A DNA stretch of 64,000 nt from Candidatus Sulfomarinibacteraceae bacterium. GTDB taxonomy: Bacteria > Acidobacteriota > Thermoanaerobaculia > Thermoanaerobaculales > Sulfomarinibacteraceae. The notes under the pieces are model-generated. The model saw nothing but the letters and a program-made list of their open reading frames with translations. It was not told the origin of the DNA and did no database searches. The translations under genes were made by a program, and so were the position numbers. The stretch lies in contig CAVUHO010000003.1 of the NCBI GenBank assembly GCA_963741385.1, positions 512,695 to 576,694 of the forward strand, read 5' to 3'. Below, piece by piece: positions 1-64,000 of the stretch. Numbering within the stretch: position 1 is the stretch's first letter; each line of letters begins with the position of its first letter.

Positions 1-1041
1 GAGAGATGTCGGGACGAAGGGCGCGAAACCGAGCCCGATGACAACCGTGCCGGCGATGACGAGCAACCACAACAACCGGCGGTTCAGCGCGCCGCTCTTG
101 GGCCACAGGAGCGAACCGACGACGACCGCCAGTACCGCCGCCGCTCCCCCGAGAGCGAGGTACGACGTCTCGCCATCCAGCGTTTGCACACTTCGCCACC
201 AGCCGTCCGCCAGATGCCGGCGATATGCCAGGAGCATGCTCTGAACCATCGGCCGCCAGCCATCCCCGAGGGCGAGGATCGCCACGCCATGGCTCTGCAG
301 TGTCGTTTCATTGGGAAGCAGAGCCACCAAAACATGGTGGGCGGCGTTGTGGATCACGTTGAGAAAAGGCACGACAAGCCAGAGTGCACAGGTCCGCCAG
401 AACTCCCGACTGCGGACGCGGGCGATCCATAAGAGAAGCAGAGGAATCGCCAGGGCGGGCAGCAGAATCGCCTCGTTGGTCCAGAGGCTGATGGCCTGAG
501 CCGCCCACATCCCAACGAGGCAGGCCGGGCGGGGTTTGCGCCAGTATTCCAGGAGCAACAGGATTGCGACCAGCAGAAAGAAGGTCGCCCAGTGTCGGTC
601 GATCCCCTCGTCAAGGGTGATCAGCAGCGTACTGGCGGGATAGATGATCGACAGTGCAGCGGTCAGAACCGCAAAGCCGTCGTGGCCCCCGGGCAACCTC
701 CGCAGGATCGCGAAGAGCACCAGCCCCTTTCCCCAGAAGATCGAGATCAAGAGGATGTGGATGCTGATGAATGAATCGGGCGACATGAAATGAGCCAGGG
801 TCCACGGTACGAGGAGGAGAATTCGAGTTGGGTTCGAGACGAAGAGTCGCTCGCCGTTGCTGACCCAGTTCTTGAGAATCCAGCCGTCACCCTGCGGGTT
901 GCCGCCGATTCCGAACGGAACCCACAGAGCGACCGTGAGCAGTAACAGCAAGACCGCCGCCACTGCCGTCCGGACGTTTGCTGAGGTAATCGTCGCTGTG
1001 GTGTCGCGGCAAAGGGGAGCGCGGGTGAAACTGGTTGTCAT
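1..1041 (-). CDS. Polytopic membrane protein, possibly glycosyltransferase-like (partial, runs off window start)
   Basis: Read manually on the minus strand from ATG at 1041: MTTSFTRAP...VLLLLTVALWVPFG...VLFAILRRLPGGHDGFAVLT...HWATFFLLVAILLLLEYW. Many hydrophobic segments. Absent from the ORF track, consistent with no stop inside the window. Confidence 0.6.
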   Translation of the reverse strand, partial: MTTSFTRAPLCRDTTATITSANVRTAVAAVLLLLLTVALWVPFGIGGNPQGDGWILKNWVSNGERLFVSNPTRILLLVPWTLAHFMSPDSFISIHILLISIFWGKGLVLFAILRRLPGGHDGFAVLTAALSIIYPASTLLITLDEGIDRHWATFFLLVAILLLLEYWRKPRPACLVGMWAAQAISLWTNEAILLPALAIPLLLLWIARVRSREFWRTCALWLVVPFLNVIHNAAHHVLVALLPNETTLQSHGVAILALGDGWRPMVQSMLLAYRRHLADGWWRSVQTLDGETSYLALGGAAAVLAVVVGSLLWPKSGALNRRLLWLLVIAGTVVIGLGFAPFVPTSL

Positions 1042-1211
1042 CACAGAGTGCCAGCCTATCACCTGCGGGCGTGACGGGGGTTTGTATCAGATCCCTCTCC
1101 GGGCCTGCTCAAAAACGGTGATGAATTCACGGTCGTCCTCACTGCCGTAAATAATTGCACACTTGAACGTTAGTTCGTGCGGCAAACGTCACGGACCGAA
1201 TCTCGGATATC

Positions 1212-2738
1212 ATGCCTCAACGACTGGAGGCGGGTGTGGCGGAAGCGGGCCTCAAGGTCCTGATGGTGACGAGCGAGGTGGTTCCGTTCGCCAAGGCGGG
1301 CGGCCTCGGCGACATGGTGGGAGCGCTGTCGAGCGAACTTGCGCGCCAGGGCCACGACGTCCGGATCGTGCTGCCGCGCTATTACTCGGTCGACGTCGGG
1401 CGGCTGTTGCGAACGGGTGGACCGCTGGGGATACCGCTGGGTCTGCGCGAGGAGTGGGCGGCGGTGTACGTCAGCCGGCTTCCGGACGCCGACGTGCCGG
1501 TGTATTTCCTCGATCACCAGGAGCTGTACGGGCGCGACGGCATCTACGGTTCCAGGGCTGAACCAGCCTTCCAAGACAATCTCCGCCGCTTTGCGTTGCT
1601 GAGCCGTGGGGCGTTTCAGCTCTCTCTGAAGCTCGACTGGATTCCCGATGTCATGCACGTCCACGACTGGCCCGCCGCCATCATCCCGGCGTGTCTGTAT
1701 GGGCGTGAATCCGCAGGCCGGTTTGCCGCCACCGGATCATTATTGACCATCCACAATCTGGGGCATCAGGGTGTGTTCCCAAAGGGGGATTTCAAATACC
1801 TGCCGCTGGCCCCGGAGCTCTATGAAACCGCCGGCTTTGCGGACGGCGACAACCTCAACCTGCTGCAGGCGGGCCTGGTCAACGCCGACATCCTGACGAC
1901 GGTTTCCCCCACCTACGCCGACGAGATCCAGACGCCGGAGCTCGGCTGTGGTCTGGACGGGCTGCTGCGACGGCGCGAGCCTGATCTCTTCGGCGTGCTC
2001 AACGGCATGGACTACGAGGTCTGGGACCCCGAGACCGATCTGTACATTCCTGCCAACTACTCACACAAGAAACTGGGCGGCAAGGAAACCAACAAGGCGG
2101 CGTTGCAGGAGGCCGTGGGTTTCGAGGTGGACCCGGATGTCCCGGTGATTGCCATGGTCAGCCGGTTGGTGGAACAGAAGGGCTTCGGAGAGCTCTGTGG
2201 GCCGACCTACGGAAGCCTGTACTCGATCTGCACCGATCTCGAGCTGCAGTTCGTTATTCTCGGCACCGGCGAGCCGTGGTGCGAGGATGAGTTGAAGGTA
2301 TTGGCGGGGAAGCTCCCCAACCTCAGCGTCAACCTCGAATTCAACGACCCTCTGGCCCACCTGATCGAGGCGGGCGCTGATTTCTTCCTCATGCCCAGCG
2401 TTTACGAACCGTGCGGTCTCAGTCAGATGTACTCACTGCGCTACGGGACCCTGCCCATCGTCCGCCGGACCGGCGGGCTCGCAGACACTGTGGAGAACTA
2501 CGACCAGGACACTGGAGAGGGGACCGGTTTCGTCTTCGACCTCCTCACACCACGCGCCATCTACGACACGGTGGGGTGGGCGGTGTGGGCCTGGTACAAC
2601 CGGTTCGAACACATCGAGGCGATGCGCCGGCGCGCCATGAAGAAGAGGTTCTCGTGGGAGGAGTCCGGAAAGCGGTACGCCGATCTGTATCGGCAGGCTA
2701 TCGACCGCCGGCTCGGGAAAACCCCGCGGACCTGGTAG
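1212..2738 (+). CDS. glgA: Glycogen synthase (GT5)
   Basis: KAGGLGD ADP-glucose motif, HDW, TIHNLGHQG, EPCGLSQMYSLRYGT, RRTGGLADTV. True start may be GTG at 1236 (GGAG upstream). Confidence 0.95.
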   Translation: MPQRLEAGVAEAGLKVLMVTSEVVPFAKAGGLGDMVGALSSELARQGHDVRIVLPRYYSVDVGRLLRTGGPLGIPLGLREEWAAVYVSRLPDADVPVYFLDHQELYGRDGIYGSRAEPAFQDNLRRFALLSRGAFQLSLKLDWIPDVMHVHDWPAAIIPACLYGRESAGRFAATGSLLTIHNLGHQGVFPKGDFKYLPLAPELYETAGFADGDNLNLLQAGLVNADILTTVSPTYADEIQTPELGCGLDGLLRRREPDLFGVLNGMDYEVWDPETDLYIPANYSHKKLGGKETNKAALQEAVGFEVDPDVPVIAMVSRLVEQKGFGELCGPTYGSLYSICTDLELQFVILGTGEPWCEDELKVLAGKLPNLSVNLEFNDPLAHLIEAGADFFLMPSVYEPCGLSQMYSLRYGTLPIVRRTGGLADTVENYDQDTGEGTGFVFDLLTPRAIYDTVGWAVWAWYNRFEHIEAMRRRAMKKRFSWEESGKRYADLYRQAIDRRLGKTPRTW

Positions 2739-2760
2739 GACGCGGCCGCATTGCGGCCGC

Positions 2761-2997
2761 GAATTCGGAATTCGGAATTCGGAATGCCGGCTCTGTTCGC
2801 TCCCCAGCCGCGTGTGGCACGTATCCGAACGCGTTTCCCGGGAGGAGCCACCCGCAACATTGTTGGCTCGCATCGTCCTACCGGCGGCGGCACCCGGGCA
2901 CCCAACAATATTGCAAATGGCACCTCCGCCGCACGCGGACCTATCCGGCAGGGCGCTGACCCGAAATTCCGAATTCCGAATTCCGAATTCCTAATTC
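2761..2997. mobile_element. Heptamer-bounded intergenic element with family-A hairpin
   Basis: (GAATTCG)n at the left end, inverted (CCGAATT)n at the right end supplying the MCP stop codon. Internal GGAGGAGCCACC..AACATTGTTGG-35nt-CCAACAATATTG..TGGCACCTCC inverted repeat. Confidence 0.75.
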
Positions 2998-4577
2998 TCT
3001 TCGTAGCGGAACCTCGCGACCAACCGCTTGAGATCGTTGGCCATCACCGCCAGCTCCTGGGCGGCGTGCTGGGTCGCGGTGGCTCCGGTCGCCGTGTCCT
3101 GGGTGGCGGTGGCCACTCCGGCAATGGTGCTGGCGATGTCCGAGCTGCCCTTCGCCACCTCGCTCACGCTGCGGCCGATCTCGTTGGTGGTGGCGGTCTG
3201 TTCCTCCACCGCGCTGGCGATGGTGTTCTGGGTCTCATGGATCTGCCGGATGATCATCGCGATCTGTTTGATCGCGGCCACCGCACTGCGGGTGTCGCGT
3301 TGGATCGCCTCCACCCGCTTGCTGATTTCTTCGGTGGCCGAAGCGGTCTCCTTGGCAAGCTCCTTGACCTCGTTGGCCACCACCGCGAAGCCCCTGCCGG
3401 CTTCTCCAGCCCGCGCCGCTTCGATCGTTGCATTGAGCGCCAACAGATTTGTCTGCTCGGAGATCGACGTGATCACCTTCGTGACATCGCTGATTCGCGA
3501 ACTGCTCTCGTCGAGCTGCGCGATCGTCCCGGTCGTCGTTTCCGCCACCTGAACCGCCGTGGTCGCGACCTTTGCGGCCTCGTTGGCGCTCTGCGCGATC
3601 TCGCGGATGCTGGAGGTCATCTCTTCGATGCCGGTGGCGACGGTCTCGACGTTGCGGCTGACCTGTTCGGCGGAGGCAGACACAACAGTGGCCTGCGAAG
3701 AGGTCTCCTCGGCGCTCGCGGCCATCTGTTGGCTCACCCCCGTCATCTGTTCGGATGCGGCGTTCAGGGAGGAGGCGTTTTCGGCGATGGTTCTGATGGT
3801 ATCTCGCATGTGGCTGAAGGCCTTGTTGAGAGCCCGGCTGGTCTGGCCGACCTCGTCGTCACCACCGACGCTGATTCGCCGTGACAGATCGCCGTTGGCG
3901 ACCTGGCCCGCGATGTCGACGACCTCCGCCAGTGGTTTGACGATGGAGCGTGTCAGTGTGATGGACAGGGCGCCGAGCGCACACGCGACGACCAACAGAA
4001 CAAAAAACACTGAATTCCGGGCGCGTCGCTGGCTGGAACGGACTTTGGCGACGGCCTGGTTGGTCTCGAGGCGAGCGCTCTCCGCGAAGCGCTCAAGGCT
4101 GGCCTTGATTCCGAGGTAATCCTCTTGCATCCGTCCGAGCGCGGCAGAAAGCGCGTCGCCGGCCTCCTGCGCGATCAACCTCCGGGTGGTGTCGCGAGCG
4201 AGATCGTAGTAGTCGTTGAATGATGCAGCGAGGCCCTCGCGCTCAGCAGGGTCCATGGTGGGATTGTTGCGTTCGCTGTCGAGCCGTGCCGCGAACGACG
4301 CGCTGAGGTTGTCGGTTTCCGCGAGGATGCTCGGATCTGCAGCCAAGGCGGCATCCTGGAGACCTCGCTGGATCTGAGCGAGGGTCTCCACCAGGTCGCG
4401 CGACAGCTCGAGCTTGGGAATGTACCCGCTGTCGATCTGTTCCACCAGCCCTTCGGTGTGGCCGGCGCTCAATTGGACGGCGACAAAAATGACGATGATC
4501 CCCGCCGCCGCCAGCGCCGGCATCAGGAACACTTTGTGGGAGAACTTGAGTCGACTCAGCACGATCCACCCCCGCAC
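2991..4577 (-). CDS. Methyl-accepting chemotaxis protein
   Basis: Two TM helices, [38 protein letters not shown] signalling hairpin. Confidence 0.95.
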
Positions 4578-4614
4578 GGAAAGTCCACGCCGCTATCTTG
4601 GAACGTGGCGGAGT

Positions 4615-5058
4615 TCACCGGACTGTGACCTCGAGCACCTTGACGCCGGCGCCGAGCGACGCAGTGGACGACACGTAGCCGACGGCGCCTGGGTTGGCCC
4701 GGACGAAGGCGAGAACTTCGTCGTCAGAGGCCTTTTCCGGTGGCGGTACGCCGCGGCCGGAGAATATCTGGCGCTGCCAGTAGCTTTTCACCGCGTTGAC
4801 GTCTCGATCGTGAACCGTTGTTGAAAACTCGATCCGGACGGGAGAGTTCGCCGAAAGATCCACCGGCGTTATGGTCTCGCCGTTGATCCAGGTGTTGGTC
4901 TGTTTCATGAAACACCGCGACAGCTGTTCCTTGCTGATCGAGGTTGTGGTGTTCGACGCGTTGACCACAACTTTGAATCCCGGCTCGGCCGCCGTGGCCG
5001 GCATGACGGTTGCCGCCATCGCGATAGCGACCGCCACGAACTGAGTTGAAATCCGCAT
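4615..5058 (-). CDS. Small exported PBP-like (phosphate-ABC substrate-binding-like) protein
   Basis: Signal peptide from MRISTQF; VVVNASN...YWQRQIFSGRGVPP...VRANPGAVGYV, typical of the small PBP-like family found between porin and MCP genes. Confidence 0.75.
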   Translation of the reverse strand: MRISTQFVAVAIAMAATVMPATAAEPGFKVVVNASNTTTSISKEQLSRCFMKQTNTWINGETITPVDLSANSPVRIEFSTTVHDRDVNAVKSYWQRQIFSGRGVPPPEKASDDEVLAFVRANPGAVGYVSSTASLGAGVKVLEVTVR

Positions 5059-5072
5059 GGTAATGCCCTCAC

Positions 5073-6233
5073 TCAAAAACTGAACTGCGCGCCGATTTGA
5101 TACAGGTTCGTCGAGTCGTCGATGCCCTCGAAGATCTGCCAGAAACTCGCCCATTCCGGAGCGGCAAATCTATTTCCTTCCACTTTATGGTACTCGGTCT
5201 TGATCACCAGGTTCGGACTGAACCAGTAGTTCACGGCGAAACCGAGGTCTTTGTGGAGGTTCAAGCTTTCGAATGCCGGGCCGTAGTCGAACCCTGCGCC
5301 AAAGCTGTTGTCCTGCCAATCGTAACGCCCGGCCAACTGCCAGTGTGAGGTCAGCTTGTAGGCGGCTTCGAGGTAGGCTCCGTCGCTGGTGATCTCGGCG
5401 CCGTCGATCGACGAGCTGCCTTTGGCCACCGTCACCCATTCGCTGCGCACCCACCACACATCATTGTTGAACTCGGCCTGGAGGCCCACAATGGTGCGGC
5501 GTCCCTCCATGACGAAGCCTTCGCCAACGGCCTCGAAACCCTGGGGCATGCCGCTGTAAAACGACAGACCGAAAGCCAACCCGTTGACCGGCGTGCCGAA
5601 CACGACGCGTCCGCCGAAGACTTCGGAGAGATCGACGGTCAGGTCCCGGTCGACCGGCATTCCGGTCTGCCAGTCGAAGTTCATCACCCAATGACCCATC
5701 GGCGTCTTGAGTTGCCCGATGTAGAAATCGTAGGCGATGGACCAGTTCGAATTGGTGAAATACTCGCCGGTGAGTCCGCCACCGAGATAGGACTCGGCGA
5801 CAAAGCCCGACGGCCCGTAGACCCCCTGCGGCAGCGCCAGGAACGGACGCAACGTCCCGACGTCGTAGATTTCGGTGTAGATTCCGAAGGGCTGTTGGAC
5901 CTGCCCGATACGGAGAAACAGCGAGTTCGAGAGTCGCCACTGCGCAAAGACGTAGTCGAGGTCGGTGACGGATTCGGACCCTTCCATCACCCACTCGGCC
6001 TGGGCGGCGATCATCAGTCGCTCACCCAGTGTCGCGTTCAGGTTGAGGGAGAAGTTGACATTGTCATACCTCCCGTCTTCCGTCCCGTACTGGTAGGCGT
6101 TGCCGCCGGTCTGTCCAAAGCCCCAGCCGGCGAAGCCGTGGACCTGGATGCTGTCGGTCACCTGTTGGCCGACCGCGGGCCCTGCCGCCACCGCAAGAAC
6201 GATCGCTGCCAGGATCATGATTCGTGCTCTCAT
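5073..6233 (-). CDS. Outer-membrane beta-barrel porin-like protein
   Basis: Signal peptide, alternating beta-strand pattern, C-terminal aromatic strand (YQIGAQFSF). Confidence 0.8.
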   Translation of the reverse strand: MRARIMILAAIVLAVAAGPAVGQQVTDSIQVHGFAGWGFGQTGGNAYQYGTEDGRYDNVNFSLNLNATLGERLMIAAQAEWVMEGSESVTDLDYVFAQWRLSNSLFLRIGQVQQPFGIYTEIYDVGTLRPFLALPQGVYGPSGFVAESYLGGGLTGEYFTNSNWSIAYDFYIGQLKTPMGHWVMNFDWQTGMPVDRDLTVDLSEVFGGRVVFGTPVNGLAFGLSFYSGMPQGFEAVGEGFVMEGRRTIVGLQAEFNNDVWWVRSEWVTVAKGSSSIDGAEITSDGAYLEAAYKLTSHWQLAGRYDWQDNSFGAGFDYGPAFESLNLHKDLGFAVNYWFSPNLVIKTEYHKVEGNRFAAPEWASFWQIFEGIDDSTNLYQIGAQFSF

Positions 6234-6298
6234 ACTTTGCTCCTTCCCGGTTCACGGGACGGCCCGATCACGGAACCGCTTCCCGGGACACGCTGCAG

Positions 6299-6315
6299 TG
6301 CAAGGGAGGTGCCAA
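6299..6315 (-). promoter_or_regulatory. Sigma54 (-24/-12) promoter of porin-PBP-MCP operon
   Basis: Minus strand TTGGCAC-CTCCC-TTGCA matches TGGCAC-N5-TTGC, about 65 bp upstream of the porin ATG. Confidence 0.75.
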
Positions 6316-6420
6316 ATCTGAGCTGAGGTTTGAGACGCAGTTCTCCCCGAAGTTGTACCAATATGAGAATGCTTCCTGTTCCTGGGCCCGGCGGGACGCC
6401 TGCAGGTTAGAATTCAGATC

Positions 6421-6912
6421 ATGCAACAGAGACGGATGAAGGTGGCTTTGCTCGTTATCGTCGTGGGAGCCGGCGGGCTCTGGCTACGCCACTATTTCTC
6501 GCCCGGCGAGGCGGTCAAACGCAAGGTGCTGGCAACCGTCGAGGCGTTCGAGGAGGAGAGTATTCTCCGCGTCATGTCGGCGGTGTCCCGCGGCTACTCC
6601 GACCCGTGGGGTTTTGACTATGAGACCCTGGGTGGCAATCTCAATCACGTCATGAATGAATACGACGACCTCGAAGTCGATCTCGTGTTCGGCGAGGTGG
6701 CGGCCTCGGACGAGGAGGTGCGGGTCGGTCTGGAGTTTGTCGTCTCGGGGCGATACCAGGGCGCCAGGGAATACGTCGTCGGAAACGACGCCGAACCCTG
6801 CACGACAGTGGTGGTGTGGCGAAAGGAACAGCCCGGTTGGCGTCTGGCATCGACGGCCGACCTCGACATCCCCGAACTCAGAGAAGAGCTCGAGGCGCGC
6901 CGGCCGCGGTGA
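6421..6912 (+). CDS. Membrane-anchored NTF2/SnoaL-like hypothetical protein
   Basis: N-terminal TM, C-terminal ...VVWRKEQPGWRL strand pattern; TAGAAT -10 box 7 nt before the ATG. Confidence 0.65.
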   Translation: MQQRRMKVALLVIVVGAGGLWLRHYFSPGEAVKRKVLATVEAFEEESILRVMSAVSRGYSDPWGFDYETLGGNLNHVMNEYDDLEVDLVFGEVAASDEEVRVGLEFVVSGRYQGAREYVVGNDAEPCTTVVVWRKEQPGWRLASTADLDIPELREELEARRPR

Positions 6913-6959
6913 GCGCATTTCAGGATCATCTGGCGTGGATTGACTTTGCCCACGACGTT

Positions 6960-7258
6960 CCCGGGAGGAGCCACCCTCAACATTGTTGGCCCGATTCGTC
7001 GTGCTGACGAGGATATCCGTGATTCCAACAATGTTGAAAGTGGCACCTCCGCCGCACGCGGCACGTATCCGCACGGTTTTCCCGAGAGGAGCCACCTTCA
7101 CCATTGTTGGACCGAGACGTCTCTGCCGACGTGGATGATCGTGAATCCAACAATGGTGAAAATGGCACCTCCGCCGCAAGCGGCTCGTATCCGCACGCCC
7201 GGTCGGATTTTGCGATGAAATTCCTAATTCCTAATTCCTAATTCCTAATTCCTAATTC
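6960..7258. repeat. Two tandem family-A hairpin units plus (AATTCCT)n heptamer array
   Basis: Units at about 6962-7075 and 7083-7195 with 35- and 36-nt loops. The array at 7216-7258 supplies the ltaE TAG. Confidence 0.85.
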
Positions 7259-8298
7259 GCCCTCAGCACCTTCTCCGTCACCGCCACCGCCCGCTCAATG
7301 TCCTCATCCGTGATGTGGTAGTGCGTCACCATCCGGATACTTTCGCCGCCCAACGGGTGGCACAGGATGCCCTCTTCGGCGAGCCGGGCCGCGAGCCCTT
7401 TGGCATCCAGCGGTGAGCTGCCGGAGAGCGAAAAGAAGACGATATTCGTCTCGACCGTTGCAGGGTCGAGAACGACTGCGGGAAGGGCGGCCAGCCCGTC
7501 GGCCAGTCGCCGGGCGCGATGGTTGTCTTCGGCAAGCCTCGGGAGCATCTCGTCCAGGGCCACCAGACCCGCAGCCGCGAGGATGCCCGCCTGCCGCATC
7601 CCGCCGCCGAACATCTTGCGCACCCGGCGTGCTTCGGAAATGGTGTCGGTGTCGCCGACCAGCATCGAGCCGACCGGAGCCCCGAGCCCCTTGGAGAGGC
7701 AGAACATGACGGTGTCGCAGCCCGCCGCCAGGTCAGCGGCAGGGGTCCCCAGGGCGGCCGCCGCGTTGTGGATGCGGGCTCCGTCGAGGTGGAGGGGCAG
7801 CCCGTGCCGTTTCGCCACCGCAACCAACTCGGCCATTCGCCCGGGCGGCGTCACCCGGCCGCCGGCCAGGTTGTGGCTGTTTTCGAGTACCACCAGCGAG
7901 GTCGGCGTTCGATAGCCTGCCGGAGGCTGGATGGCCGCCTCGACCTGGCTGGGCGTGAGGATTCCGTCCGGAGTCTGGATCGGCCGCGGCAGGGTCCCGG
8001 AAAGCGCCGCCATCGCGCCCATTTCGAAGTTGAAGACGTGGGCGCCGGCTTCGGCCACGACCTCGGTGCCCGGGTGGGTGTGGACGTGAATCGCGATCTG
8101 ATTCCCCATCGTCCCGCTTGGAACGAACACCGCGGCCTCGCGGCCGAGCAGCTCGGCGGATCGTTCCTCGAGGCGGTTGATCGTGGGGTCTTCGCCATAG
8201 ACGTCATCGCCGACGTCGGCGGCGGCCATTGCCCGTCGCATGGCCTCTGTAGGTTGTGTTACCGTGTCCGATCGAAGGTCGATAGGTGTGTGTTGCAT
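7252..8298 (-). CDS. ltaE: Low-specificity L-threonine aldolase
   Basis: [44 protein letters not shown] (PLP lysine), GGGMRQAG. Confidence 0.95.
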
Positions 8299-8354
8299 CG
8301 AGGTATTCTACCTCGTCTCATCAACTTGACTTCTGATCCGTGCGAAGTTAGGAT
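8299..8354. promoter_or_regulatory. Divergent sigma70-type promoters (ltaE / act operon) with overlapping palindrome
   Basis: Plus strand TTGACT-17-TAGGAT just before the actA ATG. Minus strand TAGAAT 6 nt before the ltaE ATG, inside the palindrome CGAGGTA-TTC-TACCTCG. Confidence 0.6.
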
Positions 8355-8362
8355 TCGTTCTC

Positions 8363-9027
8363 ATGAATGAAGACAAGTCCAATCATATCTTCATTTTCCC
8401 TAAATGGACGTGGGTGTTGCGACCCGCCGTCGCCGTTGGCGCGGTGGGTGGGCTCATCTACGCGACGGTGGTCGTGGCCTTCGGTTTTTCGCCGGTGGCG
8501 ACCGACGTCGGCTATCAACCGGTGCAACCGGTGCCCTACAGCCACGCCCTCCACGTCGGACAGCTGGGAATGGACTGCCGCTACTGCCACACCGCCGTCG
8601 AACACACGGCCGCGGCGACCATTCCCCCGACCCAGACCTGCATGAACTGCCACAAGATGGTGCGCGCCAATTCCGAAAAGCTGATCCCGATCCTCGAAAG
8701 CTATTCCACCGGGATGCCGGTGGAGTGGATCCGGGTCCACGATCTGCCCGATTACGTCTATTTCAACCACAGCGCGCACGTGCGGCGCGGGGTCGGCTGC
8801 GTGTCGTGTCACGGCCGCATTGACACGATGGAGGTGGTGACCCAGGTCGAACCCCTGAGCATGGGATGGTGCCTGAACTGCCACCGCAACCCGGAGCCCC
8901 ACCTCCGGCCCAATGAGTTCGTCACCCAGCTCGACTGGGTGCCGATGGAGGACCAGGCGGTCCTCGGCCGCCGCCTCCGCGAGACCAACAACATCAACCC
9001 ACCGACGGATTGCAACACATGTCACCG

Positions 9028-9031
<4 letters not shown>
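8363..9031 (+). CDS. actA: Alternative complex III pentaheme cytochrome c subunit
   Basis: N-terminal TM, five CxxCH motifs (CRYCH, CMNCH, CVSCH, CLNCH, CNTCH), QPVPYSHALH. Confidence 0.93.
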
Positions 9032-12111
<3,080 letters not shown>

Positions 12112-12116
12112 AGATC

Positions 12117-13584
<1,468 letters not shown>

Positions 13585-13588
<4 letters not shown>

Positions 13589-14160
13589 CAGAAACAACCA
13601 ACACCGGAGCCACAGCCCCGGAGACCGGGCAACTTTACGGCTACATCGTGGAGTTCGACCGGGTGGATGAGCTTCTGGCAGGGGCGAGGGCCGTGCGCGA
13701 CGCCGGCTACACCCGGTGGGACGCCCACACGCCATTCGTGATCCACGGGCTCGATGCGGCCATGGGCGTCAAGAAGACCATCCTGCCATATATCGTATTT
13801 GCCGGCGGACTGACGGGAACCACCGCGGGCATTCTCCTCCAGTGGTGGACCAACGCCGTCAACTACCCGTTTCTCATCAGCGGCAAACCGCTCTTCAGCC
13901 TGCCGGCGAACATTCCGATCGCTTTCGAGACGACGATTCTGTTTGCCGCCCTCAGCGCCCTGGTCGGGATGCTGGCCCTCAACGGGCTGCCGCGTCTCTA
14001 CCACCCGCTGTTTCGGAGCCGGGCGTTCAAACGGGCCACCGATGACCATTTCTTCATATCCATCGAGGCCGAGGACCCCCTCTTCGACCCTTCTTCGACC
14101 CGTGAGTTGCTGGAGTCGATCTCGGGGCGGCCGGTCGAGGAAGTCGAGGACGTCGTATGA
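13585..14160 (+). CDS. actD: Alternative complex III ActD (DUF3341)
   Basis: [30 protein letters not shown]; position in the operon. Confidence 0.9.
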
Positions 14161-14804
14161 AACTCCCTCGCTGGCTGCTGTTTTCGGCTGGAATCCTGGT
14201 TGTACTGTCGTGGGTGCCGCTGGCGCTGATCATGCGCGCCCGCGTCACGACGTCGCCGGAACCGAGAATCCACATCGTCCCCGATATGGACAACCAGCCC
14301 AAGTTCAAGACCCAGCGCCGCAACCCGTTGTTTGCGGATCTCAGGGCCATGCGTCCTCCGGTGGAGGGCGCGGTCGCGCGCGGCGCGGTCATCGGCGACG
14401 AGGCGGTCATGACCGGCAAGGTGGGCGAGAACTGGGTGGTCGAGATTCCGGTGCCGGTTGACGAGAATGTACTCAACCGGGGCAGACAGCGGTATGACAT
14501 CTATTGTTCGCCGTGCCACGGTCTTGCGGGTTATGGCGACGGGATCGTTGGCAAAAGAGCCGATGCGCTCCAGGAGGGCACGTGGACGCCGCCGACGTCG
14601 TATCACACGGACCTCATCCGCAATCGCGAAGCGGGCCACCTGTTCAACACCATTTCGAATGGAATCCGCAACATGCCGGCCTACGGTCCGCAGATCCCGG
14701 TTGAGGATCGATGGGCCGTCGTTGCCTACGTGAGGGCGCTGCAGCGGAGCCAGAACGCCACGATCGACGACGTCCCCGAAGACATTCGGGCGCAGCTGCG
14801 ATAG
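14157..14804 (+). CDS. actE: Alternative complex III monoheme cytochrome c
   Basis: DMDNQPK, RPPVEGAVARG, YCSPCHG, ISNGIRNMPAYG, DRWAVVAYVRALQ. Confidence 0.9.
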   Translation: MKLPRWLLFSAGILVVLSWVPLALIMRARVTTSPEPRIHIVPDMDNQPKFKTQRRNPLFADLRAMRPPVEGAVARGAVIGDEAVMTGKVGENWVVEIPVPVDENVLNRGRQRYDIYCSPCHGLAGYGDGIVGKRADALQEGTWTPPTSYHTDLIRNREAGHLFNTISNGIRNMPAYGPQIPVEDRWAVVAYVRALQRSQNATIDDVPEDIRAQLR

Positions 14805-14814
14805 CGGGGGCCAC

Positions 14815-16026
14815 ATGCACGGTAAAGTACTGGACATCACCACCGAGACCCGACGCCTCAACGGGGTCGTGCGTCCGGCACTGGTCATCTGCGCGATTCT
14901 GGCAGTGGTTGGTTTCGGCGGCTCGTTGATCCTGGCGCGCGCCACCGAAAACGGCATGGACCACCTGCTCGAGACCTATCTGGTGAGTTTCGCGTTCTTC
15001 CTCAGCATCTCGCTGGGCGGCCTGTTCTTCGTCCTTCTCGAACACTGCACGAGGGCGGGGTGGAGCGTGGTGGCGCGGCGGGTGGCCGAAGCGATCGCGG
15101 CCAATGTGTGGTTGATGGCCGTTCTCGTCATCCCGGTGGTCCTCGGCATGCACCACCTCTATCACTGGTCCGACGCCGCCGCCGTGGCCCACGATCCCTT
15201 GTTGGCGGGCAAGACCGGGTTTCTCAATCCGACCTTCTTCATGATCCGTCTCGCCATCTACTTCCTCATCTGGGGTGGGCTGGCGACCTTCCTCCACCGC
15301 ACGTCGGTGGCCCAGGACGCGAGCGGCGATCCGGCCCTCACCCTGCGGATGGAGCGCCTCAGCGCGCCTGGCATGGTCGTCTTTGCCCTGAGCCTGAATT
15401 TTGCTGCATTCGACCTCCTGATGTCGCTCGACCCCCACTGGTTCTCGACGATCTTCGGCGTCTATTATTTTGCCGCCTCGGTAGTGGCCTTCTTCGCGGT
15501 GATGCCGAAGATCCTGTGGGCCCTGCAGTGGCGGGGCATTTTGAAAAACGCCATTACCGTCGAGCACTACCACGACATCGGCAAGCTCCTGTTCGCCTTC
15601 GTGGTCTTCTGGGCCTACATCGCCTTTTCCCAGTACATGCTGATCTGGTACGCCAATGTCCCCGAGGAGACCCAGTGGTTTCTCAAGCGTCAGACAGGCG
15701 AGTGGACGACGGTCAGCCTGCTCCTGATCTTCGGCCACTTCGTGGTGCCGTTTCTGCTCCTGGTTTCGAGGTTCATCAAGCGCCGGCCGCTGCTGCTGGC
15801 CATCACCGGCGGTTTTGTCGCCGTCATGGGCTGGGTCGACATGTACTGGCTGGTGATCCCGGAGTTCAGTCCCGGCGTCGCTCGATTCGGCCTCCTCGAC
15901 ATCCTGTGCTTTCTCGGCATGAACGGGGTGTGGTCGGCGGCCGTCGTGTGGCGCCTCAGCCGGCACTCGGTCATCGCCGAGAAAGACCCGCGCCTCGAAG
16001 AGTCTTTGGTTTTCGAAAGCGCCTAA
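14815..16026 (+). CDS. actF: Alternative complex III ActF membrane subunit
   Basis: About 10 TM segments, DLLMSLDPHWFSTIFG, HDIGKLLFAF, FSQYMLIWYANVPEET. Confidence 0.9.
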   Translation: MHGKVLDITTETRRLNGVVRPALVICAILAVVGFGGSLILARATENGMDHLLETYLVSFAFFLSISLGGLFFVLLEHCTRAGWSVVARRVAEAIAANVWLMAVLVIPVVLGMHHLYHWSDAAAVAHDPLLAGKTGFLNPTFFMIRLAIYFLIWGGLATFLHRTSVAQDASGDPALTLRMERLSAPGMVVFALSLNFAAFDLLMSLDPHWFSTIFGVYYFAASVVAFFAVMPKILWALQWRGILKNAITVEHYHDIGKLLFAFVVFWAYIAFSQYMLIWYANVPEETQWFLKRQTGEWTTVSLLLIFGHFVVPFLLLVSRFIKRRPLLLAITGGFVAVMGWVDMYWLVIPEFSPGVARFGLLDILCFLGMNGVWSAAVVWRLSRHSVIAEKDPRLEESLVFESA

Positions 16027-16030
16027 AAAT

Positions 16031-16137
16031 GAATTATGAATTTTTAATTTTTAATTTTGAATTGCCTGCACTCGTGCGGCGGGGCCCGGGGGAGGTGGGG
16101 AGGGAATTCAAAATTCATAATTCAAAATTCAAAATTG
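16031..16137. mobile_element. Minimal heptamer-bounded element inside the act operon
   Basis: (AATTTTG-like)n immediately after the actF TAA, G-run motif at 16081-16104, inverted (CAAAATT)n ending at the GGAG RBS of the next gene. Confidence 0.75.
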
Positions 16138-16146
16138 GAGCCTCCC

Positions 16147-16428
16147 GTGCGTTATGACGATCCAAATGTCGCCGCGTCGGCGGTAGTGGGGATCATCTCC
16201 GCGATCCTGCTGTTCGTGATCATCGTCGTCCTGCAGGCGTATTTCTTCAACGCGGAGCAGGCCGAGTTGGAGAAGAAGGTCTGGTCCCAGCCCAACCAGG
16301 CTCTCCAGCAACTCGACGCCGGCCAACTCGAACTGCTTTCGAGCTACTCCTGGGTGAGCGAGACCGACGGCGTCGTGCGGATTCCCATCGAGCGCGCCAT
16401 GGAGCTCGTCGCCGCTGAAAAACGGTAG
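16147..16428 (+). CDS. ActG-like small membrane subunit of alternative complex III
   Basis: Single TM, C-terminal YSWV...GVVRIPIERAMELV motif; GTG start after GGAG. Confidence 0.75.
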   Translation: MRYDDPNVAASAVVGIISAILLFVIIVVLQAYFFNAEQAELEKKVWSQPNQALQQLDAGQLELLSSYSWVSETDGVVRIPIERAMELVAAEKR

Positions 16429-16435
16429 ACGGTTC

Positions 16436-16517
16436 AATTCGGAATTCGGATTTCGGAATTCGGAATTAGAATTTCGGATTTCGGATTTCGGATTTCGGAT
16501 TTTTCGCCCAGCCCTCC
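16436..16517. repeat. Heptamer array (AATTCGG/ATTTCGG) with degenerate G-run motif
   Basis: About nine units starting 8 nt after the actG stop, followed by TTTTCGCCCAGCCCTCC. Confidence 0.85.
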
Positions 16518-16531
16518 TGTGAATAGCTTCC

Positions 16532-16756
16532 TCAGGCGGCGGTGATCTCGGTCCTGGCCCTTCGAACCACTCCCATTCCTCTTTTTTGGGAAGCGGACGA
16601 CTCATCTCGGTTCGTGGATCCGACGTAGCGGATCACCTGATCGGCTATCGATTTGAGTGGAGCCGGAACCCTTCTGACCAGCGAAATGGCATCACCAGCT
16701 GCTTCGAGGGCCTTGCTGACAGCGATGAGATCGGTGTACGCGCGGACGTTGGACAT
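16532..16756 (-). pseudogene. Truncated four-helix-bundle protein (TIGR02436-like) gene
   Basis: GGAGG RBS, then MSNVRAYTDLIAVSKALEAAGDAISLVRRVPAPLKSIADQVIR. Similarity stops where the conserved S-x-x-S-[IV]-x-AN motif is expected (about 16628). Confidence 0.6.
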
Positions 16757-17071
16757 GGTCACCTCCGGGTCGTTCATACCCTCCCCCAAGCCGGTGCGGC
16801 AGCCGATGTCAAGGGTGCAACGCACCGGGCTTTAGGAGCGTGGAGTGCATAGCATTGGCGGCGCCTTTCGGGTGTCGTTTGGCCCATTTTTTGGCGAGTT
16901 CTTGGCCCGTACCACCAGTATGGACCTGCAAACTCGCCAAAAAATGACCTCAAACGCCCCTCCGAAATCCATCCACCATCTATGCACTCCACGCTCCTTG
17001 GCCCGGCTTGCCCTTGACATCGGCTGCCCACCGGCTATCCCCCCCATTGAACGACCCGGAGGTGACCATGT
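16753..17071. repeat. About 320-bp imperfect inverted duplication
   Basis: Paired blocks TGAACGACCCGGAGGTGACCATG, GCAGCCGATGTCAAGGG, GGAGCGTGGAGTGCATAG and CATTTTTTGGCGAGTT, symmetric about 16912. Confidence 0.85.
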
Positions 17072-17278
17072 TCCCGGTCGCTGTTCCCGGTCGCTGTTCC
17101 CGGTCGCTGGAACCGGACGTTGAACCTGCCGCTGCCCGCTGAACCTGTCGCCGATCCCAGTCTTTGCCGCTGGGTGCTGACGCTGTCGCGGCCGCTGCAA
17201 ACTCATCCCTTTCACCTAAATCTGTATCAAAACGGGATTTTGCCGCCCGTCGGATATCATAGGTGTGGGGCCGGATCC

Positions 17279-17294
17279 TGGCACTCTTCTTGCT
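17279..17294 (+). promoter_or_regulatory. Sigma54 (-24/-12) promoter
   Basis: TGGCAC-TCTTC-TTGCT about 160 bp upstream of the DUF4388 operon. Confidence 0.7.
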
Positions 17295-17454
17295 GTCTCA
17301 GGGTTCGGGGGCGGCCGTCCACGTGGCGCGGCAAGCAGCAGCGACGCAGCAGGGCGGCAACCGGCACCCCACGGTCGAAAAGATTCGGAGGGTCACAATG
17401 TCGGTTCGGGGCGGAATCATCAATCACGGCGCGGAGCCGGATCGGGGCTGAGCG

Positions 17455-18696
17455 ATGGCTTTCGTCGGCTGTCTCGAAGACCTGCGGCTCGCCGAACTCC
17501 TTCAGTTGCTGGCGTTGTTCCGGAAGTCCGGCAAGTTGACCCTCAGCCGCGGCGACACGACCGGAGTTTTTCTCTTCAACAAGGGCAAGATCTTCCACGG
17601 CGCCAACGGCTACTCGGCGCCATCGGTGGGCGAACTCCTGGTGGACCGCAAGCTGATCACCCACGAGGCCCTTGACGCTGCCGTGGCGACGCAACGCATG
17701 GCTCCAAAACGAAAGAAGCTCGGCACCATCCTGGTAGACATGGGCGCGACGACCTATGAGGCCCTGCAGCGCGCTCTTCGCCAGCAACTCGAAGAAATCG
17801 CTCAGGAGTTCCTCACCTGGGACTCGGGATACTTCAGTTTCAAGTTTGCCAACGTCGAGCTCGAGTCGGACGACGAGTACTTCGACGAAGAGGCAAAGCT
17901 GACCGAGGTCATCAATATCGACCCGTTTATTCTCGATCTCATGAAACGGGTGGATTCGATCGGTGGGGGCGGCACGGTGCGCCCCGCCGTGGTGCAGCAG
18001 ACGCAGGGCATCAAGGGTTCAGAGCATGTCATTCGAGAGCTGCTCGATCACATCCTCGAGCCTGGGGCGGTGATCGACGAGAGCATTCCTTTCGACGAGA
18101 TCCGGGAGTGGCCGTCGGAGCTCGCGGAGCTGCGCAGCATGATGACCGAGATTCAGCGTCGGCCGTCGGCCACGACCTCCGAGATCGCTCTGCTGACTCT
18201 CCGGTACGCGACGCGGATCCTCAACCGGGGAGTGTTGGTCGGCGTGTCGCAGCGAGGCATTACGGGTCTCGGGCAATTCGGCGTCGGCAGAAGCAACGAT
18301 GACACACCCAACGTGACCAATCGCATCCGCCACCTTCACATCCCGGGCGACGAACCGTCGGTCTTCCGCGATGTCATCGAACGGAAGACCAGCTATCACG
18401 GGCGGCTCGAGCAGTGTCCCTGGAACAACTACCTCGTCGATCAGCTGGGCGGAGTGATCCCACCGGAGGTCGTGGTCACGCCGATCATCGTTGACGGCAA
18501 GGTCGCGGTGCTGTTGTACGGTGATAATCTCCCGGGCGGTCACCCCATCACTTCGATCCACGGGCTCGAGTTGCTGGCCATCGAAGCCGGCCTTGCAATC
18601 GAAAAGAATATACTTACAGAGAAACTTCGCAGCGTTCAGCAGACGCTGTCGGCAATCACCGGTGGCTCGGGTGACAGCGGAGGAGACGTGGTATGA
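17455..18696 (+). CDS. DUF4388-domain signalling protein with MshEN-like and GAF-like regions
   Basis: GCLEDLRLAELLQLLALFRKSGKLTL...FLTWDSGYFSF (DUF4388), VGELLVDRKLIT / KLGTILVDMG repeats, C-terminal PIIVDGKVAVLLYGDN. Confidence 0.75.
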   Translation: MAFVGCLEDLRLAELLQLLALFRKSGKLTLSRGDTTGVFLFNKGKIFHGANGYSAPSVGELLVDRKLITHEALDAAVATQRMAPKRKKLGTILVDMGATTYEALQRALRQQLEEIAQEFLTWDSGYFSFKFANVELESDDEYFDEEAKLTEVINIDPFILDLMKRVDSIGGGGTVRPAVVQQTQGIKGSEHVIRELLDHILEPGAVIDESIPFDEIREWPSELAELRSMMTEIQRRPSATTSEIALLTLRYATRILNRGVLVGVSQRGITGLGQFGVGRSNDDTPNVTNRIRHLHIPGDEPSVFRDVIERKTSYHGRLEQCPWNNYLVDQLGGVIPPEVVVTPIIVDGKVAVLLYGDNLPGGHPITSIHGLELLAIEAGLAIEKNILTEKLRSVQQTLSAITGGSGDSGGDVV

Positions 18697-19064
18697 CCAA
18701 CTGGCGGGTCATGACGGTCGATGACTCGGCCGCAATTCTGACGATCATCGCGGCCTATCTCGAGGACTCGGAGTTTGACGTCGTCGCCGCGGAACGGGAC
18801 GGCCGCGCTGCGGTCGAACGGTTTGCCGAGGTGCGCCCTGATATCGTCCTCCTGGATCTGATCATGCCGGGACCTTCCGGCGTCGAGACCCTGTCGAGAA
18901 TCCTTGCAATCGACCCCGATGCGTTCGTGGTCATCGTGTCGTCGCTGGGGACCGAAGAGGCGGTACATGAATGCCTGACGACCGGCGCGAGGAGCTTCCT
19001 CCAGAAACCGTTCACCAAGGACGATTTCATCCAGTTCATGCGCGATTTGACGAAAGTGGCGTGA
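18693..19064 (+). CDS. Single-domain response regulator (CheY-like)
   Basis: VDDS, LLDLIMP, SSLG, KPF. Confidence 0.92.
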   Translation: MTNWRVMTVDDSAAILTIIAAYLEDSEFDVVAAERDGRAAVERFAEVRPDIVLLDLIMPGPSGVETLSRILAIDPDAFVVIVSSLGTEEAVHECLTTGARSFLQKPFTKDDFIQFMRDLTKVA

Positions 19065-19072
19065 GGTTCGCG

Positions 19073-19915
19073 ATGGGTGCAATGTTTTTCGGGCAGTACC
19101 TCCTCTCCAAAGGGATCATCGATCGCGACGCGCTGATTGATGCAATCGAGCTTCAACGGAAGACCAACCTGTCCCTGTCGGAGATCGCTCTTCGATGCGG
19201 TTATATCGACAGCCGCCAGAATGACTCGATAATGACTCTGTATCGGACGACGGACATCGGAATCGAGGATCTGTGCGCAAGATACCTCGGTGCCGAACAG
19301 CTCGAGGAACTGGTCGCGATCCAAGGATCCGACTGGGTCCGCATCGGTGCGGCCCTGGTCGCCGGAGGACACCTCACCCGTGAGGAAGTCGAGGGGCGGT
19401 TGGCCGAGTTCCAGGAGGTTCAGAGCGAAGCTGACAGAAAGCTGGCCGCCGATTTCGAGTGCTGTCCGAATCCTGAGTTGGTCAGATCGGTGGTCGAGCT
19501 GACCGTCTTTCACCTCGGAAGGCTGACGAACCTCCCGATCAAACTCGGCTCTTTCTCGGAGGGCGCAGGACGGCTTCGCGCGGGACGGCGTCGTTACGGG
19601 GTGAAGCTGATCGGCGATCGGGAAATTTTCATCGTCCTCGATCTTCCACCGGAGGTGGCTCGGTTGGTGGCTCAGGGTCTGATCGGGATGCCGCTCGAAG
19701 CGGAGACCGAGACCGCTATCGATGCGGTCTGCGAGTTCGTCAATATCATCGGTGGCAATGCCTGCACACGCCTCGAGGCGCTCGGATTCAGGCTCCGGCC
19801 GGAGCCTCCGTTTTCAACCGCCGGCGACGAACCAGCGACCGACCGGTCATCGGCGTTCTGCGCCAACGTCATTGCAGGTGAACAGGGTTTTGACGTTCAG
19901 GTCTTTCTATGGTGA
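19073..19915 (+). CDS. CheX-like phosphatase with N-terminal MshEN-like repeats
   Basis: FFGQYLLSKG, RIGAALVAGGHLT; C-terminal DAVCEFVNIIGGN (ExxN). Confidence 0.7.
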   Translation: MGAMFFGQYLLSKGIIDRDALIDAIELQRKTNLSLSEIALRCGYIDSRQNDSIMTLYRTTDIGIEDLCARYLGAEQLEELVAIQGSDWVRIGAALVAGGHLTREEVEGRLAEFQEVQSEADRKLAADFECCPNPELVRSVVELTVFHLGRLTNLPIKLGSFSEGAGRLRAGRRRYGVKLIGDREIFIVLDLPPEVARLVAQGLIGMPLEAETETAIDAVCEFVNIIGGNACTRLEALGFRLRPEPPFSTAGDEPATDRSSAFCANVIAGEQGFDVQVFLW

Positions 19916-19934
19916 TGTCACCCACGACTGAGAT

Positions 19935-22058
19935 GTGGATGCTCAGATGAGCAGAGACCTCGTCTACGTCGCCCACCCGAATCCCGCCGTAGTGGCGCGA
20001 CTCAGTGGTGGATTGACGGCGGCGGACTTCGAGGTCGTCAGCATGTCGTCACTTGAAGAGGCACATGAGATCACCTCAAATCAACAGTTTGTGATCCCGG
20101 ACGCGATTCTGACGCCGCTCGGCGATCTCCAGAGCGGCGATTCGATCCTGATTGCCCTGTATCAGTCGAACCCTCTTATGGAACAGATCCCGCTCGTCGT
20201 CGTGGCGTCGAGCGCAGGCGAGGAGCGGCGTGAGGCCCTTCGCATGGGGCTGCTCAGCGTGGTGCTGCCGCCATACGACGGCGAGGAGGTCGCGCTCACC
20301 ACCAAGCTCGCGATCGAAAAACACCGGTCGGATCAGTTGCTCTTCGGTTCACTGGCACAGCTTTCGGTTCCTGATCTACTGCAGATCGCCGAAGCAAGCC
20401 GTCGCTCCGGCACCGTCATCTTCAAGCACGACAGTCGAAAAGGCACCGTGTGGATGCGGGACGGGTTCGTGGTCGATGCCGAGGTCGAGGGGGAGTGTCG
20501 CGGCGAGGAGGCGGTTTTCGCGATTGCCATTTGGACCACCGGGACCTTCGAGGCGAATTTCGGCGACATCGATGTGGCCGAGGTCTTCCGGGTGCCGCCG
20601 TCGTCGCTGCTGTTGGAAGCCATGCGGCGATTCGACGAGTCCAGCGCTGTCAACATCAGGATCCCGGAGGTGGAACCGGTTGACGCGAAGGTCCTCGACG
20701 CGTCGCTGGTTCTGCTCAACGTGGTCTCCGGCTACGCCCTCAACCACCTGCACCCAACCATGGTGAGCGATCGCCTGGAGGATCTCCGGCAGAATCTGGT
20801 GGCGGCTCATCCCGCGCTGGCGGCATTCACCGTGACCGAGGAGAGTGCTGTTGCGCTGGCCGACGGTTTGCCGGTTGATGTCGAGGACGCCGAGATGGTC
20901 GAGGCCGTCGGCACGCTGGTGTCGACTTTTTTCGAACAGATGGAGACCGCCTTGGCGTGGCGGTTCACGGCGCGCCGGTTGGCGAGGCTGGTGGGCCCGT
21001 GGCGGCAACAGCTCGAGGAACACGGGTTTCTCGGGCCTCTCGGTCTCGCCTCGACCGAAGCGGAAGAGCGGGATGAGGAAATCCAGGAGGCGGCGGGTGT
21101 GGCGGGCAAGCCGGTGCCCGTCGGGTGCCTGGTGCTGGACGGCGATAGACAGGTGATCGAGTTTTCTGCCTTCGGCCCGCGGATCGGCCGGGTCGATCCG
21201 GCGGTTGTCATGGGCAGGCCGCTCGCCGAAATCCTGCCGGCGGAGTTGGCGTCGACAACGACACGCCTGATGGAGAGGACAACGGACCCTTCGGGCGATG
21301 GCGGTGGGCTCGCCGTCGGTCGCGAGGTGCTGCGCGTCGGCCACGCACAGCACATTGTGAGGATCGCGGTTGTCCGACCCGCTTCGAAGGTCGGCTTTAT
21401 CGTCGTCATCAACCGGATGCGCGATCAGCGGCGTTCGCTGACTCCGGACATCGAACGCGATCCCATAACCGGTTCGCTTCGAGACGGCAGGGCGGATCGG
21501 CTGTTGGTGGTCAACGATGACTTTCTGCACGGGTTCGAGGACCTCTTCACCCGCAGCCTCAGCCACCGCCATCATGAGTTGCTGCAACGATTTGGAAAGA
21601 AGTGGGGCCTTCGCCACGCGATGCGGCTGGAACACATGGTGCAACGCGACTACAAGATGACTCTGCGCGAGATGGAGTCGCAGATGGCGCTGGAGCTGCT
21701 GTCGGCCTCGGTCGGGGTCTTCGGGCTCGGCCGGTTCGACGCCGACCTCGGGTTTCGGGATCAGGGCGTCGTGGTGGTCCACCACCATGCAAGCCCTTTC
21801 CCGGGCATCTTTGCGGCCACCGCCGGCGGCGCGTGTTCGATCCTGTCGGGGTTTCACGCGGCCATCCTGTCGTACCTCGCGGGCCGGCACCTTGCTGCAC
21901 GCGAAGTGAAGTGTGCGCGGGAGCCCGGCGACTCCTGCCTCTTCGTGATCGCGACCGAAGACCGCTTGACCAAGCTCCTGATCGCGACGCCGTGTTCAGC
22001 GGATCATGCCCTGCTGGAAGAAATCAAAGAGTCGGGGGGGAAGGGGGAGGCTGGATGA
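19935..22058 (+). CDS. Multidomain signalling protein: pseudo-receiver, DUF4388, PAS-like and V4R-like
   Basis: GSLAQLSVPDLLQIAEASRRSG (DUF4388); C-terminal CSILSGFHAAILS...AREVKC...GDSCLFVI (V4R-like cysteines). Confidence 0.7.
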   Translation: MDAQMSRDLVYVAHPNPAVVARLSGGLTAADFEVVSMSSLEEAHEITSNQQFVIPDAILTPLGDLQSGDSILIALYQSNPLMEQIPLVVVASSAGEERREALRMGLLSVVLPPYDGEEVALTTKLAIEKHRSDQLLFGSLAQLSVPDLLQIAEASRRSGTVIFKHDSRKGTVWMRDGFVVDAEVEGECRGEEAVFAIAIWTTGTFEANFGDIDVAEVFRVPPSSLLLEAMRRFDESSAVNIRIPEVEPVDAKVLDASLVLLNVVSGYALNHLHPTMVSDRLEDLRQNLVAAHPALAAFTVTEESAVALADGLPVDVEDAEMVEAVGTLVSTFFEQMETALAWRFTARRLARLVGPWRQQLEEHGFLGPLGLASTEAEERDEEIQEAAGVAGKPVPVGCLVLDGDRQVIEFSAFGPRIGRVDPAVVMGRPLAEILPAELASTTTRLMERTTDPSGDGGGLAVGREVLRVGHAQHIVRIAVVRPASKVGFIVVINRMRDQRRSLTPDIERDPITGSLRDGRADRLLVVNDDFLHGFEDLFTRSLSHRHHELLQRFGKKWGLRHAMRLEHMVQRDYKMTLREMESQMALELLSASVGVFGLGRFDADLGFRDQGVVVVHHHASPFPGIFAATAGGACSILSGFHAAILSYLAGRHLAAREVKCAREPGDSCLFVIATEDRLTKLLIATPCSADHALLEEIKESGGKGEAG

Positions 22059-22309
22059 AGGACCGGAAGCTGCCGCCGCAGACCCTGGCCGCCGTGCTCG
22101 ATCACACCCATTGGGATTACTCGGCGGCTGCCGACCGGAGATTTCTGTTGGTCTCCGTCGAACGCATGTTCGCCAGCGTCGCGTGGGAGATCTCGCCGCA
22201 GCACCTCACGCCGATGGCCGCACCCGTGCCTCCTGGCTCGCCTGTGGCGGGTTCAGCCGATTTCGAAACCCAACCGTTGGAGAGGCTGGTCGGCGATCAC
22301 GGCGTCTGA
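22055..22309 (+). CDS. Small hypothetical protein
   Basis: ATGA overlap with the upstream gene and a GGAGG RBS; overlaps the cheX 3' end by 13 bp. Confidence 0.35.
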   Translation: MKDRKLPPQTLAAVLDHTHWDYSAAADRRFLLVSVERMFASVAWEISPQHLTPMAAPVPPGSPVAGSADFETQPLERLVGDHGV

Positions 22310-22737
22310 ATCACATCCACGACCAGCGGTTCGCCCTCGAAGGTGAAGCCGGCCCTGGCGACGATGCGTTCGCCGTCGTCATCTGCAACCGGCGGTCCGA
22401 CATTCGCGACCTCGCAGGCGCCGGGAAGGACCGATTTGAGGTTGCCTGCGGTCATGTGGGCCATCTCAGCCACCGTGTCGCGGATGTCGCTCGTCCCAAC
22501 GTCCTTGCCGCTGACCGCGAAAGCGGCCGCGGCGGCGCAGAGGGACACGTGAGGAGAGCACCGCTGCTCGAGTCTTCCGTTGAACTCGCCGACAAAGCGG
22601 ATCGTCACCACCACCGTGTCTCCGGCCGAGAGTCGGCTCGCGAGCCCGGCGGCGTCGGCGGTCTCGAGCTCGAGACCGAGTTGGGTCGACCAGACGGTGC
22701 GGACAATACGTTGCAGATCAGCGGCTGAAAAGCTCAT
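22297..22737 (-). CDS. cheX: Chemotaxis phosphatase CheX family
   Basis: DIRDTVAEMAHMTAGNLKSVLP; last gene of the che operon. Confidence 0.75.
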   Translation of the reverse strand: MSFSAADLQRIVRTVWSTQLGLELETADAAGLASRLSAGDTVVVTIRFVGEFNGRLEQRCSPHVSLCAAAAAFAVSGKDVGTSDIRDTVAEMAHMTAGNLKSVLPGACEVANVGPPVADDDGERIVARAGFTFEGEPLVVDVIQTP

Positions 22738-23600
22738 CCACCTGCACCTTTCGACACCTGGTAAAAGACCGCCCGGCCGACTCGGACCCGATCGAAGAGG
22801 TCATCGAGGTTGAGGGTTGTTTCAGCGGAGCCGAGCAACAGATACCCGTCGGGCCGGAGCAGACGCCGGACCTGACGGAGCGCCCTGCGCCGGGTCGCGA
22901 CGTCGAAGTAGATCAGGACGTTTCGCAGCAGCAGGACGTCGACCTGCGGCACCGTGGACCACTCTTCAGCGAGGTTCTGTTGAAAGAAGCGGAACATCTG
23001 GCGGACGTCCTCTTTGAGGACCCACCGATCCTCGATCTGGTCGAAGAACCGGACCAGGTAGGGGGCTGGCAGTCCCCGGTTGACCTCGAGCTGGCTGTAG
23101 GTTCCGAGCCTCGCGCGTTCGACCATCTGGTGGGAGAAGTCGCTGGCGAGCAATTGCAGGTTCCAGCCCGCGAGGCTGGCAAACCGGTCGCGGAGGACCA
23201 TCGCGATGCTGTGCGGTTCCTGGCCGCTTGAACAACCGGCCGACCAGATGCTCAAGCTCCTGGTGGACTGTGATCGTCGTTGAATGAGTTCGGGGAGGAT
23301 CTCGTCGCGCAGTGCGACGAAGGGATGGAGGTCGCGGAAGAAGGAGGTCTCCGTGGTGGCGATGGCCTCGACCACCCTGGCGTGGAGGTCGCCCTGCGGG
23401 GCGCTCTGCAGGTGGGAGATCAAGGCCCCGACCGTGTCGAAATCGTTGTTCCGTGCGACCGGCAGAAGTCGGGAGACCACCAGGTAGGTTTTGCTGTCGT
23501 CGAGGACGATCGCCGACGACTTGCGCACGAGCGCGCGGACGTACTCGAAGTCGAGCCTGCTGAGCGGCGGCTGCTCCGGCGGAAAGGTGGGGCCGTTCAC
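22734..23600 (-). CDS. cheR: Chemotaxis methyltransferase
   Basis: TTETSFFRD, IWSAGCSSGQEPHS, RNVLIYFD, GYLLLGSAE; GTG start overlapping the cheB stop. Confidence 0.93.
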   Translation of the reverse strand: MNGPTFPPEQPPLSRLDFEYVRALVRKSSAIVLDDSKTYLVVSRLLPVARNNDFDTVGALISHLQSAPQGDLHARVVEAIATTETSFFRDLHPFVALRDEILPELIQRRSQSTRSLSIWSAGCSSGQEPHSIAMVLRDRFASLAGWNLQLLASDFSHQMVERARLGTYSQLEVNRGLPAPYLVRFFDQIEDRWVLKEDVRQMFRFFQQNLAEEWSTVPQVDVLLLRNVLIYFDVATRRRALRQVRRLLRPDGYLLLGSAETTLNLDDLFDRVRVGRAVFYQVSKGAGG

Positions 23601-24655
23601 CGGCGACCGACCGCGACTCTGCGGACGATTTCCGCGCCGATTTCGAACACCGGCAGGACGGCATCGGCGAGACCGGCGCCGGTCACCTGGCCGGGCATCC
23701 CCCAGACCACCGACGTCTCCCGGTCCTGGGCGATGACCTGGCCTCCCGCGTTGCGAATCGCGCGACAGCCCGCGAGGCCATCCTGGCCCATGCCGGTGAG
23801 CACCACGGCCAGGGTCGAGGCACCGCACGCCACGGACGCCGAATTGAACAGCACATCGGCGGCCGGCCGGCAGGAATTGACGAGGGGTCCGTCGGTGGTC
23901 CTGAGCTCGAGGCCCGCCGATGTTGCATGAACCTCCAGATGGCGGTCACCGGGCGCGATCCACGCCTGTCCGGGAACCAACCGGTCTCCGGTTGCGGCTT
24001 CATGCACGGCCAGCGGTCCCGCGGCGTCCAACCGCCGCGCCAGAAACGGGGTGAAGTTCGCCGGCAGATGTTGGACGATCACGATGGGAGCGGGGAAATC
24101 CGCGGGGAGACCGGAGAGGACTTCGGTGAGTGCGTTGGGGCCTCCGGTCGACGACCCGATCACCACGATTTCGGATGGAGGTGCAGTGTTGCGGCGGCGG
24201 ACGGGCGTTACGACGGCGGGCCGCGGAGTTCTGGTTCCCATCATCGGTGATCCCACGATGGCGCGGGCTTTCGGCAGCAGCTGTTCGCTGAGGTATCGTC
24301 GGGCTTCTTCGGGAGACGATGTGCCTGTGGCCTTGGTGACGTAGTCCGAGGCGCCCTGAAAGAGGGCTTCGACCGTGATCGAGGCGCCGCGTTGGGTGAG
24401 GTTCGAGACCATGATCACCCTCACACCCGGAAACCTGCTGCGGATTTCTGCGAGGGTCTGGATCCCGTCGAGTTCGGGCATGTCGATGTCGAGGGTGACG
24501 AGGTCCGGGCTGAGCCGTTCAATCTTGGTCAAAGCGAGACGACCGTTGGGCGCAGTGCCGACCACCTCGAAATCGCTTTCGGCGGTGAAGATACCCGAGA
24601 TCACGCGCCGGGCGACAACCGAGTCGTCGACAACCAGGGTCCGGATGGGCTGCAC
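23597..24655 (-). CDS. cheB: Chemotaxis methylesterase / response regulator
   Basis: REC domain plus GSSTGGP, VQH, LTGMGQDG, VVWGMP. Confidence 0.95.
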   Translation of the reverse strand: MQPIRTLVVDDSVVARRVISGIFTAESDFEVVGTAPNGRLALTKIERLSPDLVTLDIDMPELDGIQTLAEIRSRFPGVRVIMVSNLTQRGASITVEALFQGASDYVTKATGTSSPEEARRYLSEQLLPKARAIVGSPMMGTRTPRPAVVTPVRRRNTAPPSEIVVIGSSTGGPNALTEVLSGLPADFPAPIVIVQHLPANFTPFLARRLDAAGPLAVHEAATGDRLVPGQAWIAPGDRHLEVHATSAGLELRTTDGPLVNSCRPAADVLFNSASVACGASTLAVVLTGMGQDGLAGCRAIRNAGGQVIAQDRETSVVWGMPGQVTGAGLADAVLPVFEIGAEIVRRVAVGRR

Positions 24656-24666
24656 GAGCGGGTCGC

Positions 24667-25035
24667 CTACAGCCCGATACCGAGGAGGTTGAGCTTTTCC
24701 AGCAACATCTCCTTGTCAAAGGGTTTCATGATGTACTCGTCGGCGCCCGCCTCGAGGGCTTCACGGACCCGGGCGAGCTCGGTTTCGGTGGTGACCATCA
24801 TCAGCCTCAGACCGGCAAGCTCCTGCCGCTGGCGCACGAGCTTCACCAGTTCGAGGCCGCTCATGGCGGGGAGGTTCCAATCGACGAGAGCGACGTCGAA
24901 TCCATCGTCGGCTTTGAGTACCTCATAGGCCATTTCCGCATCAGCCGCCTGCTCGACCTCGAATTCGAGGTCCTCGAGAATGCCGGCGAGGATGGATCGC
25001 ATGGCGCGGGAGTCGTCGATCACCAATGCGCGCAT
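24667..25035 (-). CDS. cheY: Chemotaxis response regulator
   Basis: IDDS, DWNLP, VTTE, KPF; lies within the che operon. Confidence 0.88.
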   Translation of the reverse strand: MRALVIDDSRAMRSILAGILEDLEFEVEQAADAEMAYEVLKADDGFDVALVDWNLPAMSGLELVKLVRQRQELAGLRLMMVTTETELARVREALEAGADEYIMKPFDKEMLLEKLNLLGIGL

Positions 25036-25075
25036 GGCCGATTCCCCTCGGTTCCCGCTGAGACCGGCGACGGCG

Positions 25076-25513
25076 TCATGATGGGCCCTCAGTCGCCGCT
25101 TTCATCGTGTGCTCCACGTCCAGAACGAGCAGGAGCCTGTCTTTGAGTTTGTAGGCGCCTCGTATCAATTTTCGCGACTCACCCCGAAGCGTGTCCGGAG
25201 GTTCTTCGAAATCCCCTTCCGCGACCGTGACGACTTCGCCGACGGTATCCACCACCAGGCTGCGAAGCTCCGAGCCCGAGTCGAGGATGAGCATGGTCGG
25301 AGCGTCGGTGGCGCTGTCCACCTCGATCCTGAACAACCTGCGTAGGTCCACCGCCGTCACGATCTGGCCCCGGAGGTTGATGAGACCGCTGATCGCGGGT
25401 GGCGTTTTCGGGACCGGCGTGACGGGGGTCTTGCGCAGTACCTCCTGAATCTGTGTGACCTCGATGCCGAGCAGGAGATCACCGACGTGAAACGTGCAGA
25501 GCTGAAACGACAC
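25076..25513 (-). CDS. cheW: Chemotaxis coupling protein
   Basis: TPVPKTP..ISGLINLRGQIVTAVDLR, LVVDTVGEV. Confidence 0.93.
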   Translation of the reverse strand: MSFQLCTFHVGDLLLGIEVTQIQEVLRKTPVTPVPKTPPAISGLINLRGQIVTAVDLRRLFRIEVDSATDAPTMLILDSGSELRSLVVDTVGEVVTVAEGDFEEPPDTLRGESRKLIRGAYKLKDRLLLVLDVEHTMKAATEGPS

Positions 25514-25516
25514 GAT

Positions 25517-27832
25517 TCACGCCCCTTCCTTCTCACGTTCGAAGAACTCCGGGTCTGAAAGCCGCACCACCTTCTCGAGATCGAGAATTTCCGTGACCCG
25601 GTCCTGGATCACGGCGCAGGCTCTGACCCCCTCGCGGCTGCCCGCTTTTCTGGCCTTCAGGCTCTCCTCGACGATATCGATGATGCGATGGGCGATCAGA
25701 CCGACCAACCGCCCGTTCACCGTGCACACCACCACCGGGACCGTCTGGTCGTCGAGACTGACTACCGAGTCGCGAGCCCGCTCGCGGCGTTCGGGGAGGG
25801 CGCTCTGGAGATCGATGAGTTGCAGGATCAGCTCACCGTACTGGACCACCTGGCGGTCGCCGACCCATTCAATCGCGGCGCGGGAAAAGTGTTCGAGCCG
25901 CGTCACCGCCTCGAAATCGATCGCCATCCGTTCGTCACCCGGTCCCTGCAGAGCGACGAGACGTGCCTTGTGCTGCCTCTCTGCGACCGCCGAGCTGACC
26001 TGGGAGGCGATTGAATGGGCGCGGGTCTCCGACACGACTCCGGCCGCAAGACCCAAGCGGAAGACGTCAAGAATCAGGGCGATCTGGCCGTCGCCGAGAA
26101 TGGTCGCGCCGGCAAAGGGCACCCCGGCGAGCAGGTGGCCGAGTGGCTTGACGACGATTTCCTGGGAGTCCTCGATCGAATCGACAATCAGCCCGAATCG
26201 CCGGTCATCACCCTGAAGAACCACGATGTTGACAGTCGAGGTTGCGGGGGCTTCCCGGGTGATGTCGAGCTCGTGGTTGAGATACACCAGCGGCAACAGT
26301 TTGCCCCGCAGGCGATACACGGGGACCCCGTTGAGATCTTCGATGCCGAGGCCCTCGCCGCTTCCGTCGAGCCGCACCAGCTCGACGACGCTTGCCTGTG
26401 GGATGGCGATGCGGTGCTTTCCGGCCGACGACAGCAGGACCGTGACAATTGCCAGAGTGAGTGGGATCTTGAGTCTGAAGGTCGTGGACTCGCCCGCCTC
26501 CGACTGCAATTCGATGGAGCCACCGAGGCTTTCAACGTTGGCGCGAACCACATCCAATCCCACACCCCGGCCCGAGATGTTGGTGACCTTGGCGGCGGTC
26601 GAGAACCCGGGCTGGAAAACAAAGGACTCGATCTCGCGCGTCGGGAGCCCCTCGGCCTTCTCCTGATCCACGAGACCCGCCGCGACGGCCCGTTCGAGAA
26701 TCCGCTGGCGGTCGAGACCGCGACCGTCGTCCCGCACCTCGATGACCACGTTACCGCCCTCGTGGTGGGCCCTGAGACGGAGCGTGCCGGCCCGCGGCTT
26801 GCCCTGTGCTTCCCGCACATCCGGCGCCTCGATACCGTGGTCCACGGAATTGCGGACGAGGTGGAGCAATGAGCCCTTGATGGCCTCGATGACCGACTTG
26901 TCGAGATCGGTCTCTTCGCCCTCCATTTCGATTTCGACCTCTTTTCCGAAGTTGTGAGCAAGGTCGCGGACGAATCGGGGCAGCTTTTGCCAGATCGAGC
27001 GGATAGGTTGCATCCGGGTGCGCATCACCGCTTCCTGGAGCTCCCCGGTGATGCTGTCGAGTCGTTGCGCGGAGGAGGCCAGCCGGGTGTCGTTGCCCCC
27101 CGCCAATCGCTGGACCAACTGGTTGCGCGCTAAAACCAGCTCGCCCACGAGGTTCATGAGATGGTCGAGCACGCGGACATCGACCCGGATATTCGACTCG
27201 ACTGCGGCGGGAAGGGATGTCAGCTCGAGGGTCTCGGAGCCGTCGGATGATTCGGGATCGGCGGCCGGGGGAGGGGCGGCGTTTGTCGGGCGCGTGCTCC
27301 GCGGGCCCTTGCCTTTGGTTGCGGCAGTTGTTTTCGCCGGTCTGGAGGTGGTCTTTTTTGCGGCGGGCGTTTTCTTCTTCGCGGTCGATCCGCCGGCGGC
27401 AGGTGAGGCGGGTGCGGATGCCGGGTCGGCTGTGCCGATGGATTTTTCGCTCGTCTCGAAGGCCTGCAGGCGGGCGATGAGGTCGGTGTAGTTGGTCTCG
27501 CCTTCGTTGCCGGTGCGGTCGATATTCGCGAGAATCGTGCGGACGGCATCGATCATGACGAGGAGGTCGGTGGTGATCTCGGGACGGAGGCTCAACGAAC
27601 CGTCGCGGAGACGGGCGAGGAGGGACTCGCCGACGTGGGCGACCGCCTCCAGTTTCTGGAAGGCGAGAAAACCGCAGGTCCCCTTGATGGTGTGGATGGT
27701 TCGGAAGATGCGCGCGAAGACCTCACGGTCGTCGGGGTGTTTTTCGAGGCTGACGAGGTCCTGGTCCAAGAGATCGAGGTTCTCGAAACTCTCGGCGAGA
27801 AACTCGGCGACGATCGAATCCATCCCCCCCAT
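25517..27832 (-). CDS. cheA: Chemotaxis histidine kinase
   Basis: Hpt FRTIHTIKG, LMNLVGELVLARNQ, HLVRNSVDHGIE, DDGRG, SGRGVGLDVV, two CheW domains. Confidence 0.96.
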   Translation of the reverse strand: MGGMDSIVAEFLAESFENLDLLDQDLVSLEKHPDDREVFARIFRTIHTIKGTCGFLAFQKLEAVAHVGESLLARLRDGSLSLRPEITTDLLVMIDAVRTILANIDRTGNEGETNYTDLIARLQAFETSEKSIGTADPASAPASPAAGGSTAKKKTPAAKKTTSRPAKTTAATKGKGPRSTRPTNAAPPPAADPESSDGSETLELTSLPAAVESNIRVDVRVLDHLMNLVGELVLARNQLVQRLAGGNDTRLASSAQRLDSITGELQEAVMRTRMQPIRSIWQKLPRFVRDLAHNFGKEVEIEMEGEETDLDKSVIEAIKGSLLHLVRNSVDHGIEAPDVREAQGKPRAGTLRLRAHHEGGNVVIEVRDDGRGLDRQRILERAVAAGLVDQEKAEGLPTREIESFVFQPGFSTAAKVTNISGRGVGLDVVRANVESLGGSIELQSEAGESTTFRLKIPLTLAIVTVLLSSAGKHRIAIPQASVVELVRLDGSGEGLGIEDLNGVPVYRLRGKLLPLVYLNHELDITREAPATSTVNIVVLQGDDRRFGLIVDSIEDSQEIVVKPLGHLLAGVPFAGATILGDGQIALILDVFRLGLAAGVVSETRAHSIASQVSSAVAERQHKARLVALQGPGDERMAIDFEAVTRLEHFSRAAIEWVGDRQVVQYGELILQLIDLQSALPERRERARDSVVSLDDQTVPVVVCTVNGRLVGLIAHRIIDIVEESLKARKAGSREGVRACAVIQDRVTEILDLEKVVRLSDPEFFEREKEGA

Positions 27833-28002
27833 GCGAACACTCCGATGACTGGAATTTCACGATTCTCCGGCCCTTTCGGCCGGAAGAAATGCCCTCGCAT
27901 CCAGAATACCTCATGTTCGCGGTCGGCCGCGGTACGTGCGATACACTTGACGGGGATGCGAGGGCGTCTCCACTCGATCACTGGGGTGGTGAGAGGTGAT
28001 TC

Positions 28003-29991
28003 ATGGTGCTGGACATTCAGCAGAAACTCAGGTTTTTCGTGGGCGGCGCCATTGCTGTGTCGATGACCGTCCTGGGGGTGCTTGCGGTCACGCGGAACGC
28101 GACCGTCACCCGTGAAAAGACCTACTCGGAGATTCAGCGGATCGTCGACGTCAAGGCTGAAGAGATCGAGCGGTTCTTTGCCGAACGAGGGCAGGTCGTT
28201 CAGACGTTGCTCCTCGACCCGGGTCTTCTCGAGTACTTCGACCGCTATCGCCAGTTCAGGGCGCCGGTGACCGCTCAACCGGACTTTTTAGCGGTCATCG
28301 AGTATTTTGAAGCCATCGTCGCCAAGGATCCTTCGATTCAGGCGGTCTTCTTCGCCGACGACGACACCCAGGAGTATTTCTGCAACCGGGTTCCCGAGAT
28401 ACCGAACGGGCGGGTCGAGAAAGAGGGCTACCTGGTCAAGAACCGGCCCTGGTGGCACGAGGCAGTGGGCGAGGACCGGCTCTATCTGGCATCGCCGACT
28501 GTGGATCTCGTCACCGGTGTTGTCAACGTCGTCATCCAGACCACGGTCCACGCACCCGACGGACACCTCATCGGTGTCGGTGGCATGGATGTGCTGTTGA
28601 CGACCGTCGGCCGGCTCGTCGGACAGGTCCAGTATGAGGGCCAGGGAACCGCGTTCTTGGTCGACTCGCGAGGCGAGATCATCTATTTCGTCGGTGCCGA
28701 GGAGGTCCTCGAGACCCGGCGTAAGAAGGACATCGAGACTCGGATCCAAGACGTCGATACGTTGTTTCCAGAGACCGCCGGGTTTGCCGATCTCGGCGCC
28801 GCTCTGACGGACGGCGGCGACCCGGGCCGCCGGGAGGTCACGTGGGAGGGTGAGCAACGAATCGCCTTCATGGCGCCGATCCGCTCGATCGTCCCGTCGT
28901 TCAGTTGGACGTTGGGAGTGCTGCTGCCGACCGACGTGGTGTCGAGGCCGATCAGGTCGAGCTCGATCAGCACCATCCTGGCGGCCCTGCTCACGCTGGT
29001 GGTGGTCAGCGGGATCACCCTGTCCTTGAGCCGGCTCATCGTCACCCGGCCGATTCAAGAACTGCTCGATCGCTTTCAGGACATCGCCGGCAGCAATGCC
29101 GATCTGACGCGACGGGTCGAGGTCCGCTCCGGCGATGAGATCGGCCGTCTCGGGGACAGCTTCAATCAGTTCATTGGCGGCATCCAGACCGACGTGCGGA
29201 ACATCGGCGAGCAATCGCAGACCCTCATGGACTCCTCCAACGATATGCGCAGCCTGTCGCAACAGATCGCCAGCGCCAACGAGGAGACCTCGGCCCAGGC
29301 GAGCATGGTCTCGGCGGCCGCCGAACAGGTCAACGCCAACGTGCAGTCGGTGGCCACTGCCACCGAGGAGCTCAACGCCAACACCCGCGAAATCGCCGCC
29401 AGCGCCTCCGAGGCCGCCCAGGTGGCGAACCGGGCTGTGGAAATCGCCGATCAGACCAGGATCACGTTCGACCATCTCGACGCCAGCGGCACCACCATTG
29501 GAAACGTGGTCAAGGTGATCTACGCGATCGCGGAGCAGACCAACCTTCTGGCCCTCAATGCGACCATCGAGGCGGCGCGGGCCGGAGAGGCAGGCAGGGG
29601 CTTTGCGGTGGTGGCTGACGAGGTCAAGAAGCTCGCCAAACAGACCGCACATGCCACCGAGGAGATCAGCGCCACCGCGGAGGCCATCAGTTCGCAGACG
29701 GACGACGCCGGAAAGGCCATCACTGAAATCTCGGCCATCATCCGGAAGATCCACGATATCCAGACGACGATCGCCAGCGGCGTCGAGGAGCAGACCGCCA
29801 CCACCGCCGAGATCGCACACAGCGTGACCGAGGCCGCCACCGGGTCCGGGGAGATCGCCGAACGCATCGCCGGCATCGCCGCTGCGGTTCAGCAGACCGC
29901 CATCGCCTCCACCTCGTCGCACGAACGCGCCGACGAACTCGCCATGATGGCGGAAAAGTTGAAGCAGATCGTGGGCAGGTTCACCTACTGA
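28003..29991 (+). CDS. Methyl-accepting chemotaxis protein with dCache sensor
   Basis: TM, RPWW..A / SPTVD Cache motif, [23 protein letters not shown]. Confidence 0.95.
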
Positions 29992-29992
29992 G

Positions 29993-30238
29993 GAATTTCG
30001 GATTTCGGATTTCGGATTTCGAATTTTCATCACAGCTACCCGCGAAGGGTGCGGCGAACGAGACGTGCGGGAAGGGCGTGGGGGAAGATGGGTCGTTGAC
30101 GGCTCGCCTACAGATTTTCATGGCCTTGTTTGTGATTATCGGATGCCCTTTCGCGGGTCATCTGAATCATGAACCACCGCGGTGTGGCGCGCCGTCAAAT
30201 CCGAAATCCGAAATCCGAAATCCGAAATCGCGAATCCT
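29993..30238. mobile_element. Heptamer-bounded element between convergent genes
   Basis: (ATTTCGG)n right after the MCP TGA and inverted (CCGAAAT)n right after the permease TAG; internal ACCCGCGAAGGG...CCCTTTCGCGGGT inverted repeat. Confidence 0.75.
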
Positions 30239-31453
30239 CTATTCGTGTCTGAGCGCGTCGATGGGATCGAGTGATGCGGCCTTCGCGGCGGGGTAGGTGC
30301 CGAAGAAGACCCCGACCAGGGCGGCGAAACCGAACGCCAGCGCGATCGACCACAGCGGAACGTGCGCGGGAGGAAACCCTGGAATGGCCTTGGCGCCGAT
30401 GATGCCCAGACCCCAACCGGCGAGGACCCCGATCAGGCCGCCGACCAGCGAGATGGTCACCGCCTCGATGAGGAACTGCACCAAGATGTCCGATTTACGG
30501 GCTCCGACAGCCTTGCGGACGCCGATCTCGCGGGTGCGTTCGGTGACCGACACCAGCATGATGTTCATGATGCCGATGCCGCCCACCAGCAGGGCGATGC
30601 TGACGATGCCACCGACCACGCTGGTGATGGTGCCGAGGATCGCGCCGGTGGTCTTCAGCAGCTCCTCCTGGAGCAGCACCTGGAAATCGTTCTTGATGCC
30701 TTCAGGGATGTGGTGGCGGGCGCGCAGGATCTCCTTGATCTGGTCCTTGGCCATTTCGACGGTCTCGGCGCTCTCGGCCTGAAAGTCGAGTCGCAGCTGC
30801 TTCAAGGCCTCGACGCCGTAGATGTCACGGGCGGTGGTAATGGGAATCAAGACGAAGTCGTCCTGGCTCTGCCCGAACATTTCGCCCCGGCGTTCCATGA
30901 TGCCGACGATCGTAAAAGCCGACTGGCCGACGATCAGGTCGGTGCCGAGGATGGGTTCCTCGAGCTCGAGTTCGTCGATGACTTTCTGGCCGACCACGCA
31001 CACGCGTGCCGCGCGCTGGGTGTCAAGATCGGAAAAAAACCGACCGCTCTCAACCCAATGGTTGGAGACCTCCTGAAAGGACGGTCCCACACCGAGCAGC
31101 GTCATGGGGTGCCTTCGGCTGCCCGATCGGGCCTGTTCACCGCGGAAGAACACGGGGTTGAAAAGGCTGATGCCGGAGGCCCGCTCCATGATCGCCAGCC
31201 CGTCGTCGTAGGTGAGCGTGACCTCGCGTCCGGCGAGGTCGGGGTCCTGTTGATCGTGGCGCGGGAAGACCATGATGTAGGTGACGCCAACGCCCTCGAA
31301 CTGGGTCGAGATCACGTAGTCGAGACCCTGGACGATGGACACCACGGCGATCACGGCGGCGACGCCGATGATGATGCCGAGCATCGTCAGAAGCGACCGC
31401 ATCTTGTTGGCGCGGATCGCCTGCAGCGCGATGAGCAGGTTGTCCCAGATCAT
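30239..31453 (-). CDS. MacB/FtsX-family ABC permease
   Basis: [58 protein letters not shown] at 31453. Confidence 0.93.
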
Positions 31454-32148
31454 GAGGCTGCCCCCGTTCCTGGAGACCGTGTGTCTTCGAGAACCTTGCC
31501 ATCGAGAAGGCGGACGACACGTCGCGCGTGGGCCGCGATGTCCTCCTCGTGGGTGACCACGACGATCGTGTTGCCGGCGGCGTTGAGCTCGTTGAAGAGC
31601 TCCATGATCTCCGCCGATGTCCGCGAATCGAGGTTGCCGGTCGGTTCGTCGGCGAGCAGGATCGAAGGATCGTTGATCAACGCACGCGCGACCGCCACCC
31701 GCTGCCGTTGGCCGCCCGAGAGCTCGTTGGGCTGGTGCTTGGCGCGGTCGCCGAGACCCACCTTTTCGAGCGCTTCGTGCGCCCTGCGGTGCCGCTCTTT
31801 GGCCGAAACCCGCGCATAGATGAGGGGCAGCTCGACATTCGCCAGCGCGCTGGCGCGGGACAGCAGGTTGAAGGTCTGGAAGACAAAACCGATTTCGTGG
31901 TTGCGGATCGTCGCGAGCTCGGTGTCGTCGAGATCGGACACGCGCTGTTGGTTGAGGATGTACTCCCCGGATGTGGGGGTGTCGAGACACCCGATGAGGT
32001 TCATCAGGGTCGACTTTCCGGAGCCCGACGGGCCCATGATGGCCAGGTACTCGCCGGCCTCGACCTCGAGATCGACCCCGTCGAGGGCTCGCACCTCCAC
32101 CTCACCCATCGTGTAGATCTTGCGCAGATCGTGGATCGAGATCAGCAT
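31450..32148 (-). CDS. ABC transporter ATP-binding protein (MacB/LolD-like)
   Basis: [27 protein letters not shown]. Confidence 0.95.
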
Positions 32149-33407
32149 CAGTCGACCTGGACCTCGACACCGCCGGAGCCGTCGTCTTCTTCTTCGGCGT
32201 CGGTCTTCTTTTCTTCGACCTTGATGGGATCATCGTGTTTCATGTTCTTGAGGGTGCGGTAGGGGCCGATCACGACCTCGTCACCCACGGCCAGCCCTTC
32301 GGTGATCTCAACGTACAGCACGTCGGAGACACCCGTCACGACCTTTCGAAGGGCGGCCTTGCCATCCTCCATCAGGTAGACGACATCGACCTCGTCGATG
32401 CCTTTCGCCTTGGTCCCTTTGACCTCCTTGCCGTTGGAGTCGAGCCGCCGTTTGACCACCGCCTGGACGGGGATCGTAATAGCGTCCTCGCTGGTCGCGG
32501 TGAGGATGTCGACCTTGGCGGTCATCGCCGGCCTCAGCGACGGGTCGGGGTCATCGAGAGCCACCTTGACAGCGAATCGAATGGTCCCCTGGGCCGGGTC
32601 CTTCCGACCCGACGTGGCGATTTCGACGACGTGGCCCTTCTGCGGTTCGGTGCCCAGCGCGTCGACGTTCACCTCAGCCTCCTGGCCGAGGGCGATGTTG
32701 ATCACGTCCACCTCGCTGACCTCCACTTCGGCGAGCAGCACCGACATGTCGGCAACCGTCATGATGACCGACCCCGGAAGGTTGGTGGAGCCGGGCACCA
32801 CCGTTTCGCCCCGCTCGGCGTTGAGCTGGATGATCGTGCCGTCCATCGGCGAGAGGATGGTCGTCCGCGCGAGATCGTCCTGGGTCCGCTGCAGGGCGGA
32901 GCGGTACTGCTCCACCGCCTGCTGCTGGGCCTCGAGCTCGACCTCGGCGGTGTCGAGCGCAAGCTGCGAGCTGTCCAGCGCCTGCTGGCTGACCAGTCCG
33001 TCGTCGATGAGCTCCTTGCTGCGCCGCAGGTTGAGCTGGGCGTTGGCGAGCTGCACCTCCTGGCGGCGCACCGAGACCTCGGCCTGGCGCAGGGCCGCCC
33101 TCGCCTGATCGCGAGCCGATACATAGAGGTCGCGTTCGATCTCGAGCAGGAGCTGGCCTTTGGTGACCTCCTGGCCCTCCACAACCGGGAGTTTGATGAT
33201 CTCGCCTACCACCTTGGCCGAGATGTCGACCCGTTTTTCAGGGGTGATCTCGCCGGTAGCCTTGACCCTGGACGACACGGTGCGGAGCTCCGCCGCCTCG
33301 ACTTCGACCTCGGTTCCGCGCGGGCCGGAATCGCGCAGGCTCGCCCAGATCACGAGAGCGAGGACGATCAGCGCACCAGCCACAATCAACGCCTTTTTCA
33401 TGTTCAC
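32148..33407 (-). CDS. Efflux periplasmic adaptor (MacA/HlyD family)
   Basis: N-terminal anchor, lipoyl halves flanking a coiled coil, [17 protein letters not shown]. Confidence 0.92.
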
Positions 33408-33460
33408 CTTCCAAACCGGACCATCAATCTCAGGCTGCGGATCTTCCCGTCGTCACGAAG

Positions 33461-34228
33461 TCAGCCCATGATCATCGCAAAGGCTGACTTGACCACGATC
33501 ATGGCGATCCAAGGGACGAGTGCGGCAACGGCGGCCTTGCCGCGCGAGATCTTGCCGACGGTGGCAAAGCCCATGATCAACAGTACGACCACCCAGATAT
33601 TGAAGATGCTGATCGTGCCGGCCGCCGACGACAGCCAGGCGGGCGTTTCGGGGGACAGGAAGGCCCCGAGGTTGGCCTTGACGATATTGCCAAGCTCCTG
33701 CTCGGGCACTTTCCCGACCCTTTGCACCAGCACACCGGTCAGGACCAGCGCCACGGCGGTCGCGGGCCAGTAACCGTGGAGCACCGTTGACAGCGTCGTC
33801 TTGAAATCGATCTCCGAACCGACGATCTTGAGCATCACCAGAAAGACCGCGGCCATGAGCGCCCACACCAGCGGTGCGACTACCAAACCGACGATCGGCG
33901 CGAACTTGGCGATTTTTTCGGCCGGGACGAGCATCTGTTCCATCTGTTCATCGGTGATTTCGTCTGCTCGGTCTGCCATCCGTGCGCGGATGGTGGCCTC
34001 GTAGTCGACGTGGGGTGCGACGGCGACCTGAACCCCGACCCCGAGAAGCACAAGCACGATCATGAGCAGGATCCAGGTCGGTTTGACGCCGATGTCCTCG
34101 AAAACCTGCCCGGGAGACGTGAACATCATCCACAGGCGCTGAAACCCGCTGTAACGGGACGCCGTCGACGGCGTCGGCGGCTGGGTCAGTTCGGGTTCGT
34201 AACCGGGTCGTTCCACGTTGTCACTCAT
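33461..34228 (-). CDS. Yip1-family membrane protein
   Basis: FTSPGQVFEDI..KPTW, five TM segments; upstream of the ABC exporter. Confidence 0.75.
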   Translation of the reverse strand: MSDNVERPGYEPELTQPPTPSTASRYSGFQRLWMMFTSPGQVFEDIGVKPTWILLMIVLVLLGVGVQVAVAPHVDYEATIRARMADRADEITDEQMEQMLVPAEKIAKFAPIVGLVVAPLVWALMAAVFLVMLKIVGSEIDFKTTLSTVLHGYWPATAVALVLTGVLVQRVGKVPEQELGNIVKANLGAFLSPETPAWLSSAAGTISIFNIWVVVLLIMGFATVGKISRGKAAVAALVPWIAMIVVKSAFAMIMG

Positions 34229-34377
34229 CGTCAGCCTCCTCCTCGAGTGGATCTCTCACACTGTTTACTGTGCACCGCGGATTATATTCCGGAATCTCAG
34301 AAATTCGGGGAGATCGTTCCCTGCGGTGAATTGGGCAGGAACCTCCGCAGCACTCGGGCCGTTTCCCGGCGTCCCTC

Positions 34378-34528
34378 CCGTGAGGATGCCAGGCACGCCG
34401 CAATGATGTTGAGGACAACATCATGGCGGGAGCCAGGCACCTCCGCCGCACGCGGCTCGTTTCCGCACTCGCTTCCCGGGAGGGGTGGGTGGCAAATCCG
34501 AAATCCGAAATCCGAAATCCGAAATTCC
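34378..34528. repeat. Family-A variant hairpin, G-run motif and (CCGAAAT)n array
   Basis: ATGATGTTG-AGGA-CAACATCAT hairpin, GGCACCTCCGCCGCACGCGG, GGGAGGGGTGGGTGG, four to five heptamers. Confidence 0.8.
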
Positions 34529-34558
34529 GCTGTGGCGTTCTGCTAAAGTGCCGCCCGC

Positions 34559-36025
34559 ATGAGTGGGTGGAGGCGTTTTCTTCGCATCGCCGTCTGGGTC
34601 GCGCTCCTGGCCGCCGCCGGCGGCTGGGCGCATGCCGGAGACACGGAGTCCATCGAGGATCTGGTGTGCAGGGTCGGGCGGACGCGGTGGACCTTCAACA
34701 ACTCCGTCGAGCTGGTCGTCGACCCGCGTGCGGCCTGGCAGGCCCGTCTCGATCTTGTCGAGTCGGCGAGGCACCACGTCCTGATCAGCACCTTTGCCTG
34801 GCACAACGACACCTATGGCCGTGAATTCCGGGAGTACCTCAAGACGGTGGTCAGCCGGCGCAAGACCGAAGGCACCGAGGTCTCCGTCCGGGTGTTGGGC
34901 GACGCGACCGCGTTTGGACTGTTCAGCACCTCCTTCGACGGGCTCGAACGAGAGGGCGCCCAGGTGCGGGGCTTCAACCGCAGTTCGTGGGGTCTCACGG
35001 CGATGTATGACGTCCGCATGCATGACAAGGTCGTGATAGCCGATGGTCAACGGGCATTGGTCGGAGGACGCAACTATGCCGATCTCTATTACGATCCTCT
35101 GCGGTGGTGGCTCGACCTCGGGGTGAGTCTCGAAGGCCCCGCGGTCGACGACCTCCAGATGAACTTTCTGAAATCGTGGGAAACGACTGAGTTCAACCGA
35201 AAGGCCGGGCGTTTTCTTCTGCCGCAGGAGATGCTCGTCAAAGTCATTCGGACCTTTTGGCTGACGGGTCGCTACCCGAACGGCAGGAGCCCCCTCCGGG
35301 AGTTCATGACGACCGCCTATTTCCCCCAGTGGTCCGAAACCGCCGGAGAGGTCCCGGTCGCGGTGTTGTACGACAACCCGCTCGTGAGGCGTCGGGCCGC
35401 CACGACGGACCTTGTGATCGCGTTGGCCGGGCGCGCGGTCGACCGGATCGACCTCATGACCCCGTTTCCAAACATGCCGCCCGATCTGACCGCAGCTCTC
35501 GTCGCTGCCTCTGCGCGCGGTGTGAAGGTCAGGGTTGTGGTCAACGGCGATGAGGCGGCAATTCGCGGTGGCCCGTTTCTTTCCGCCAGTTATCCGACGC
35601 TGATCCAGCTCATCGAGGGTGGGGTGGAGGTGTGGGCCTGGCGGGCCAATGGGGACCTCCTCGATGCTGTCGAGGCGAGCGGCTGCATCCCGCAGTTGCT
35701 GCCGCCGATCGCACTCCACGGGAAGATGGTGCGGGTGGACGATGACCTCTCTATCGTTCATTCGTCCAACTTCAACATCCGATCGACCTATTACAACACC
35801 GAGGAGGGAGTGGTTGTCCTCGACCGGGAGTTCAACCGCGTCCTCGGCGATCTCGTCGACCAGCTCATCGAGAAACGCGATGCCTTCCTGGAATGCCAGG
35901 AGGGCCAAAAGCCCCCGTCGCTCCCGCCCATCATGGATCTGCTGACGGCCGATGACCTGCCGGAATTGCGCAAGGAACTCGGCCACAAACAGCGCATTCT
36001 GGACGCATGGAGTGTGGTGTGGTGA
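34559..36025 (+). CDS. Exported phospholipase D / cardiolipin-synthase family protein
   Basis: Signal peptide; two HKD motifs (HDKVVIAD..GGRN; HGKMVRVD..SSN). Confidence 0.88.
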   Translation: MSGWRRFLRIAVWVALLAAAGGWAHAGDTESIEDLVCRVGRTRWTFNNSVELVVDPRAAWQARLDLVESARHHVLISTFAWHNDTYGREFREYLKTVVSRRKTEGTEVSVRVLGDATAFGLFSTSFDGLEREGAQVRGFNRSSWGLTAMYDVRMHDKVVIADGQRALVGGRNYADLYYDPLRWWLDLGVSLEGPAVDDLQMNFLKSWETTEFNRKAGRFLLPQEMLVKVIRTFWLTGRYPNGRSPLREFMTTAYFPQWSETAGEVPVAVLYDNPLVRRRAATTDLVIALAGRAVDRIDLMTPFPNMPPDLTAALVAASARGVKVRVVVNGDEAAIRGGPFLSASYPTLIQLIEGGVEVWAWRANGDLLDAVEASGCIPQLLPPIALHGKMVRVDDDLSIVHSSNFNIRSTYYNTEEGVVVLDREFNRVLGDLVDQLIEKRDAFLECQEGQKPPSLPPIMDLLTADDLPELRKELGHKQRILDAWSVVW

Positions 36026-36633
36026 ACCTGTGCCGCGCTGCGGTCGGGTTGGGTGTGGTTCTCGTGGTCCTGAGTTCCCCGGTCCTGATGGCCGATGACG
36101 ACATCATCGACGTCGACCTCTGGCACGCCGAACTCTCCGATGCGATGGGGCCTGAGCCTCCAGAGCCAGAGCAGCGGGTATCGTTGGGGGTGTATCCGGA
36201 GATCGGCGCAGCCGTCGGCCCCCCCAACTGGTACGCCGGTCAGGGCAACGTCTATCTTTCGTTTTCAAACGGCAGGACGTTCAGCATCTTCGGTGGTTAC
36301 GGTCACGAGTGGGGACCGCAGGCGGAGGCGCAGATCATCACAGTCGGCTGGGGGGGCGTGCGCTCCATCCCGGTGGCTTCGCATCAACTGGGGTTCCACG
36401 GCAAGTTCATCCGCTATCGACGCTGGGACGATGACGATCACGGCGTCCATCACGGTCTCTCCATCGGCACCATGCACGGCGTGGGTGTCAGCGCACTGTC
36501 CTTCGAGATGGGTGCGGCGCGATCTGAACGGAACCACTGGATGATCACCCTCCAGGTGTCCCTCAAGTTCGCCGTACCTGTGTACATCCCGCTGACCAGG
36601 GATCGGCCCGAGCGGACCAACTCCGGTCCCTGA
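36022..36633 (+). CDS. Exported hypothetical, possibly small beta-barrel protein
   Basis: GTGA overlap with the PLD gene, signal peptide, amphipathic strands. Confidence 0.6.
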   Translation: MNLCRAAVGLGVVLVVLSSPVLMADDDIIDVDLWHAELSDAMGPEPPEPEQRVSLGVYPEIGAAVGPPNWYAGQGNVYLSFSNGRTFSIFGGYGHEWGPQAEAQIITVGWGGVRSIPVASHQLGFHGKFIRYRRWDDDDHGVHHGLSIGTMHGVGVSALSFEMGAARSERNHWMITLQVSLKFAVPVYIPLTRDRPERTNSGP

Positions 36634-36638
36634 TTCGC

Positions 36639-37041
36639 TGGCACCTCCGCCGCACGCGGCTCGTTTCCGCAGGCGGTTGCTGGCGGCCTGCGGCCGCCGC
36701 GACCCACCCTGGCCAGCGAGTGGCCGATGGCCGACCACCACCCATCCTACCGTTTCGGCCGTCGGCCACGAATCGCTGCCTCGGGTGGGTTCCCGGGAGG
36801 CCTCCGCCGCACGCGGCACGTTTCCGCAGGCGCTTCCCGAGAGGAGCCACCCTTGACATTGTTGGCCCATGATCTCCTACCGGCAGTTCGATGGGGGGAG
36901 TCCAACAATGTCAAAAGTGGCACCTCCGCCGCACGTGGTCCCACCCACCCTGAGCACTCGGACTTTCATTGTCGGTGGGGGGGTGGGCGGGAAATCCGAA
37001 ATCCGAAATCCGAAATCCGAAATTCCTAATTCCTAATTTCC
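36639..37041. repeat. Family-A repeats, G-quadruplex motif and heptamer array
   Basis: Three CCTCCGCCGCACG copies, one full hairpin (36-nt loop), GGGGGGGTGGGCGGG, then (CCGAAAT)n(CCTAATT)n. Confidence 0.8.
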
Positions 37042-37058
37042 TGGTCTATCCTCCTCCT

Positions 37059-37469
37059 ATGTTCCTCCGCCTCCTCCTCCTGTTCACCATCGTTCCTCTC
37101 GTCGAGCTCTACCTGCTGATCACCATCGGCGGTGTCATCGGCGTGGTGCCGACGATCGCCATCGTCATCGGCACCGGCGTGCTCGGCGCCTGGCTCGCGC
37201 GCTGGCAGGGCCTGGCCGTGCTGCGCCGAATCCAGGACGAGATGGCGGCCGGGCGGCTGCCCACCGACGCCTTGATCGACGGTCTTCTGGTTTTGGTTGC
37301 GGCAGCCATGCTCCTGACTCCGGGTCTTCTCACCGACACCACCGGATTTTTTCTGTTGATCCCCGGAAGTCGCGCGGTGGTGCGTCGAGTCGTGGCGGCG
37401 GCGATGGCGCGAAAGGCACGCCTCGGCGAACCGAATGTGATTGACGCGAAATGGTTTCGAGAGGATTGA
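37059..37469 (+). CDS. fxsA: FxsA family membrane protein
   Basis: LFTIVPLVELYLL, TGVLGAWLARWQG, LLTPGLLTD. Confidence 0.9.
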   Translation: MFLRLLLLFTIVPLVELYLLITIGGVIGVVPTIAIVIGTGVLGAWLARWQGLAVLRRIQDEMAAGRLPTDALIDGLLVLVAAAMLLTPGLLTDTTGFFLLIPGSRAVVRRVVAAAMARKARLGEPNVIDAKWFRED

Positions 37470-37545
37470 GAACCCCTCTCGAGTCACGGCATCGGGCCTT
37501 TCGAATCGCGGTACAATCGAGGTTCATGATGAGAGTTCAACCGGA

Positions 37546-38661
37546 ATGAAGGACGACCGGGATCCGACGACCGAGGCTTACCAGATCCTGGCCGATCTGC
37601 TGGTGACGATTCGACGCGTCATTCACCGGGGACTGGAGAAGGTCTCTGGGAAGAGCTGGTACCTGGATGGCTGTCCACCGGGACTCTTCGAGCAGCTCGT
37701 CGACCGGAAAGAACAAGAAAAAGCCATCGACAGGTTCAGCGGCGAGTATCAGGAACTCATCACGTTCGCATCGCTGGACGACCTCGCGGCCATCATCGAG
37801 TTCAACTCTGATCTCGCGAAACTCCTGGTCTCGCTCGAACCGGAAGGATCACCCATGATCGACCGGCTGCGGGAGATCGAGGCGCTCCGGCTCAAGATGG
37901 CAGCCTCCGTGCCCTTTGACGAGGTCGACCTCGAGGCGATCAATCGTTACCACCGTGAGTTCAGAGACTCGTTGACCCGCCGCAAACACACCCCTGAGGA
38001 TGTCACGCCGACGCCGCCGCCACCACCGAGTGACGAGCCCGTTGTTGCAGAGGAAGAGCAGGGAGAAACTCCGCAGGAGGACATCGCCGCCATCGAGGCC
38101 GCCGAGGAAGAGACGCCGGACGAGGACGCGGTATCGGTCGAGAGGCCGCTCGAGTTCAACACCCAGGTGGCCACCTTCGAAGAACTCGTGGAGGTTGTGG
38201 GTGGGCCCAAAACCGCACTGGCGCCGGACGGTTCCGCGGTCGACGACGAGCCCCTCACCGACGTCGAACCCGCGCCCGACCGCCGCGGGTCACCGCTGGA
38301 TGGCGCTGACGCCGCCTCTCTCGTCATCGAGGTGCAGCTCGCGATGGCGGAGGACGATGACCGCAAGGTCCTTCGGGTGCTGCACCGGGAGGTCACAGGG
38401 ATCGCGGAAGGTGCGTTTCGGAAGATGCTCGATATCGGCCACCCGGTGTGGGACACGGTGCGATCCAGCGGCTGGTACGACATGAAGAAGGCGGATCTGG
38501 CTCTCGCGCCCCTGGAGCTCTTCTACACCGTGATCGCCAGAGCTGCCGAGGTCCAGCGCAGCGGCGCCGGATTCGAAGCCGTCAAGGCAACCCTCGTGGA
38601 GGCCGAGTTCTCCAAGCTCCTCCTGTCGCTGCGGGAGATGTTCATGAGGCAGAGCCTCTGA
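37546..38661 (+). CDS. Hypothetical protein, N-terminal Swt1/HEPN-like domain and acidic linker
   Basis: IRRVI..GLEKVSGKSWY...LITFASLDDLAAII pattern resembles Swt1-like HEPN; acidic Pro-rich middle; TACAAT -10 upstream. Confidence 0.6.
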   Translation: MKDDRDPTTEAYQILADLLVTIRRVIHRGLEKVSGKSWYLDGCPPGLFEQLVDRKEQEKAIDRFSGEYQELITFASLDDLAAIIEFNSDLAKLLVSLEPEGSPMIDRLREIEALRLKMAASVPFDEVDLEAINRYHREFRDSLTRRKHTPEDVTPTPPPPPSDEPVVAEEEQGETPQEDIAAIEAAEEETPDEDAVSVERPLEFNTQVATFEELVEVVGGPKTALAPDGSAVDDEPLTDVEPAPDRRGSPLDGADAASLVIEVQLAMAEDDDRKVLRVLHREVTGIAEGAFRKMLDIGHPVWDTVRSSGWYDMKKADLALAPLELFYTVIARAAEVQRSGAGFEAVKATLVEAEFSKLLLSLREMFMRQSL

Positions 38662-38664
38662 AAT

Positions 38665-38865
38665 GAATTCTCAATTTTGAATTTTGAATTTTGAATTCGG
38701 AATGCCCCTCGAACACCTGAGGGGGCATCAACATCAAGCCACTTCAAAACCTCGATCGTTGAGGTGGCCGCTTCTCTGGCCTTCAGCTGCCGGACTCCTC
38801 ATCGTTGCAAGAGCGAGGGAGGGTGGGCGGGAATTCAGAATTCAAAATTCAAAATTAAGAATTGT
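38665..38865. mobile_element. Heptamer-bounded element with perfect G-quadruplex motif
   Basis: (AATTTTG)n after TGA; GGGAGGGTGGGCGGG at 38817-38831; inverted (CAAAATT)n containing the citrate-synthase TAA. Confidence 0.78.
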
Positions 38866-39985
38866 CGGTGAGATAGACCGCTCCGGGGTCGATGACCTTG
38901 CCGTCGGGCAGGTATTCGAGGCAGTGCGCCATCCACCCGGTCTGGATGGCGAGGCAGAACGGGATGGGGAAGGACCTCACCGGGAGGCCGATCGGGGAGT
39001 AGATGAGACCGGTGATGCTGTCCACATTGGCGAAGATGCCCTTCGAACCGAGGGCGTTCTCGATCTCGTCGCGCACCGCCCTATAGGTGCGCCACAATTT
39101 CTCCTCCCCCCGGTCAGTCAGAAGCCTCTCGGCCCACGGTTCGAGAGCGGTGACCCTGGGGTCGGGACACTTGTAGACCCGGTGTCCGAAGCCGGGGAAT
39201 CGATGGCCGCGGGAAAGGGCCTCGCGGGCCCACGCCCGGGCATCTTCGGGCCCGTCCAACCTGGAGAGCATTTCGAAGGCGAGCTGGTTGGCGCCGCCGT
39301 GCCGGGCCCCCGACAGGGCGCCCATTCCCGCGAGTACGGCGGAACCGAGATCAGCGCCGGTGGAGATGACCGTCAGTGCGGCAAATGCGGCGGCGTGGAG
39401 CCCGTGCTCGGCCTGGACCACGAGGCTGGCTTCGAAGGCGTCGACCTCGGCCCGCTCCGGGAGGCGCCCGAGCGTCTGCCAGAGAAAGTTGGCGGCGTAG
39501 CCGAGATCGTCGCGGGGCGGGATCGGCTTGTCGTTCTGCAGGTGGCGGATGGCGCAGGCGGCGAGGGCGGCCGTCCAGCTCAGGATCCTCGCGGGTCGCC
39601 GCCACTGGGCGTCGGGCCCGGTGTTCTCCGGTTCCGGGATGTGGCACGCGGCCACCGTCATCATGGTGCGGTACTGGGCGAGTGGATGGGCGTGGACCGG
39701 GACCCGGTCGAGCGCCTCGATCGCCGCCGCCGGCGGCTGTCGCCACCGCATGAGCTCGCCGCGCCAATCCGCCAACTGTGGTGGTGTCGGCAGCTCGCCG
39801 ACGAGAATCAGGTGGGTGACCTCCTCGAACGTCACCCGGCCGACCAGGTCCTCGATCGGGTAACCGCGGTACAACAGCCGGCCGGCCGCGCCGTCGATCT
39901 CGGCGATCGCGGTGTCGCCGGCCACCAGGTTCTCGAGCCCGCGCCCGTAGCGCTGTTCCGACGGGAGACGGCTGCTTCCGATCAC
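38855..39985 (-). CDS. Citrate synthase / 2-methylcitrate synthase family (catalytic residues present)
   Basis: GLENLVAG, LLYRGYPI, EHG, RHGGAN, GFGHRVYK..DPR, ANVD; GTG start overlapping the upstream TGA. Confidence 0.88.
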   Translation of the reverse strand: MIGSSRLPSEQRYGRGLENLVAGDTAIAEIDGAAGRLLYRGYPIEDLVGRVTFEEVTHLILVGELPTPPQLADWRGELMRWRQPPAAAIEALDRVPVHAHPLAQYRTMMTVAACHIPEPENTGPDAQWRRPARILSWTAALAACAIRHLQNDKPIPPRDDLGYAANFLWQTLGRLPERAEVDAFEASLVVQAEHGLHAAAFAALTVISTGADLGSAVLAGMGALSGARHGGANQLAFEMLSRLDGPEDARAWAREALSRGHRFPGFGHRVYKCPDPRVTALEPWAERLLTDRGEEKLWRTYRAVRDEIENALGSKGIFANVDSITGLIYSPIGLPVRSFPIPFCLAIQTGWMAHCLEYLPDGKVIDPGAVYLTDNS

Positions 39986-41186
39986 GTGTGCGGCTCCTCG
40001 TCGACCGCCCGCTCCGGCGCGCCAACGTACCGGCTCAAGGGCCGGAAGAGGCGCATCGTCCCAAGGCTTTCGCGCACCAGCGCGGTGGCGCCGGCCATCC
40101 TGCCGACCGCCATCAGACACGGAACCAGCGCCGGATCTGCGCCGAGAAGGTGAAACAGAAGGGCGCCGTAGAAGTTGACGTTGATGTGGATGCCGCGATT
40201 TGCGAGGGCTGCGGTGGCCGTGACCTCCACCGCCCGCGCCACCTCGAAGAGGCGGCTGCGGCCGCGCTCCCGGGCCATCGCGGCGACCTCCTTGCGAAGA
40301 ACGACAACGCGGGGATCGGGCATGTGGTAGGCGCGGTGTCCGAAACCCGCGATGATGCCGCCGTCGTCGATCGTCGTGCGGGCCCACGCCTCGGCGGTTT
40401 TCGGGTCGGCGAGCGGCAGGAGTTGTTGGAGTACTGCCTCGGCGGCGCCTCCCGTCTTCGGGTCCCCGCAGGGCCGACAGACCCGCGACGAAGTTGTAAT
40501 AGGGATCGGCGTGACACGACGCGACGATCATCGAGGTGAAAGTGGGCGCGTCCAATCCGTGGGCGGCATACAGCACCCACAGCAGGTCGAGGGCCCTCAC
40601 CTCGTCCGGCCCTGGTTCACGGCTGGTCAGTGCGGCCAGCACGCCCTCGGCGAGGCTGCAGTCTCTTCGTGCCGGTCGCGTCGACAGACCGGCGCGGTGC
40701 CGGCTGATTTCCGCCACCAGTGCCGCCACCTGACCAACCACCCTGAGCTCCTGCCACTGGCGTTCGCCGGCCAGATCGTCGTTGACGGACAGCTCGTGGC
40801 AGCCGACCGCGGAAAGACCGGCGCGCAGTATGCGCATGGGGTGGGTCTGCGGATCGAGAGAGCGGATCAGGTCCACGGCGTCGCGGCGGCAGCGTCCGGC
40901 TCCGCCTCAGGTTGTTCCGAAAGACCTCGAAATCGGCGCCGTCATCCTCCGGGTGGCGACCGGTGATGAGGAGGAAGGCGACCCCCTCGAAATCCATGTG
41001 GGACGCCAGCGCCTCGATCGGCACACCGCGATAGGCGAGCTGGCCCGACGACGGGTCGAGCCACATGACCCGGGTCTCGAGCGCCACCACGCCGGTCAGA
41101 CCGGGTCCGACGTCGGTGGTCACCGGCCAGTCGATCGTCTCGGCCCGCCAGTCGAAGGCGCTGGAGAGGGTTGGGAGTTTCGTCAC
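39982..41186 (-). CDS. Citrate synthase-like paralogue, frameshifted in this assembly, with catalytic His/Asp substitutions
   Basis: GLTGVVALET, LAYRGVPI, AHGLDA, GFGHRAYH.PDPR, INVNFY in successive frames. Breaks near 40885 and 40460. Confidence 0.75.
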
Positions 41187-41202
41187 CGGGGAAGCATACC
41201 TG

Positions 41203-41430
41203 TTCGGAATTGGGAAATAGGAAGGAATTAGGAATGCCACCCGCCCTCCCGGCAGCCGGGACGGCTGCCCCACAAGCGCTCATGAAAGACTTGTGGGGCA
41301 CGCGTCTCGCGTGCCGGGTGGGTGGTTCCGGCCCCGCCCCCCTCCCGGCAGGCGGGGCCTGTGGCTTGAGGTAGGGGGATCGCGCTGAATCACCCTCGAA
41401 TCTCAAGCCTCAAGCCTCACGCCTCAAGCC
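41203..41430. repeat. Degenerate heptamer array, G-run motif, family-B REP doublet and (CTCAAGC)n
   Basis: CCACCCGCCCTCCC, GGCAGCCGGGACGGCTGCCCCACAA...TTGTGGGGCACGCGTCTCGCGTGCC, four CTCAAGC-like units. Confidence 0.75.
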
Positions 41431-41431
41431 C

Positions 41432-41460
41432 AAAAAAAGCCCCGCTCGTGAGAGCGGGGC
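41432..41460 (-). terminator. Intrinsic terminator of the penicillin acylase gene
   Basis: GCCCCGCTC-TCAC-GAGCGGGGC followed by T7 on the minus strand. Confidence 0.85.
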
Positions 41461-41484
41461 GAGAAGGTCATGAGTGAATTCGCG

Positions 41485-43989
41485 TCAGTTGAACAACGGG
41501 AACGGCCTCGGCATGAAGCTATCGTATGCCGGGGTCATGGTGAAGAAGTTGGGATCAAATCTCGGCGTCAGGGTTCCGTTGTAGTAGGACGCTCCGGACT
41601 GGCCGAGCGGGAACATGCTCTCGATCCGGATGGGCCCGTTCATATCGAATTCCACAGATTGAGAATAGGTCGAACGATTGGAGAACGGTGTCCGCCAGAT
41701 CACGCCATACATAGGGTTGCCGGGGGCGGCTTCGTGGGTGTAGTAGATGTATCCCCTCTGAACGTTGTATGGACCCAGCCCCCTCTGCGCGATGACGTTG
41801 TCCAGCGCCAGGACAATGATTTCTTCAGGGGTCGTCGGTTTGCCTGAACCCGACTTGTCCTGGAACCAGTTGTAGTAGTTCGGAATTGATGCCTCAGCTC
41901 CGGCAAGCGCGTGCAGCAGGGTGTTGTAGTTGAAGCCCTCATATTGCTTGTTGTAATCCAGACCGGCCATCATGAACTCATCCTCGAAGACCAACCGCAG
42001 CACCTCGCGGAGCCACGCATCCTGCAACACCCACGCATCCGCTTTGAAGGTGCCGAAGGGCCATTGGGTGGGCCCGCCGGCCACGAAATGCCCGTCCCAG
42101 GCATCGATCTTCGCAACGGCGGCATTCCGGTCGTCTGATGGATTGGCCGCGACCGCCGCCTTGAAATAGGGGCCGACGAAGGTCCAGTTGTCTCCACCAT
42201 GAGGGCTGATGCCGTCGGTGGTGGCGATGTTGAGCCCCAGGTCGCGCATCTCTTCGAAGGTGATGTTGTCATGGGTCGAGAGATATTCTTGCACGACGTG
42301 TGAGCGGTGCGATGGACCGAAGGCGTAGCCGGGGTTGTTGAATGAATTGTTGTAATCAAACGTTGACTTGTTGTTCCATCCGCCGTACCAGCCCTGAGCG
42401 GTGTTCTCGTCGTGGACAATTGGACGTCGTTGTCCGGTCCACTCCATGGTTCCATTGCCGATCGACGGCAGCCGCGGGTCGACGCCGGTCGCGCGGATCG
42501 GGTCATAGCCCCCCATCCAGTAGGCGATGTTGCCGTCGCGGTCGATGTACGTCGTGTGCTGGCTGACGGGGAAGATCTCGATCCCCTCACCGAACTCGGC
42601 GATGCTCTCCGCACGGGCGAGTTGAAGCATGGTCTCTATCGCCTGGAGGTCCTTTTTCCAGTGGGCGTAGGCCCACGAGATGATGATTGCCGGCGGCTCG
42701 GCTGGGTTGAACTGCAACGGTTCAATGATGGGTCCGTGTGAGCTGCGCCAGATCGGGACCGTTACGCTGGTGCCGGCAAAGACCTTGATCGTCTCCATGC
42801 GGTGGAGAAAGACGGCCTGCGGCGGTTCGAAGTAGTAGTCCATGGTGTGGGCGTGGCCCACCTGCATCGACCACGCGTGGTGCGGGGTGCGACCGATGGG
42901 GAAACCGGGTGTGCCGGGGATCGTCATGCCGGACACATTCAGCCCGCCCCCCTGGATCGAGCCTTCAGCGATGATTGACGGAACCGTGAAACCCATCTGC
43001 GGCGAGGATTGCAACATCGGGTTGCCGGTGGCGGTCCTGTCGCCCGAAATGGCCCAGGCATAGCTGCCCATCTTCACCGTCGCACCGATATCTGCAATCT
43101 GCCGTTGCATGCTGTCGGTCCGGGCTTGGATCCGATCCACTACCTCTGCAATCTCTGGCATCGAGAGGATCTCGTTGATCTGCCTCTTGTCGACCGTCGG
43201 AGCCGCCGCCGCCTTAGCGGTCGCGGGGATCGGGACCATGGTCTGCGCGGCCGGGTCGTTGAACCACCGCAGATCGGTGAACATGGCGAGACCCTGTTGG
43301 CCGTAGACGTAGGCAAGGGTCTGGGCCAGAACCGCGTTGTCGAGCTGGCCGTGGCCGAGGACGTCCCGTTGGCCTTCAGGATCGAACTCGCGCAGATGAA
43401 ACATCACAGTGGCCATCACATCGTTGACGTGCCACGGCGCCGGCAGCACCGGAATGCCGAGGTGATTCAACAACACCGATTGAATGGAGAGCAGCCAGTA
43501 TTCGTCCGGCATCTGCCGCCAGTTCCCGGCATAAAACTCGCCGATGCGGCGGTTGATGCCGTTGGTGTAGGCAGTAATCACCGTCTGGGCATCTGCGGAG
43601 AGATCGGCGAACATCTCGGCAAACTCTTCGTCCGAGTAGCCCAGGGTTCGCAGGTACCAGTCGGTGCCGACGGCTGCAGATCCGAGGAGTTCAGAGAGCT
43701 TGCCGCGACCCACGCGGCGGTAGATATCCATCTGATACAGACGGTCCGTCGCCACCGCGTAGCCTACGGCCTCCCAGACTTCGTAGAGCGACCCGCCCTC
43801 GATGAACCAGATGCCCTGGGCATCGCGGGTCGTCGTCACGGGATCAACGGCGGCGGCATTGTCGCTGATGGCGAAACCCTCCTCGGGGCTGAACGGCATC
43901 ACACGCGAGTTCGGCGCTAGGGTTTGACCAGAAACGACCACCGCCACGGCCAGAATCAACATCGACATCTTCCAAACGGACGCCCTCAT
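41485..43989 (-). CDS. Penicillin acylase family Ntn-hydrolase
   Basis: Signal peptide, TRDAQGIWFI, GYAVATDRLYQMD, nucleophile GS-YAWAISG..TATGNPML, WNNK. Confidence 0.9.
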   Translation of the reverse strand: MRASVWKMSMLILAVAVVVSGQTLAPNSRVMPFSPEEGFAISDNAAAVDPVTTTRDAQGIWFIEGGSLYEVWEAVGYAVATDRLYQMDIYRRVGRGKLSELLGSAAVGTDWYLRTLGYSDEEFAEMFADLSADAQTVITAYTNGINRRIGEFYAGNWRQMPDEYWLLSIQSVLLNHLGIPVLPAPWHVNDVMATVMFHLREFDPEGQRDVLGHGQLDNAVLAQTLAYVYGQQGLAMFTDLRWFNDPAAQTMVPIPATAKAAAAPTVDKRQINEILSMPEIAEVVDRIQARTDSMQRQIADIGATVKMGSYAWAISGDRTATGNPMLQSSPQMGFTVPSIIAEGSIQGGGLNVSGMTIPGTPGFPIGRTPHHAWSMQVGHAHTMDYYFEPPQAVFLHRMETIKVFAGTSVTVPIWRSSHGPIIEPLQFNPAEPPAIIISWAYAHWKKDLQAIETMLQLARAESIAEFGEGIEIFPVSQHTTYIDRDGNIAYWMGGYDPIRATGVDPRLPSIGNGTMEWTGQRRPIVHDENTAQGWYGGWNNKSTFDYNNSFNNPGYAFGPSHRSHVVQEYLSTHDNITFEEMRDLGLNIATTDGISPHGGDNWTFVGPYFKAAVAANPSDDRNAAVAKIDAWDGHFVAGGPTQWPFGTFKADAWVLQDAWLREVLRLVFEDEFMMAGLDYNKQYEGFNYNTLLHALAGAEASIPNYYNWFQDKSGSGKPTTPEEIIVLALDNVIAQRGLGPYNVQRGYIYYTHEAAPGNPMYGVIWRTPFSNRSTYSQSVEFDMNGPIRIESMFPLGQSGASYYNGTLTPRFDPNFFTMTPAYDSFMPRPFPLFN

Positions 43990-44125
43990 ATCTGTCTCCC
44001 TTCCTGCAACGGTGGTTTCCGCGCGAACACGGAACTCGTGAACCGCGAAGGAACCACAAACCAGAGATTGTGACGCTCACGAATATAGCTGCGTCGCAAC
44101 GGTGTGTAAATGGGGAACAGGGGCA

Positions 44126-44425
44126 GATTTTGGATTTCGGATTCCGGATTTCGGATTTTCGGCAGCCGGGACGGCTGCCCCACAAACGCTTCGGGATGGT
44201 CTTGTGGGGCACGCGTCTCGCGTGCCGTGTGCGGCGGAGGTGGAATTTCAACGTTGTTGGGCGCATGAATCTTCACGTCGGTGGCGGGCCACGGGCCAAC
44301 AATGTTGAAGGTGGCTCCGCACGGGTAGGGCGTGCGGAAACGAGCCGCGTGCGACGGAGGTGCCTGGCATCCCGGCATGATGTTGTCCTCAACATCATGG
44401 CGGCGTGCCTGGCTCCTCTCGGGAA
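44126..44425. repeat. Mosaic of heptamer array, family-B doublet and two family-A hairpins
   Basis: (ATTTCGG)n at 44126-44160, B doublet at 44161-44226, reverse family-A units at 44230-44420. Confidence 0.8.
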
Positions 44426-44472
44426 GGTTGTGCCGATACGAGTACGCCCACCGGGCGCGCCGATCACACCCC

Positions 44473-44676
44473 TCAGGTGAAACCGCTGGGGCAGGAGGAA
44501 GCCGACGGGCAGTCGCTCCCCGAACTCGTAGACCCGCTGGCAAAGGTCGACAACACGCGTTCAACCTTCGTGGTCTCACACTTGGGGCAATGGACGTCTG
44601 TTTTATCCGCGCCCACAGGTTGCAGGAGTGAGAATCGCTCGCCGCACGATGTGCATCGGTATTCGTAGATCGGCAT
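44473..44676 (-). CDS. FmdB-family zinc-ribbon protein
   Basis: MPIYEYRCTSCGERF...CPKC. Confidence 0.85.
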   Translation of the reverse strand: MPIYEYRCTSCGERFSLLQPVGADKTDVHCPKCETTKVERVLSTFASGSTSSGSDCPSASSCPSGFT

Positions 44677-44708
44677 CGTCGCCCTCTCAGATATCGTGCC
44701 CGCAGCGC

Positions 44709-45068
44709 TCAGACCTTGGAAGCTTCCGCCTCGTCCATCTGCAGGCGGCCCTCGATGATGGTCTGGTGTTCGGATTCGATCCGCAGTTCGAGCGAGTCGC
44801 AGACGTTCCGGCAGATGGTGAACACACCTTCGTCGATGATCCGGTAGTAGACGTTGAGGCCCGCGCGGCGGCAGTCCACCAGGCCGGCACGCTTCAGCAC
44901 CGACAGGTGTTTGGACACATTGGCCTGCGATCCGCCGACCACTGCGAGGATGTCCGAAACACACCGCTCGCCGTTGTGGAGACAGTGCAGGATCTTGAGG
45001 CGGGTCGGGTCGGCCATCGCCTTGAGGACCTCGGCAATACGGTGGAGCAATTCGTCCGATGCGATCAC
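44709..45068 (-). CDS. ArsR/SmtB family transcriptional regulator
   Basis: KAMADPTRLKIL, SQANVSKHLSVLKRAGLV; GGAGG RBS before GTG. Confidence 0.9.
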   Translation of the reverse strand: MIASDELLHRIAEVLKAMADPTRLKILHCLHNGERCVSDILAVVGGSQANVSKHLSVLKRAGLVDCRRAGLNVYYRIIDEGVFTICRNVCDSLELRIESEHQTIIEGRLQMDEAEASKV

Positions 45069-45228
45069 GTTACCTCCCCAAATAGTCCTATCACCCAAAG
45101 GTAATATATTCCTGTTTCCAAGCGAGGTCAATGTCATCGCAGGAACGGATGTTGTGTTGTTGGATGAGGATATGACTCAATGTCGGTGTTATTCTGATGC
45201 CGTCCCACAATTCCGGATGGAGGTCATC

Positions 45229-45612
45229 ATGTCGACTATTTTCGATTCCATCGTCAGCGGCGAGATCCCGTGCCACAAGATCTGGGAGGACGATGATCAC
45301 CTCGCCTTCCTCGACATCAATCCCCGGGTGGAAGGCCACACCCTGGTGATACCGAAAAAACCCTGGTTCGAGGTCTTCGCCATGGACGAAGAGCCCTACA
45401 CCAAGTTGTGGGCCGCAGCGCAGAAGGTGGCGCGGCACTTGAAGGAAAAGACCGGCTGCGAGCGCGTCGTGGTGGTGGTTCTCGGCTACGAGGTGCAGCA
45501 CGTCCACATCCACCTGATGCCGACCAACAGTCTCGGTGATTTCCCGTTCCCGCCGGTCAACCGGGACGCTCTCGACATCATCGACGAAACGGCAAAAAAA
45601 CTGAGGACTTGA
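45229..45612 (+). CDS. HIT family protein
   Basis: AFLDINP..GHTLVIPK, HVHIH histidine triad. Confidence 0.92.
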   Translation: MSTIFDSIVSGEIPCHKIWEDDDHLAFLDINPRVEGHTLVIPKKPWFEVFAMDEEPYTKLWAAAQKVARHLKEKTGCERVVVVVLGYEVQHVHIHLMPTNSLGDFPFPPVNRDALDIIDETAKKLRT

Positions 45613-45646
45613 CCGCCGACCACCAGCGGCGACAGAATAGCCCGGC

Positions 45647-45732
45647 GCCGGAGTGGCGGAATGGCAGACGCAGAGGACTCAAAATCCTCCGCTCGCAAGG
45701 GTGTGTGGGTTCGAATCCCACCTCCGGCACCA
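45647..45732 (+). tRNA. tRNA-Leu (CAA)
   Basis: GCCGGAG/CTCCGGC acceptor stem, GAGGA-CTCAAAA-TCCTC anticodon arm, long variable arm, GTTCGAATC, encoded CCA. Confidence 0.95.
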
Positions 45733-45734
45733 CT

Positions 45735-45788
45735 AGCAAATCAGGAGGCCGTCGCGAGCGGTAGCTCGCGACGGCCTCCTGATTTGCT
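45735..45788. terminator. Long perfect hairpin after the tRNA
   Basis: AGCAAATCAGGAGGCCGTCGCGAGC-GGTA-GCTCGCGACGGCCTCCTGATTTGCT, 25-bp stem. Confidence 0.7.
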
Positions 45789-46007
45789 GTCAACCACATG
45801 CAGAGCTGGGGAGTGGGCGCTCACCAAGCCGAGTCATGCATGTCGGCCGGGTCTGTTTTTCGCGTTTTCCTGACAGCCCAAGTTGCGTTTTCTCAAATAA
45901 TTGACGATGCGCTCAATCGGACATACATTTGGTTCAGAGATCGATCTCGACAACGAAATCTGAGCGGTTGCCGACGGGGCGCCGGCGCCCATCGGAGGGA
46001 GGTTTGC

Positions 46008-47066
46008 ATGGTCAAGTGCAGCCAGTGCAGCAACGTGTTCAGGGCCATCGGTGACGCTCTCAACCTCCGGCTCGACACCGGGGTGATGCTGGAGATGGCG
46101 GCGAGGACGATCGTCGAACAATTCGACATCAAAGCCTGCCACTTCCGGGTGCTCAGCCGCGACCAGCAGCGGCTCGAACACGTGGCGTGCCACGGTCTGA
46201 GCGCCGCGTTTCTCGACAAGGGGCCGGTGGATGCCGAGCGCAGCGTTGCTCAGGCACTCGACGGCCGGGCCGTGATGGTCCTCGATTGCGTTGCCGATCC
46301 CCGGGTTCAGTACCCCGATGCGTTTGCTGCGGAGGGGATCGTCTCGATGCTGACCATCCCTCTCGAGACCCGTGGGCAGGTGATCGGCGTGATGCGGCTC
46401 ATGACCGGCAAAAAACGGGAGTTCTCCAACGAAGAGATCGAGTTTTTCAAGGTCACAGCGCTGTTCTGCACGAGCGCCATTGTCGATTCCATGTTTCACA
46501 ACATTCTCGGGCACGTGACCGATTCGATTCGCGACACCCTGGAGCTGCCGGTCATTCTCGACAAGATCGTCCGCGTCGTGTCCGACGACCTGCGGACCAA
46601 GGGGTGTGCGATCTCCCTGGTGGTATCCGGGAGGAACGCTCTCGAGACGCGGGCGTCGAACGGTCTCAGTGACGGCTTTGTCGAGCGGTTTGCCGAGGTG
46701 GTATCGAAGGCCGCTCGCGACGATGTCATCGGAGGTACCAGCATCGCCATCCTCGATGGACGCAACGACAGTCGGATCACCAGACCCGACGTGGTTCAGC
46801 GGGAGGGCATCTCCTCGATCCTGCTCGTGCCCCTGATGAACCGCGGCAAGATCATCGGTGTGCTCAGCCTCTTCACTCACAGACCGTACCTCTTTTCCAG
46901 CGACGAGAAACAACTCATGGCTTCAATCGCCGAGCAGTGCTCGCTGGCGATCGACAACGCCATGATGTTCGAGGCGTTGAAGAAGCGGTACGAAAATCTG
47001 GTGGACGACTTCCAGCTCTGGTTCGAACACACGCAGGGCTACGGTCAGAAGCAATCGTTGGCCTGA
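46008..47066 (+). CDS. Tandem GAF-domain protein without output domain
   Basis: Two GAF repeats (EGIVSMLTIPL..RGQVIGVM; EGISSILLVPL..RGKIIGVL); GGAGG RBS. Confidence 0.82.
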   Translation: MVKCSQCSNVFRAIGDALNLRLDTGVMLEMAARTIVEQFDIKACHFRVLSRDQQRLEHVACHGLSAAFLDKGPVDAERSVAQALDGRAVMVLDCVADPRVQYPDAFAAEGIVSMLTIPLETRGQVIGVMRLMTGKKREFSNEEIEFFKVTALFCTSAIVDSMFHNILGHVTDSIRDTLELPVILDKIVRVVSDDLRTKGCAISLVVSGRNALETRASNGLSDGFVERFAEVVSKAARDDVIGGTSIAILDGRNDSRITRPDVVQREGISSILLVPLMNRGKIIGVLSLFTHRPYLFSSDEKQLMASIAEQCSLAIDNAMMFEALKKRYENLVDDFQLWFEHTQGYGQKQSLA

Positions 47067-47139
47067 TCACCTGAAGGTGATCCTCGCGATGGGCGAATCG
47101 AACCCCATCTGAGTTGCACAACTCGGAACCCATCCGCCC

Positions 47140-47251
47140 GGCAGCCGGGACGGCTGCCCCACAAAAATCCTCGGAGATAAAAGGGATAAAAAGGGAATCG
47201 GGCCGACGGAGAATCCGAAATCCGAAATTCAAAATTCAAAATTCAAAATTT
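47140..47251. repeat. Single family-B REP and heptamer array
   Basis: GGCAGCCGGGACGGCTGCCCCACAA; (CCGAAAT)(CAAAATT)n at 47211-47251. Confidence 0.8.
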
Positions 47252-47326
47252 CGCGATGTAGTTGACCTCCCGCCGCCTCTGTGACAACGTTTGCCCGCCG
47301 ACTGAGAGTTCACGCAGGAGGCCCCG

Positions 47327-48925
47327 TTGGATCACGTCAAGCTTGTCGAAGCCATGTCCGAGCCATCCTTCTACCCGCACCCGGTTGAGGAGGTTCGGTT
47401 TCTCCAGACCCACATCTCGTCGGTGTTCCTGACCGGTGAGTTCGTCTACAAGCTGAAGAAACCGGTGAACTTCGGCTTTCTCGATTTTTCGACCCTCGAG
47501 CTGCGCAAGCTGTACTGCCGGGCCGAGGTCGAGCTGAACAGCCGGCTGGCGCCCCATATCTACCTTCGCGCGGCGCCCATCACCTTTGACGGCCAGCGTT
47601 TCGCCCTCGAAGGCGAAGGCGAGGAGGTCGACTGGGTGGTCGTCATGCGCGAGCTCGACGAGCGCCAGCTCGGCACCCAGGTCAACGCCCGCGGCGAACT
47701 CACGGCAGGGCACATGGATGCCCTCGTCGAGGTGTTGGTGCCGTTTTATGTCAACGCCGCGACCGGAAACGGGATCGATCACTTCGGCGAGATCGATGCG
47801 GTCAGATTCAACACCGACGAGAATTTCAACCAGACCGAGTCCCACGTCGGCAAGCTGATCTCTCGAGAGCGATTCGAGCACATCGTCGAATGGACCAACG
47901 CCTTCTACGAAGAACGAGCAGACCTCTTTCAGCGCCGGATTGCCGAAGGGCGGATCCGTGAGAGCCACGGCGACCTCCACCTCGGAAACATCTTCTTTGA
48001 AGAACCTCCGGTCATCTTCGACTGCATCGAATTCAACGAGCGCTTCCGCTGCGGTGACGTGGCGGTCGATCTCGCCTTCCTGGCAATGGACCTCGATTTC
48101 AACGGTCGGCCGGATCTGTCGCAGTACTTCGTCGACCGCTATGTGGAAGCATCGGGGGATGCGGAGCTTCGTGAAGTCCTGAACTTCTACAAGTGCTACC
48201 GCGCCTTCGTGCGCGCCAAGATCGCCTGTTTCACGTCGGTCGACCCGGCCCTCGACGACACCGCCAAACGCAAACAGCGGAACCTCGCTCGACGGTACTT
48301 CGGCCTCGCCTACCACTATGCAGGGGGCACCGACAAACCATCGCTGGTGGTGTTGTACGGGCTGATGGGCTCGGGCAAGACCTCGGTTGCTCGCCATCTT
48401 CGTGAGGAGTACGGCTGGCACATGCTGTCGACCGATGCGATCCGCAAACAGATCTCGGGGGTGGGGGAGGCGACCCGGGTCTACGTGCCGTACAACGAAG
48501 GCCTCTATTCCCCCGACATGAACAGCAGGACATACGCCGAAGTCTGCGAGCGCGCGGAGAACCTTCTCCTGGGCGGTTTCGACGTGGTCATCGACGGCGC
48601 CTTCAAACGGCAGGAGGAGCGGGTACCCGTGATCGAGCTTGCCCGGCGATCCGGCGCGCGTCTGGTTTTCCTGCGAACCACCTGCGGCGTGGACGAGCAG
48701 CGCCGCCGACTCACCAAACGGCAGCAGCACGACACCCGGTCCGACGGGCGGGTCGAGCTCATGGAACACCAGCGCGCCGATTTCGAGGCGCCGAATCCCG
48801 GTTGTGCGGAGATCTTTCATTTGGTGTCCACCGACGGCCCCAAGCCCGAGACCAAGGCGCGGGTCGAGGAGCTGCTGCGAAACAGCGGTCTCCTCGCAGG
48901 CCCGGAGGCCAAAACCACTTTCTGA
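47327..48925 (+). CDS. Bifunctional aminoglycoside-phosphotransferase-like / P-loop (AAA_33) kinase
   Basis: THIS.VFL, KLKKPVNFGFLDFSTL, HGDLHLGNI, DCIEFN; GLMGSGKT. Confidence 0.88.
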   Translation: MDHVKLVEAMSEPSFYPHPVEEVRFLQTHISSVFLTGEFVYKLKKPVNFGFLDFSTLELRKLYCRAEVELNSRLAPHIYLRAAPITFDGQRFALEGEGEEVDWVVVMRELDERQLGTQVNARGELTAGHMDALVEVLVPFYVNAATGNGIDHFGEIDAVRFNTDENFNQTESHVGKLISRERFEHIVEWTNAFYEERADLFQRRIAEGRIRESHGDLHLGNIFFEEPPVIFDCIEFNERFRCGDVAVDLAFLAMDLDFNGRPDLSQYFVDRYVEASGDAELREVLNFYKCYRAFVRAKIACFTSVDPALDDTAKRKQRNLARRYFGLAYHYAGGTDKPSLVVLYGLMGSGKTSVARHLREEYGWHMLSTDAIRKQISGVGEATRVYVPYNEGLYSPDMNSRTYAEVCERAENLLLGGFDVVIDGAFKRQEERVPVIELARRSGARLVFLRTTCGVDEQRRRLTKRQQHDTRSDGRVELMEHQRADFEAPNPGCAEIFHLVSTDGPKPETKARVEELLRNSGLLAGPEAKTTF

Positions 48926-49152
48926 GGCGGGACCACGCGGCACTGCTGAGGTGCAGTCGGTGACAATCATCTCTCTCATGACGGTCGGTGATCTCGTTTC
49001 CGCAGCCGACTGGACCGCTCACGAGGGCTGAGCGCCCGGTCGCCGGGCCGTCGGGCCCTACCTCCAACGCGACCTGGACGGATGCTTCCCCTGTGTCATC
49101 TCGGACCCAATTCGGACATGGGGATGCTGTGACTTGGGTCACGGCTTGGGCT

Positions 49153-49170
49153 ATTGCGCAATTGCGCAAT
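49153..49170. promoter_or_regulatory. Perfect 18-bp palindrome upstream of the hydrogenase operon
   Basis: ATTGCGCAATTGCGCAAT about 170 bp upstream of the small-subunit ATG. Confidence 0.5.
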
Positions 49171-49341
49171 GGCGTCAATAGTTGACTGGGGAAAGCAAAC
49201 CGTCATGAGAAAAGATATCAAAACAAGCGTTCGATACCGCAACTGCAGCGGACTGCAATGTTGCCAGTCGACGGCCGACGGCCCCAAACCGACGGCCCGT
49301 GTTGGCGAGCGCCCGAACCGGACATCGCAAAGGAGCCGCGC

Positions 49342-50256
49342 ATGAGAAACATCGATCGGCGATCGTTCTTGAAGTACTGCATCACGTCGGCAACTGTCCT
49401 CGGGCTCGACGGAACGGTGGTGGCAAAGCTCGAGGCGGCGCTCGCCAAGAACGGCGCCGGCCTGCCGACGGTGATCTGGCTCGCCTGCGCCAACTGTACC
49501 GGCTGCACGGTCTCGCTCGCCAACCTGATCGGTGGCAGCGCCCCGACCGACGTGGCCGGCTTGCTGCTCAACACGATCGGGCTCGAGTACCACCCGAACC
49601 TGATGGGCGCGGCCGGCAATCTCGCGGTCTCGACCCTCAACAGCGCGGCCAGCGGCGACTACGTGCTGGCCGTCGAGGGTGGTATCCCGACCGCCTTCGG
49701 GGGCAACACCTGCATGTTGTGGACCGATGCCTCGGGTCACGACGTGACCGCCATGGAGGCGGTGTCGTGGCTGGCGCCGAACGCCCTCGCCGTGCTCTCG
49801 ATCGGCAGCTGCGCCTCGTTCGGCGGGATTCCCAAGGGCAACCCCAACCCGACCGGGATCGTCAGCGTCGGGGACTTCACCGGCCTTCCGGTGATCAATA
49901 TTCCGGGCTGCCCGACCCACCCCGATTGGATCGTGGGCACCATTGCGAATTTTCTCGCCGGTGCGACGATCGAGCTCGACAGCCAGCGGCGGCCCCGCCA
50001 GTACTTCTCGCAGAGGATCCACGAGCATTGTCCGTACAAGGAGCGCGAGGAGGCCCACACCTTCGGGGAGCACGGACGGTGCCTCGAAGAGCTCGGGTGC
50101 AAGGGGCCGGACACCAGATCGGACTGTCACCTCCGCAAGTGGAACGGCGGCACGAGCTTCTGTATGGAGGCAGGGTCGATCTGCATCGGCTGCACGGAGA
50201 ACAGGTTCCCGGACGGGTTCTCGCCGTTCTACGACGGCGAAGAGGAAGACGACTGA
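49342..50256 (+). CDS. [NiFe]-hydrogenase small subunit, Tat-exported
   Basis: DRRSFLK, CANCTGC, GSCASFGG, PGCP, HEHC, CLEELGCKGP, CIGC; no C-terminal TM anchor. Confidence 0.93.
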   Translation: MRNIDRRSFLKYCITSATVLGLDGTVVAKLEAALAKNGAGLPTVIWLACANCTGCTVSLANLIGGSAPTDVAGLLLNTIGLEYHPNLMGAAGNLAVSTLNSAASGDYVLAVEGGIPTAFGGNTCMLWTDASGHDVTAMEAVSWLAPNALAVLSIGSCASFGGIPKGNPNPTGIVSVGDFTGLPVINIPGCPTHPDWIVGTIANFLAGATIELDSQRRPRQYFSQRIHEHCPYKEREEAHTFGEHGRCLEELGCKGPDTRSDCHLRKWNGGTSFCMEAGSICIGCTENRFPDGFSPFYDGEEEDD

Positions 50257-50335
50257 TGCTGACCGACACAAACCCGCCGACTGGCTCTGAACGGTTTGGT
50301 CGAGTTGTGGTCGACCACACGAGAGGGAGATAACC

Positions 50336-51769
50336 ATGGCGACAATCACAGTGATGGACCCGGTGACCAGGATCGAGGGCCACCTCAAGGTCGAGGTCAC
50401 GATCGACACTGTTGGGGGCGAAAACCAGATCGTCGATGCCCGCTGCACGGGCACGCTGTTTCGGGGATTCGAGACGATTCTCGAGGGGAGGGCGCCGACC
50501 GACGCGCCCATTCTCACCCAGCGGATCTGCGGCGTGTGCCCGGTGTCGCATGGGATGGCCTCGGTCAAGGCCCTCGAGGCGGCGGCCGGATTTCAGCCGG
50601 CGGCCAACGCCCGGGTCCTCCGCAATCTGGTCCTCGGGGCGAACTACCTGCAGTCGCACATCCTCCACTTCTACCTGCTGTCGCTGGTGGATTTCGTGCA
50701 GGGACCGCAGGCGCCGCCATGGTCGCCGGCGTGGGACATCGACCTCAGGTCCGACTCACGGCTCGACGACCACATCCCCCACATGGTGATGTCGTTGGAG
50801 GCTCGCCGCCGGGCGCACGAGATGGGCGCCATCTTCGGCGGCCGAATGCCCTCGCCCCACACCTTCCACGCCGGCGGATTCACCGCGGTTCCGACCGCCG
50901 AACGGGTGCGCGACTTCCGCAACCAGCTCGAGTACGTCACCACCTTTATCGAGCGCGTCTACCTGCCGGACGCCGAAGCCCTCGCCGAGGTTTACGACGA
51001 CTACCGGCAGATCGGTGCCGGCCACCGCAACCTGCTCGCCTACGGGGTCTTCGATCTCGACGCCCAGGGTGCGTCGAAGCTTCTCGCCCCGGGCAGGGTG
51101 CGCAACGGCTCGACCAACGTGCAGTCGGTCGCACCGGCCAACATCACCGAGAGGGTCCTCAACTCGTGGTATCAGGACTCCACCGACGATCGCAACCCTG
51201 CGGCCGGTGAGACCACACCGGTTTATCCCAAGAACAACGGCTACTCCTGGCTCAAGGCGCCGCGCTACCTCGACGAGCCGTTCGAGGCGGGGCCGCTGGC
51301 GCGGATGTGGGTCAACGGCGATTACCGGGATGGGATCTCGGTGGTGGACCGCCACCTGGCGCGCGCCTTCGAGGCCCTCAAGGTGGCCAGGGCGATGGGG
51401 GAGTGGCTCCACGAGCTCGACGAAGGCGCGTCGGTGTACTCGAACTACGGCGACCCGACGAGCGGCACCGGCGTCGGTTTGACCGAGGCGCCCCGTGGGG
51501 CCCTCGGCCACTGGGTGAGCATCAGCAACGGGCTCCTCAGCCACTACCAGGTGATCACGCCCACCTGCTGGAACGCCTCGCCCAACGACGGTGCCGGCTT
51601 CGCAGGGCCGATGGAGCAGGCGCTGATCGGCACCCCGATCATCGACCCCGACCGCCCGGTCGAGGCCCTGCGCGTCATCCACTCCTTCGACCCGTGCCTG
51701 TCGTGCGCGGTCCATGTCATGCGACCCTCCGGGAAACCCACCGTGATCCGCACCGGCATGGCGAAGTAG
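50336..51769 (+). CDS. [NiFe]-hydrogenase large subunit (group 1)
   Basis: DPVTRIEGH, L1 RICGVCPVSH, EAPRGALGHW, L2 DPCLSCAVH plus cleavable tail. Confidence 0.95.
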   Translation: MATITVMDPVTRIEGHLKVEVTIDTVGGENQIVDARCTGTLFRGFETILEGRAPTDAPILTQRICGVCPVSHGMASVKALEAAAGFQPAANARVLRNLVLGANYLQSHILHFYLLSLVDFVQGPQAPPWSPAWDIDLRSDSRLDDHIPHMVMSLEARRRAHEMGAIFGGRMPSPHTFHAGGFTAVPTAERVRDFRNQLEYVTTFIERVYLPDAEALAEVYDDYRQIGAGHRNLLAYGVFDLDAQGASKLLAPGRVRNGSTNVQSVAPANITERVLNSWYQDSTDDRNPAAGETTPVYPKNNGYSWLKAPRYLDEPFEAGPLARMWVNGDYRDGISVVDRHLARAFEALKVARAMGEWLHELDEGASVYSNYGDPTSGTGVGLTEAPRGALGHWVSISNGLLSHYQVITPTCWNASPNDGAGFAGPMEQALIGTPIIDPDRPVEALRVIHSFDPCLSCAVHVMRPSGKPTVIRTGMAK

Positions 51770-51780
51770 GGGGCGGTCCA

Positions 51781-52221
51781 ATGAAGAACCTGGTCCTCGG
51801 CCTCGGCAACCTCCTGCTCGCCGACGAAGGCGTCGGCGTGCACGTGGCGCAGCAGCTCCTCAGCGGAAAGAGAATCGACGACCTCGTTGTCCTCGACGTC
51901 GGCAACGCGGTGCTCGATGCGATGCCGGCGATCGCCGCGGCCGACAAGGTGATCGTGGTCGACGCCATGAAGGGTGGCGGCACGCCCGGCACCGTGTACC
52001 GGGTGGCGATCGACGACTGCGCGAACGCGGGTCCCATCGGTTCGGTGCACGGGTTCGACCTCAAGTCGGTGCTCCATCTCATAGGTCGCGTGGTGCCACC
52101 GGAGGTGGTCGTCATCGGCGTCGAGCCCGACGTCATCGGCTGGTCGATGGAGCTCTCCGCAGCGGTGACAGACGCTCTTCCGGCCGTGATGACCTCGGTG
52201 CGGGGGGAGCTGCTGTCATGA
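51781..52221 (+). CDS. Hydrogenase maturation protease
   Basis: VLGLGNLLLADEGVGV, VVDA, SVH. Confidence 0.92.
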   Translation: MKNLVLGLGNLLLADEGVGVHVAQQLLSGKRIDDLVVLDVGNAVLDAMPAIAAADKVIVVDAMKGGGTPGTVYRVAIDDCANAGPIGSVHGFDLKSVLHLIGRVVPPEVVVIGVEPDVIGWSMELSAAVTDALPAVMTSVRGELLS

Positions 52222-52277
52222 CAACCCGAACAACCCCGATGCCACCCGTCCTTCGTGCGAAGGAGAAGGGACTCGCC

Positions 52278-53994
52278 ATGAGCAAGGTCACTGAAATTCA
52301 ATCTTCCGGTCGCAGGACGGCGTGTGTGGCGATTTCGTTGTTGCTGGTGGGGCTGTGCCACGCTGCCGAACCGACCGTCGAAGGTTCGAGGCCCGGCCTC
52401 GAGGAAGCAGCCGGAAAGGCCGCTGCTGCCCGGGTCGTCGATCTCGATCTTCGATCGCTGCCGGAAGTCGGTGCAGCGACGATCGCCGCGGCCGCCTTCG
52501 AGTCGCGACCGCAGGGCGATGACGTCGCTGCCGGGGCGTTGGACGAACCGGGCGACTTCCGCGATCCGCTCGTCGCCGACCAGCAGCGTGCCGCATCCAA
52601 GGCCGCGAGCAGCCTGACGGTGGACGTCAACGTGGCCGGCATCGGTTTCACGGGCGCGACGCCTGCCGACGCCGTGGGTGATGTCGGGGGCGGGCGCTTC
52701 GTGCAGATGGTCAATGCACCGGGAGGATCGGTCTTTGCCGTCTACGACACCTCGGACGGTGACCTGGTCGCCGGACCGAGCGCTCTCTCCGGTCTGTGGC
52801 AGGGAGCAGGCGCGTGTGCGGAGGGCTGGGGCCACCCGGGTGTGGTCCACGACGCGCTCGCCGACCGTTGGGTGCTGTCCGAGCTGGGCGCGGGAAACCA
52901 CCTCTGTGTCTACGTCTCGAAAACCGCCAACCCGGTCAGCGGGGGTTGGTTCGCCTACGACTTCGCGCTTCCCAGAGTTCCCCGACTTTGCCAGGCTCGG
53001 GGTGTGGAGCGACGGCTACTTCGTCGCCACCAACGAGGATCTCCCCGCCGTCTACGCCCTCCAGCGCTCGGCGATGCTCGTCGGCGGCGCGGCCGGCTGG
53101 CAGCGCTTTACTGTCCCGGCCCTCAAGGGTTTCGGGTTCCAGGCGCTCGCGCCTGCCGATCTCGACGGCGACAATCTCCCACCGGCCAATACCGGCGGCC
53201 TCTTCGTGCGGCACGTGGACGGCCAGGCGCACGGCGGCAGCGACCGCCTCGAGGTATTCGAGCTCGACGTCAACTGGGGCTCGCCACAGAGTTCGAGTCT
53301 CTCAGGTCCCACGACGCTCGCCACGGCAGCGTTCGATTCGAGCCTGTGCGGGTTTGCCGCTCGCGAGTGCATACCGCAACCGGGAACCGCCGTGACCCTC
53401 GACCCGATGCGAGAGGTCGTCATGTGGGCCGTGCGCTACCGCAGGTTTGCGACCCACGAGAGCCTGGTCGGCAACTTTACCGTCGACACAGGGGCGTCGA
53501 ATCATGCCGGTATCCGCTGGTTCGAGCTCCGCAGGAGCGGCGGCTCGTGGACCCTTTATCAACAGGGCACATACAGCCCCGACAACCGCCACCGCTGGAT
53601 CGGCAGTGCGGCGATGGACGGGGACGGCAACCTGGGGCTGATGTTCAACGTCGCGGACGGAACGTCCACCTATCCATCGATCCGAGTGACGGGACGACAA
53701 CCGGCCGACGCGCCCGGCGTCATGACCGTGTCCGAGCTGGAGCTCCAGGCCGGGAGCAGCGCCCAGACGGCTGGTCACTCGCCCGAGCTGTGGGGCGCTT
53801 CGAGCGCGCTGTCGGTGGACCCTGTCGACGACTGCACATTCTGGGCGACCGCGGCCTTTGCCGAAGACGGCGCCTGGAACACCCGCATCGCGTCGTTCCG
53901 CTTTCCGTCGTGCGCCGCCGTGGCAACGGACATGATCTTCGCCGACGGCGTCGAAACAGGGAACCTCACCAAGTGGTCGAGCTGGTCCCAGTAG
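52278..53994 (+). CDS. Secreted protein with C-terminal IFADG(V/F)E tail, one apparent frameshift near 52975
   Basis: Signal peptide and DAVGDVG..FVQMVN in one frame, continuing FPDFARLGVWSDGY...GIRWFEL...DPVDDCTFW...IFADGVETGNLTKWS in another. Confidence 0.7.
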
Positions 53995-54006
53995 ACGACG
54001 CGCCTG

Positions 54007-54077
54007 CGTGCGGGCGGGACGCCCGCACCACAAAAAATATATCGGCGGGTGTTGTGGTGCGGCCGTCCCGGCTGCAC
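54007..54077. repeat. REP doublet (family-B variant)
   Basis: GTGCGGGCGGGACGCCCGCACCAC ... GTGGTGCGGCCGTCCCGGCTGCAC in inverted orientation. Confidence 0.75.
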
Positions 54078-54127
54078 CGCGGATGATGCAGCATGGTACC
54101 GTCGGCCCGGAATGGCCCGCGCGTGAA

Positions 54128-54754
54128 ATGAAAGACCCCTACCGCAGAATCGCCGCTTTCTACGACGCCGCAGTCGAACCCTTCAATGCGGCCCTGAGGG
54201 AGTATGTCCTCAAGGTTGCCCGGCCGGAAGCGGGGATGAAGGTCCTCGAAGTCGGTTGCGGGACGGGCACCAACCTCGCTCTGTTCGCCGAGGCGGGCTG
54301 TGAGGTGTCCGGGATGGACCTCTCGCCGTCGATGCTCGACCTCGCGAAGAAAAAGCTGGGTTCAAGCGGAGATCTCCGATTGGGCGACGCTGCGGACATG
54401 CCGTTTGACGACGCCTCGTTCGATATGGTGGTCGCCTTTCTCACCCTTCACGAAATGCCGACCGCAGTTCGATCTCCGGTGGTCGCCGAAATGGCGAGAG
54501 TCACGAAGAGGGACGGCCGGCTCCTGTTGGTGGATTTCCACCACGGCCCCTATCGATTTCCGAAGGGCTGGCTCTACCGGGCCATCATCGTTCCCATTGA
54601 GATCGCCGCCGGCCGCGAGCATTTCAAGAACCACCGTGATTTTCTCCGCCGCAAGGGCCTCCCGGCGCTCATCGAAGGCAACGGTCTGACGGTCGAAAAG
54701 GAAAAGTTCACCGCCGGCGGTAACGTACTGATCACCGTCGCGAGACTCCTCTAA
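54128..54754 (+). CDS. Class I SAM-dependent methyltransferase (UbiE-like)
   Basis: VLEVGCGTG, GMDLS, GDAADMPFDDASFD. Confidence 0.9.
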   Translation: MKDPYRRIAAFYDAAVEPFNAALREYVLKVARPEAGMKVLEVGCGTGTNLALFAEAGCEVSGMDLSPSMLDLAKKKLGSSGDLRLGDAADMPFDDASFDMVVAFLTLHEMPTAVRSPVVAEMARVTKRDGRLLLVDFHHGPYRFPKGWLYRAIIVPIEIAAGREHFKNHRDFLRRKGLPALIEGNGLTVEKEKFTAGGNVLITVARLL

Positions 54755-54760
54755 GAGACC

Positions 54761-55058
54761 GTGGGCGGGTCATATACGGCCCGCCGGGAAAATGTCGTTG
54801 TGGTGGCAGGCCCTGAAGGACCTGCCTACGGTTTTCACAACACCATCGCAGAGTTCCGTGGCGGCGGGTTCAGGGCCCGCCCGTGGGATGTGTGTGAACG
54901 CGAGAGGTGCGGGGGCAGAGAAACGATTCCCCTGCCGCCCGCCCGGCAGCCGGGACGGCTGCCCCACAAAGGCGGTGCCATTCGCCAGATTGTGGGGCAC
55001 GCGTCCCGCGTGCCAGATGAGCGGAAACTCAAAACTCAAAACTCAAAACTAAGAACTC
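54761..55058. repeat. REP cluster (GTAG/GTGG family C x3, family-B doublet) plus (AAAACTC)n heptamers
   Basis: GTAGGCAGGTCCTTCAGGGCCTGCC-type hairpins, B doublet at 54945-55014, array at 55024-55058 directly after the cytochrome stop. Confidence 0.8.
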
Positions 55059-55060
55059 CT

Positions 55061-57289
55061 TCACGGCATGCGCCGGCCGGATGGATGGCGGATCATGAGC
55101 ATCGGTTCGCCGATCGCGATGGTGTCGGTTCTGGTGCACGTGGCGCTGTCGGCGGTTACCGTCAGCAACCAGCTGTAGGAACCCGGCGTGTCGTAGGAGT
55201 GGGAAACGCTTGACCCGGAGGCGACTCCGCCGTCACCGAAGTCCCACTCGAATGTCGCGGTCCCCGTGCAGTCGCTGAGCACGGCGCTTCCCGAGAACGA
55301 CGCCGCGCTGCCGGCGTGGCCGGTCGCGTCAACCGACGCCGTGCAGCTCACGGTGCAGGTGCCGCCCGCTCCGGCGACGGTGATGGTGCCGGTGCCCAGG
55401 TTGGAGTTGGTCGAGCCGTCCCACGCGGCGTAGGTGAAGCTGTCGGTGCCGCCGGAGCCGGTGAAGGGATAATACGTGGCGACCGTGCCGACAAGACCGA
55501 CGGTGCCGTTCTTCGCCTGCGACACGATGCGCAGGGAAAGGCTGTTCCCGTCGGCGTCGCTCGCCGACAGCGCGATCTGCACCGGCGTGTTCCCGTTCGT
55601 CGACGCCGTGACGTTGTGCACCACCGGCGCGCGGTTGCTGTTGCTGTTTTCGCTGTTCGGTCCGTTGTGGCAGGTGTAGCAGCCGATCTGGAATCCCTGC
55701 CAGAAGTTCTTGGTGCCGAACGCGGACACCGTGCGGCTTCCCAGCGCCCGCGACAGCACGGTGCCGCGGTAGTCATTGCCGTGGCAGGTGCGGCACCGGC
55801 TGGAGTTGCTCTCGGCGGCGTCCGTGTGCCGGCTGACCCAGTCCTGGCCCACCGGGTGCATGCCGTGCGGCCCGCCGGTCACGGTCTGCGGTTGGGTGCC
55901 GTGGCAAACGGCGCAGTCCGCCAGGACCCCGGCGTGCCCCTGCAGATCGATGTTCTGGACGTTGTCGTTGAGGTGGCTCGACGGGAAGATGGCGTGGGTG
56001 GAGCCGTGGCAGGCCTCGCACTGGAGGTTGCCGTGGCCGGTCGAGAACCGGTAGAGCGAGACGCCGGCTGCGGGAGTGTTCGGGTCGGTGGCGAAGGTGT
56101 TGTTGACCGCGACCCGCGGCTGATCCGGCGCGACGAAGGCCGTCACGTAGCGGATCTGGCCGTTGTTGTCGATCGCCGTGCCGGTGTGGCACTGCTGGCA
56201 GTTGGGCTGGTCGAACCACCCCGCGCGGCCGGTTGCGCCGACCCGGCTCATGCTGCCGTGACAGCTCTGGCACTGGATGGCGAGGTCGCCGTTGGCGGCC
56301 ACTGCGCTGCCCATCGCGCCGCGCAGACAGCGGGTGTCGGAGCCCGGGTGGCAGGTGTAGCAGGCGGAGCGGTTGGCCGACTCGTTGAGCGTCATTCCGT
56401 TCGAGGGATCGGTGACCCCTGCGTGAAAGCTGTGGATCGCCTGGGTGAGCGGCGGGACACCGCTGAGGCCGGTCCCCGGAAGGGCGTTCGAGGCGTGGCA
56501 GGCGTCGCACAGGATCGGCGTGCTGTCGGCGGTGACGGTGTCGTACAACCCGCCGGAGTTGTAGCCGGCAGCGGCGAGGGCAGCGGTGTACTGATCCCTA
56601 CCACCCTGGAGGTCGTCGTGGAGCAGGAGCACATTGAAGCGGTAGTCGAGCTCGGGGTCGGGATCGTAGATCCACCCTCCGCCCGGCCTCGCCGCGGGGC
56701 CGGAGCCCGAGCTGTGGCACGCGGAGCAGGTCATCTCGTCCGACACCGGGAGCACGATGCTGGTTGTGGCGAGCACCTGGCCGGAGGCGTTGCGGGCCAC
56801 CAGCTTCATCATCGGGTAGTAGTTCTTGGCGTGGGCGTCGTCGTACGGCGTGATCGGGATGCCCTCGGCGCTGAACCAGTCGTACCCGGTGTCGAAGTGC
56901 ATGGGCTGCGGCGTGTTGACCGATCCCGGCATGTCGTGGCCGGCGAGCCCCTGATCGGGAGCGAGCGATGCGCCGAAGAGCTGCGTCACCCAGTCCCAGA
57001 AGTTGGTCTTGTTGATCGACGAGACGTTGATCGACCCGGTCGGATCGGCCACCGCCTCGTAGGTGACGGTGATGCTTCCCGGGTTGGTCACAAGGTTGCC
57101 CGAGGCGTCGATCAACTGGGCGTGGATGACGTTGTAGGGTGGGAGGATGCTGAACACCGAGTAGTCGGCGTCCATGCAGTGCATGCCGAGGTCGTTCCAG
57201 CCGACGAGCTTGTAACCACCCCCCTGTGCGGCGGCGAGGGGCGCGATGAGTGCGAGGGCCAGTGTGGCGAAGACGGACTTTCCAGTCAT
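55061..57289 (-). CDS. Exported nine-heme cytochrome c with Ig-like and PKD domains
   Basis: Signal peptide from MTGKSV, WNDLGMHC, nine CxxCH motifs, NRAPV..DADG Ig/cadherin-like domain, WDFGDG PKD, basic tail RHPSGRR. Confidence 0.88.
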   Translation of the reverse strand: MTGKSVFATLALALIAPLAAAQGGGYKLVGWNDLGMHCMDADYSVFSILPPYNVIHAQLIDASGNLVTNPGSITVTYEAVADPTGSINVSSINKTNFWDWVTQLFGASLAPDQGLAGHDMPGSVNTPQPMHFDTGYDWFSAEGIPITPYDDAHAKNYYPMMKLVARNASGQVLATTSIVLPVSDEMTCSACHSSGSGPAARPGGGWIYDPDPELDYRFNVLLLHDDLQGGRDQYTAALAAAGYNSGGLYDTVTADSTPILCDACHASNALPGTGLSGVPPLTQAIHSFHAGVTDPSNGMTLNESANRSACYTCHPGSDTRCLRGAMGSAVAANGDLAIQCQSCHGSMSRVGATGRAGWFDQPNCQQCHTGTAIDNNGQIRYVTAFVAPDQPRVAVNNTFATDPNTPAAGVSLYRFSTGHGNLQCEACHGSTHAIFPSSHLNDNVQNIDLQGHAGVLADCAVCHGTQPQTVTGGPHGMHPVGQDWVSRHTDAAESNSSRCRTCHGNDYRGTVLSRALGSRTVSAFGTKNFWQGFQIGCYTCHNGPNSENSNSNRAPVVHNVTASTNGNTPVQIALSASDADGNSLSLRIVSQAKNGTVGLVGTVATYYPFTGSGGTDSFTYAAWDGSTNSNLGTGTITVAGAGGTCTVSCTASVDATGHAGSAASFSGSAVLSDCTGTATFEWDFGDGGVASGSSVSHSYDTPGSYSWLLTVTADSATCTRTDTIAIGEPMLMIRHPSGRRMP

Positions 57290-57557
57290 GGTGGGCCTTC
57301 TTTCCTGCAGATGACGCGAAAGGGAGGGATCGAGGTGCGGTGAGATCGGTCGCGTGTACATCTGCTGTGGCCGTGAATGACACCGCTCGACGATTCGATC
57401 TTCCGCAGGTGCGATCGAGACCAAAGGATACTCCTGTGGTCGATCGGTCACAATGTCAGGAAAGGGGAGCGGGTAGGTTTCTCAGGGAGACGGACGGTTC
57501 GGCGGAATGGCTCGAGATGAGGCGGATACGAGGCACCCGCGATCATCAATGAACGTC

Positions 57558-57797
57558 GTAGGCGGGTCCTTCAGGGCCCGCCCGGCAGCCGGGACGGCTG
57601 CCCCACAAAGGCGGTGTGGCCTCATCGCCGGATTGTGGGGCACGCGTCCCGCGTGCCGGTTGGGCGGGCGGGATTTCAATTCACCCTCGAATCCCCTCAC
57701 TTCAGGGGGAGGGTGGGCGGAAAATCCGAAATCCAAAATCCGAAATCCGAAATCTAAAGCCCAAAATTCCGAATTCCAAATTCCGAATTCGTAATTC
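57558..57797. repeat. REP C, family-B doublet, G-run motif and heptamer array (distal copy)
   Basis: Shares GGGAGGGTGGGCGGAAAATCCG...CCGAAATCTAAAGCCC with 59599-59680. Confidence 0.85.
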
Positions 57798-57867
57798 AGT
57801 ACCGATACCACTCCGCCTTGTACGGCCCTTCCACCGGCGCGTGGACCTCTCCCGCCCGCTCCTCCAT
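57796..57867 (-). other. 23-codon mini-ORF ending in a duplicate of the AhcY C-terminus
   Basis: MEERAGEVHAPVEGPYKAEWYRY-TGA; its ATG overlaps the upstream TAA (TAATG). AhcY ends [17 protein letters not shown]. Confidence 0.8.
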
Positions 57868-59111
57868 TAACGCCGTGGAGCGGCAAACCGCCACACGTCG
57901 TTGTCGACGTTGAGGTAGTTCAAGGGGTCGAAGAAATTGAAGGTCTCACGGTCGCCTCCGAAGGTGAGGATGGACGGACGCCAACCCCTCCCCGAGCCCC
58001 ACACGACTAGGGCGTCGAAGTCATACTTGATATCCTCCGGCCCGCCGGCGTTCCACGGCGAATCGCTGACCTGGTCCCAATCCCTGCCATTCTTGCTGAC
58101 CCAGACATCCATCGGATTGGAAGGTTTGAACGGGTCCGTCGGGTCGGTGCTGAGTCCGAAACCGCCGAACAGCACGATCTGGTTGAAAACCACTACTGCC
58201 TGGTGGCCCGGGCGGGCAGGCCAAGGCGCTGCGTCCGTCACGAGTTGCCAGTTGCTGCCGTCCCGCGATCGCCAGACGTCGTTGTAGTAAGGGGGGCAAC
58301 GATCGCCGGATTCGCACGTGAAACCGTCCTCGCCTCCGATCAGGTAAAGGTAACCGTTCTTCGACACGACGATCGCTCCGGCGCGCGGCGCCCATGGCGC
58401 GTGGTCGGTGACCTGGAACCAGTGAGCGCCGTCGAAGGACTTCCAGACGTCGTTGAAGTACACCCGCTCAGGCTGTCCGCCGACGATGGATGAGTCATCG
58501 TTGAACGACCCGGCCATCACGTAAATCGCCCCGCGGTGGACGACCGCTGAGAGGCCGGCCCGCCCCGCCCAGGGAGCGGCGGCCGTCATCTGCCGCCAGT
58601 TGACACCGTCCCGGCTCCGCCAGACGTCGTTGAAAAACTCTGACGCCGGGACAAACGGCGGGCACTCCGATGGAAACGGCGGACATTCGTTCTCGACGAC
58701 GTTGAAGTTCTGTCCGCCAAGTATGTACATGAAGCGGCCCATCGTGACGGCCTGGAAGTAGGCTCGCGCGGGCCAGTGGTTCTCATCGTCGGTGAAAAGT
58801 ACCGGATCCCAGGATTCGCCGAGATCGTCGCTCGCCCACACGTCGCCCCAGATGATGCTCGCTCCTGGGACAGGCACCACCGCCGGATCAAGGGGCGTGC
58901 GACCACCCATCACGTACAACCGCTTGCCCAGTTGCACAGCTTGCAGGCCGGCCCGGGGCGCCCACTGTGCAGCGGGGTTTTGAATGTCCCACTCCCAGGT
59001 TTCAATGTCGTTGATGCTCCACCATTTCTCCTCCTGGGCGACAGCCGATGAAGTTGAAAAGAGGATCAGAGCCGCGACGATGCCAAAGAGAGCTCGAGAG
59101 CGCATGGACAT
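57867..59111 (-). CDS. Secreted Kelch-like beta-propeller protein
   Basis: Signal peptide; repeated APW..RAG...YV.GG...NDVWRS.DG..W units. Confidence 0.82.
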   Translation of the reverse strand: MSMRSRALFGIVAALILFSTSSAVAQEEKWWSINDIETWEWDIQNPAAQWAPRAGLQAVQLGKRLYVMGGRTPLDPAVVPVPGASIIWGDVWASDDLGESWDPVLFTDDENHWPARAYFQAVTMGRFMYILGGQNFNVVENECPPFPSECPPFVPASEFFNDVWRSRDGVNWRQMTAAAPWAGRAGLSAVVHRGAIYVMAGSFNDDSSIVGGQPERVYFNDVWKSFDGAHWFQVTDHAPWAPRAGAIVVSKNGYLYLIGGEDGFTCESGDRCPPYYNDVWRSRDGSNWQLVTDAAPWPARPGHQAVVVFNQIVLFGGFGLSTDPTDPFKPSNPMDVWVSKNGRDWDQVSDSPWNAGGPEDIKYDFDALVVWGSGRGWRPSILTFGGDRETFNFFDPLNYLNVDNDVWRFAAPRR

Positions 59112-59211
59112 ACCCCCACTCCGTGTTTCGTTGGGGCTAATCGCTGATGTTCGACGAAAATTCCAGGCGACTCACCCGATCTTCAACCGCCCCCGAAGAC
59201 CGAGGGAGTCG

Positions 59212-59598
59212 GGGCGGGATTTGCTCGGGCCCCTCCACCCGGCAGCCGGGACGGCTGCCCCACAAAAGGGGTGCGGCCTCATCGCCGGATTGTGGGGAAC
59301 GCGTCCCGCGTGCCGGGAGAGCGGGCGGGATTTGCTCGGGCCCCTCCACCCGGCAGCCGGGACGGCTGCCCCACAAAGGTGATGCGGCCTCATCGCCGGA
59401 TTGTGGGGAACGCGTCCCGCGTGCCGGGAGAGCGGGCGGGATTTACTCGGGCCCCTCCACCCGGCAGCCGGGACGGCTGCCCCACAAAGGTGATGCGGCC
59501 TATTCGCCGGGTTGTGGGGCACGCGTCCCGCGTGCCGAGAGAGCGGGCGGGATTTGCTCGGGCCCCTCCGCCCGGCAGCCGGGACGGCTGCCCCACAA
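59212..59598. repeat. 111-bp tandem REP-doublet array (about 3.5 units, BIME-like)
   Basis: GGCAGCCGGGACGGCTGCC at 59241, 59352, 59463 and 59574; near-identical linkers. Confidence 0.92.
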
Positions 59599-59711
59599 GG
59601 GAGGGTGGGCGGAAAATCCGAAATCCGAAATCCGAAATCCGAAATTCCTAATTCCGAAATCCGAAATCTAAAGCCCGAAATTCAAAATTCAAAATTCAAA
59701 ATTCAAAATTT
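59599..59711. repeat. G-run motif plus compound heptamer array abutting the ahcY stop
   Basis: GGGAGGGTGGGCGG(AAATCCG)n...CTAAAGCCC(CAAAATT)n-TTA. Confidence 0.9.
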
Positions 59712-61122
59712 AATAGCGGTACCACTCCGGCTTATACGGCCCCTCCACCGGCACGTCGATGTACTTCGCCTGCTCGGGGGTCAGCTTCGTCAGCCTGGCG
59801 CCGAGCTGGTCGAGGTGGAGCCGCGCCACTTCCTCGTCGAGCTTCTTCGACAGGGTGGTGACGCCGACTTCATGCTCGTTCTGCCACAGGTCAAGCTGCG
59901 CCAGCACCTGGTTGGTGAAGGAGTTCGACATCACGAAGCTCGGGTGCCCGGTGGCGCAGCCGAGGTTGACCAGCCGGCCTTCGGCGAGCAGGAAGATGGA
60001 GTGACCGTCGGGGAAGGTGTACTTGTCGACCTGTGGCTTGATGGTCGTCTTGACGATCCCCGGCCATTTCTCGAGCTTTTCGACCTGGATCTCGTTGTCG
60101 AAGTGGCCGATGTTGCAGACGATGGCCTGGTCCTTCATCCGGCTCATGTGCTCGGCGGTGATGATGTCGCGGTTGCCGGTGGTGGTGACATAGATGTCGG
60201 CGATCGGCAGGGCATCCTCCACCGTCATCACCCGGTAGCCTGCCATGCACGCCTGGAGCGCGCAGATCGGGTCGATCTCGGTCACGCAGATCTGCGCCCG
60301 CTGGCCGGCCAGAGACTCGGCCGAGCCCTTGCCGACGTCGCCGAAACCGCAGATCAACGCGACCTTGCCCGAGATCATGACGTCGGTGGCGCGCTTGATG
60401 CCGTCGACCAATGACTCGCGGCAGCCGTAGATGTTGTCGAACTTCGACTTGGTGACCGAGTCGTTGACGTTGATCGCGGGCACCAGCAGCTCGCCGCGCT
60501 CGGCCATCTGGTAGAGGCGGTGGACGCCGGTGGTGGTCTCCTCGGAGACGCCTTTCCACTCACTCACCACATCGTGCCAGCGGCGGGGCTCGACGCCCTG
60601 CACTTCCTGGAGGAGCTTGTTGATGATCTGCAGCTCCTTGTTGTCGGTGGGCTCGGTCAGGATCGACGGGTCGTCCTCGCCCTGGTAGCCGCGATGAATG
60701 AACAGCGTGGCGTCGCCGCCGTCGTCGACGATCAGCTGAGGCCCCTTGCCGCCGGGAAAGGAGAGGGCCTGTTGGGTGCACCACCAGTACTCCTCGAGGG
60801 TCTCGCCCTTCCAGGCGAAGACCGGGGTGCCGCCCGCCGCGATGGCGGCCGCCGCGTGGTCCTGAGTCGAGAAGATGTTGCACGAGCACCACCGCACATC
60901 GGCGCCGAGATCCGCGAGCGTCTCGATCAGCACCGCGGTCTGGATGGTCATGTGCAGGCTGCCCATGATGCGAACGCCCTGCAGTGGTTTCTGCGGACCG
61001 TACTTCGCCCGGGTCGCCATCAGCCCCGGCATCTCCTTCTCCGCGATCTCGATCTCGCGCCGGCCCCAGTCCGCCAGGGCAATGTCCTTCACTTTGAAAT
61101 CGGTGGTCGTCGACGTGGTCAT
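59710..61122 (-). CDS. ahcY: Adenosylhomocysteinase
   Basis: [59 protein letters not shown]. Confidence 0.98.
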
Positions 61123-61233
61123 GGCTCGTCCTTTCTTGAGAGAACCGATCGCAACGACGATGAGTCGTGCTGACCGGATGTGTTGCGGGGCAGGATTCTA
61201 TCGCATCATCGACATATGAGATAATTGCTTTGG

Positions 61234-61785
61234 ATGAAAGGTCATTCCAGCCGATTTCCCATCGATGTCAACGACCTGCCGCACGAGTGGCTGGTGGTCC
61301 GCACCAAGCCCCGGCAGGAGCGGGTCGCGGTGTGCCATCTGCGCCAGCGCGAGGTGGAGCCGTATTGCCCGATGTATCTGGAGCCGCCGTGGCACTCGCG
61401 GGCGCCCAAGGGGCCGACGCCCCTCTTCGGCGGTTACATCTTCGTCCGCTGCAACCCGCGGCTGCACCTCAACGCTGTGAGCTACTGCCCGGGCGTGCAA
61501 CACCCGGTGCGTTTCGACCGCGAGTTGGCGACGGTCGGAGAGGACGTGATCGCCGCCATCCGGCAGCGGGAAGCCGACCGCGGGTATGTGGTCCCGACCG
61601 AGATGGAGTGCGGCATCGAAAACGGCCGTAAAGTGCGAGTGATGGCGGGTCCGCTCAAAGGCATGGAAGGAGTCTTCAGGGGCTACTTCCGGGGCGGACA
61701 GCGCGCCCGGGTATTGATGGAATTCCTCCGTCAGCGAAGCCTGGTGGAGGTTGAGATTGAGCTGCTCGCCGTGGTGCGAGCCTGA
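61234..61785 (+). CDS. RfaH/UpxY-type NusG paralogue (operon-specific antiterminator)
   Basis: WLVVRTKPRQE, PLFGGYIFV (NGN), VRVMAGPLKGMEGVF (KOW); precedes a sugar-nucleotide gene. Confidence 0.85.
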   Translation: MKGHSSRFPIDVNDLPHEWLVVRTKPRQERVAVCHLRQREVEPYCPMYLEPPWHSRAPKGPTPLFGGYIFVRCNPRLHLNAVSYCPGVQHPVRFDRELATVGEDVIAAIRQREADRGYVVPTEMECGIENGRKVRVMAGPLKGMEGVFRGYFRGGQRARVLMEFLRQRSLVEVEIELLAVVRA

Positions 61786-61851
61786 CGGGTCGAAATCAGT
61801 TTCGATCCGCTAAATCAAACTAAATCAATAGGTTGCACATGCAATCATAGT

Positions 61852-61859
61852 GCGGTAGC
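61852..61859 (+). promoter_or_regulatory. ops-like element
   Basis: GCGGTAGC matches the core of the RfaH ops consensus GGCGGTAG; lies between the NusG paralogue and the operon. Confidence 0.55.
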
Positions 61860-61873
61860 CTCGCGAAGAGCGC

Positions 61874-62474
61874 AATTTTGAATTCTCAATTTTGAATTTT
61901 GAATTATTGGATCGAAGGCTAGTGAGAGGTTCGAGAGCGCCAATGAGAACCCGATGAGCGACAACCTCCAATACGAGCACTTCGACGGCGGTGCCGATTG
62001 GGTCGGGGTTGCGGATGCGTCCGAGAATCCAGTTCGGGAGAAGAGCTACCAATTCGCTCTGGCGGTCATCAGACTTTACGGCCGTATCCAGGAGCAGAGG
62101 GAGTACGTGATCTCGAAGCAACTGCTCCGATCTGGCACCAGCATCGGTGCCAATGTTGAAGAGGCGATCGCGGCGGAGAGTCGGCGGGATTTCGTCCACA
62201 AGATGGCGCTCGCATCAAAAGAAGCTCGCGAGACCGTGTATTGGCTGCGACTCCTGTCCGATTCGGATCTCGTCCCAGATCTGGATGCCTCCAAAGAACT
62301 CGGTTCTGCACAAGAACTCGTCCGCCTGCTGACCTCAATCGTCAAAACGACCGCACAGAGCCGGTGACCGGCCGGAAATATGACTCACTCGTCCTTTGTC
62401 GATGAATTTACTCGAATGCACCCTGGGCACCGCTGCCCGCAATTCAAAATTCAAAATTCAAAATTCAAAATTCG
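61874..62474. mobile_element. Heptamer-bounded element carrying an intact four-helix-bundle gene
   Basis: (AATTTTG)n at 61874-61908 and inverted (CAAAATT)n at 62440-62474 flank the ORF. Confidence 0.75.
61954..62367 (+). CDS. Four-helix-bundle protein (TIGR02436 / 23S rRNA IVP family)
   Basis: KSYQFA, SKQLLRSGTSIGANVEEA, DFVHKM..ASKEARETVYWLRLL. Confidence 0.92.
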   Translation: MSDNLQYEHFDGGADWVGVADASENPVREKSYQFALAVIRLYGRIQEQREYVISKQLLRSGTSIGANVEEAIAAESRRDFVHKMALASKEARETVYWLRLLSDSDLVPDLDASKELGSAQELVRLLTSIVKTTAQSR

Positions 62475-62507
62475 ACCTCGTGATTGCGCCTGGAGCATCC
62501 ATCAGCC

Positions 62508-63533
62508 ATGACTTCACCTGAAAGCAAAACCGTCCTCGTAACAGGAGCGGCCGGTTTCATCGGCTATCACCTCGCCGAGCGGCTGCTCGGCGACGGGCGG
62601 CGCGTGATCGGCCTCGACATCGTCAACGACTACTACGATCCTGCCCTCAAGGAGGCGCGGCTCGAGCGGCTCGCCGGCCACGACGGGTTCACCTTTGCCC
62701 GCATCGATCTCGCTGACCGCCGCAAGATGGAGGCGCTCTTCGCCACCTACGGGTTCGACACGGTGGTCCACCTCGCCGCCCAGGCGGGCGTCCGCTACTC
62801 CATCGAAAACCCGCACTCCTACGTCGAGTCGAACCTGGTGGGTTTTCTCCACATCCTCGAGGGCTGCCGCCACACCGGGGTCAGCCACCTGGTCTATGCC
62901 TCGTCGAGCTCGGTCTACGGCGCCAACACCGCCATGCCCTTTTCGGTGCACGACAACGTCGACCACCCGATGTCGCTCTACGCTGCAACCAAGAAGGCCA
63001 ACGAGCTCATGGCCCACACCTACTCGAACCTCTACGACCTGCCGACCACGGGCCTCCGCTTCTTCACCGTCTACGGACCGTGGGGCCGACCCGACATGGC
63101 GCTCTTCAAGTTCACGAAGAACATCCTCGCCGGCCAACCCATCGATGTCTTCAACCACGGCCACCACCGGCGCGACTTCACCTACATCGACGACATCGTC
63201 GAAGGCGTGGTGCGGGTGATGCACAAACTCCCCGAACCCAATGCCGAGTGGTCTGGAGACAACCCCGATCCGGGCACGAGCCGCGCTCCCTGGCGGGTGT
63301 ACAACATCGGCAACAACCAGCCGGTCGAGCTCATGCGCTACATCGAGGTCATCGAGGAATGCCTCGGCAAGAAAGCCGAGATGAACATGCTTCCCCTGCA
63401 GCCCGGCGACGTCCCCGACACCTACGCCGACGTCACCGCCCTCACCGACGACGTAGGCTACAAGCCCGACACACCGATCGAAGAAGGCATTCGGAAGTTT
63501 GTTGAGTGGTACCGAGAGTATTACCAGGTTTGA
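62508..63533 (+). CDS. NAD-dependent epimerase, UDP-glucuronate 4-epimerase-like
   Basis: [47 protein letters not shown]. Confidence 0.93.
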
Positions 63534-63582
63534 ATTTCGGATTTCGGATTTCGGATTTCGGATTTTTCCCCCTCCCGCCCCC
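63533..63582. repeat. Heptamer array plus G-run motif starting at the epimerase stop
   Basis: TGA-(ATTTCGG)4-ATTTTT-CCCCCTCCCGCCCCC. Confidence 0.88.
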
Positions 63583-63601
63583 TGGAACTGATCGTCAACT
63601 G

Positions 63602-63972
63602 ATGATGGACAAACAAGAACTTGAACATCGGACCAAAAAGTTCGCCGTGGATGTGATCAGATTTGTCGGCAGGATTCGAGTCGTCCACTGCCGGTCGTGT
63701 CATCGGCAACCAGCTACTGAAATCCGGCACCTCGATCGGGGCGAACTACCGAGAAGCGAATCGTGCGGTTCCGGAGAAGACTTCGTTCACAAGATCACCA
63801 TCGCGCGAGAAAGAGGCGTCTGAGACCGCCTACTGGCTGGAGATCTGCGCCGAGACCTCACTGGGCAATCGTGACGTATGTCGCGAGTTGTCGACCGAAG
63901 CGAGGCGAGTTCCTCGCGATCTTCACGTCGAATAGGCACGATCGGTCCGGAGTCGAACGACCAGAAATCTGA
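63602..63972 (+). pseudogene. Second four-helix-bundle gene with multiple frameshifts (possibly assembly errors)
   Basis: LEHRTKKFAVDVIRF / IGNQLLKSGTSIGANYREA / DFVHKITI / KEASETAYWLEI spread over different frames. Confidence 0.8.
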
Positions 63973-64000
63973 TCAAAACGAGAACTCGCGGAGTTTCCGG

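Follow-up and report, generated by a model that had tools for sequence, protein, structure and literature searches.

The heptamer arrays dispersed through the genome of Candidatus Sulfomarinibacteraceae bacterium (GCA_963741385.1) form one polarized family at gene ends, as an earlier reading of this DNA (hereafter the original prediction) had proposed, and inverted pairs of such arrays bracket genes for PF05635 four-helix-bundle proteins in four phyla. We propose, at about even confidence, that the arrays are the arms of cassettes resembling the intervening sequences of 23S rRNA, together with gene-less derivatives, and that a pentameric protein recognizes about five repeats. We did not find the link between array and PF05635 gene in published literature, and it may join two long-unexplained features, heptamer arrays and a small protein family.

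Results

Heptamer arrays are numerous, narrowly sized, and polarized

The window analyzed is a 64,000-nt stretch of contig CAVUHO010000003.1 (positions 512,695-576,694, forward strand), in which the original prediction had listed about 20 period-7 arrays. TRF confirmed the period at 21 of 22 cited sites, with 41203 as the sole exception (period 11, 41213-41234), and every listed unit variant was found in the window (Table 1). The whole genome holds 580 period-7 arrays, mostly of 4.6-4.7 units each; counting only arrays of at least three units across its 4.77 Mb, there are 461 of period 7 versus 19 of period 6 and 19 of period 8. Lengths are narrowly distributed (32-34 bp in 293 of 580; four or five units after rounding in 500 of 580), with expansion to 9-39 units in some cases, and 471 arrays fall in three common unit classes. 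Of 576 arrays, 287 are followed by a C-rich box, CCCNCCCNCCC, which reads (GGGN)3-4 on the opposite strand; the other flank, used as a control, gives 45.

To describe orientation, the strand with more G than C was taken as the reference strand of each array, and genes were our own crude calls (3936 genes, 86% coding, starts approximate). In 449-454 of 512 intergenic arrays, the G-rich strand has its 5′ end beside the nearest gene (binomial p = 3e-77 for 454), in agreement with the predicted polarity. A stop codon adjoins 275 arrays, separated from them by a median of 5 nt. The proposed scan against random intergenic positions found arrays to be nearer to genes, with a median nearest-gene distance of 15 nt versus 42 nt for random placement within the same intergenic regions (200 trials, minimum 36). 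Among intergenic regions of at least 60 bp, arrays occur in 29% of those between convergent genes, 17% between genes of the same direction, and 9% between divergent genes.

Neighboring arrays no more than 300 bp apart are convergent in 115 cases, in the same direction in 49, and divergent in 1. The five inverted pairs named in the original prediction are all real, and the data support its view of such pairs as termini around cargo of widely differing size. In 65 of 96 pairs the two arms belong to one unit class, where chance predicts 26% (p = 1e-17). The spacer between the arms is most often 35-50 bp long and holds the C-box and a G-box. Where convergent arrays enclose a larger gene, that gene is an ordinary housekeeping gene.

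Table 1. Array-related features of the 64,000-nt window
Position	Strand	Feature	Context	Basis
2761..2785	+	Array (GAATTCG)3.6, left arm	22 nt past stop of gene 1212-2738(+)	TRF, sequence, gene calls
2786..2964	.	Pair cargo: one copy of dispersed repeat family A (...GGCGGAGGTGCC...AACATTGTTGG...)	Family A also a 122-bp tandem at 6958-7197; many copies in congeners	Sequence
2965..2997	-	Array (AATTCCG)4.7, right arm	Overlaps stop of gene 2991-4577(-)	TRF, sequence, gene calls
7219..7258	-	Array (AATTCCT)5.7, two family-A copies before	Stop of gene 7252-8229(-); array in 3/4 congeners, with other units	TRF, gene calls
16030..16136	+	Minimal hairpin: (TGAATTT)4.9, 41-nt spacer ending in G-tract box, (AATTCAA)4.6	Whole junction, from stop of 14815-16026 to ribosome-binding site of next gene	TRF, sequence
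16438..16502	+	Array of 9.3 units (TTCGGAT/AATTCGG)	10 nt past stop of 16135-16428	TRF, sequence
16535..16825	-	Truncated PF05635 gene remnant		Similarity to congener PF05635 protein
29995..30234	.	Convergent pair (ATTTCGG)4.6 ... (AAATCCG)5.3	Between stops of 28003-29991(+) and 30239-31453(-); arrays in 4/4 congeners	TRF, gene calls
34494..34525	-	Solo array (AAATCCG)4.6	34 nt upstream of start of 34559-36025(+)	TRF, gene calls, congeners
36991..37038	-	Two abutting arrays (GAAATCC)4.7, (AATTCCT)2.6	Upstream of FxsA gene 37059-37469(+)	TRF, congeners
38664..38863	.	Convergent pair (TGAATTT)4.9 ... (GAATTCA)4.7	Between stops of 37546-38661(+) and 38855-39985(-)	TRF, gene calls, congeners
41402..41430	-	Array (CTCAAGC)4.1, GGCTTGA class	55 nt from stop of 41485-43989(-)	TRF, gene calls
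44126..44158	+	Array (GATTTCG)4.7	137 nt upstream of start of 41485-43989(-)	TRF, gene calls
47212..47250	-	Arrays (AATCCGA)2.4, (AAATTCA)3.7	Abut stop of ORF 47243-48979(-); tentative, because the gene caller chose an overlapping (+) ORF	TRF, ORFs, gene calls
55025..55058	-	Array (AAACTCA)4.9	Stop of 55061-57289(-)	TRF, gene calls
57722..57787	-	Array (AAATCCG)9.3	80 nt from stop of 57867-59111(-)	TRF, gene calls
59212..59710	-	Family-B 111-bp element, 3.5 tandem copies (59212-59598), then (AAATCCG)7.7 and (AAATTCA)4.7	Arrays end at stop of gene 59710-61122(-)	TRF, gene calls
61874..62473	+	Full cassette: (AATTTTG)4.6, PF05635 gene 61954-62367 (E=4e-23), (AATTCAA)4.7	Orthologous cassettes in G004, G010, G021, units AATTTTG or AGTTTTG	TRF, sequence, Pfam
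63534..64000	+	Second cassette: (ATTTCGG)4.6, then partial PF05635 ORF 63663-63935 (E=1.5e-8)	Left array begins at stop of 62508-63533; right arm (GAAATCC) just past window end, ~64149-64185	TRF, Pfam

Inverted arrays bracket PF05635 genes

The three four-helix-bundle genes of the window all adjoin arrays, and their predicted role as recurring cargo extends well beyond the window, to the genus, the phylum, and plasmids of other phyla. All three PF05635 copies of the source genome are enclosed by inverted arrays, as are 18 of 30 loci in the genus (three more have a one-sided array and nine have none) and four of five further subfamily-IV loci. In a sample of Acidobacteriota, PF05635 is enclosed in 26 of 30 genomes, with both arrays of period 7 in 19 of those, and the same holds for all 10 plasmid loci examined (Cyanobacteria, Gemmatirosa, Azospirillum), some of which sit inside cas operons. 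By comparison with these frequencies of 60-100%, only 29 of 3936 ordinary genes (0.7%) are enclosed. The median length of the arrays beside PF05635 genes is 4.6 units, and 70 of 113 such arrays fall within 3.5-5.5. The closest solved homologue, structure 2rld, contains five chains, and a Xanthomonas homologue is a pentameric toroid, as cited in PMC4990558; homology suggests that the protein here is also a pentameric ring.

One of the three window genes is a remnant (16535-16825(-)) that scores below the Pfam threshold, and over residues 24-70 it matches the beginning of a congener's multicopy PF05635 protein at 77% identity. It was placed inside a ~497-bp segment (16629-17125) with long inverted ends that is absent in three congeners and one metagenome contig (joint 16628->17126, run X4).

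Array units follow the PF05635 subfamily

Array unit and protein subfamily are linked, each subfamily retaining its own unit; for subfamily IV, GATGCNN-type units occur at seven of nine loci, several of them non-syntenic. The units of a genome's dispersed arrays are those of the arrays around its own PF05635 genes. In the source genome, 528 of 580 arrays differ by at most one mismatch from a unit found beside one of the three resident PF05635 genes, and three consecutive AGGGATC units give 107 matches in G143, whose own cassette carries this unit, versus none in four other genomes; further own-unit tests gave the same trend with a smaller effect. Of 11 genomes rich in GATGCTG arrays, 6 carry subfamily IV, compared with 1 of 14 that are poor in them (Fisher p = 0.02, overstated because the genomes are related). 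In genome G011 (95% complete), which has no PF05635 match, a search for three array patterns gave zero exact matches, and of two junctions one has only degenerate arrays and the other none.

Contrary to the predicted co-occurrence, the number of arrays is uncorrelated with the number of PF05635 copies (Spearman 0.16, p = 0.46, ATTTCGG class), and the source genome itself combines ~580 arrays with only three PF05635 genes, of which two are damaged. In G017, the genome with the most GTTAAGG arrays, the query used detected no subfamily-II gene, nor was subfamily IV found in G009 and G003, which have many GATGCTG arrays. Unit sharing could alternatively arise if cassettes inserted into whichever arrays were already present in a genome.

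Array positions are old, whereas some cassettes have multiplied

When junctions of the window were compared with those of five congeners, arrays were present in 42 of 47 comparisons at array-bearing junctions versus 0 of 103 at array-free ones. Array positions are conserved across the genus, and most arrays are therefore old, which argues against the dispersed system targeting gene ends being currently mobile, as the original prediction could be read. The comparison of junctions in relatives that it had called for did reveal occasional gain or loss of arrays (the array at 16438..16502 is absent at its junction in at least 3 of 10 relatives, read by eye), but among the congener junctions compared, we found no pair of empty and filled sites with target duplication. 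The arms covary at orthologous sites. The minimal hairpin at 16030..16136 is present as a pair in 17 of 17 recovered congeners, with the unit shifting in both arms together; its length is 117-123 nt in 13 of 18 rows, with the arms remaining complementary despite the unit change.

Some PF05635 subfamilies show bursts in copy number, and PF05635 genes number from 0 to 70 among congeners. Genome G007 holds nine copies, 98-100% identical, of a ~850-bp cassette that has true terminal inverted repeats (GGTTCATCCGG...) besides arrays. Its flanking AACGTTN units total ~6-8.5, with 1 to 4.5 on each side, and unit number varies between near-identical copies. This cassette looks to have been inserted into pre-existing AACGTTN arrays, and the flank pattern fits arrays as targets rather than ends. 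A cassette is flipped between its own arms in two of four orthologous pairs.

Discussion

A model of palindromic cassettes

The analysis establishes the cassette architecture. In the model that we favor, a full member comprises a PF05635 gene between two inverted arrays of ~4.6 heptamers whose G-rich strands run inward. Most of the ~580 arrays would belong to derivatives, of three kinds, that lack the gene. Some would be hairpins of ~110 bp, in which an array and a C-rich box are followed, after a short loop, by a G-rich box and the complementary array; others would be pairs enclosing small repeats of another type (families A and B), and the rest would be solo arms. Polarity would arise because the elements are intergenic, so that each arm meets a gene at its outer end. 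Guided by the pentameric homologues, we suggest that one ring may read one array, one subunit per repeat, both in cis and in trans, and that the PF05635 protein may bind or propagate the arrays, as originally proposed. The transcribed arms would pair into a ~30-bp stem that RNase III would cut, as in rRNA intervening sequences, and such cleavage would render insertions between genes harmless; copying at the DNA level would keep the arms complementary.

The conservation of array positions, the constant length and arm complementarity of the 16026/16135 hairpin under a changing unit, the excess of arrays between convergent genes, and the apparent placement of the G007 cassette within existing arrays would also suit host cis-elements, such as RNA processing or stability stems or operon-boundary insulators, at which PF05635 cassettes merely prefer to insert and to which the protein is unrelated. 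We consider this unlikely, albeit deserving of real weight. Random insertion predicts that subfamily IV would mostly be flanked by the much more frequent ATTTCGG, AATTCGG, or AATTTTG units, instead of the GATGCNN units observed at seven of nine loci, and the bracketing extends to plasmids from other phyla and to cas operons. Selection at the RNA level is not visible because arm mismatches on the sense strand of 58 pairs include 18 G-U and 22 A-C, with no bias toward G-U, and the order of a U-rich arm, a GC stem, and an A-rich arm is the reverse of that in an intrinsic terminator. A functionless origin by polymerase slippage beside GC-rich palindromes, with an incidental link to the protein, seems improbable: slippage predicts decaying lengths and locus-specific units, in place of the sharp 4.6-4.7 mode, the three dominant classes, and the unit shared by inverted partners, and it is further opposed by the enclosure of PF05635 at rates far above those of ordinary genes. 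Slippage is the view of heptameric repeats taken in PMC4692102, citing Mrazek 2007, where a period of seven is noted to be the one over-represented among repeats of large, GC-rich genomes; the growth of some arrays to 9-39 units and the differing unit numbers of near-identical cassettes also speak for it.

That the arrays belong to a REP/REPIN-type system moved by a Y1 (RAYT-like) transposase, or are MITEs of a classical insertion sequence, we judge very improbable. The genome does contain twelve Y1_Tnp (PF01797) genes, the elements are palindromic, intergenic, mosaic, and BIME-like, and the cassette of G007 bears genuine inverted repeats at its termini in addition to arrays. However, RAYT genes are normally flanked by REPs, and arrays lie within 1.5 kb of none of the twelve Y1 genes; neither a GTAG nor a CGTC tag was seen in the element sequences, a search of the cargo between convergent arrays found no transposase, integrase, or reverse transcriptase, and arm sequence is free to vary at fixed period and length, unlike transposase recognition sites. 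The least probable account, prompted by the G-quadruplex idea for GGGAATC repeats, makes the G-tract/C-tract box the active part, as a G-quadruplex or i-motif, and the arrays mere spacers. The box has the requisite (GGGN)3-4 complement, and the repeats of PMC4692102 form quadruplexes in vitro, but half of the arrays lack a box, and ATTTCGG and AATTTTG cannot form quadruplexes, yet match the Xanthomonas repeats in copy-number preference and polarity. In pairs, the hairpin competes with a quadruplex because the C-box faces a complementary G-box. The cassette model remains our preferred reading.

Comparison with known systems

Like REP, BIME, and REPIN elements and MITEs, the elements described here are short, palindromic, intergenic, mosaic, and nested, are enriched at gene 3′ ends, and include gene-less derivatives of larger elements. 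They differ in having tandem repeats as arms, variable in sequence but fixed in period and length, and in lacking an associated RAYT (0 of 12) and a conserved terminal tag; no target-site duplication was seen. Tandem intergenic STRR heptamers were reportedly described in the Nostocales by Mazel and colleagues in 1990, and Elhai and colleagues are said to have found in 2008 that small dispersed mobile repeats are nested in heptamer arrays, an arrangement that would resemble the one seen here.

Polarized heptamer arrays are already known from Xanthomonas and Nostoc, where no function is assigned to them, as the GGGAATC and GGGGA(C/T)T repeats of Rehm et al. 2015 (PMC4692102). Those arrays also have period 7, prefer about four units, are intergenic, and lie nearly always nearer the 5′ neighboring gene in either gene direction, so that the G-rich strand is the coding strand after a stop and the non-coding strand before a start. 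They form 70-75 convergent pairs per genome, are under-represented between divergent genes, and occupy junctions shared by related species with variable length and sequence. The units here are instead AT-rich, form no G-quadruplex of their own, adjoin a separate G/C-tract box, and occur in a different phylum; S23, four-helix, and intervening-sequence proteins have 0 occurrences in the available text of PMC4692102. The TAACTGA direct repeats of Beggiatoaceae, Cyanobacteria, and Bacteroidetes (MacGregor 2015, PMC4679880) are likewise intergenic heptamer arrays (2-6 copies) in fixed orientation to genes, for which a trans-acting binding protein was suspected, and S23 or four-helix proteins receive no mention in the available text. 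Unlike the arrays here, they are mostly single, directly upstream of start codons and forward, with one inverted pair reported and a single unit genome-wide.

The Coxiella 23S rRNA intervening sequence with its S23p (PF05635) gene (Warrier et al. 2016, PMC4990558) has gene-less versions in other bacteria and is considered a selfish element of unexplained mobility. The cassettes here differ in lying between protein genes (on plasmids, inside cas operons) rather than in rRNA and in having hundreds of gene-less copies, and RNase III cutting, demonstrated for the stem of the intervening sequence (PMC4990558), is here presumed by analogy. The two systems share the same protein family, encoded in the loop of a ~28-bp terminal inverted-repeat stem, the length of four heptamers, and the Coxiella element itself carries tandem heptamers (GACAGAT) in variable number at its 5′ arm (PMC4990558).

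Results

Heptamer arrays lie at gene ends throughout the genome

Of the 22 heptamer sites originally picked out in the window, 21 were recovered by TRF as period-7 tandem arrays, the exception at 41203 having a period of 11. The arrays are not a local oddity of the window but a genome-wide feature (4.77 Mb in 17 contigs, 64% G+C): arrays of at least three units number 461 at period 7, whereas periods 6 and 8 yield 19 each. TRF reported 827 period-7 rows, which a filter for score ≥40 and a unit with ≤4 G+C reduced to 580 arrays dominated by the unit classes ATTTCGG (243), AATTCGG (118), and AATTTTG (110). Array length is tightly distributed, with 293 of the 580 spanning 32–34 bp, 500 rounding to four or five units, and a copy-number mode of 4.6–4.7.

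Gene positions derive from our own crude calls based on codon statistics (3936 genes, 86% coding), in which stops are exact and starts approximate, and polarity refers to the strand with more G than C. Most arrays (517 of 580) fall outside called genes. The polarity proposed for the window holds across the genome, as the 5′ end of the G-rich strand adjoins the nearest gene in 454 of 512 intergenic arrays (p = 3e-77; an earlier count gave 449 of 512). A stop codon is abutted by 275 arrays, with a median gap of 5 nt, and the median distance between array and gene is 15 nt, nearer than the 42 nt obtained under random placement inside the same intergenic regions. For intergenic regions ≥60 bp, the share containing an array falls from 29% between convergent genes to 17% between same-direction genes and 9% between divergent genes.

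Convergent arrays form long hairpins

The original prediction also held that arrays pair as inverted termini, and this arrangement is strongly preferred: neighbors separated by up to 300 bp comprise 115 convergent cases, one divergent case, and 49 in the same direction. The polarity toward genes thus arises because the arms of each pair point into an intergenic palindrome. Both arms share a unit class in 65 of 96 pairs within one intergenic region (26% expected by chance; p = 1e-17). The spacer, with a mode of 35–50 bp, consists of a C-rich box (CCCNCCCNCCC), a short loop, and a G-rich box, which makes the entire ≈110-bp unit a single extended hairpin (predicted energy -18 to -80 kcal/mol). 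Of 576 arrays, 287 are followed by a C-box, versus 45 for the other flank, a control that covers a shorter stretch. No partner was detected for about half of the arrays; a cryptic one appears beside 48 of 322 single arrays versus 6 in the control, and many single arrays are followed by a dispersed repeat of family A or B, of which the window contains tandem blocks (see table). The junction orthologous to the family A block carries at least seven tandem copies in the congener G007.

Across 58 pairs, the arms are 92% Watson–Crick matched, and their mismatches, read on the sense strand, comprise 18 G-U versus 22 A-C. Selection on RNA stems was rejected on this lack of bias; the absence of a G-U excess speaks, in what is a small test, for DNA-level copying as the source of arm complementarity. 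Two further observations concern individual sites. At 2739-2760, between the stop of the gene at 1212-2738 and the array at 2761, two GCGGCCGC sites make up a perfect GC hairpin (gcggccgcattgcggccgc). Long ORFs also overlap on opposite strands at 47243-48979(-) and 47327-48925(+); the gene caller chose the plus-strand ORF, and the array at 47212-47250 abutting the minus-strand stop suggests that 47243-48979(-) is the real gene.

PF05635 genes are enclosed by inverted arrays

Pfam identifies three genes of the four-helix-bundle family PF05635 (TIGR02436, S23p) in the genome and a truncated fourth in the window. Four-helix-bundle genes had been proposed as recurring cargo of the arrays, and all three are indeed enclosed by inverted arrays when TRF is run at low stringency, whereas the same criterion encloses 29 of 3936 genes (0.7%) in the control. 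Around ordinary genes, the arrays usually point away from the gene.

PF05635 cassettes, attached repeat blocks, and cas-operon loci
Feature	Location	Gene	Arrays or repeat unit	Remarks
PF05635 cassette	61874-62473	61954-62367	AATTTTG	
PF05635 cassette	63534 onward	63663-63935	ATTTCGG	
PF05635 cassette	Contig C10 copy		GGGCTTG/TCAAGCC	
Family A tandem block	6958-7197		122-bp unit, 2 copies	Attached to arrays; bounded by C-box/G-box motifs
Family B tandem block	59212-59598		111-bp unit, 3.5 copies, 96% identity	Attached to arrays; bounded by C-box/G-box motifs
cas-operon PF05635	Plasmid locus L282, Anabaena sp. 90			
cas-operon PF05635	Plasmid locus L283, Picosynechococcus PCC 7003			
cas-operon PF05635	Plasmid locus L287, Pseudanabaena galeata			

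Among congeners, PF05635 copy number ranges from 0 to 70. The 30 best loci of the genus have inverted arrays on both sides in 18 cases, on one side in three, and on neither in nine; four of five further subfamily-IV loci are arrayed on both sides. The unit follows the protein subfamily, being AGCYNTT for I, GTTAAGG for II, GGGCTTG for III, GATGCNN for IV, and AATTTTG/AGTTTTG for that of the window gene. Much of this match is shared ancestry of syntenic loci, but in subfamilies I and IV the unit type is retained even where loci are non-syntenic. Two of four orthologous pairs differ by an inversion, relative to the flanks, of the segment enclosed by the arrays. In G007, an ≈850-bp cassette with PF05635 as its sole gene occurs in nine copies, 98–100% identical, each with its own terminal inverted repeats and lying among AACGTTN heptamers that number 1 to 4.5 per side and sum to ≈6–8.5; it looks like an insertion into a pre-existing array.

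Array positions are old while their structure turns over

Matches to (ATTTCGG)4 are present in 20 of 24 congeners and in none of 16 sister-family genomes, and in more distant phyla the corresponding gene rarely has period-7 arrays around it (2 of 76 loci). Orthologous junctions, suggested as a source of empty sites, bore out occasional gain and loss, but array positions are mostly kept. In five congeners with long syntenic contigs, window junctions that have arrays also have them in 42 of 47 comparisons, and those without arrays have them in 0 of 103. The junction at 16026/16135 retains an inverted pair in every congener recovered (18 rows from 17 genomes; length 117–123 nt in 13 rows), and its units change in both arms together (TGAATTT/AAATTCA, TGAGTTT/AAACTCA, GAATTAG/CTAATTC, GAATTCG, and others). 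At 16428/17455 the array is missing in at least three of 10 relatives, and the 6912/7252 junction, which contains nested elements, measures anywhere from 93 to 907 bp. Thus, array positions are old, their structure turns over, and their arms stay complementary. Presence or absence differs at a few junctions, where no clean empty site or target duplication could be aligned.

Two regions of the window vary on a larger scale. A segment of ≈497 bp (16629-17125), which includes the truncated PF05635 remnant, has long inverted repeats inside it. It is absent from three congeners, where a 60-bp palindrome takes its place, and is skipped by one metagenome contig (16628 to 17126). This was the sole useful joint among contigs of four DNA runs; array-bearing contigs of unrelated origin stacked up at the arrays. 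Parts of this region, 16627-16831 and 16833-16998, are dispersed repeats in many congeners. The genes at ≈47300-61100, with arrays at 55025, 57722, and 59614, have no syntenic counterpart in any of the five congeners compared and may form a strain-specific island.

Array-flanked PF05635 genes extend beyond the genus

PF05635 is present in 64 of 121 Acidobacteriota sampled, a tally that includes the unpublished genomes G063 and G088, on which no locus or other claim rests. At 30 loci from 30 Acidobacteriota genomes, short-period arrays lie on both sides in 26, both with period 7 in 19 and periods of 8–10 in the remainder, and the flanks show a significant inverted match in 24 of the 30. A tblastn search of plasmids returned 37 records, mostly from Nostocales. 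All 10 plasmid loci examined (from Nostoc, Anabaena, Picosynechococcus, Geminocystis, Pseudanabaena, Stanieria, Leptolyngbya, Gemmatirosa, and Azospirillum) have 7- or 8-nt arrays on both sides, the nearest arrays being reverse complements, as judged by eye, in eight.

Three plasmid PF05635 genes with flanking arrays sit inside CRISPR-cas operons, in the order cas6-gene-cas4 or cmr2-gene-cmr3 (see table); the presence of this family in cas loci was known from an earlier survey (PMC3936711). At L282, the upstream array consists of ≈20 copies of a 14-mer. In several cyanobacterial plasmid cassettes (L281, L283, and L289), the upstream arrays are purine-rich and resemble ribosome-binding sites (TCAGGAG, AGGAGATA, and GAGATAGG), and the downstream array is the complement, so that base pairing between the arms would mask the ribosome-binding region of PF05635. 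The unit flanking the plasmid copy of Nostoc punctiforme on both sides is (TCAGGAG)n.

Discussion

We give about an even chance to a model in which the arrays and PF05635 genes together form palindromic cassettes resembling rRNA intervening sequences (IVSs), most of the ≈580 arrays being gene-less relatives. The specific core of this model would be a ring of five PF05635 subunits matched to about five repeats per arm: the closest solved homolog, 2rld, has five chains, and a Xanthomonas homolog is cited as a pentameric toroid in PMC4990558. By analogy with rRNA IVSs, the arm stem might be cut by RNase III, for which the genome has one gene (rnc). PF05635 is also related to Avd, the DGR accessory protein, according to PMC10053308.

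There is evidence both for and against a link between the dispersed arrays and the resident proteins. In favor, 528 of 580 arrays lie within one mismatch of a unit flanking one of the three PF05635 genes. AGGGATC ×3, the unit around a PF05635 gene of the genome G143, has 107 matches in dozens of places there and none in four other genomes, and GGGACCT and GAGACGG remain within the family that carries them. In G015, GATGCTG lies on the flanks of the best PF05635 gene and gives 230 matches, versus 3 in the source genome, and subfamily IV occurs in six of 11 genomes rich in GATGCTG arrays versus one of 14 poor in them (p = 0.02, the genomes being related). The congener G011 (95% complete) gave no PF05635 hit, has only degenerate arrays at one junction and none at another, and gave no match to three exact array patterns. 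Against this, the anticipated co-occurrence of array density with TIGR02436 copy number failed to appear as a dose relation (rho 0.16), arrays occur in G017, G009, and G003, where the matching PF05635 subfamily was not found, nine of 30 PF05635 genes of the genus have no arrays, and the G007 cassette shows arrays acting as targets.

A link to RAYT proteins was rejected since none of the 12 Y1 (PF01797) genes has an array within 1.5 kb; the tag GTAG/CGTC expected of REP elements was not seen by eye in 52 spacers and 45 flanks. These Y1_Tnp genes (≈325–345 aa) lie at C4:5706-17653, where four cluster within 12 kb, and at eight other places. The layout does not match an intrinsic (bidirectional) terminator, in which a U tract comes after the GC-rich hairpin, the U-rich arm here coming before the GC stem and the A-rich arm after it in both reading directions. 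Nor do the 20 larger intervals between convergent arrays carry a transposase, integrase, or reverse transcriptase: they contain housekeeping genes (CoaE, glucokinase, Hsp33, an LpxC fusion, PfkB, peptidase M3, Smr, and others) or have no Pfam hit. Three reverse-transcriptase genes elsewhere in the genome (C8:174480, C8:337585, and C10:1126233), 499-aa frames with near-identical Pfam scores, probably represent a retroelement in several copies, for example a group II intron, and no link between them and the arrays was found. We also considered a telomerase-like or break-healing origin for the convergent arrays and a snap-back cDNA origin for the palindromes and found no evidence for either. The only known RNA family matched in the window by Rfam is a tRNA.

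Two decades-old puzzles, the nature of abundant intergenic heptamer arrays and the role of the widespread PF05635/TIGR02436 proteins, are here tied physically: inverted arrays bracket the gene in four phyla, their units are subfamily-specific, and those units also recur at dispersed sites across the genome. Should the protein read the arrays, both puzzles become testable by gel shift, and the arrays would mark a new type of small element or regulon. A wider proposal strikes us as tentative and, taken whole, less likely than not: that the PF05635 pentamer reads about five heptamers, one per subunit; that the gene with its inverted arrays constitutes an unrecognized bacteria-wide cassette class; and that its gene-less offspring are the polarized heptamer arrays, including cyanobacterial STRR, Xanthomonas GGGAATC, possibly TAACTGA, and gene-less rRNA IVSs. 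In GC-rich genomes the arrays have practical consequences too, breaking assemblies and misleading gene callers, and they offer a simple signature for locating cassettes.

Intergenic heptamer arrays have been reported in cyanobacteria since 1990. Those of Xanthomonas were reported in 2015 with no function found, and the Xanthomonas and Nostoc repeats are described as having a four-unit preference, a 5′-neighbor rule, 70–75 convergent pairs, and junctions that are conserved although their repeats vary (PMC4692102). The arrays described here are similarly of period 7 and intergenic, prefer about four units, place the 5′ end of the G-rich strand nearest a neighboring gene irrespective of that gene's direction, and form convergent pairs. 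They differ in that no more than two consecutive G occur in the main units, ATTTCGG, AATTCGG, and AATTTTG, with the G tracts in a separate adjacent box; such units are unable to form G-quadruplexes, which weakens a quadruplex explanation for the whole array class. As a kind, then, the arrays were already known, and it is their cross-phylum coupling to PF05635 that appears to be new: the family is not mentioned in the available parts of PMC4692102 or of the TAACTGA paper (PMC4679880), and the open papers that we searched yielded no general statement of PF05635 genes bracketed by heptamer arrays.

Like MITEs, the gene-less hairpins have arm units equal to those of the gene-bearing form, here the PF05635 cassettes. 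Another parallel is with S23p-bearing rRNA IVSs, in that all three cassettes place the PF05635 ORF in the loop of an ≈28–30-bp terminal stem. Whereas those sequences interrupt helix 25 or 45 of 23S rRNA, the cassettes lie between protein-coding genes. In Coxiella, the IVS is described as an S23p ORF with a terminal stem of 28 bp that RNase III cuts and with tandem GACAGAT heptamers that differ in number among strains (PMC4990558), and the cassettes follow the same plan.

Follow-up and report, generated by a model that had tools for sequence, protein, structure and literature searches.

Our analyses of a 64,000-nt window from the genome of a Candidatus Sulfomarinibacteraceae bacterium (G000) show that, in this assembly, the last 66 nt of ahcY, with the heptamer array and the G-run that follow them, are present in two copies 1.9 kb apart, and that these repeats bracket four REP units and a Kelch-repeat gene. 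We propose, with a probability of about 0.6, that the orphan copy (57707-57861) is a non-functional scar left by one homologous exchange and one illegitimate join, most likely in an event of a known kind and not through a new gene-capture machine. The features of the locus, in window coordinates and in the direction of ahcY, are the following:

59710-61122, minus strand: ahcY (S-adenosylhomocysteine hydrolase), intact, 470 aa (open reading frame and identity to orthologues)
59710-59775, minus strand: functional copy of the duplicated 66-nt ahcY 3' end, TAA stop, native type (63/66 nt as in G007)
59613-59709, minus strand: tail 1, heptamer arrays (ATTTTGA four times, ATTTCGG, the linker GCTTTAG, ATTTCGG units), the first five units being those of the G007 tail
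59599-59612, minus strand: G-run 1, GGGAGGGTGGGCGG on the plus strand and a C-run on the gene strand (a 21-mer containing it is found twice in the genome)
59190-59598, no strand: four palindromic units of REP type, repeating every 111 nt (three full copies, 92-100%; also inverted pairs)
59112-59167, minus strand: Kelch 5' leader, which travels with the gene (nucleotide homology to the Kelch locus of G009)
57867-59111, minus strand: Kelch-repeat protein gene, 414 aa, signal-peptide-like N-terminus, the cargo (Pfam Kelch families)
57838-57866, minus strand: junction zone, 29 nt, from the Kelch stop to where ahcY homology becomes clean (similarity to ahcY -66 to -43 is weak and non-synonymously diverged)
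57796-57837, minus strand: orphan ahcY 3' end (PVEGPYKAEWYRY-TGA), a foreign-type allele by comparison with relatives
57721-57795, minus strand: tail 2, heptamer arrays, the first of ATTCGGA type; its GCTTTAG linker and ATTTCGG units are those of tail 1
57707-57720, minus strand: G-run 2 (98% over 47 nt with tail 1)
57670-57706, minus strand: spacer unique in G000, orthologous to the ahcY-cytochrome spacer of L127 (single occurrence with up to two mismatches allowed)
57576-57669, no strand: single REP pair behind tail 2 (inverted pair; direct-repeat copy at 60%)
55061-57292, minus strand: multihaem cytochrome with PKD and Ig domains, the downstream neighbour (Pfam, synteny)
54008-54754, plus strand: SAM-dependent methyltransferase, which marks the conserved far end of the variable interval (Pfam; at the same border in six relatives)

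The orphan end lies directly behind the Kelch gene and differs from the ahcY end by five synonymous changes, one P/A change and the stop codon, as the sequence-only reading of this DNA had described. That reading placed the recombination in the last ~40 bp of the gene; the duplication is real, but its extent was underestimated, since a repeat search aligns 57720-57861 with 59634-59775 in an ungapped match of 142 nt (78%) and the copy therefore extends 66 nt into ahcY. In the outer part of this copy, ahcY -66 to -43 and the orphan side are identical at 15 of 24 positions, where random in-frame 24-mers from this genome average 7.7 (P=0.0017), and the nine nucleotide differences come with six altered amino acids out of eight. 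The junction zone may derive from ahcY or from the flank of the Kelch gene. Uniform decay does not predict that -66 to -43 should be far more changed than the last 42 nt.

The identity of the two copies is mosaic: about 77% from -66 to the stop and through the first array, 98% in the linker, the ATTTCGG units and the G-run, and poorly alignable in the REPs, of which four units follow ahcY and one follows the orphan. The highly similar stretch (57707-57753 against 59599-59645, 47 nt) is composed of common heptamers and the G-run. Genome-wide counts are 141 to 436 for the plain heptamer and REP motifs, and 141 and 44 for the REP half-sites. The linker motifs GGGCTTTAGATTTCGG and GGGAGGGTGGGCGGAAAATCC have exactly two occurrences each in the 4.77 Mb, all at the ahcY/orphan pair, which is therefore a specific duplication and not two independent arrays.

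Which of the two ends is the native one could be judged from relatives. AhcY shares 85-97% amino acid identity with full-length, unbroken orthologues in eight genus genomes and 70-80% with named AhcY loci of other phyla, and has partial or split matches in four further genomes. Its gene is 92.6% identical to that of G007 (87-97% along the gene in 100-nt steps, 93% at the 3' end), and sliding-window identity against seven relatives gave no clear switch that would mark a breakpoint inside it. The orphan, over 66 nt, matches its own G000 ahcY at 50 positions and that of G014 at 55; over 42 nt it matches G014 and G003 at 39 positions and its own ahcY at 35. Its peptide is identical to the AhcY end of G013, and the P-to-A state is also found in G011. 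Given this natural occurrence, and the excess of synonymous over non-synonymous changes (5:1, with an expected synonymous fraction of 0.205; P=0.0018), the two ends acquired their differences while part of working genes, as two alleles. On these comparisons the functional C-terminus of ahcY is native and the orphan is a foreign-type allele. The earlier proposal that the insertion had supplied ahcY with a replacement C-terminus from a related allele is thus not supported, as the functional end and its first array are G007-like, like the rest of the gene, and it is the orphan that diverges.

Comparison with its kin supports the view that the Kelch segment behaves as an insertion. At L127 the order is ahcY, tail, spacer CTGAAGTGNGGGNATTCGAGGG, REP, cytochrome gene and methyltransferase gene. 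This spacer is unique in G000 (57684-57705), directly behind the orphan's tail, and the orphan leads straight into it, the REP and the cytochrome gene, in the order of L127. The empty state, in which ahcY is followed by the cytochrome gene, had been predicted for relatives and is present in L127. In G007 and G014 the methyltransferase gene comes directly after ahcY, with no cytochrome found between, and G002, G004 and G005 have other content in the interval, the cytochrome gene being found in G002 and L127. What lies between ahcY and the methyltransferase gene is highly variable: nothing in two genomes, the cytochrome alone in one, the cytochrome with PIN and 4HB genes in one, and other content in two.

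The Kelch gene is, by open reading frames and Pfam, the sole gene in the inserted segment. It is matched in 3 of 25 genus genomes, G000 included, and the match in G034 holds two TGA stops. Nucleotide homology to the Kelch locus of G009 (82.7%) covers 57876-59167, beginning 9 nt before the gene's 3' end and continuing for 56 nt upstream of its start, and the flanks beyond the Kelch stop codons show no similarity between G009 and G000. No Kelch relic was found beside the G000 orthologue of the gene that neighbours Kelch in G009 (GST-like, C6:741782-742390). The CCTGGAATTTTC block of the G000 leader is also found upstream of Kelch in L034-L037 and G009:C10. In G009:C10 and L034 the region upstream of Kelch holds decayed ahcY-end remnants with a C-run; in L035 and L037 the C-run block is likewise present upstream of Kelch. 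Such remnants hint at a longer shared history of ahcY and Kelch than a one-off accident.

In our proposal, two variants of the sequence behind ahcY were spliced into one, the first consisting of ahcY, tail, REPs and Kelch, and the second of ahcY, tail, spacer, REP and cytochrome gene. The illegitimate join would have connected the Kelch stop codon to an ahcY allele of a different lineage of the genus, at its positions -42 to -66, and the homologous exchange, or a later conversion, would have taken place in the ATTTCGG/G-run part of the tail, now 98% alike in both copies. General recombination enzymes would be enough for this, by homology-facilitated illegitimate recombination (HFIR) of a linear fragment or by single-crossover integration of a circularised one; a dedicated recombinase would be unnecessary and the arrays would contribute no more than a stretch of common sequence. 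How the recombination proceeded, in which direction and in how many steps, is what we infer here, and a single linear-fragment event alone does not explain distal tails that are 98% alike next to proximal parts that are 22% different, so an added crossover or a later conversion must be invoked. As expected of an HFIR scar, one junction lies in homologous sequence (the tail) and the other does not (Kelch stop against ahcY stub, with its patchy similarity), the two ends come from different alleles, and a relative, L127, has the uninterrupted arrangement, which is also what C-terminal displacement would predict. The donor arrangement that such a scar implies, with Kelch directly downstream of ahcY, was found in 0 of the 24 other genus genomes and at 0 of 80 metagenome loci.

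Is this duplication peculiar to ahcY? We searched the flanks of about 650 arrays (blastn, word size 8, alignments anchored within 15 nt of the array edge) and found one diverged gene-end orphan within one contig, that of ahcY; an additional array pair joins a long ORF on C6 and a short fragment on the haplotig-like contig C13. A genome-wide scan of C-terminal peptides covered the 2343 ORFs that have 150 codons or more and a GC3 no lower than 0.8, with hits taken within 15 kb; it was narrowed from 8903 crude ORFs, where antisense ORFs and duplicated contigs were noise, and is blind to orphans of short or low-GC3 genes and to copies below about 60% identity. Orphan 3' ends are also found for lipA (139 nt, 90%) and ppdK (371 nt, 92%), in each case around an insertion that relatives lack and with no recombinase. 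The two ppdK copies agree at 99-100% over their first ~240 nt and diverge, mostly at synonymous sites, over their last ~130 nt, the profile expected from one illegitimate join and one homologous crossover; for the kinase that is the ppdK cargo, genus relatives reach only 30-33%. Because lipA and ppdK also have orphaned 3' ends, ppdK without any array, and because ahcY-end remnants accompany Kelch in two other contexts, we conclude that 3'-end duplication at insertions recurs in the G000 genome and is independent of arrays.

A more novel reading, which we regard as unlikely, is that genes in this lineage can move as recombinase-free "anchored cassettes", in which the cargo would remain attached to a few dozen terminal bases of a conserved housekeeping gene, together with its tail, and this stub would serve as portable homology. 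Such a cassette, as a circle or an ends-in fragment, would integrate through host recombination behind the same housekeeping gene in related genomes, and the stub would be duplicated. The ahcY remnants upstream of Kelch (G009:C10, L034) and downstream of it (G000) would then be circular permutations of one unit, and lipA and ppdK would be further docking genes.

Slightly less probable is that the orphan is the eroded remnant of a full second ahcY, a tandem duplicate or xenologue mostly deleted or overwritten by the Kelch gene. The orphan is indeed allele-like and shaped by purifying selection, and G005 has a partial tandem duplication at the locus (epimerase, nusG-like gene and the first 229 ahcY codons). 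No relative, however, has two full ahcY copies, G004 (frameshift) and G005 (repeated 5' part) giving split matches only; ahcY homology at the orphan runs out at about -66 to -90 nt, precisely where the Kelch stop codon lies; such a remnant would take two events and an exact replacement; and the orphans of lipA and ppdK share the short-stub anatomy.

The sequence-only reading had suggested that units of gene 3' end plus array act as cassette junctions for gene capture. An active system of this kind, recombinase-independent or trans-acting and with the gene 3' end, heptamer array and G-run as att-like junctions for cargo, appears improbable to us. It would accommodate the varying cargo behind ahcY among genus members, the heptamer arrays behind every sampled ahcY gene, the remnants and C-run blocks upstream of Kelch elsewhere, and the three 3'-end duplications in one genome. 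Against it stand the single diverged case within one contig among about 650 G000 arrays, the ppdK duplication, a Kelch-side junction that is not at a repeat, and the Kelch loci themselves, which lie in unrelated contexts both in 80 metagenome cases, none of them with arrays or ahcY, and at G009:C6, where arrays are also absent. No further ahcY-end orphan was found at E<0.1 in the 24 other genus genomes, where second matches to the AhcY C-terminal region are weak (E 0.13 to 0.63), and the arrays yielded no set of unlike cargo genes flanked by one common junction repeat, lipA and ppdK using their own ends. The absence of an integrase noted earlier holds for the insert: the genome has three genes of the tyrosine recombinase family PF00589 (C10:43 kb, C10:841 kb and C8:192 kb), all on contigs other than that of ahcY.

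It is very improbable that assembly of this genome from a metagenome produced a chimera by fusing the haplotypes of two strains, even if the locus is known from the assembly alone, the two copies differ as alleles of two strains would, and the bin has small contigs resembling diverged copies of parts of large contigs. A haplotype mis-join requires shared sequence, and the Kelch-stop/ahcY junction is only patchily similar; the contig is 606 kb long with its array of four 111-nt REPs intact; an AhcY query against the whole genome matched only ahcY and the orphan fragment, with no alternative haplotig of the locus. Nor does Kelch adjoin ahcY in any other record among the genus genomes and the metagenome loci. 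Long ORFs end just before an array on its T-rich strand in 315 of 650 cases, and on the opposite strand in 172 of 650, which suggests a 3'-end role for arrays; still, we give hardly any credence to an orphan kept for function, as a 3' UTR/terminator module of Kelch or a putative translationally coupled 23-codon ORF (TAATG overlap with the Kelch TAA), given that no Rfam family was found in 54000-64000, that a simple scan gave no promoter-like site and no terminator-like site or hairpin at either tail, that Kelch homologues elsewhere lack such a tail, and that the 13 intact last codons and stop, which show no decay next to 24 heavily changed nt, are 42 nt also expected to be intact after a recent event.

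If the orphan is a scar, as we favour, the locus offers a clean natural example of a gene inserted behind an essential housekeeping gene with no mobile-element enzyme and the target undamaged, in an uncultured marine-sediment bacterium. Since the stub keeps a foreign allele, it documents DNA exchange between genus lineages. The three scars (ahcY, lipA and ppdK) in one 4.8-Mb genome suggest that genes are regularly gained here through recombination anchored in conserved genes, and screening metagenome-assembled genomes for orphan gene ends could be an inexpensive way to spot past transfer.

Several known systems resemble this locus in part. Integrative elements that rebuild the 3' end of the gene they enter encode an integrase and are flanked by att repeats that are nearly identical. 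As with these elements, direct repeats containing a gene 3' end bracket the insert and the gene is intact; in contrast, here no PF00589 integrase is found in or near the cargo, the repeats are 78% identical over 142 nt (77% in the gene-end part, 98% in the 47 nt of common heptamers and G-run) and one junction lies off the repeat. Campbell-type insertion-duplication, mainly a laboratory method for plasmids, similarly uses a circle with target homology, doubles a piece of the target and yields hybrid copies, and would fit the diverged-identical-diverged mosaic, although the circular Kelch-ahcY intermediate is hypothetical here. The arrays, and not the duplication, recall the TAACTGA repeats of marine Beggiatoaceae, described in part of PMC4679880 as hundreds of intergenic heptamer arrays in a marine sediment bacterium; the unit sequence and the phylum are different, and the G000 arrays lie directly against stop codons, with a G-run and REPs behind them.

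In the C-terminal displacement of Rhs, CDI and T6SS effector-immunity arrays, as far as it is treated in the relevant part of PMC5361080, a new 3' segment and cargo are likewise placed behind the gene body and the old 3' end becomes an orphan stub. Those are polymorphic toxin genes whose tips differ in function, whereas here the gene codes for a housekeeping enzyme, the tips are alike but for one residue and the functional tip is native. The same source reports that HFIR leaves displaced 3' modules, "C-terminal displacement" being its term at Rhs loci. Classical HFIR replaces or deletes recipient DNA; here the target stretch is doubled, which would call for a sister-chromosome exchange, a circle or a second step, and the event is known from sequence alone. 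In the mechanism outlined in sections of PMC5361080 and PMC3240628, as at ahcY, incoming DNA is anchored by homology at one end, here in a housekeeping gene or its tail, and joined illegitimately at the other, with no recombinase encoded by the element.

The two ends of ahcY lie in a genome of 4.77 Mb (17 contigs, 64% G+C), whose contig C3 contributes the window (positions 512695-576694), and all the elements listed in the sequence-only reading are present at the locus, which is arranged in minus-strand order as follows (window positions):

61122-59710, minus strand: ahcY
59709-59613, minus strand: heptamer arrays behind ahcY
59612-59599, minus strand: first G-run
59598-59190: four REP units with a 111-nt period
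56 nt ahead of the Kelch gene, minus strand: leader
59111-57867, minus strand: Kelch-repeat gene, 414 aa
29 nt between the Kelch gene and the orphan, minus strand: gap
57837-57796, minus strand: orphan, the last 13 codons and stop of ahcY
57795-57721, minus strand: heptamer arrays behind the orphan
57720-57707, minus strand: second G-run
37 nt on the 3' side of the second G-run, minus strand: spacer
after the spacer: one REP pair
57292-55061, minus strand: multihaem cytochrome gene
beyond the cytochrome gene, convergent: methyltransferase gene

A 23-codon ORF (MEERAGEVHAPVEGPYKAEWYRY, 57796-57867, minus strand) begins with an ATG that shares bases with the Kelch stop (TAATG) and runs to the TGA of the orphan. 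Elsewhere in the window, genes of the 23S_rRNA_IVP (four-helix-bundle) family have heptamer arrays on their flanks (61874-61905, 62441-62473 and 63534-63565); genes of this family are also variable content beside ahcY in G002 and other relatives.

Aligned without gaps, the two copies share 78% identity over 142 nt, and 98% over a further 47 nt that take in the G-run and the ATTTCGG units. The whole genome has just two copies of the linker GGGCTTTAGATTTCGG and two of the 21-mer GGGAGGGTGGGCGGAAAATCC, all at the ahcY locus, whereas generic heptamer and REP motifs number 141-436; this is therefore one specific duplication. Similarity reaches back to 66 nt before the ahcY end (15 of 24 nt identical, P=0.0017 against random in-frame 24-mers), with 6 of 8 residues changed in the 24-nt part nearest this limit. 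Over the last 13 codons, orphan and gene differ by five synonymous changes and one non-synonymous change (expected synonymous fraction 0.205, P=0.0018). Within the seven downstream intervals compared, a second ahcY end is found in our genome only, and the search for further ahcY ends in the 24 other genus genomes gave weak matches only (E 0.13 to 0.63).

Which of the two ends is the native one? The nucleotide identity of ahcY is 92.6% to G007 and 92.3% to G004, and in 100-nt steps along the gene the G007 value varies from 87 to 97%, with 93% in the last step. The functional end, that of the intact gene, matches G007 at 63/66 nt, and the first five heptamer units that follow it (ATTTTGA four times, then ATTTCGG) are those of G007. 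The orphan matches the genome's own gene at 50/66 nt, G007 at 49/66 and G014 at 55/66, and reaches 39/42 with both G014 and G003; its peptide, PVEGPYKAEWYRY, is identical to the end of G013, and its K-A-E codons are common to G011. The G007-like functional end, together with an orphan nearer to G014, G003 and G013, argues that the working C-terminus of ahcY is native and that the orphan is an allele from another lineage, the reverse of the initial proposal that a related allele had supplied the working C-terminus. The orphan tail is identical to the functional tail from the GCTTTAG linker onward, which places the boundary between foreign-type and resident-type DNA between the first array and the linker.

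AhcY is present in 25 of the 31 genomes searched (ours counted), and heptamer arrays lie directly 3' of the ahcY stop in every genus member sampled. Seven loci, six contiguous ones and the named locus L127, were compared for what lies downstream. The interval from the ahcY tail to the methyltransferase gene contains nothing in G007 and G014 (about 260-300 nt), 1.65 kb of REP-rich DNA in G005, 3.5 kb with other genes in G004, and an unknown ORF, a PIN-like ORF, a 4HB gene and the cytochrome gene in G002, while in G010 synteny is lost. L127 has a spacer, a REP and the cytochrome gene, and thus shows the empty state, ahcY followed by the cytochrome gene without Kelch, that the sequence-only reading had sought. 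The L127 spacer CTGAAGTGCGGGAATTCGAGGG matches positions 57684-57705, its single occurrence in our genome even with two mismatches allowed, so it is the orphan, and not the functional end, that abuts the ancestral downstream DNA. On contig C12 of G005 (L027, 2215-9670), an epimerase gene, a nusG-like gene and the first ~229 codons of ahcY are tandemly duplicated directly upstream of the complete set; G005 is listed with 9% contamination, so this duplication is possibly an assembly artefact.

Homologues of the Kelch gene are found in 3 of the 25 genus genomes (ours counted). The copy on contig C6 of G009 has 85% amino-acid identity to ours, its nucleotide homology is confined to 57876-59167 (the gene and its 56-nt leader), and it is flanked by unrelated genes without arrays; the G034 copy is broken by two TGA stops. 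Kelch relatives (48-88% identity) were also compared in 80 metagenome loci, and none of these carries ahcY, other neighbours from our genome or a heptamer array. On contig C10 of G009 (L030, about 1640-1880, minus strand), a decayed stretch resembling an ahcY 3' end (by hand count on the alignment, about 61% identity with ahcY across 74 nt) is found upstream of a Kelch copy that has an internal deletion; behind the stretch come a T-rich remnant and a C-run similar to the one in the ahcY tails. The neighbours are presumably, from ORF translations, a lycopene-cyclase-like gene and an MnhE-like gene, and the AhcY search gave no full match in G009. A related ahcY-end-like stretch is found upstream of Kelch in a metagenome contig (L034, 7-96), and the C-run block is retained in two further loci, L035 and L037. 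The stretches in G009 and L034 therefore indicate that an ahcY end and Kelch have adjoined in more than one arrangement.

We propose that host recombination joining two versions of the ahcY locus best explains these facts. One junction would lie in shared sequence, in the ATTTCGG/G-run tail, and the other would be illegitimate, joining the Kelch stop to the orphan at 42 to 66 nt before the ahcY end. Integrating a circularised fragment through a single crossover would yield an identical product, and the candidate routes are such a circle, unequal sister-chromosome exchange, or a two-step process with conversion later on. A donor in which Kelch immediately follows ahcY was not found. Deletion from repeat to repeat could equally make the L127 state from the filled state, so we infer the polarity of insertion. 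An assembly chimera is unlikely because the junction lacks shared sequence. The stub could itself be functional, as a candidate terminator or as the 23-codon ORF, but neither Rfam nor the terminator scan supports this. Nor is the orphan readily taken as the remnant of a full second ahcY, a paralogue, for there is no sign of further ahcY sequence: the AhcY query matched the intact gene and the stub, and nothing else in the genome.

A scan of the genome with the C-terminal 30 residues of 2343 robust ORFs gave 68 local matches, mostly tandem paralogues, and recovered the ahcY stub and two look-alikes, at lipA and ppdK. The lipA orphan (gene at C10:34597-35499) comprises 139 nt (the last 62 nt and a 76-nt tail), with 90% identity and 3.3 kb downstream; Pfam gave no match for the cargo ORFs (294 and 248 aa). 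The lipA region (C10:31088-35499, L195) also holds two more repeated blocks, of 206 nt and 62 nt, rearranged in between. The ppdK orphan (gene at C10:1585780-1588554, region L194 extending to 1593893) comprises 371 nt (the last 320 nt and 51 nt downstream), with 92% identity and 5.3 kb downstream. Its first ~240 nt are 99-100% identical to the gene and the last ~130 nt diverged, with about 11 synonymous differences against one non-synonymous in the last 19 codons (hand count). The ppdK insertion, of 4.9 kb and 53-58% G+C, has no array and carries a gene for a 1327-aa Ser/Thr kinase-AAA_16-TPR protein whose relatives in the genus reach only 30-33% identity; in at least five relatives without it, ppdK is followed by the gene that here comes after the orphan. 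No recombinase is present in the ahcY, lipA or ppdK insertion, and the three PF00589 genes of the genome lie outside them, which bears out the earlier observation that the ahcY cassette has no integrase.

Other repeated ORF ends were also seen. A repeat of about 200-300 nt that includes the 3' end of a 404-codon ORF occurs at C6:560023-561497 and 576028-576234 (L196), 15.6 kb apart, with 96-100% amino-acid identity. At C3:120077-125140, an 898-codon ORF has its 3' part repeated in tandem, giving three copies about 1.1-1.2 kb apart whose last 30 residues are 100% identical. The small contigs C2, C5, C7, C11, C12 and C13 have ORF ends 80-100% identical to ORFs on the large contigs C3, C4 and C6; they resemble second copies that have diverged, or strain variants, inside the bin.

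The genome contains about 650 AT-rich heptamer or octamer arrays (TRF matches by unit: AAATCCG 273, AAAATTC 126, AATTCCG 125), many of them with a GGGNGGGNGGGCGG run and REPs behind. On the T-rich strand, the 3' end of a long ORF lies immediately before the array in 315/650 cases, against 172/650 on the other strand, so the arrays are indeed placed at gene ends; neither of the two tails studied gave an Rfam match or a terminator-like hairpin. When 1300 array flanks were compared all against all, the 3' end of an ORF of 100 codons or more was included in six small families, and the ahcY pair was the sole diverged pair of long ORF and short fragment within one contig. One more such pair joins C6 with the haplotig-like contig C13, and the remaining families are near-identical larger repeats or paired long ORFs. 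An array-based cassette system, with arrays as the junctions for gene capture, fails its key test, many cargos at the same junctions; the rarity of the ahcY case and the array-less ppdK insertion speak against that proposal.

Our results thus retain from the sequence-only reading an insertion-like cassette, an empty state and the lack of an integrase, and revise which end is foreign and what role the arrays play. The kind of event is already known, and the ahcY case is a well-documented further instance, which gains somewhat in interest because such scars recur at three housekeeping genes and because ahcY and Kelch are linked repeatedly. Homology-facilitated illegitimate recombination and 'C-terminal displacement' have been described for T6SS and Rhs loci (PMC5361080), and the recombination proposed for ahcY would follow the same logic.
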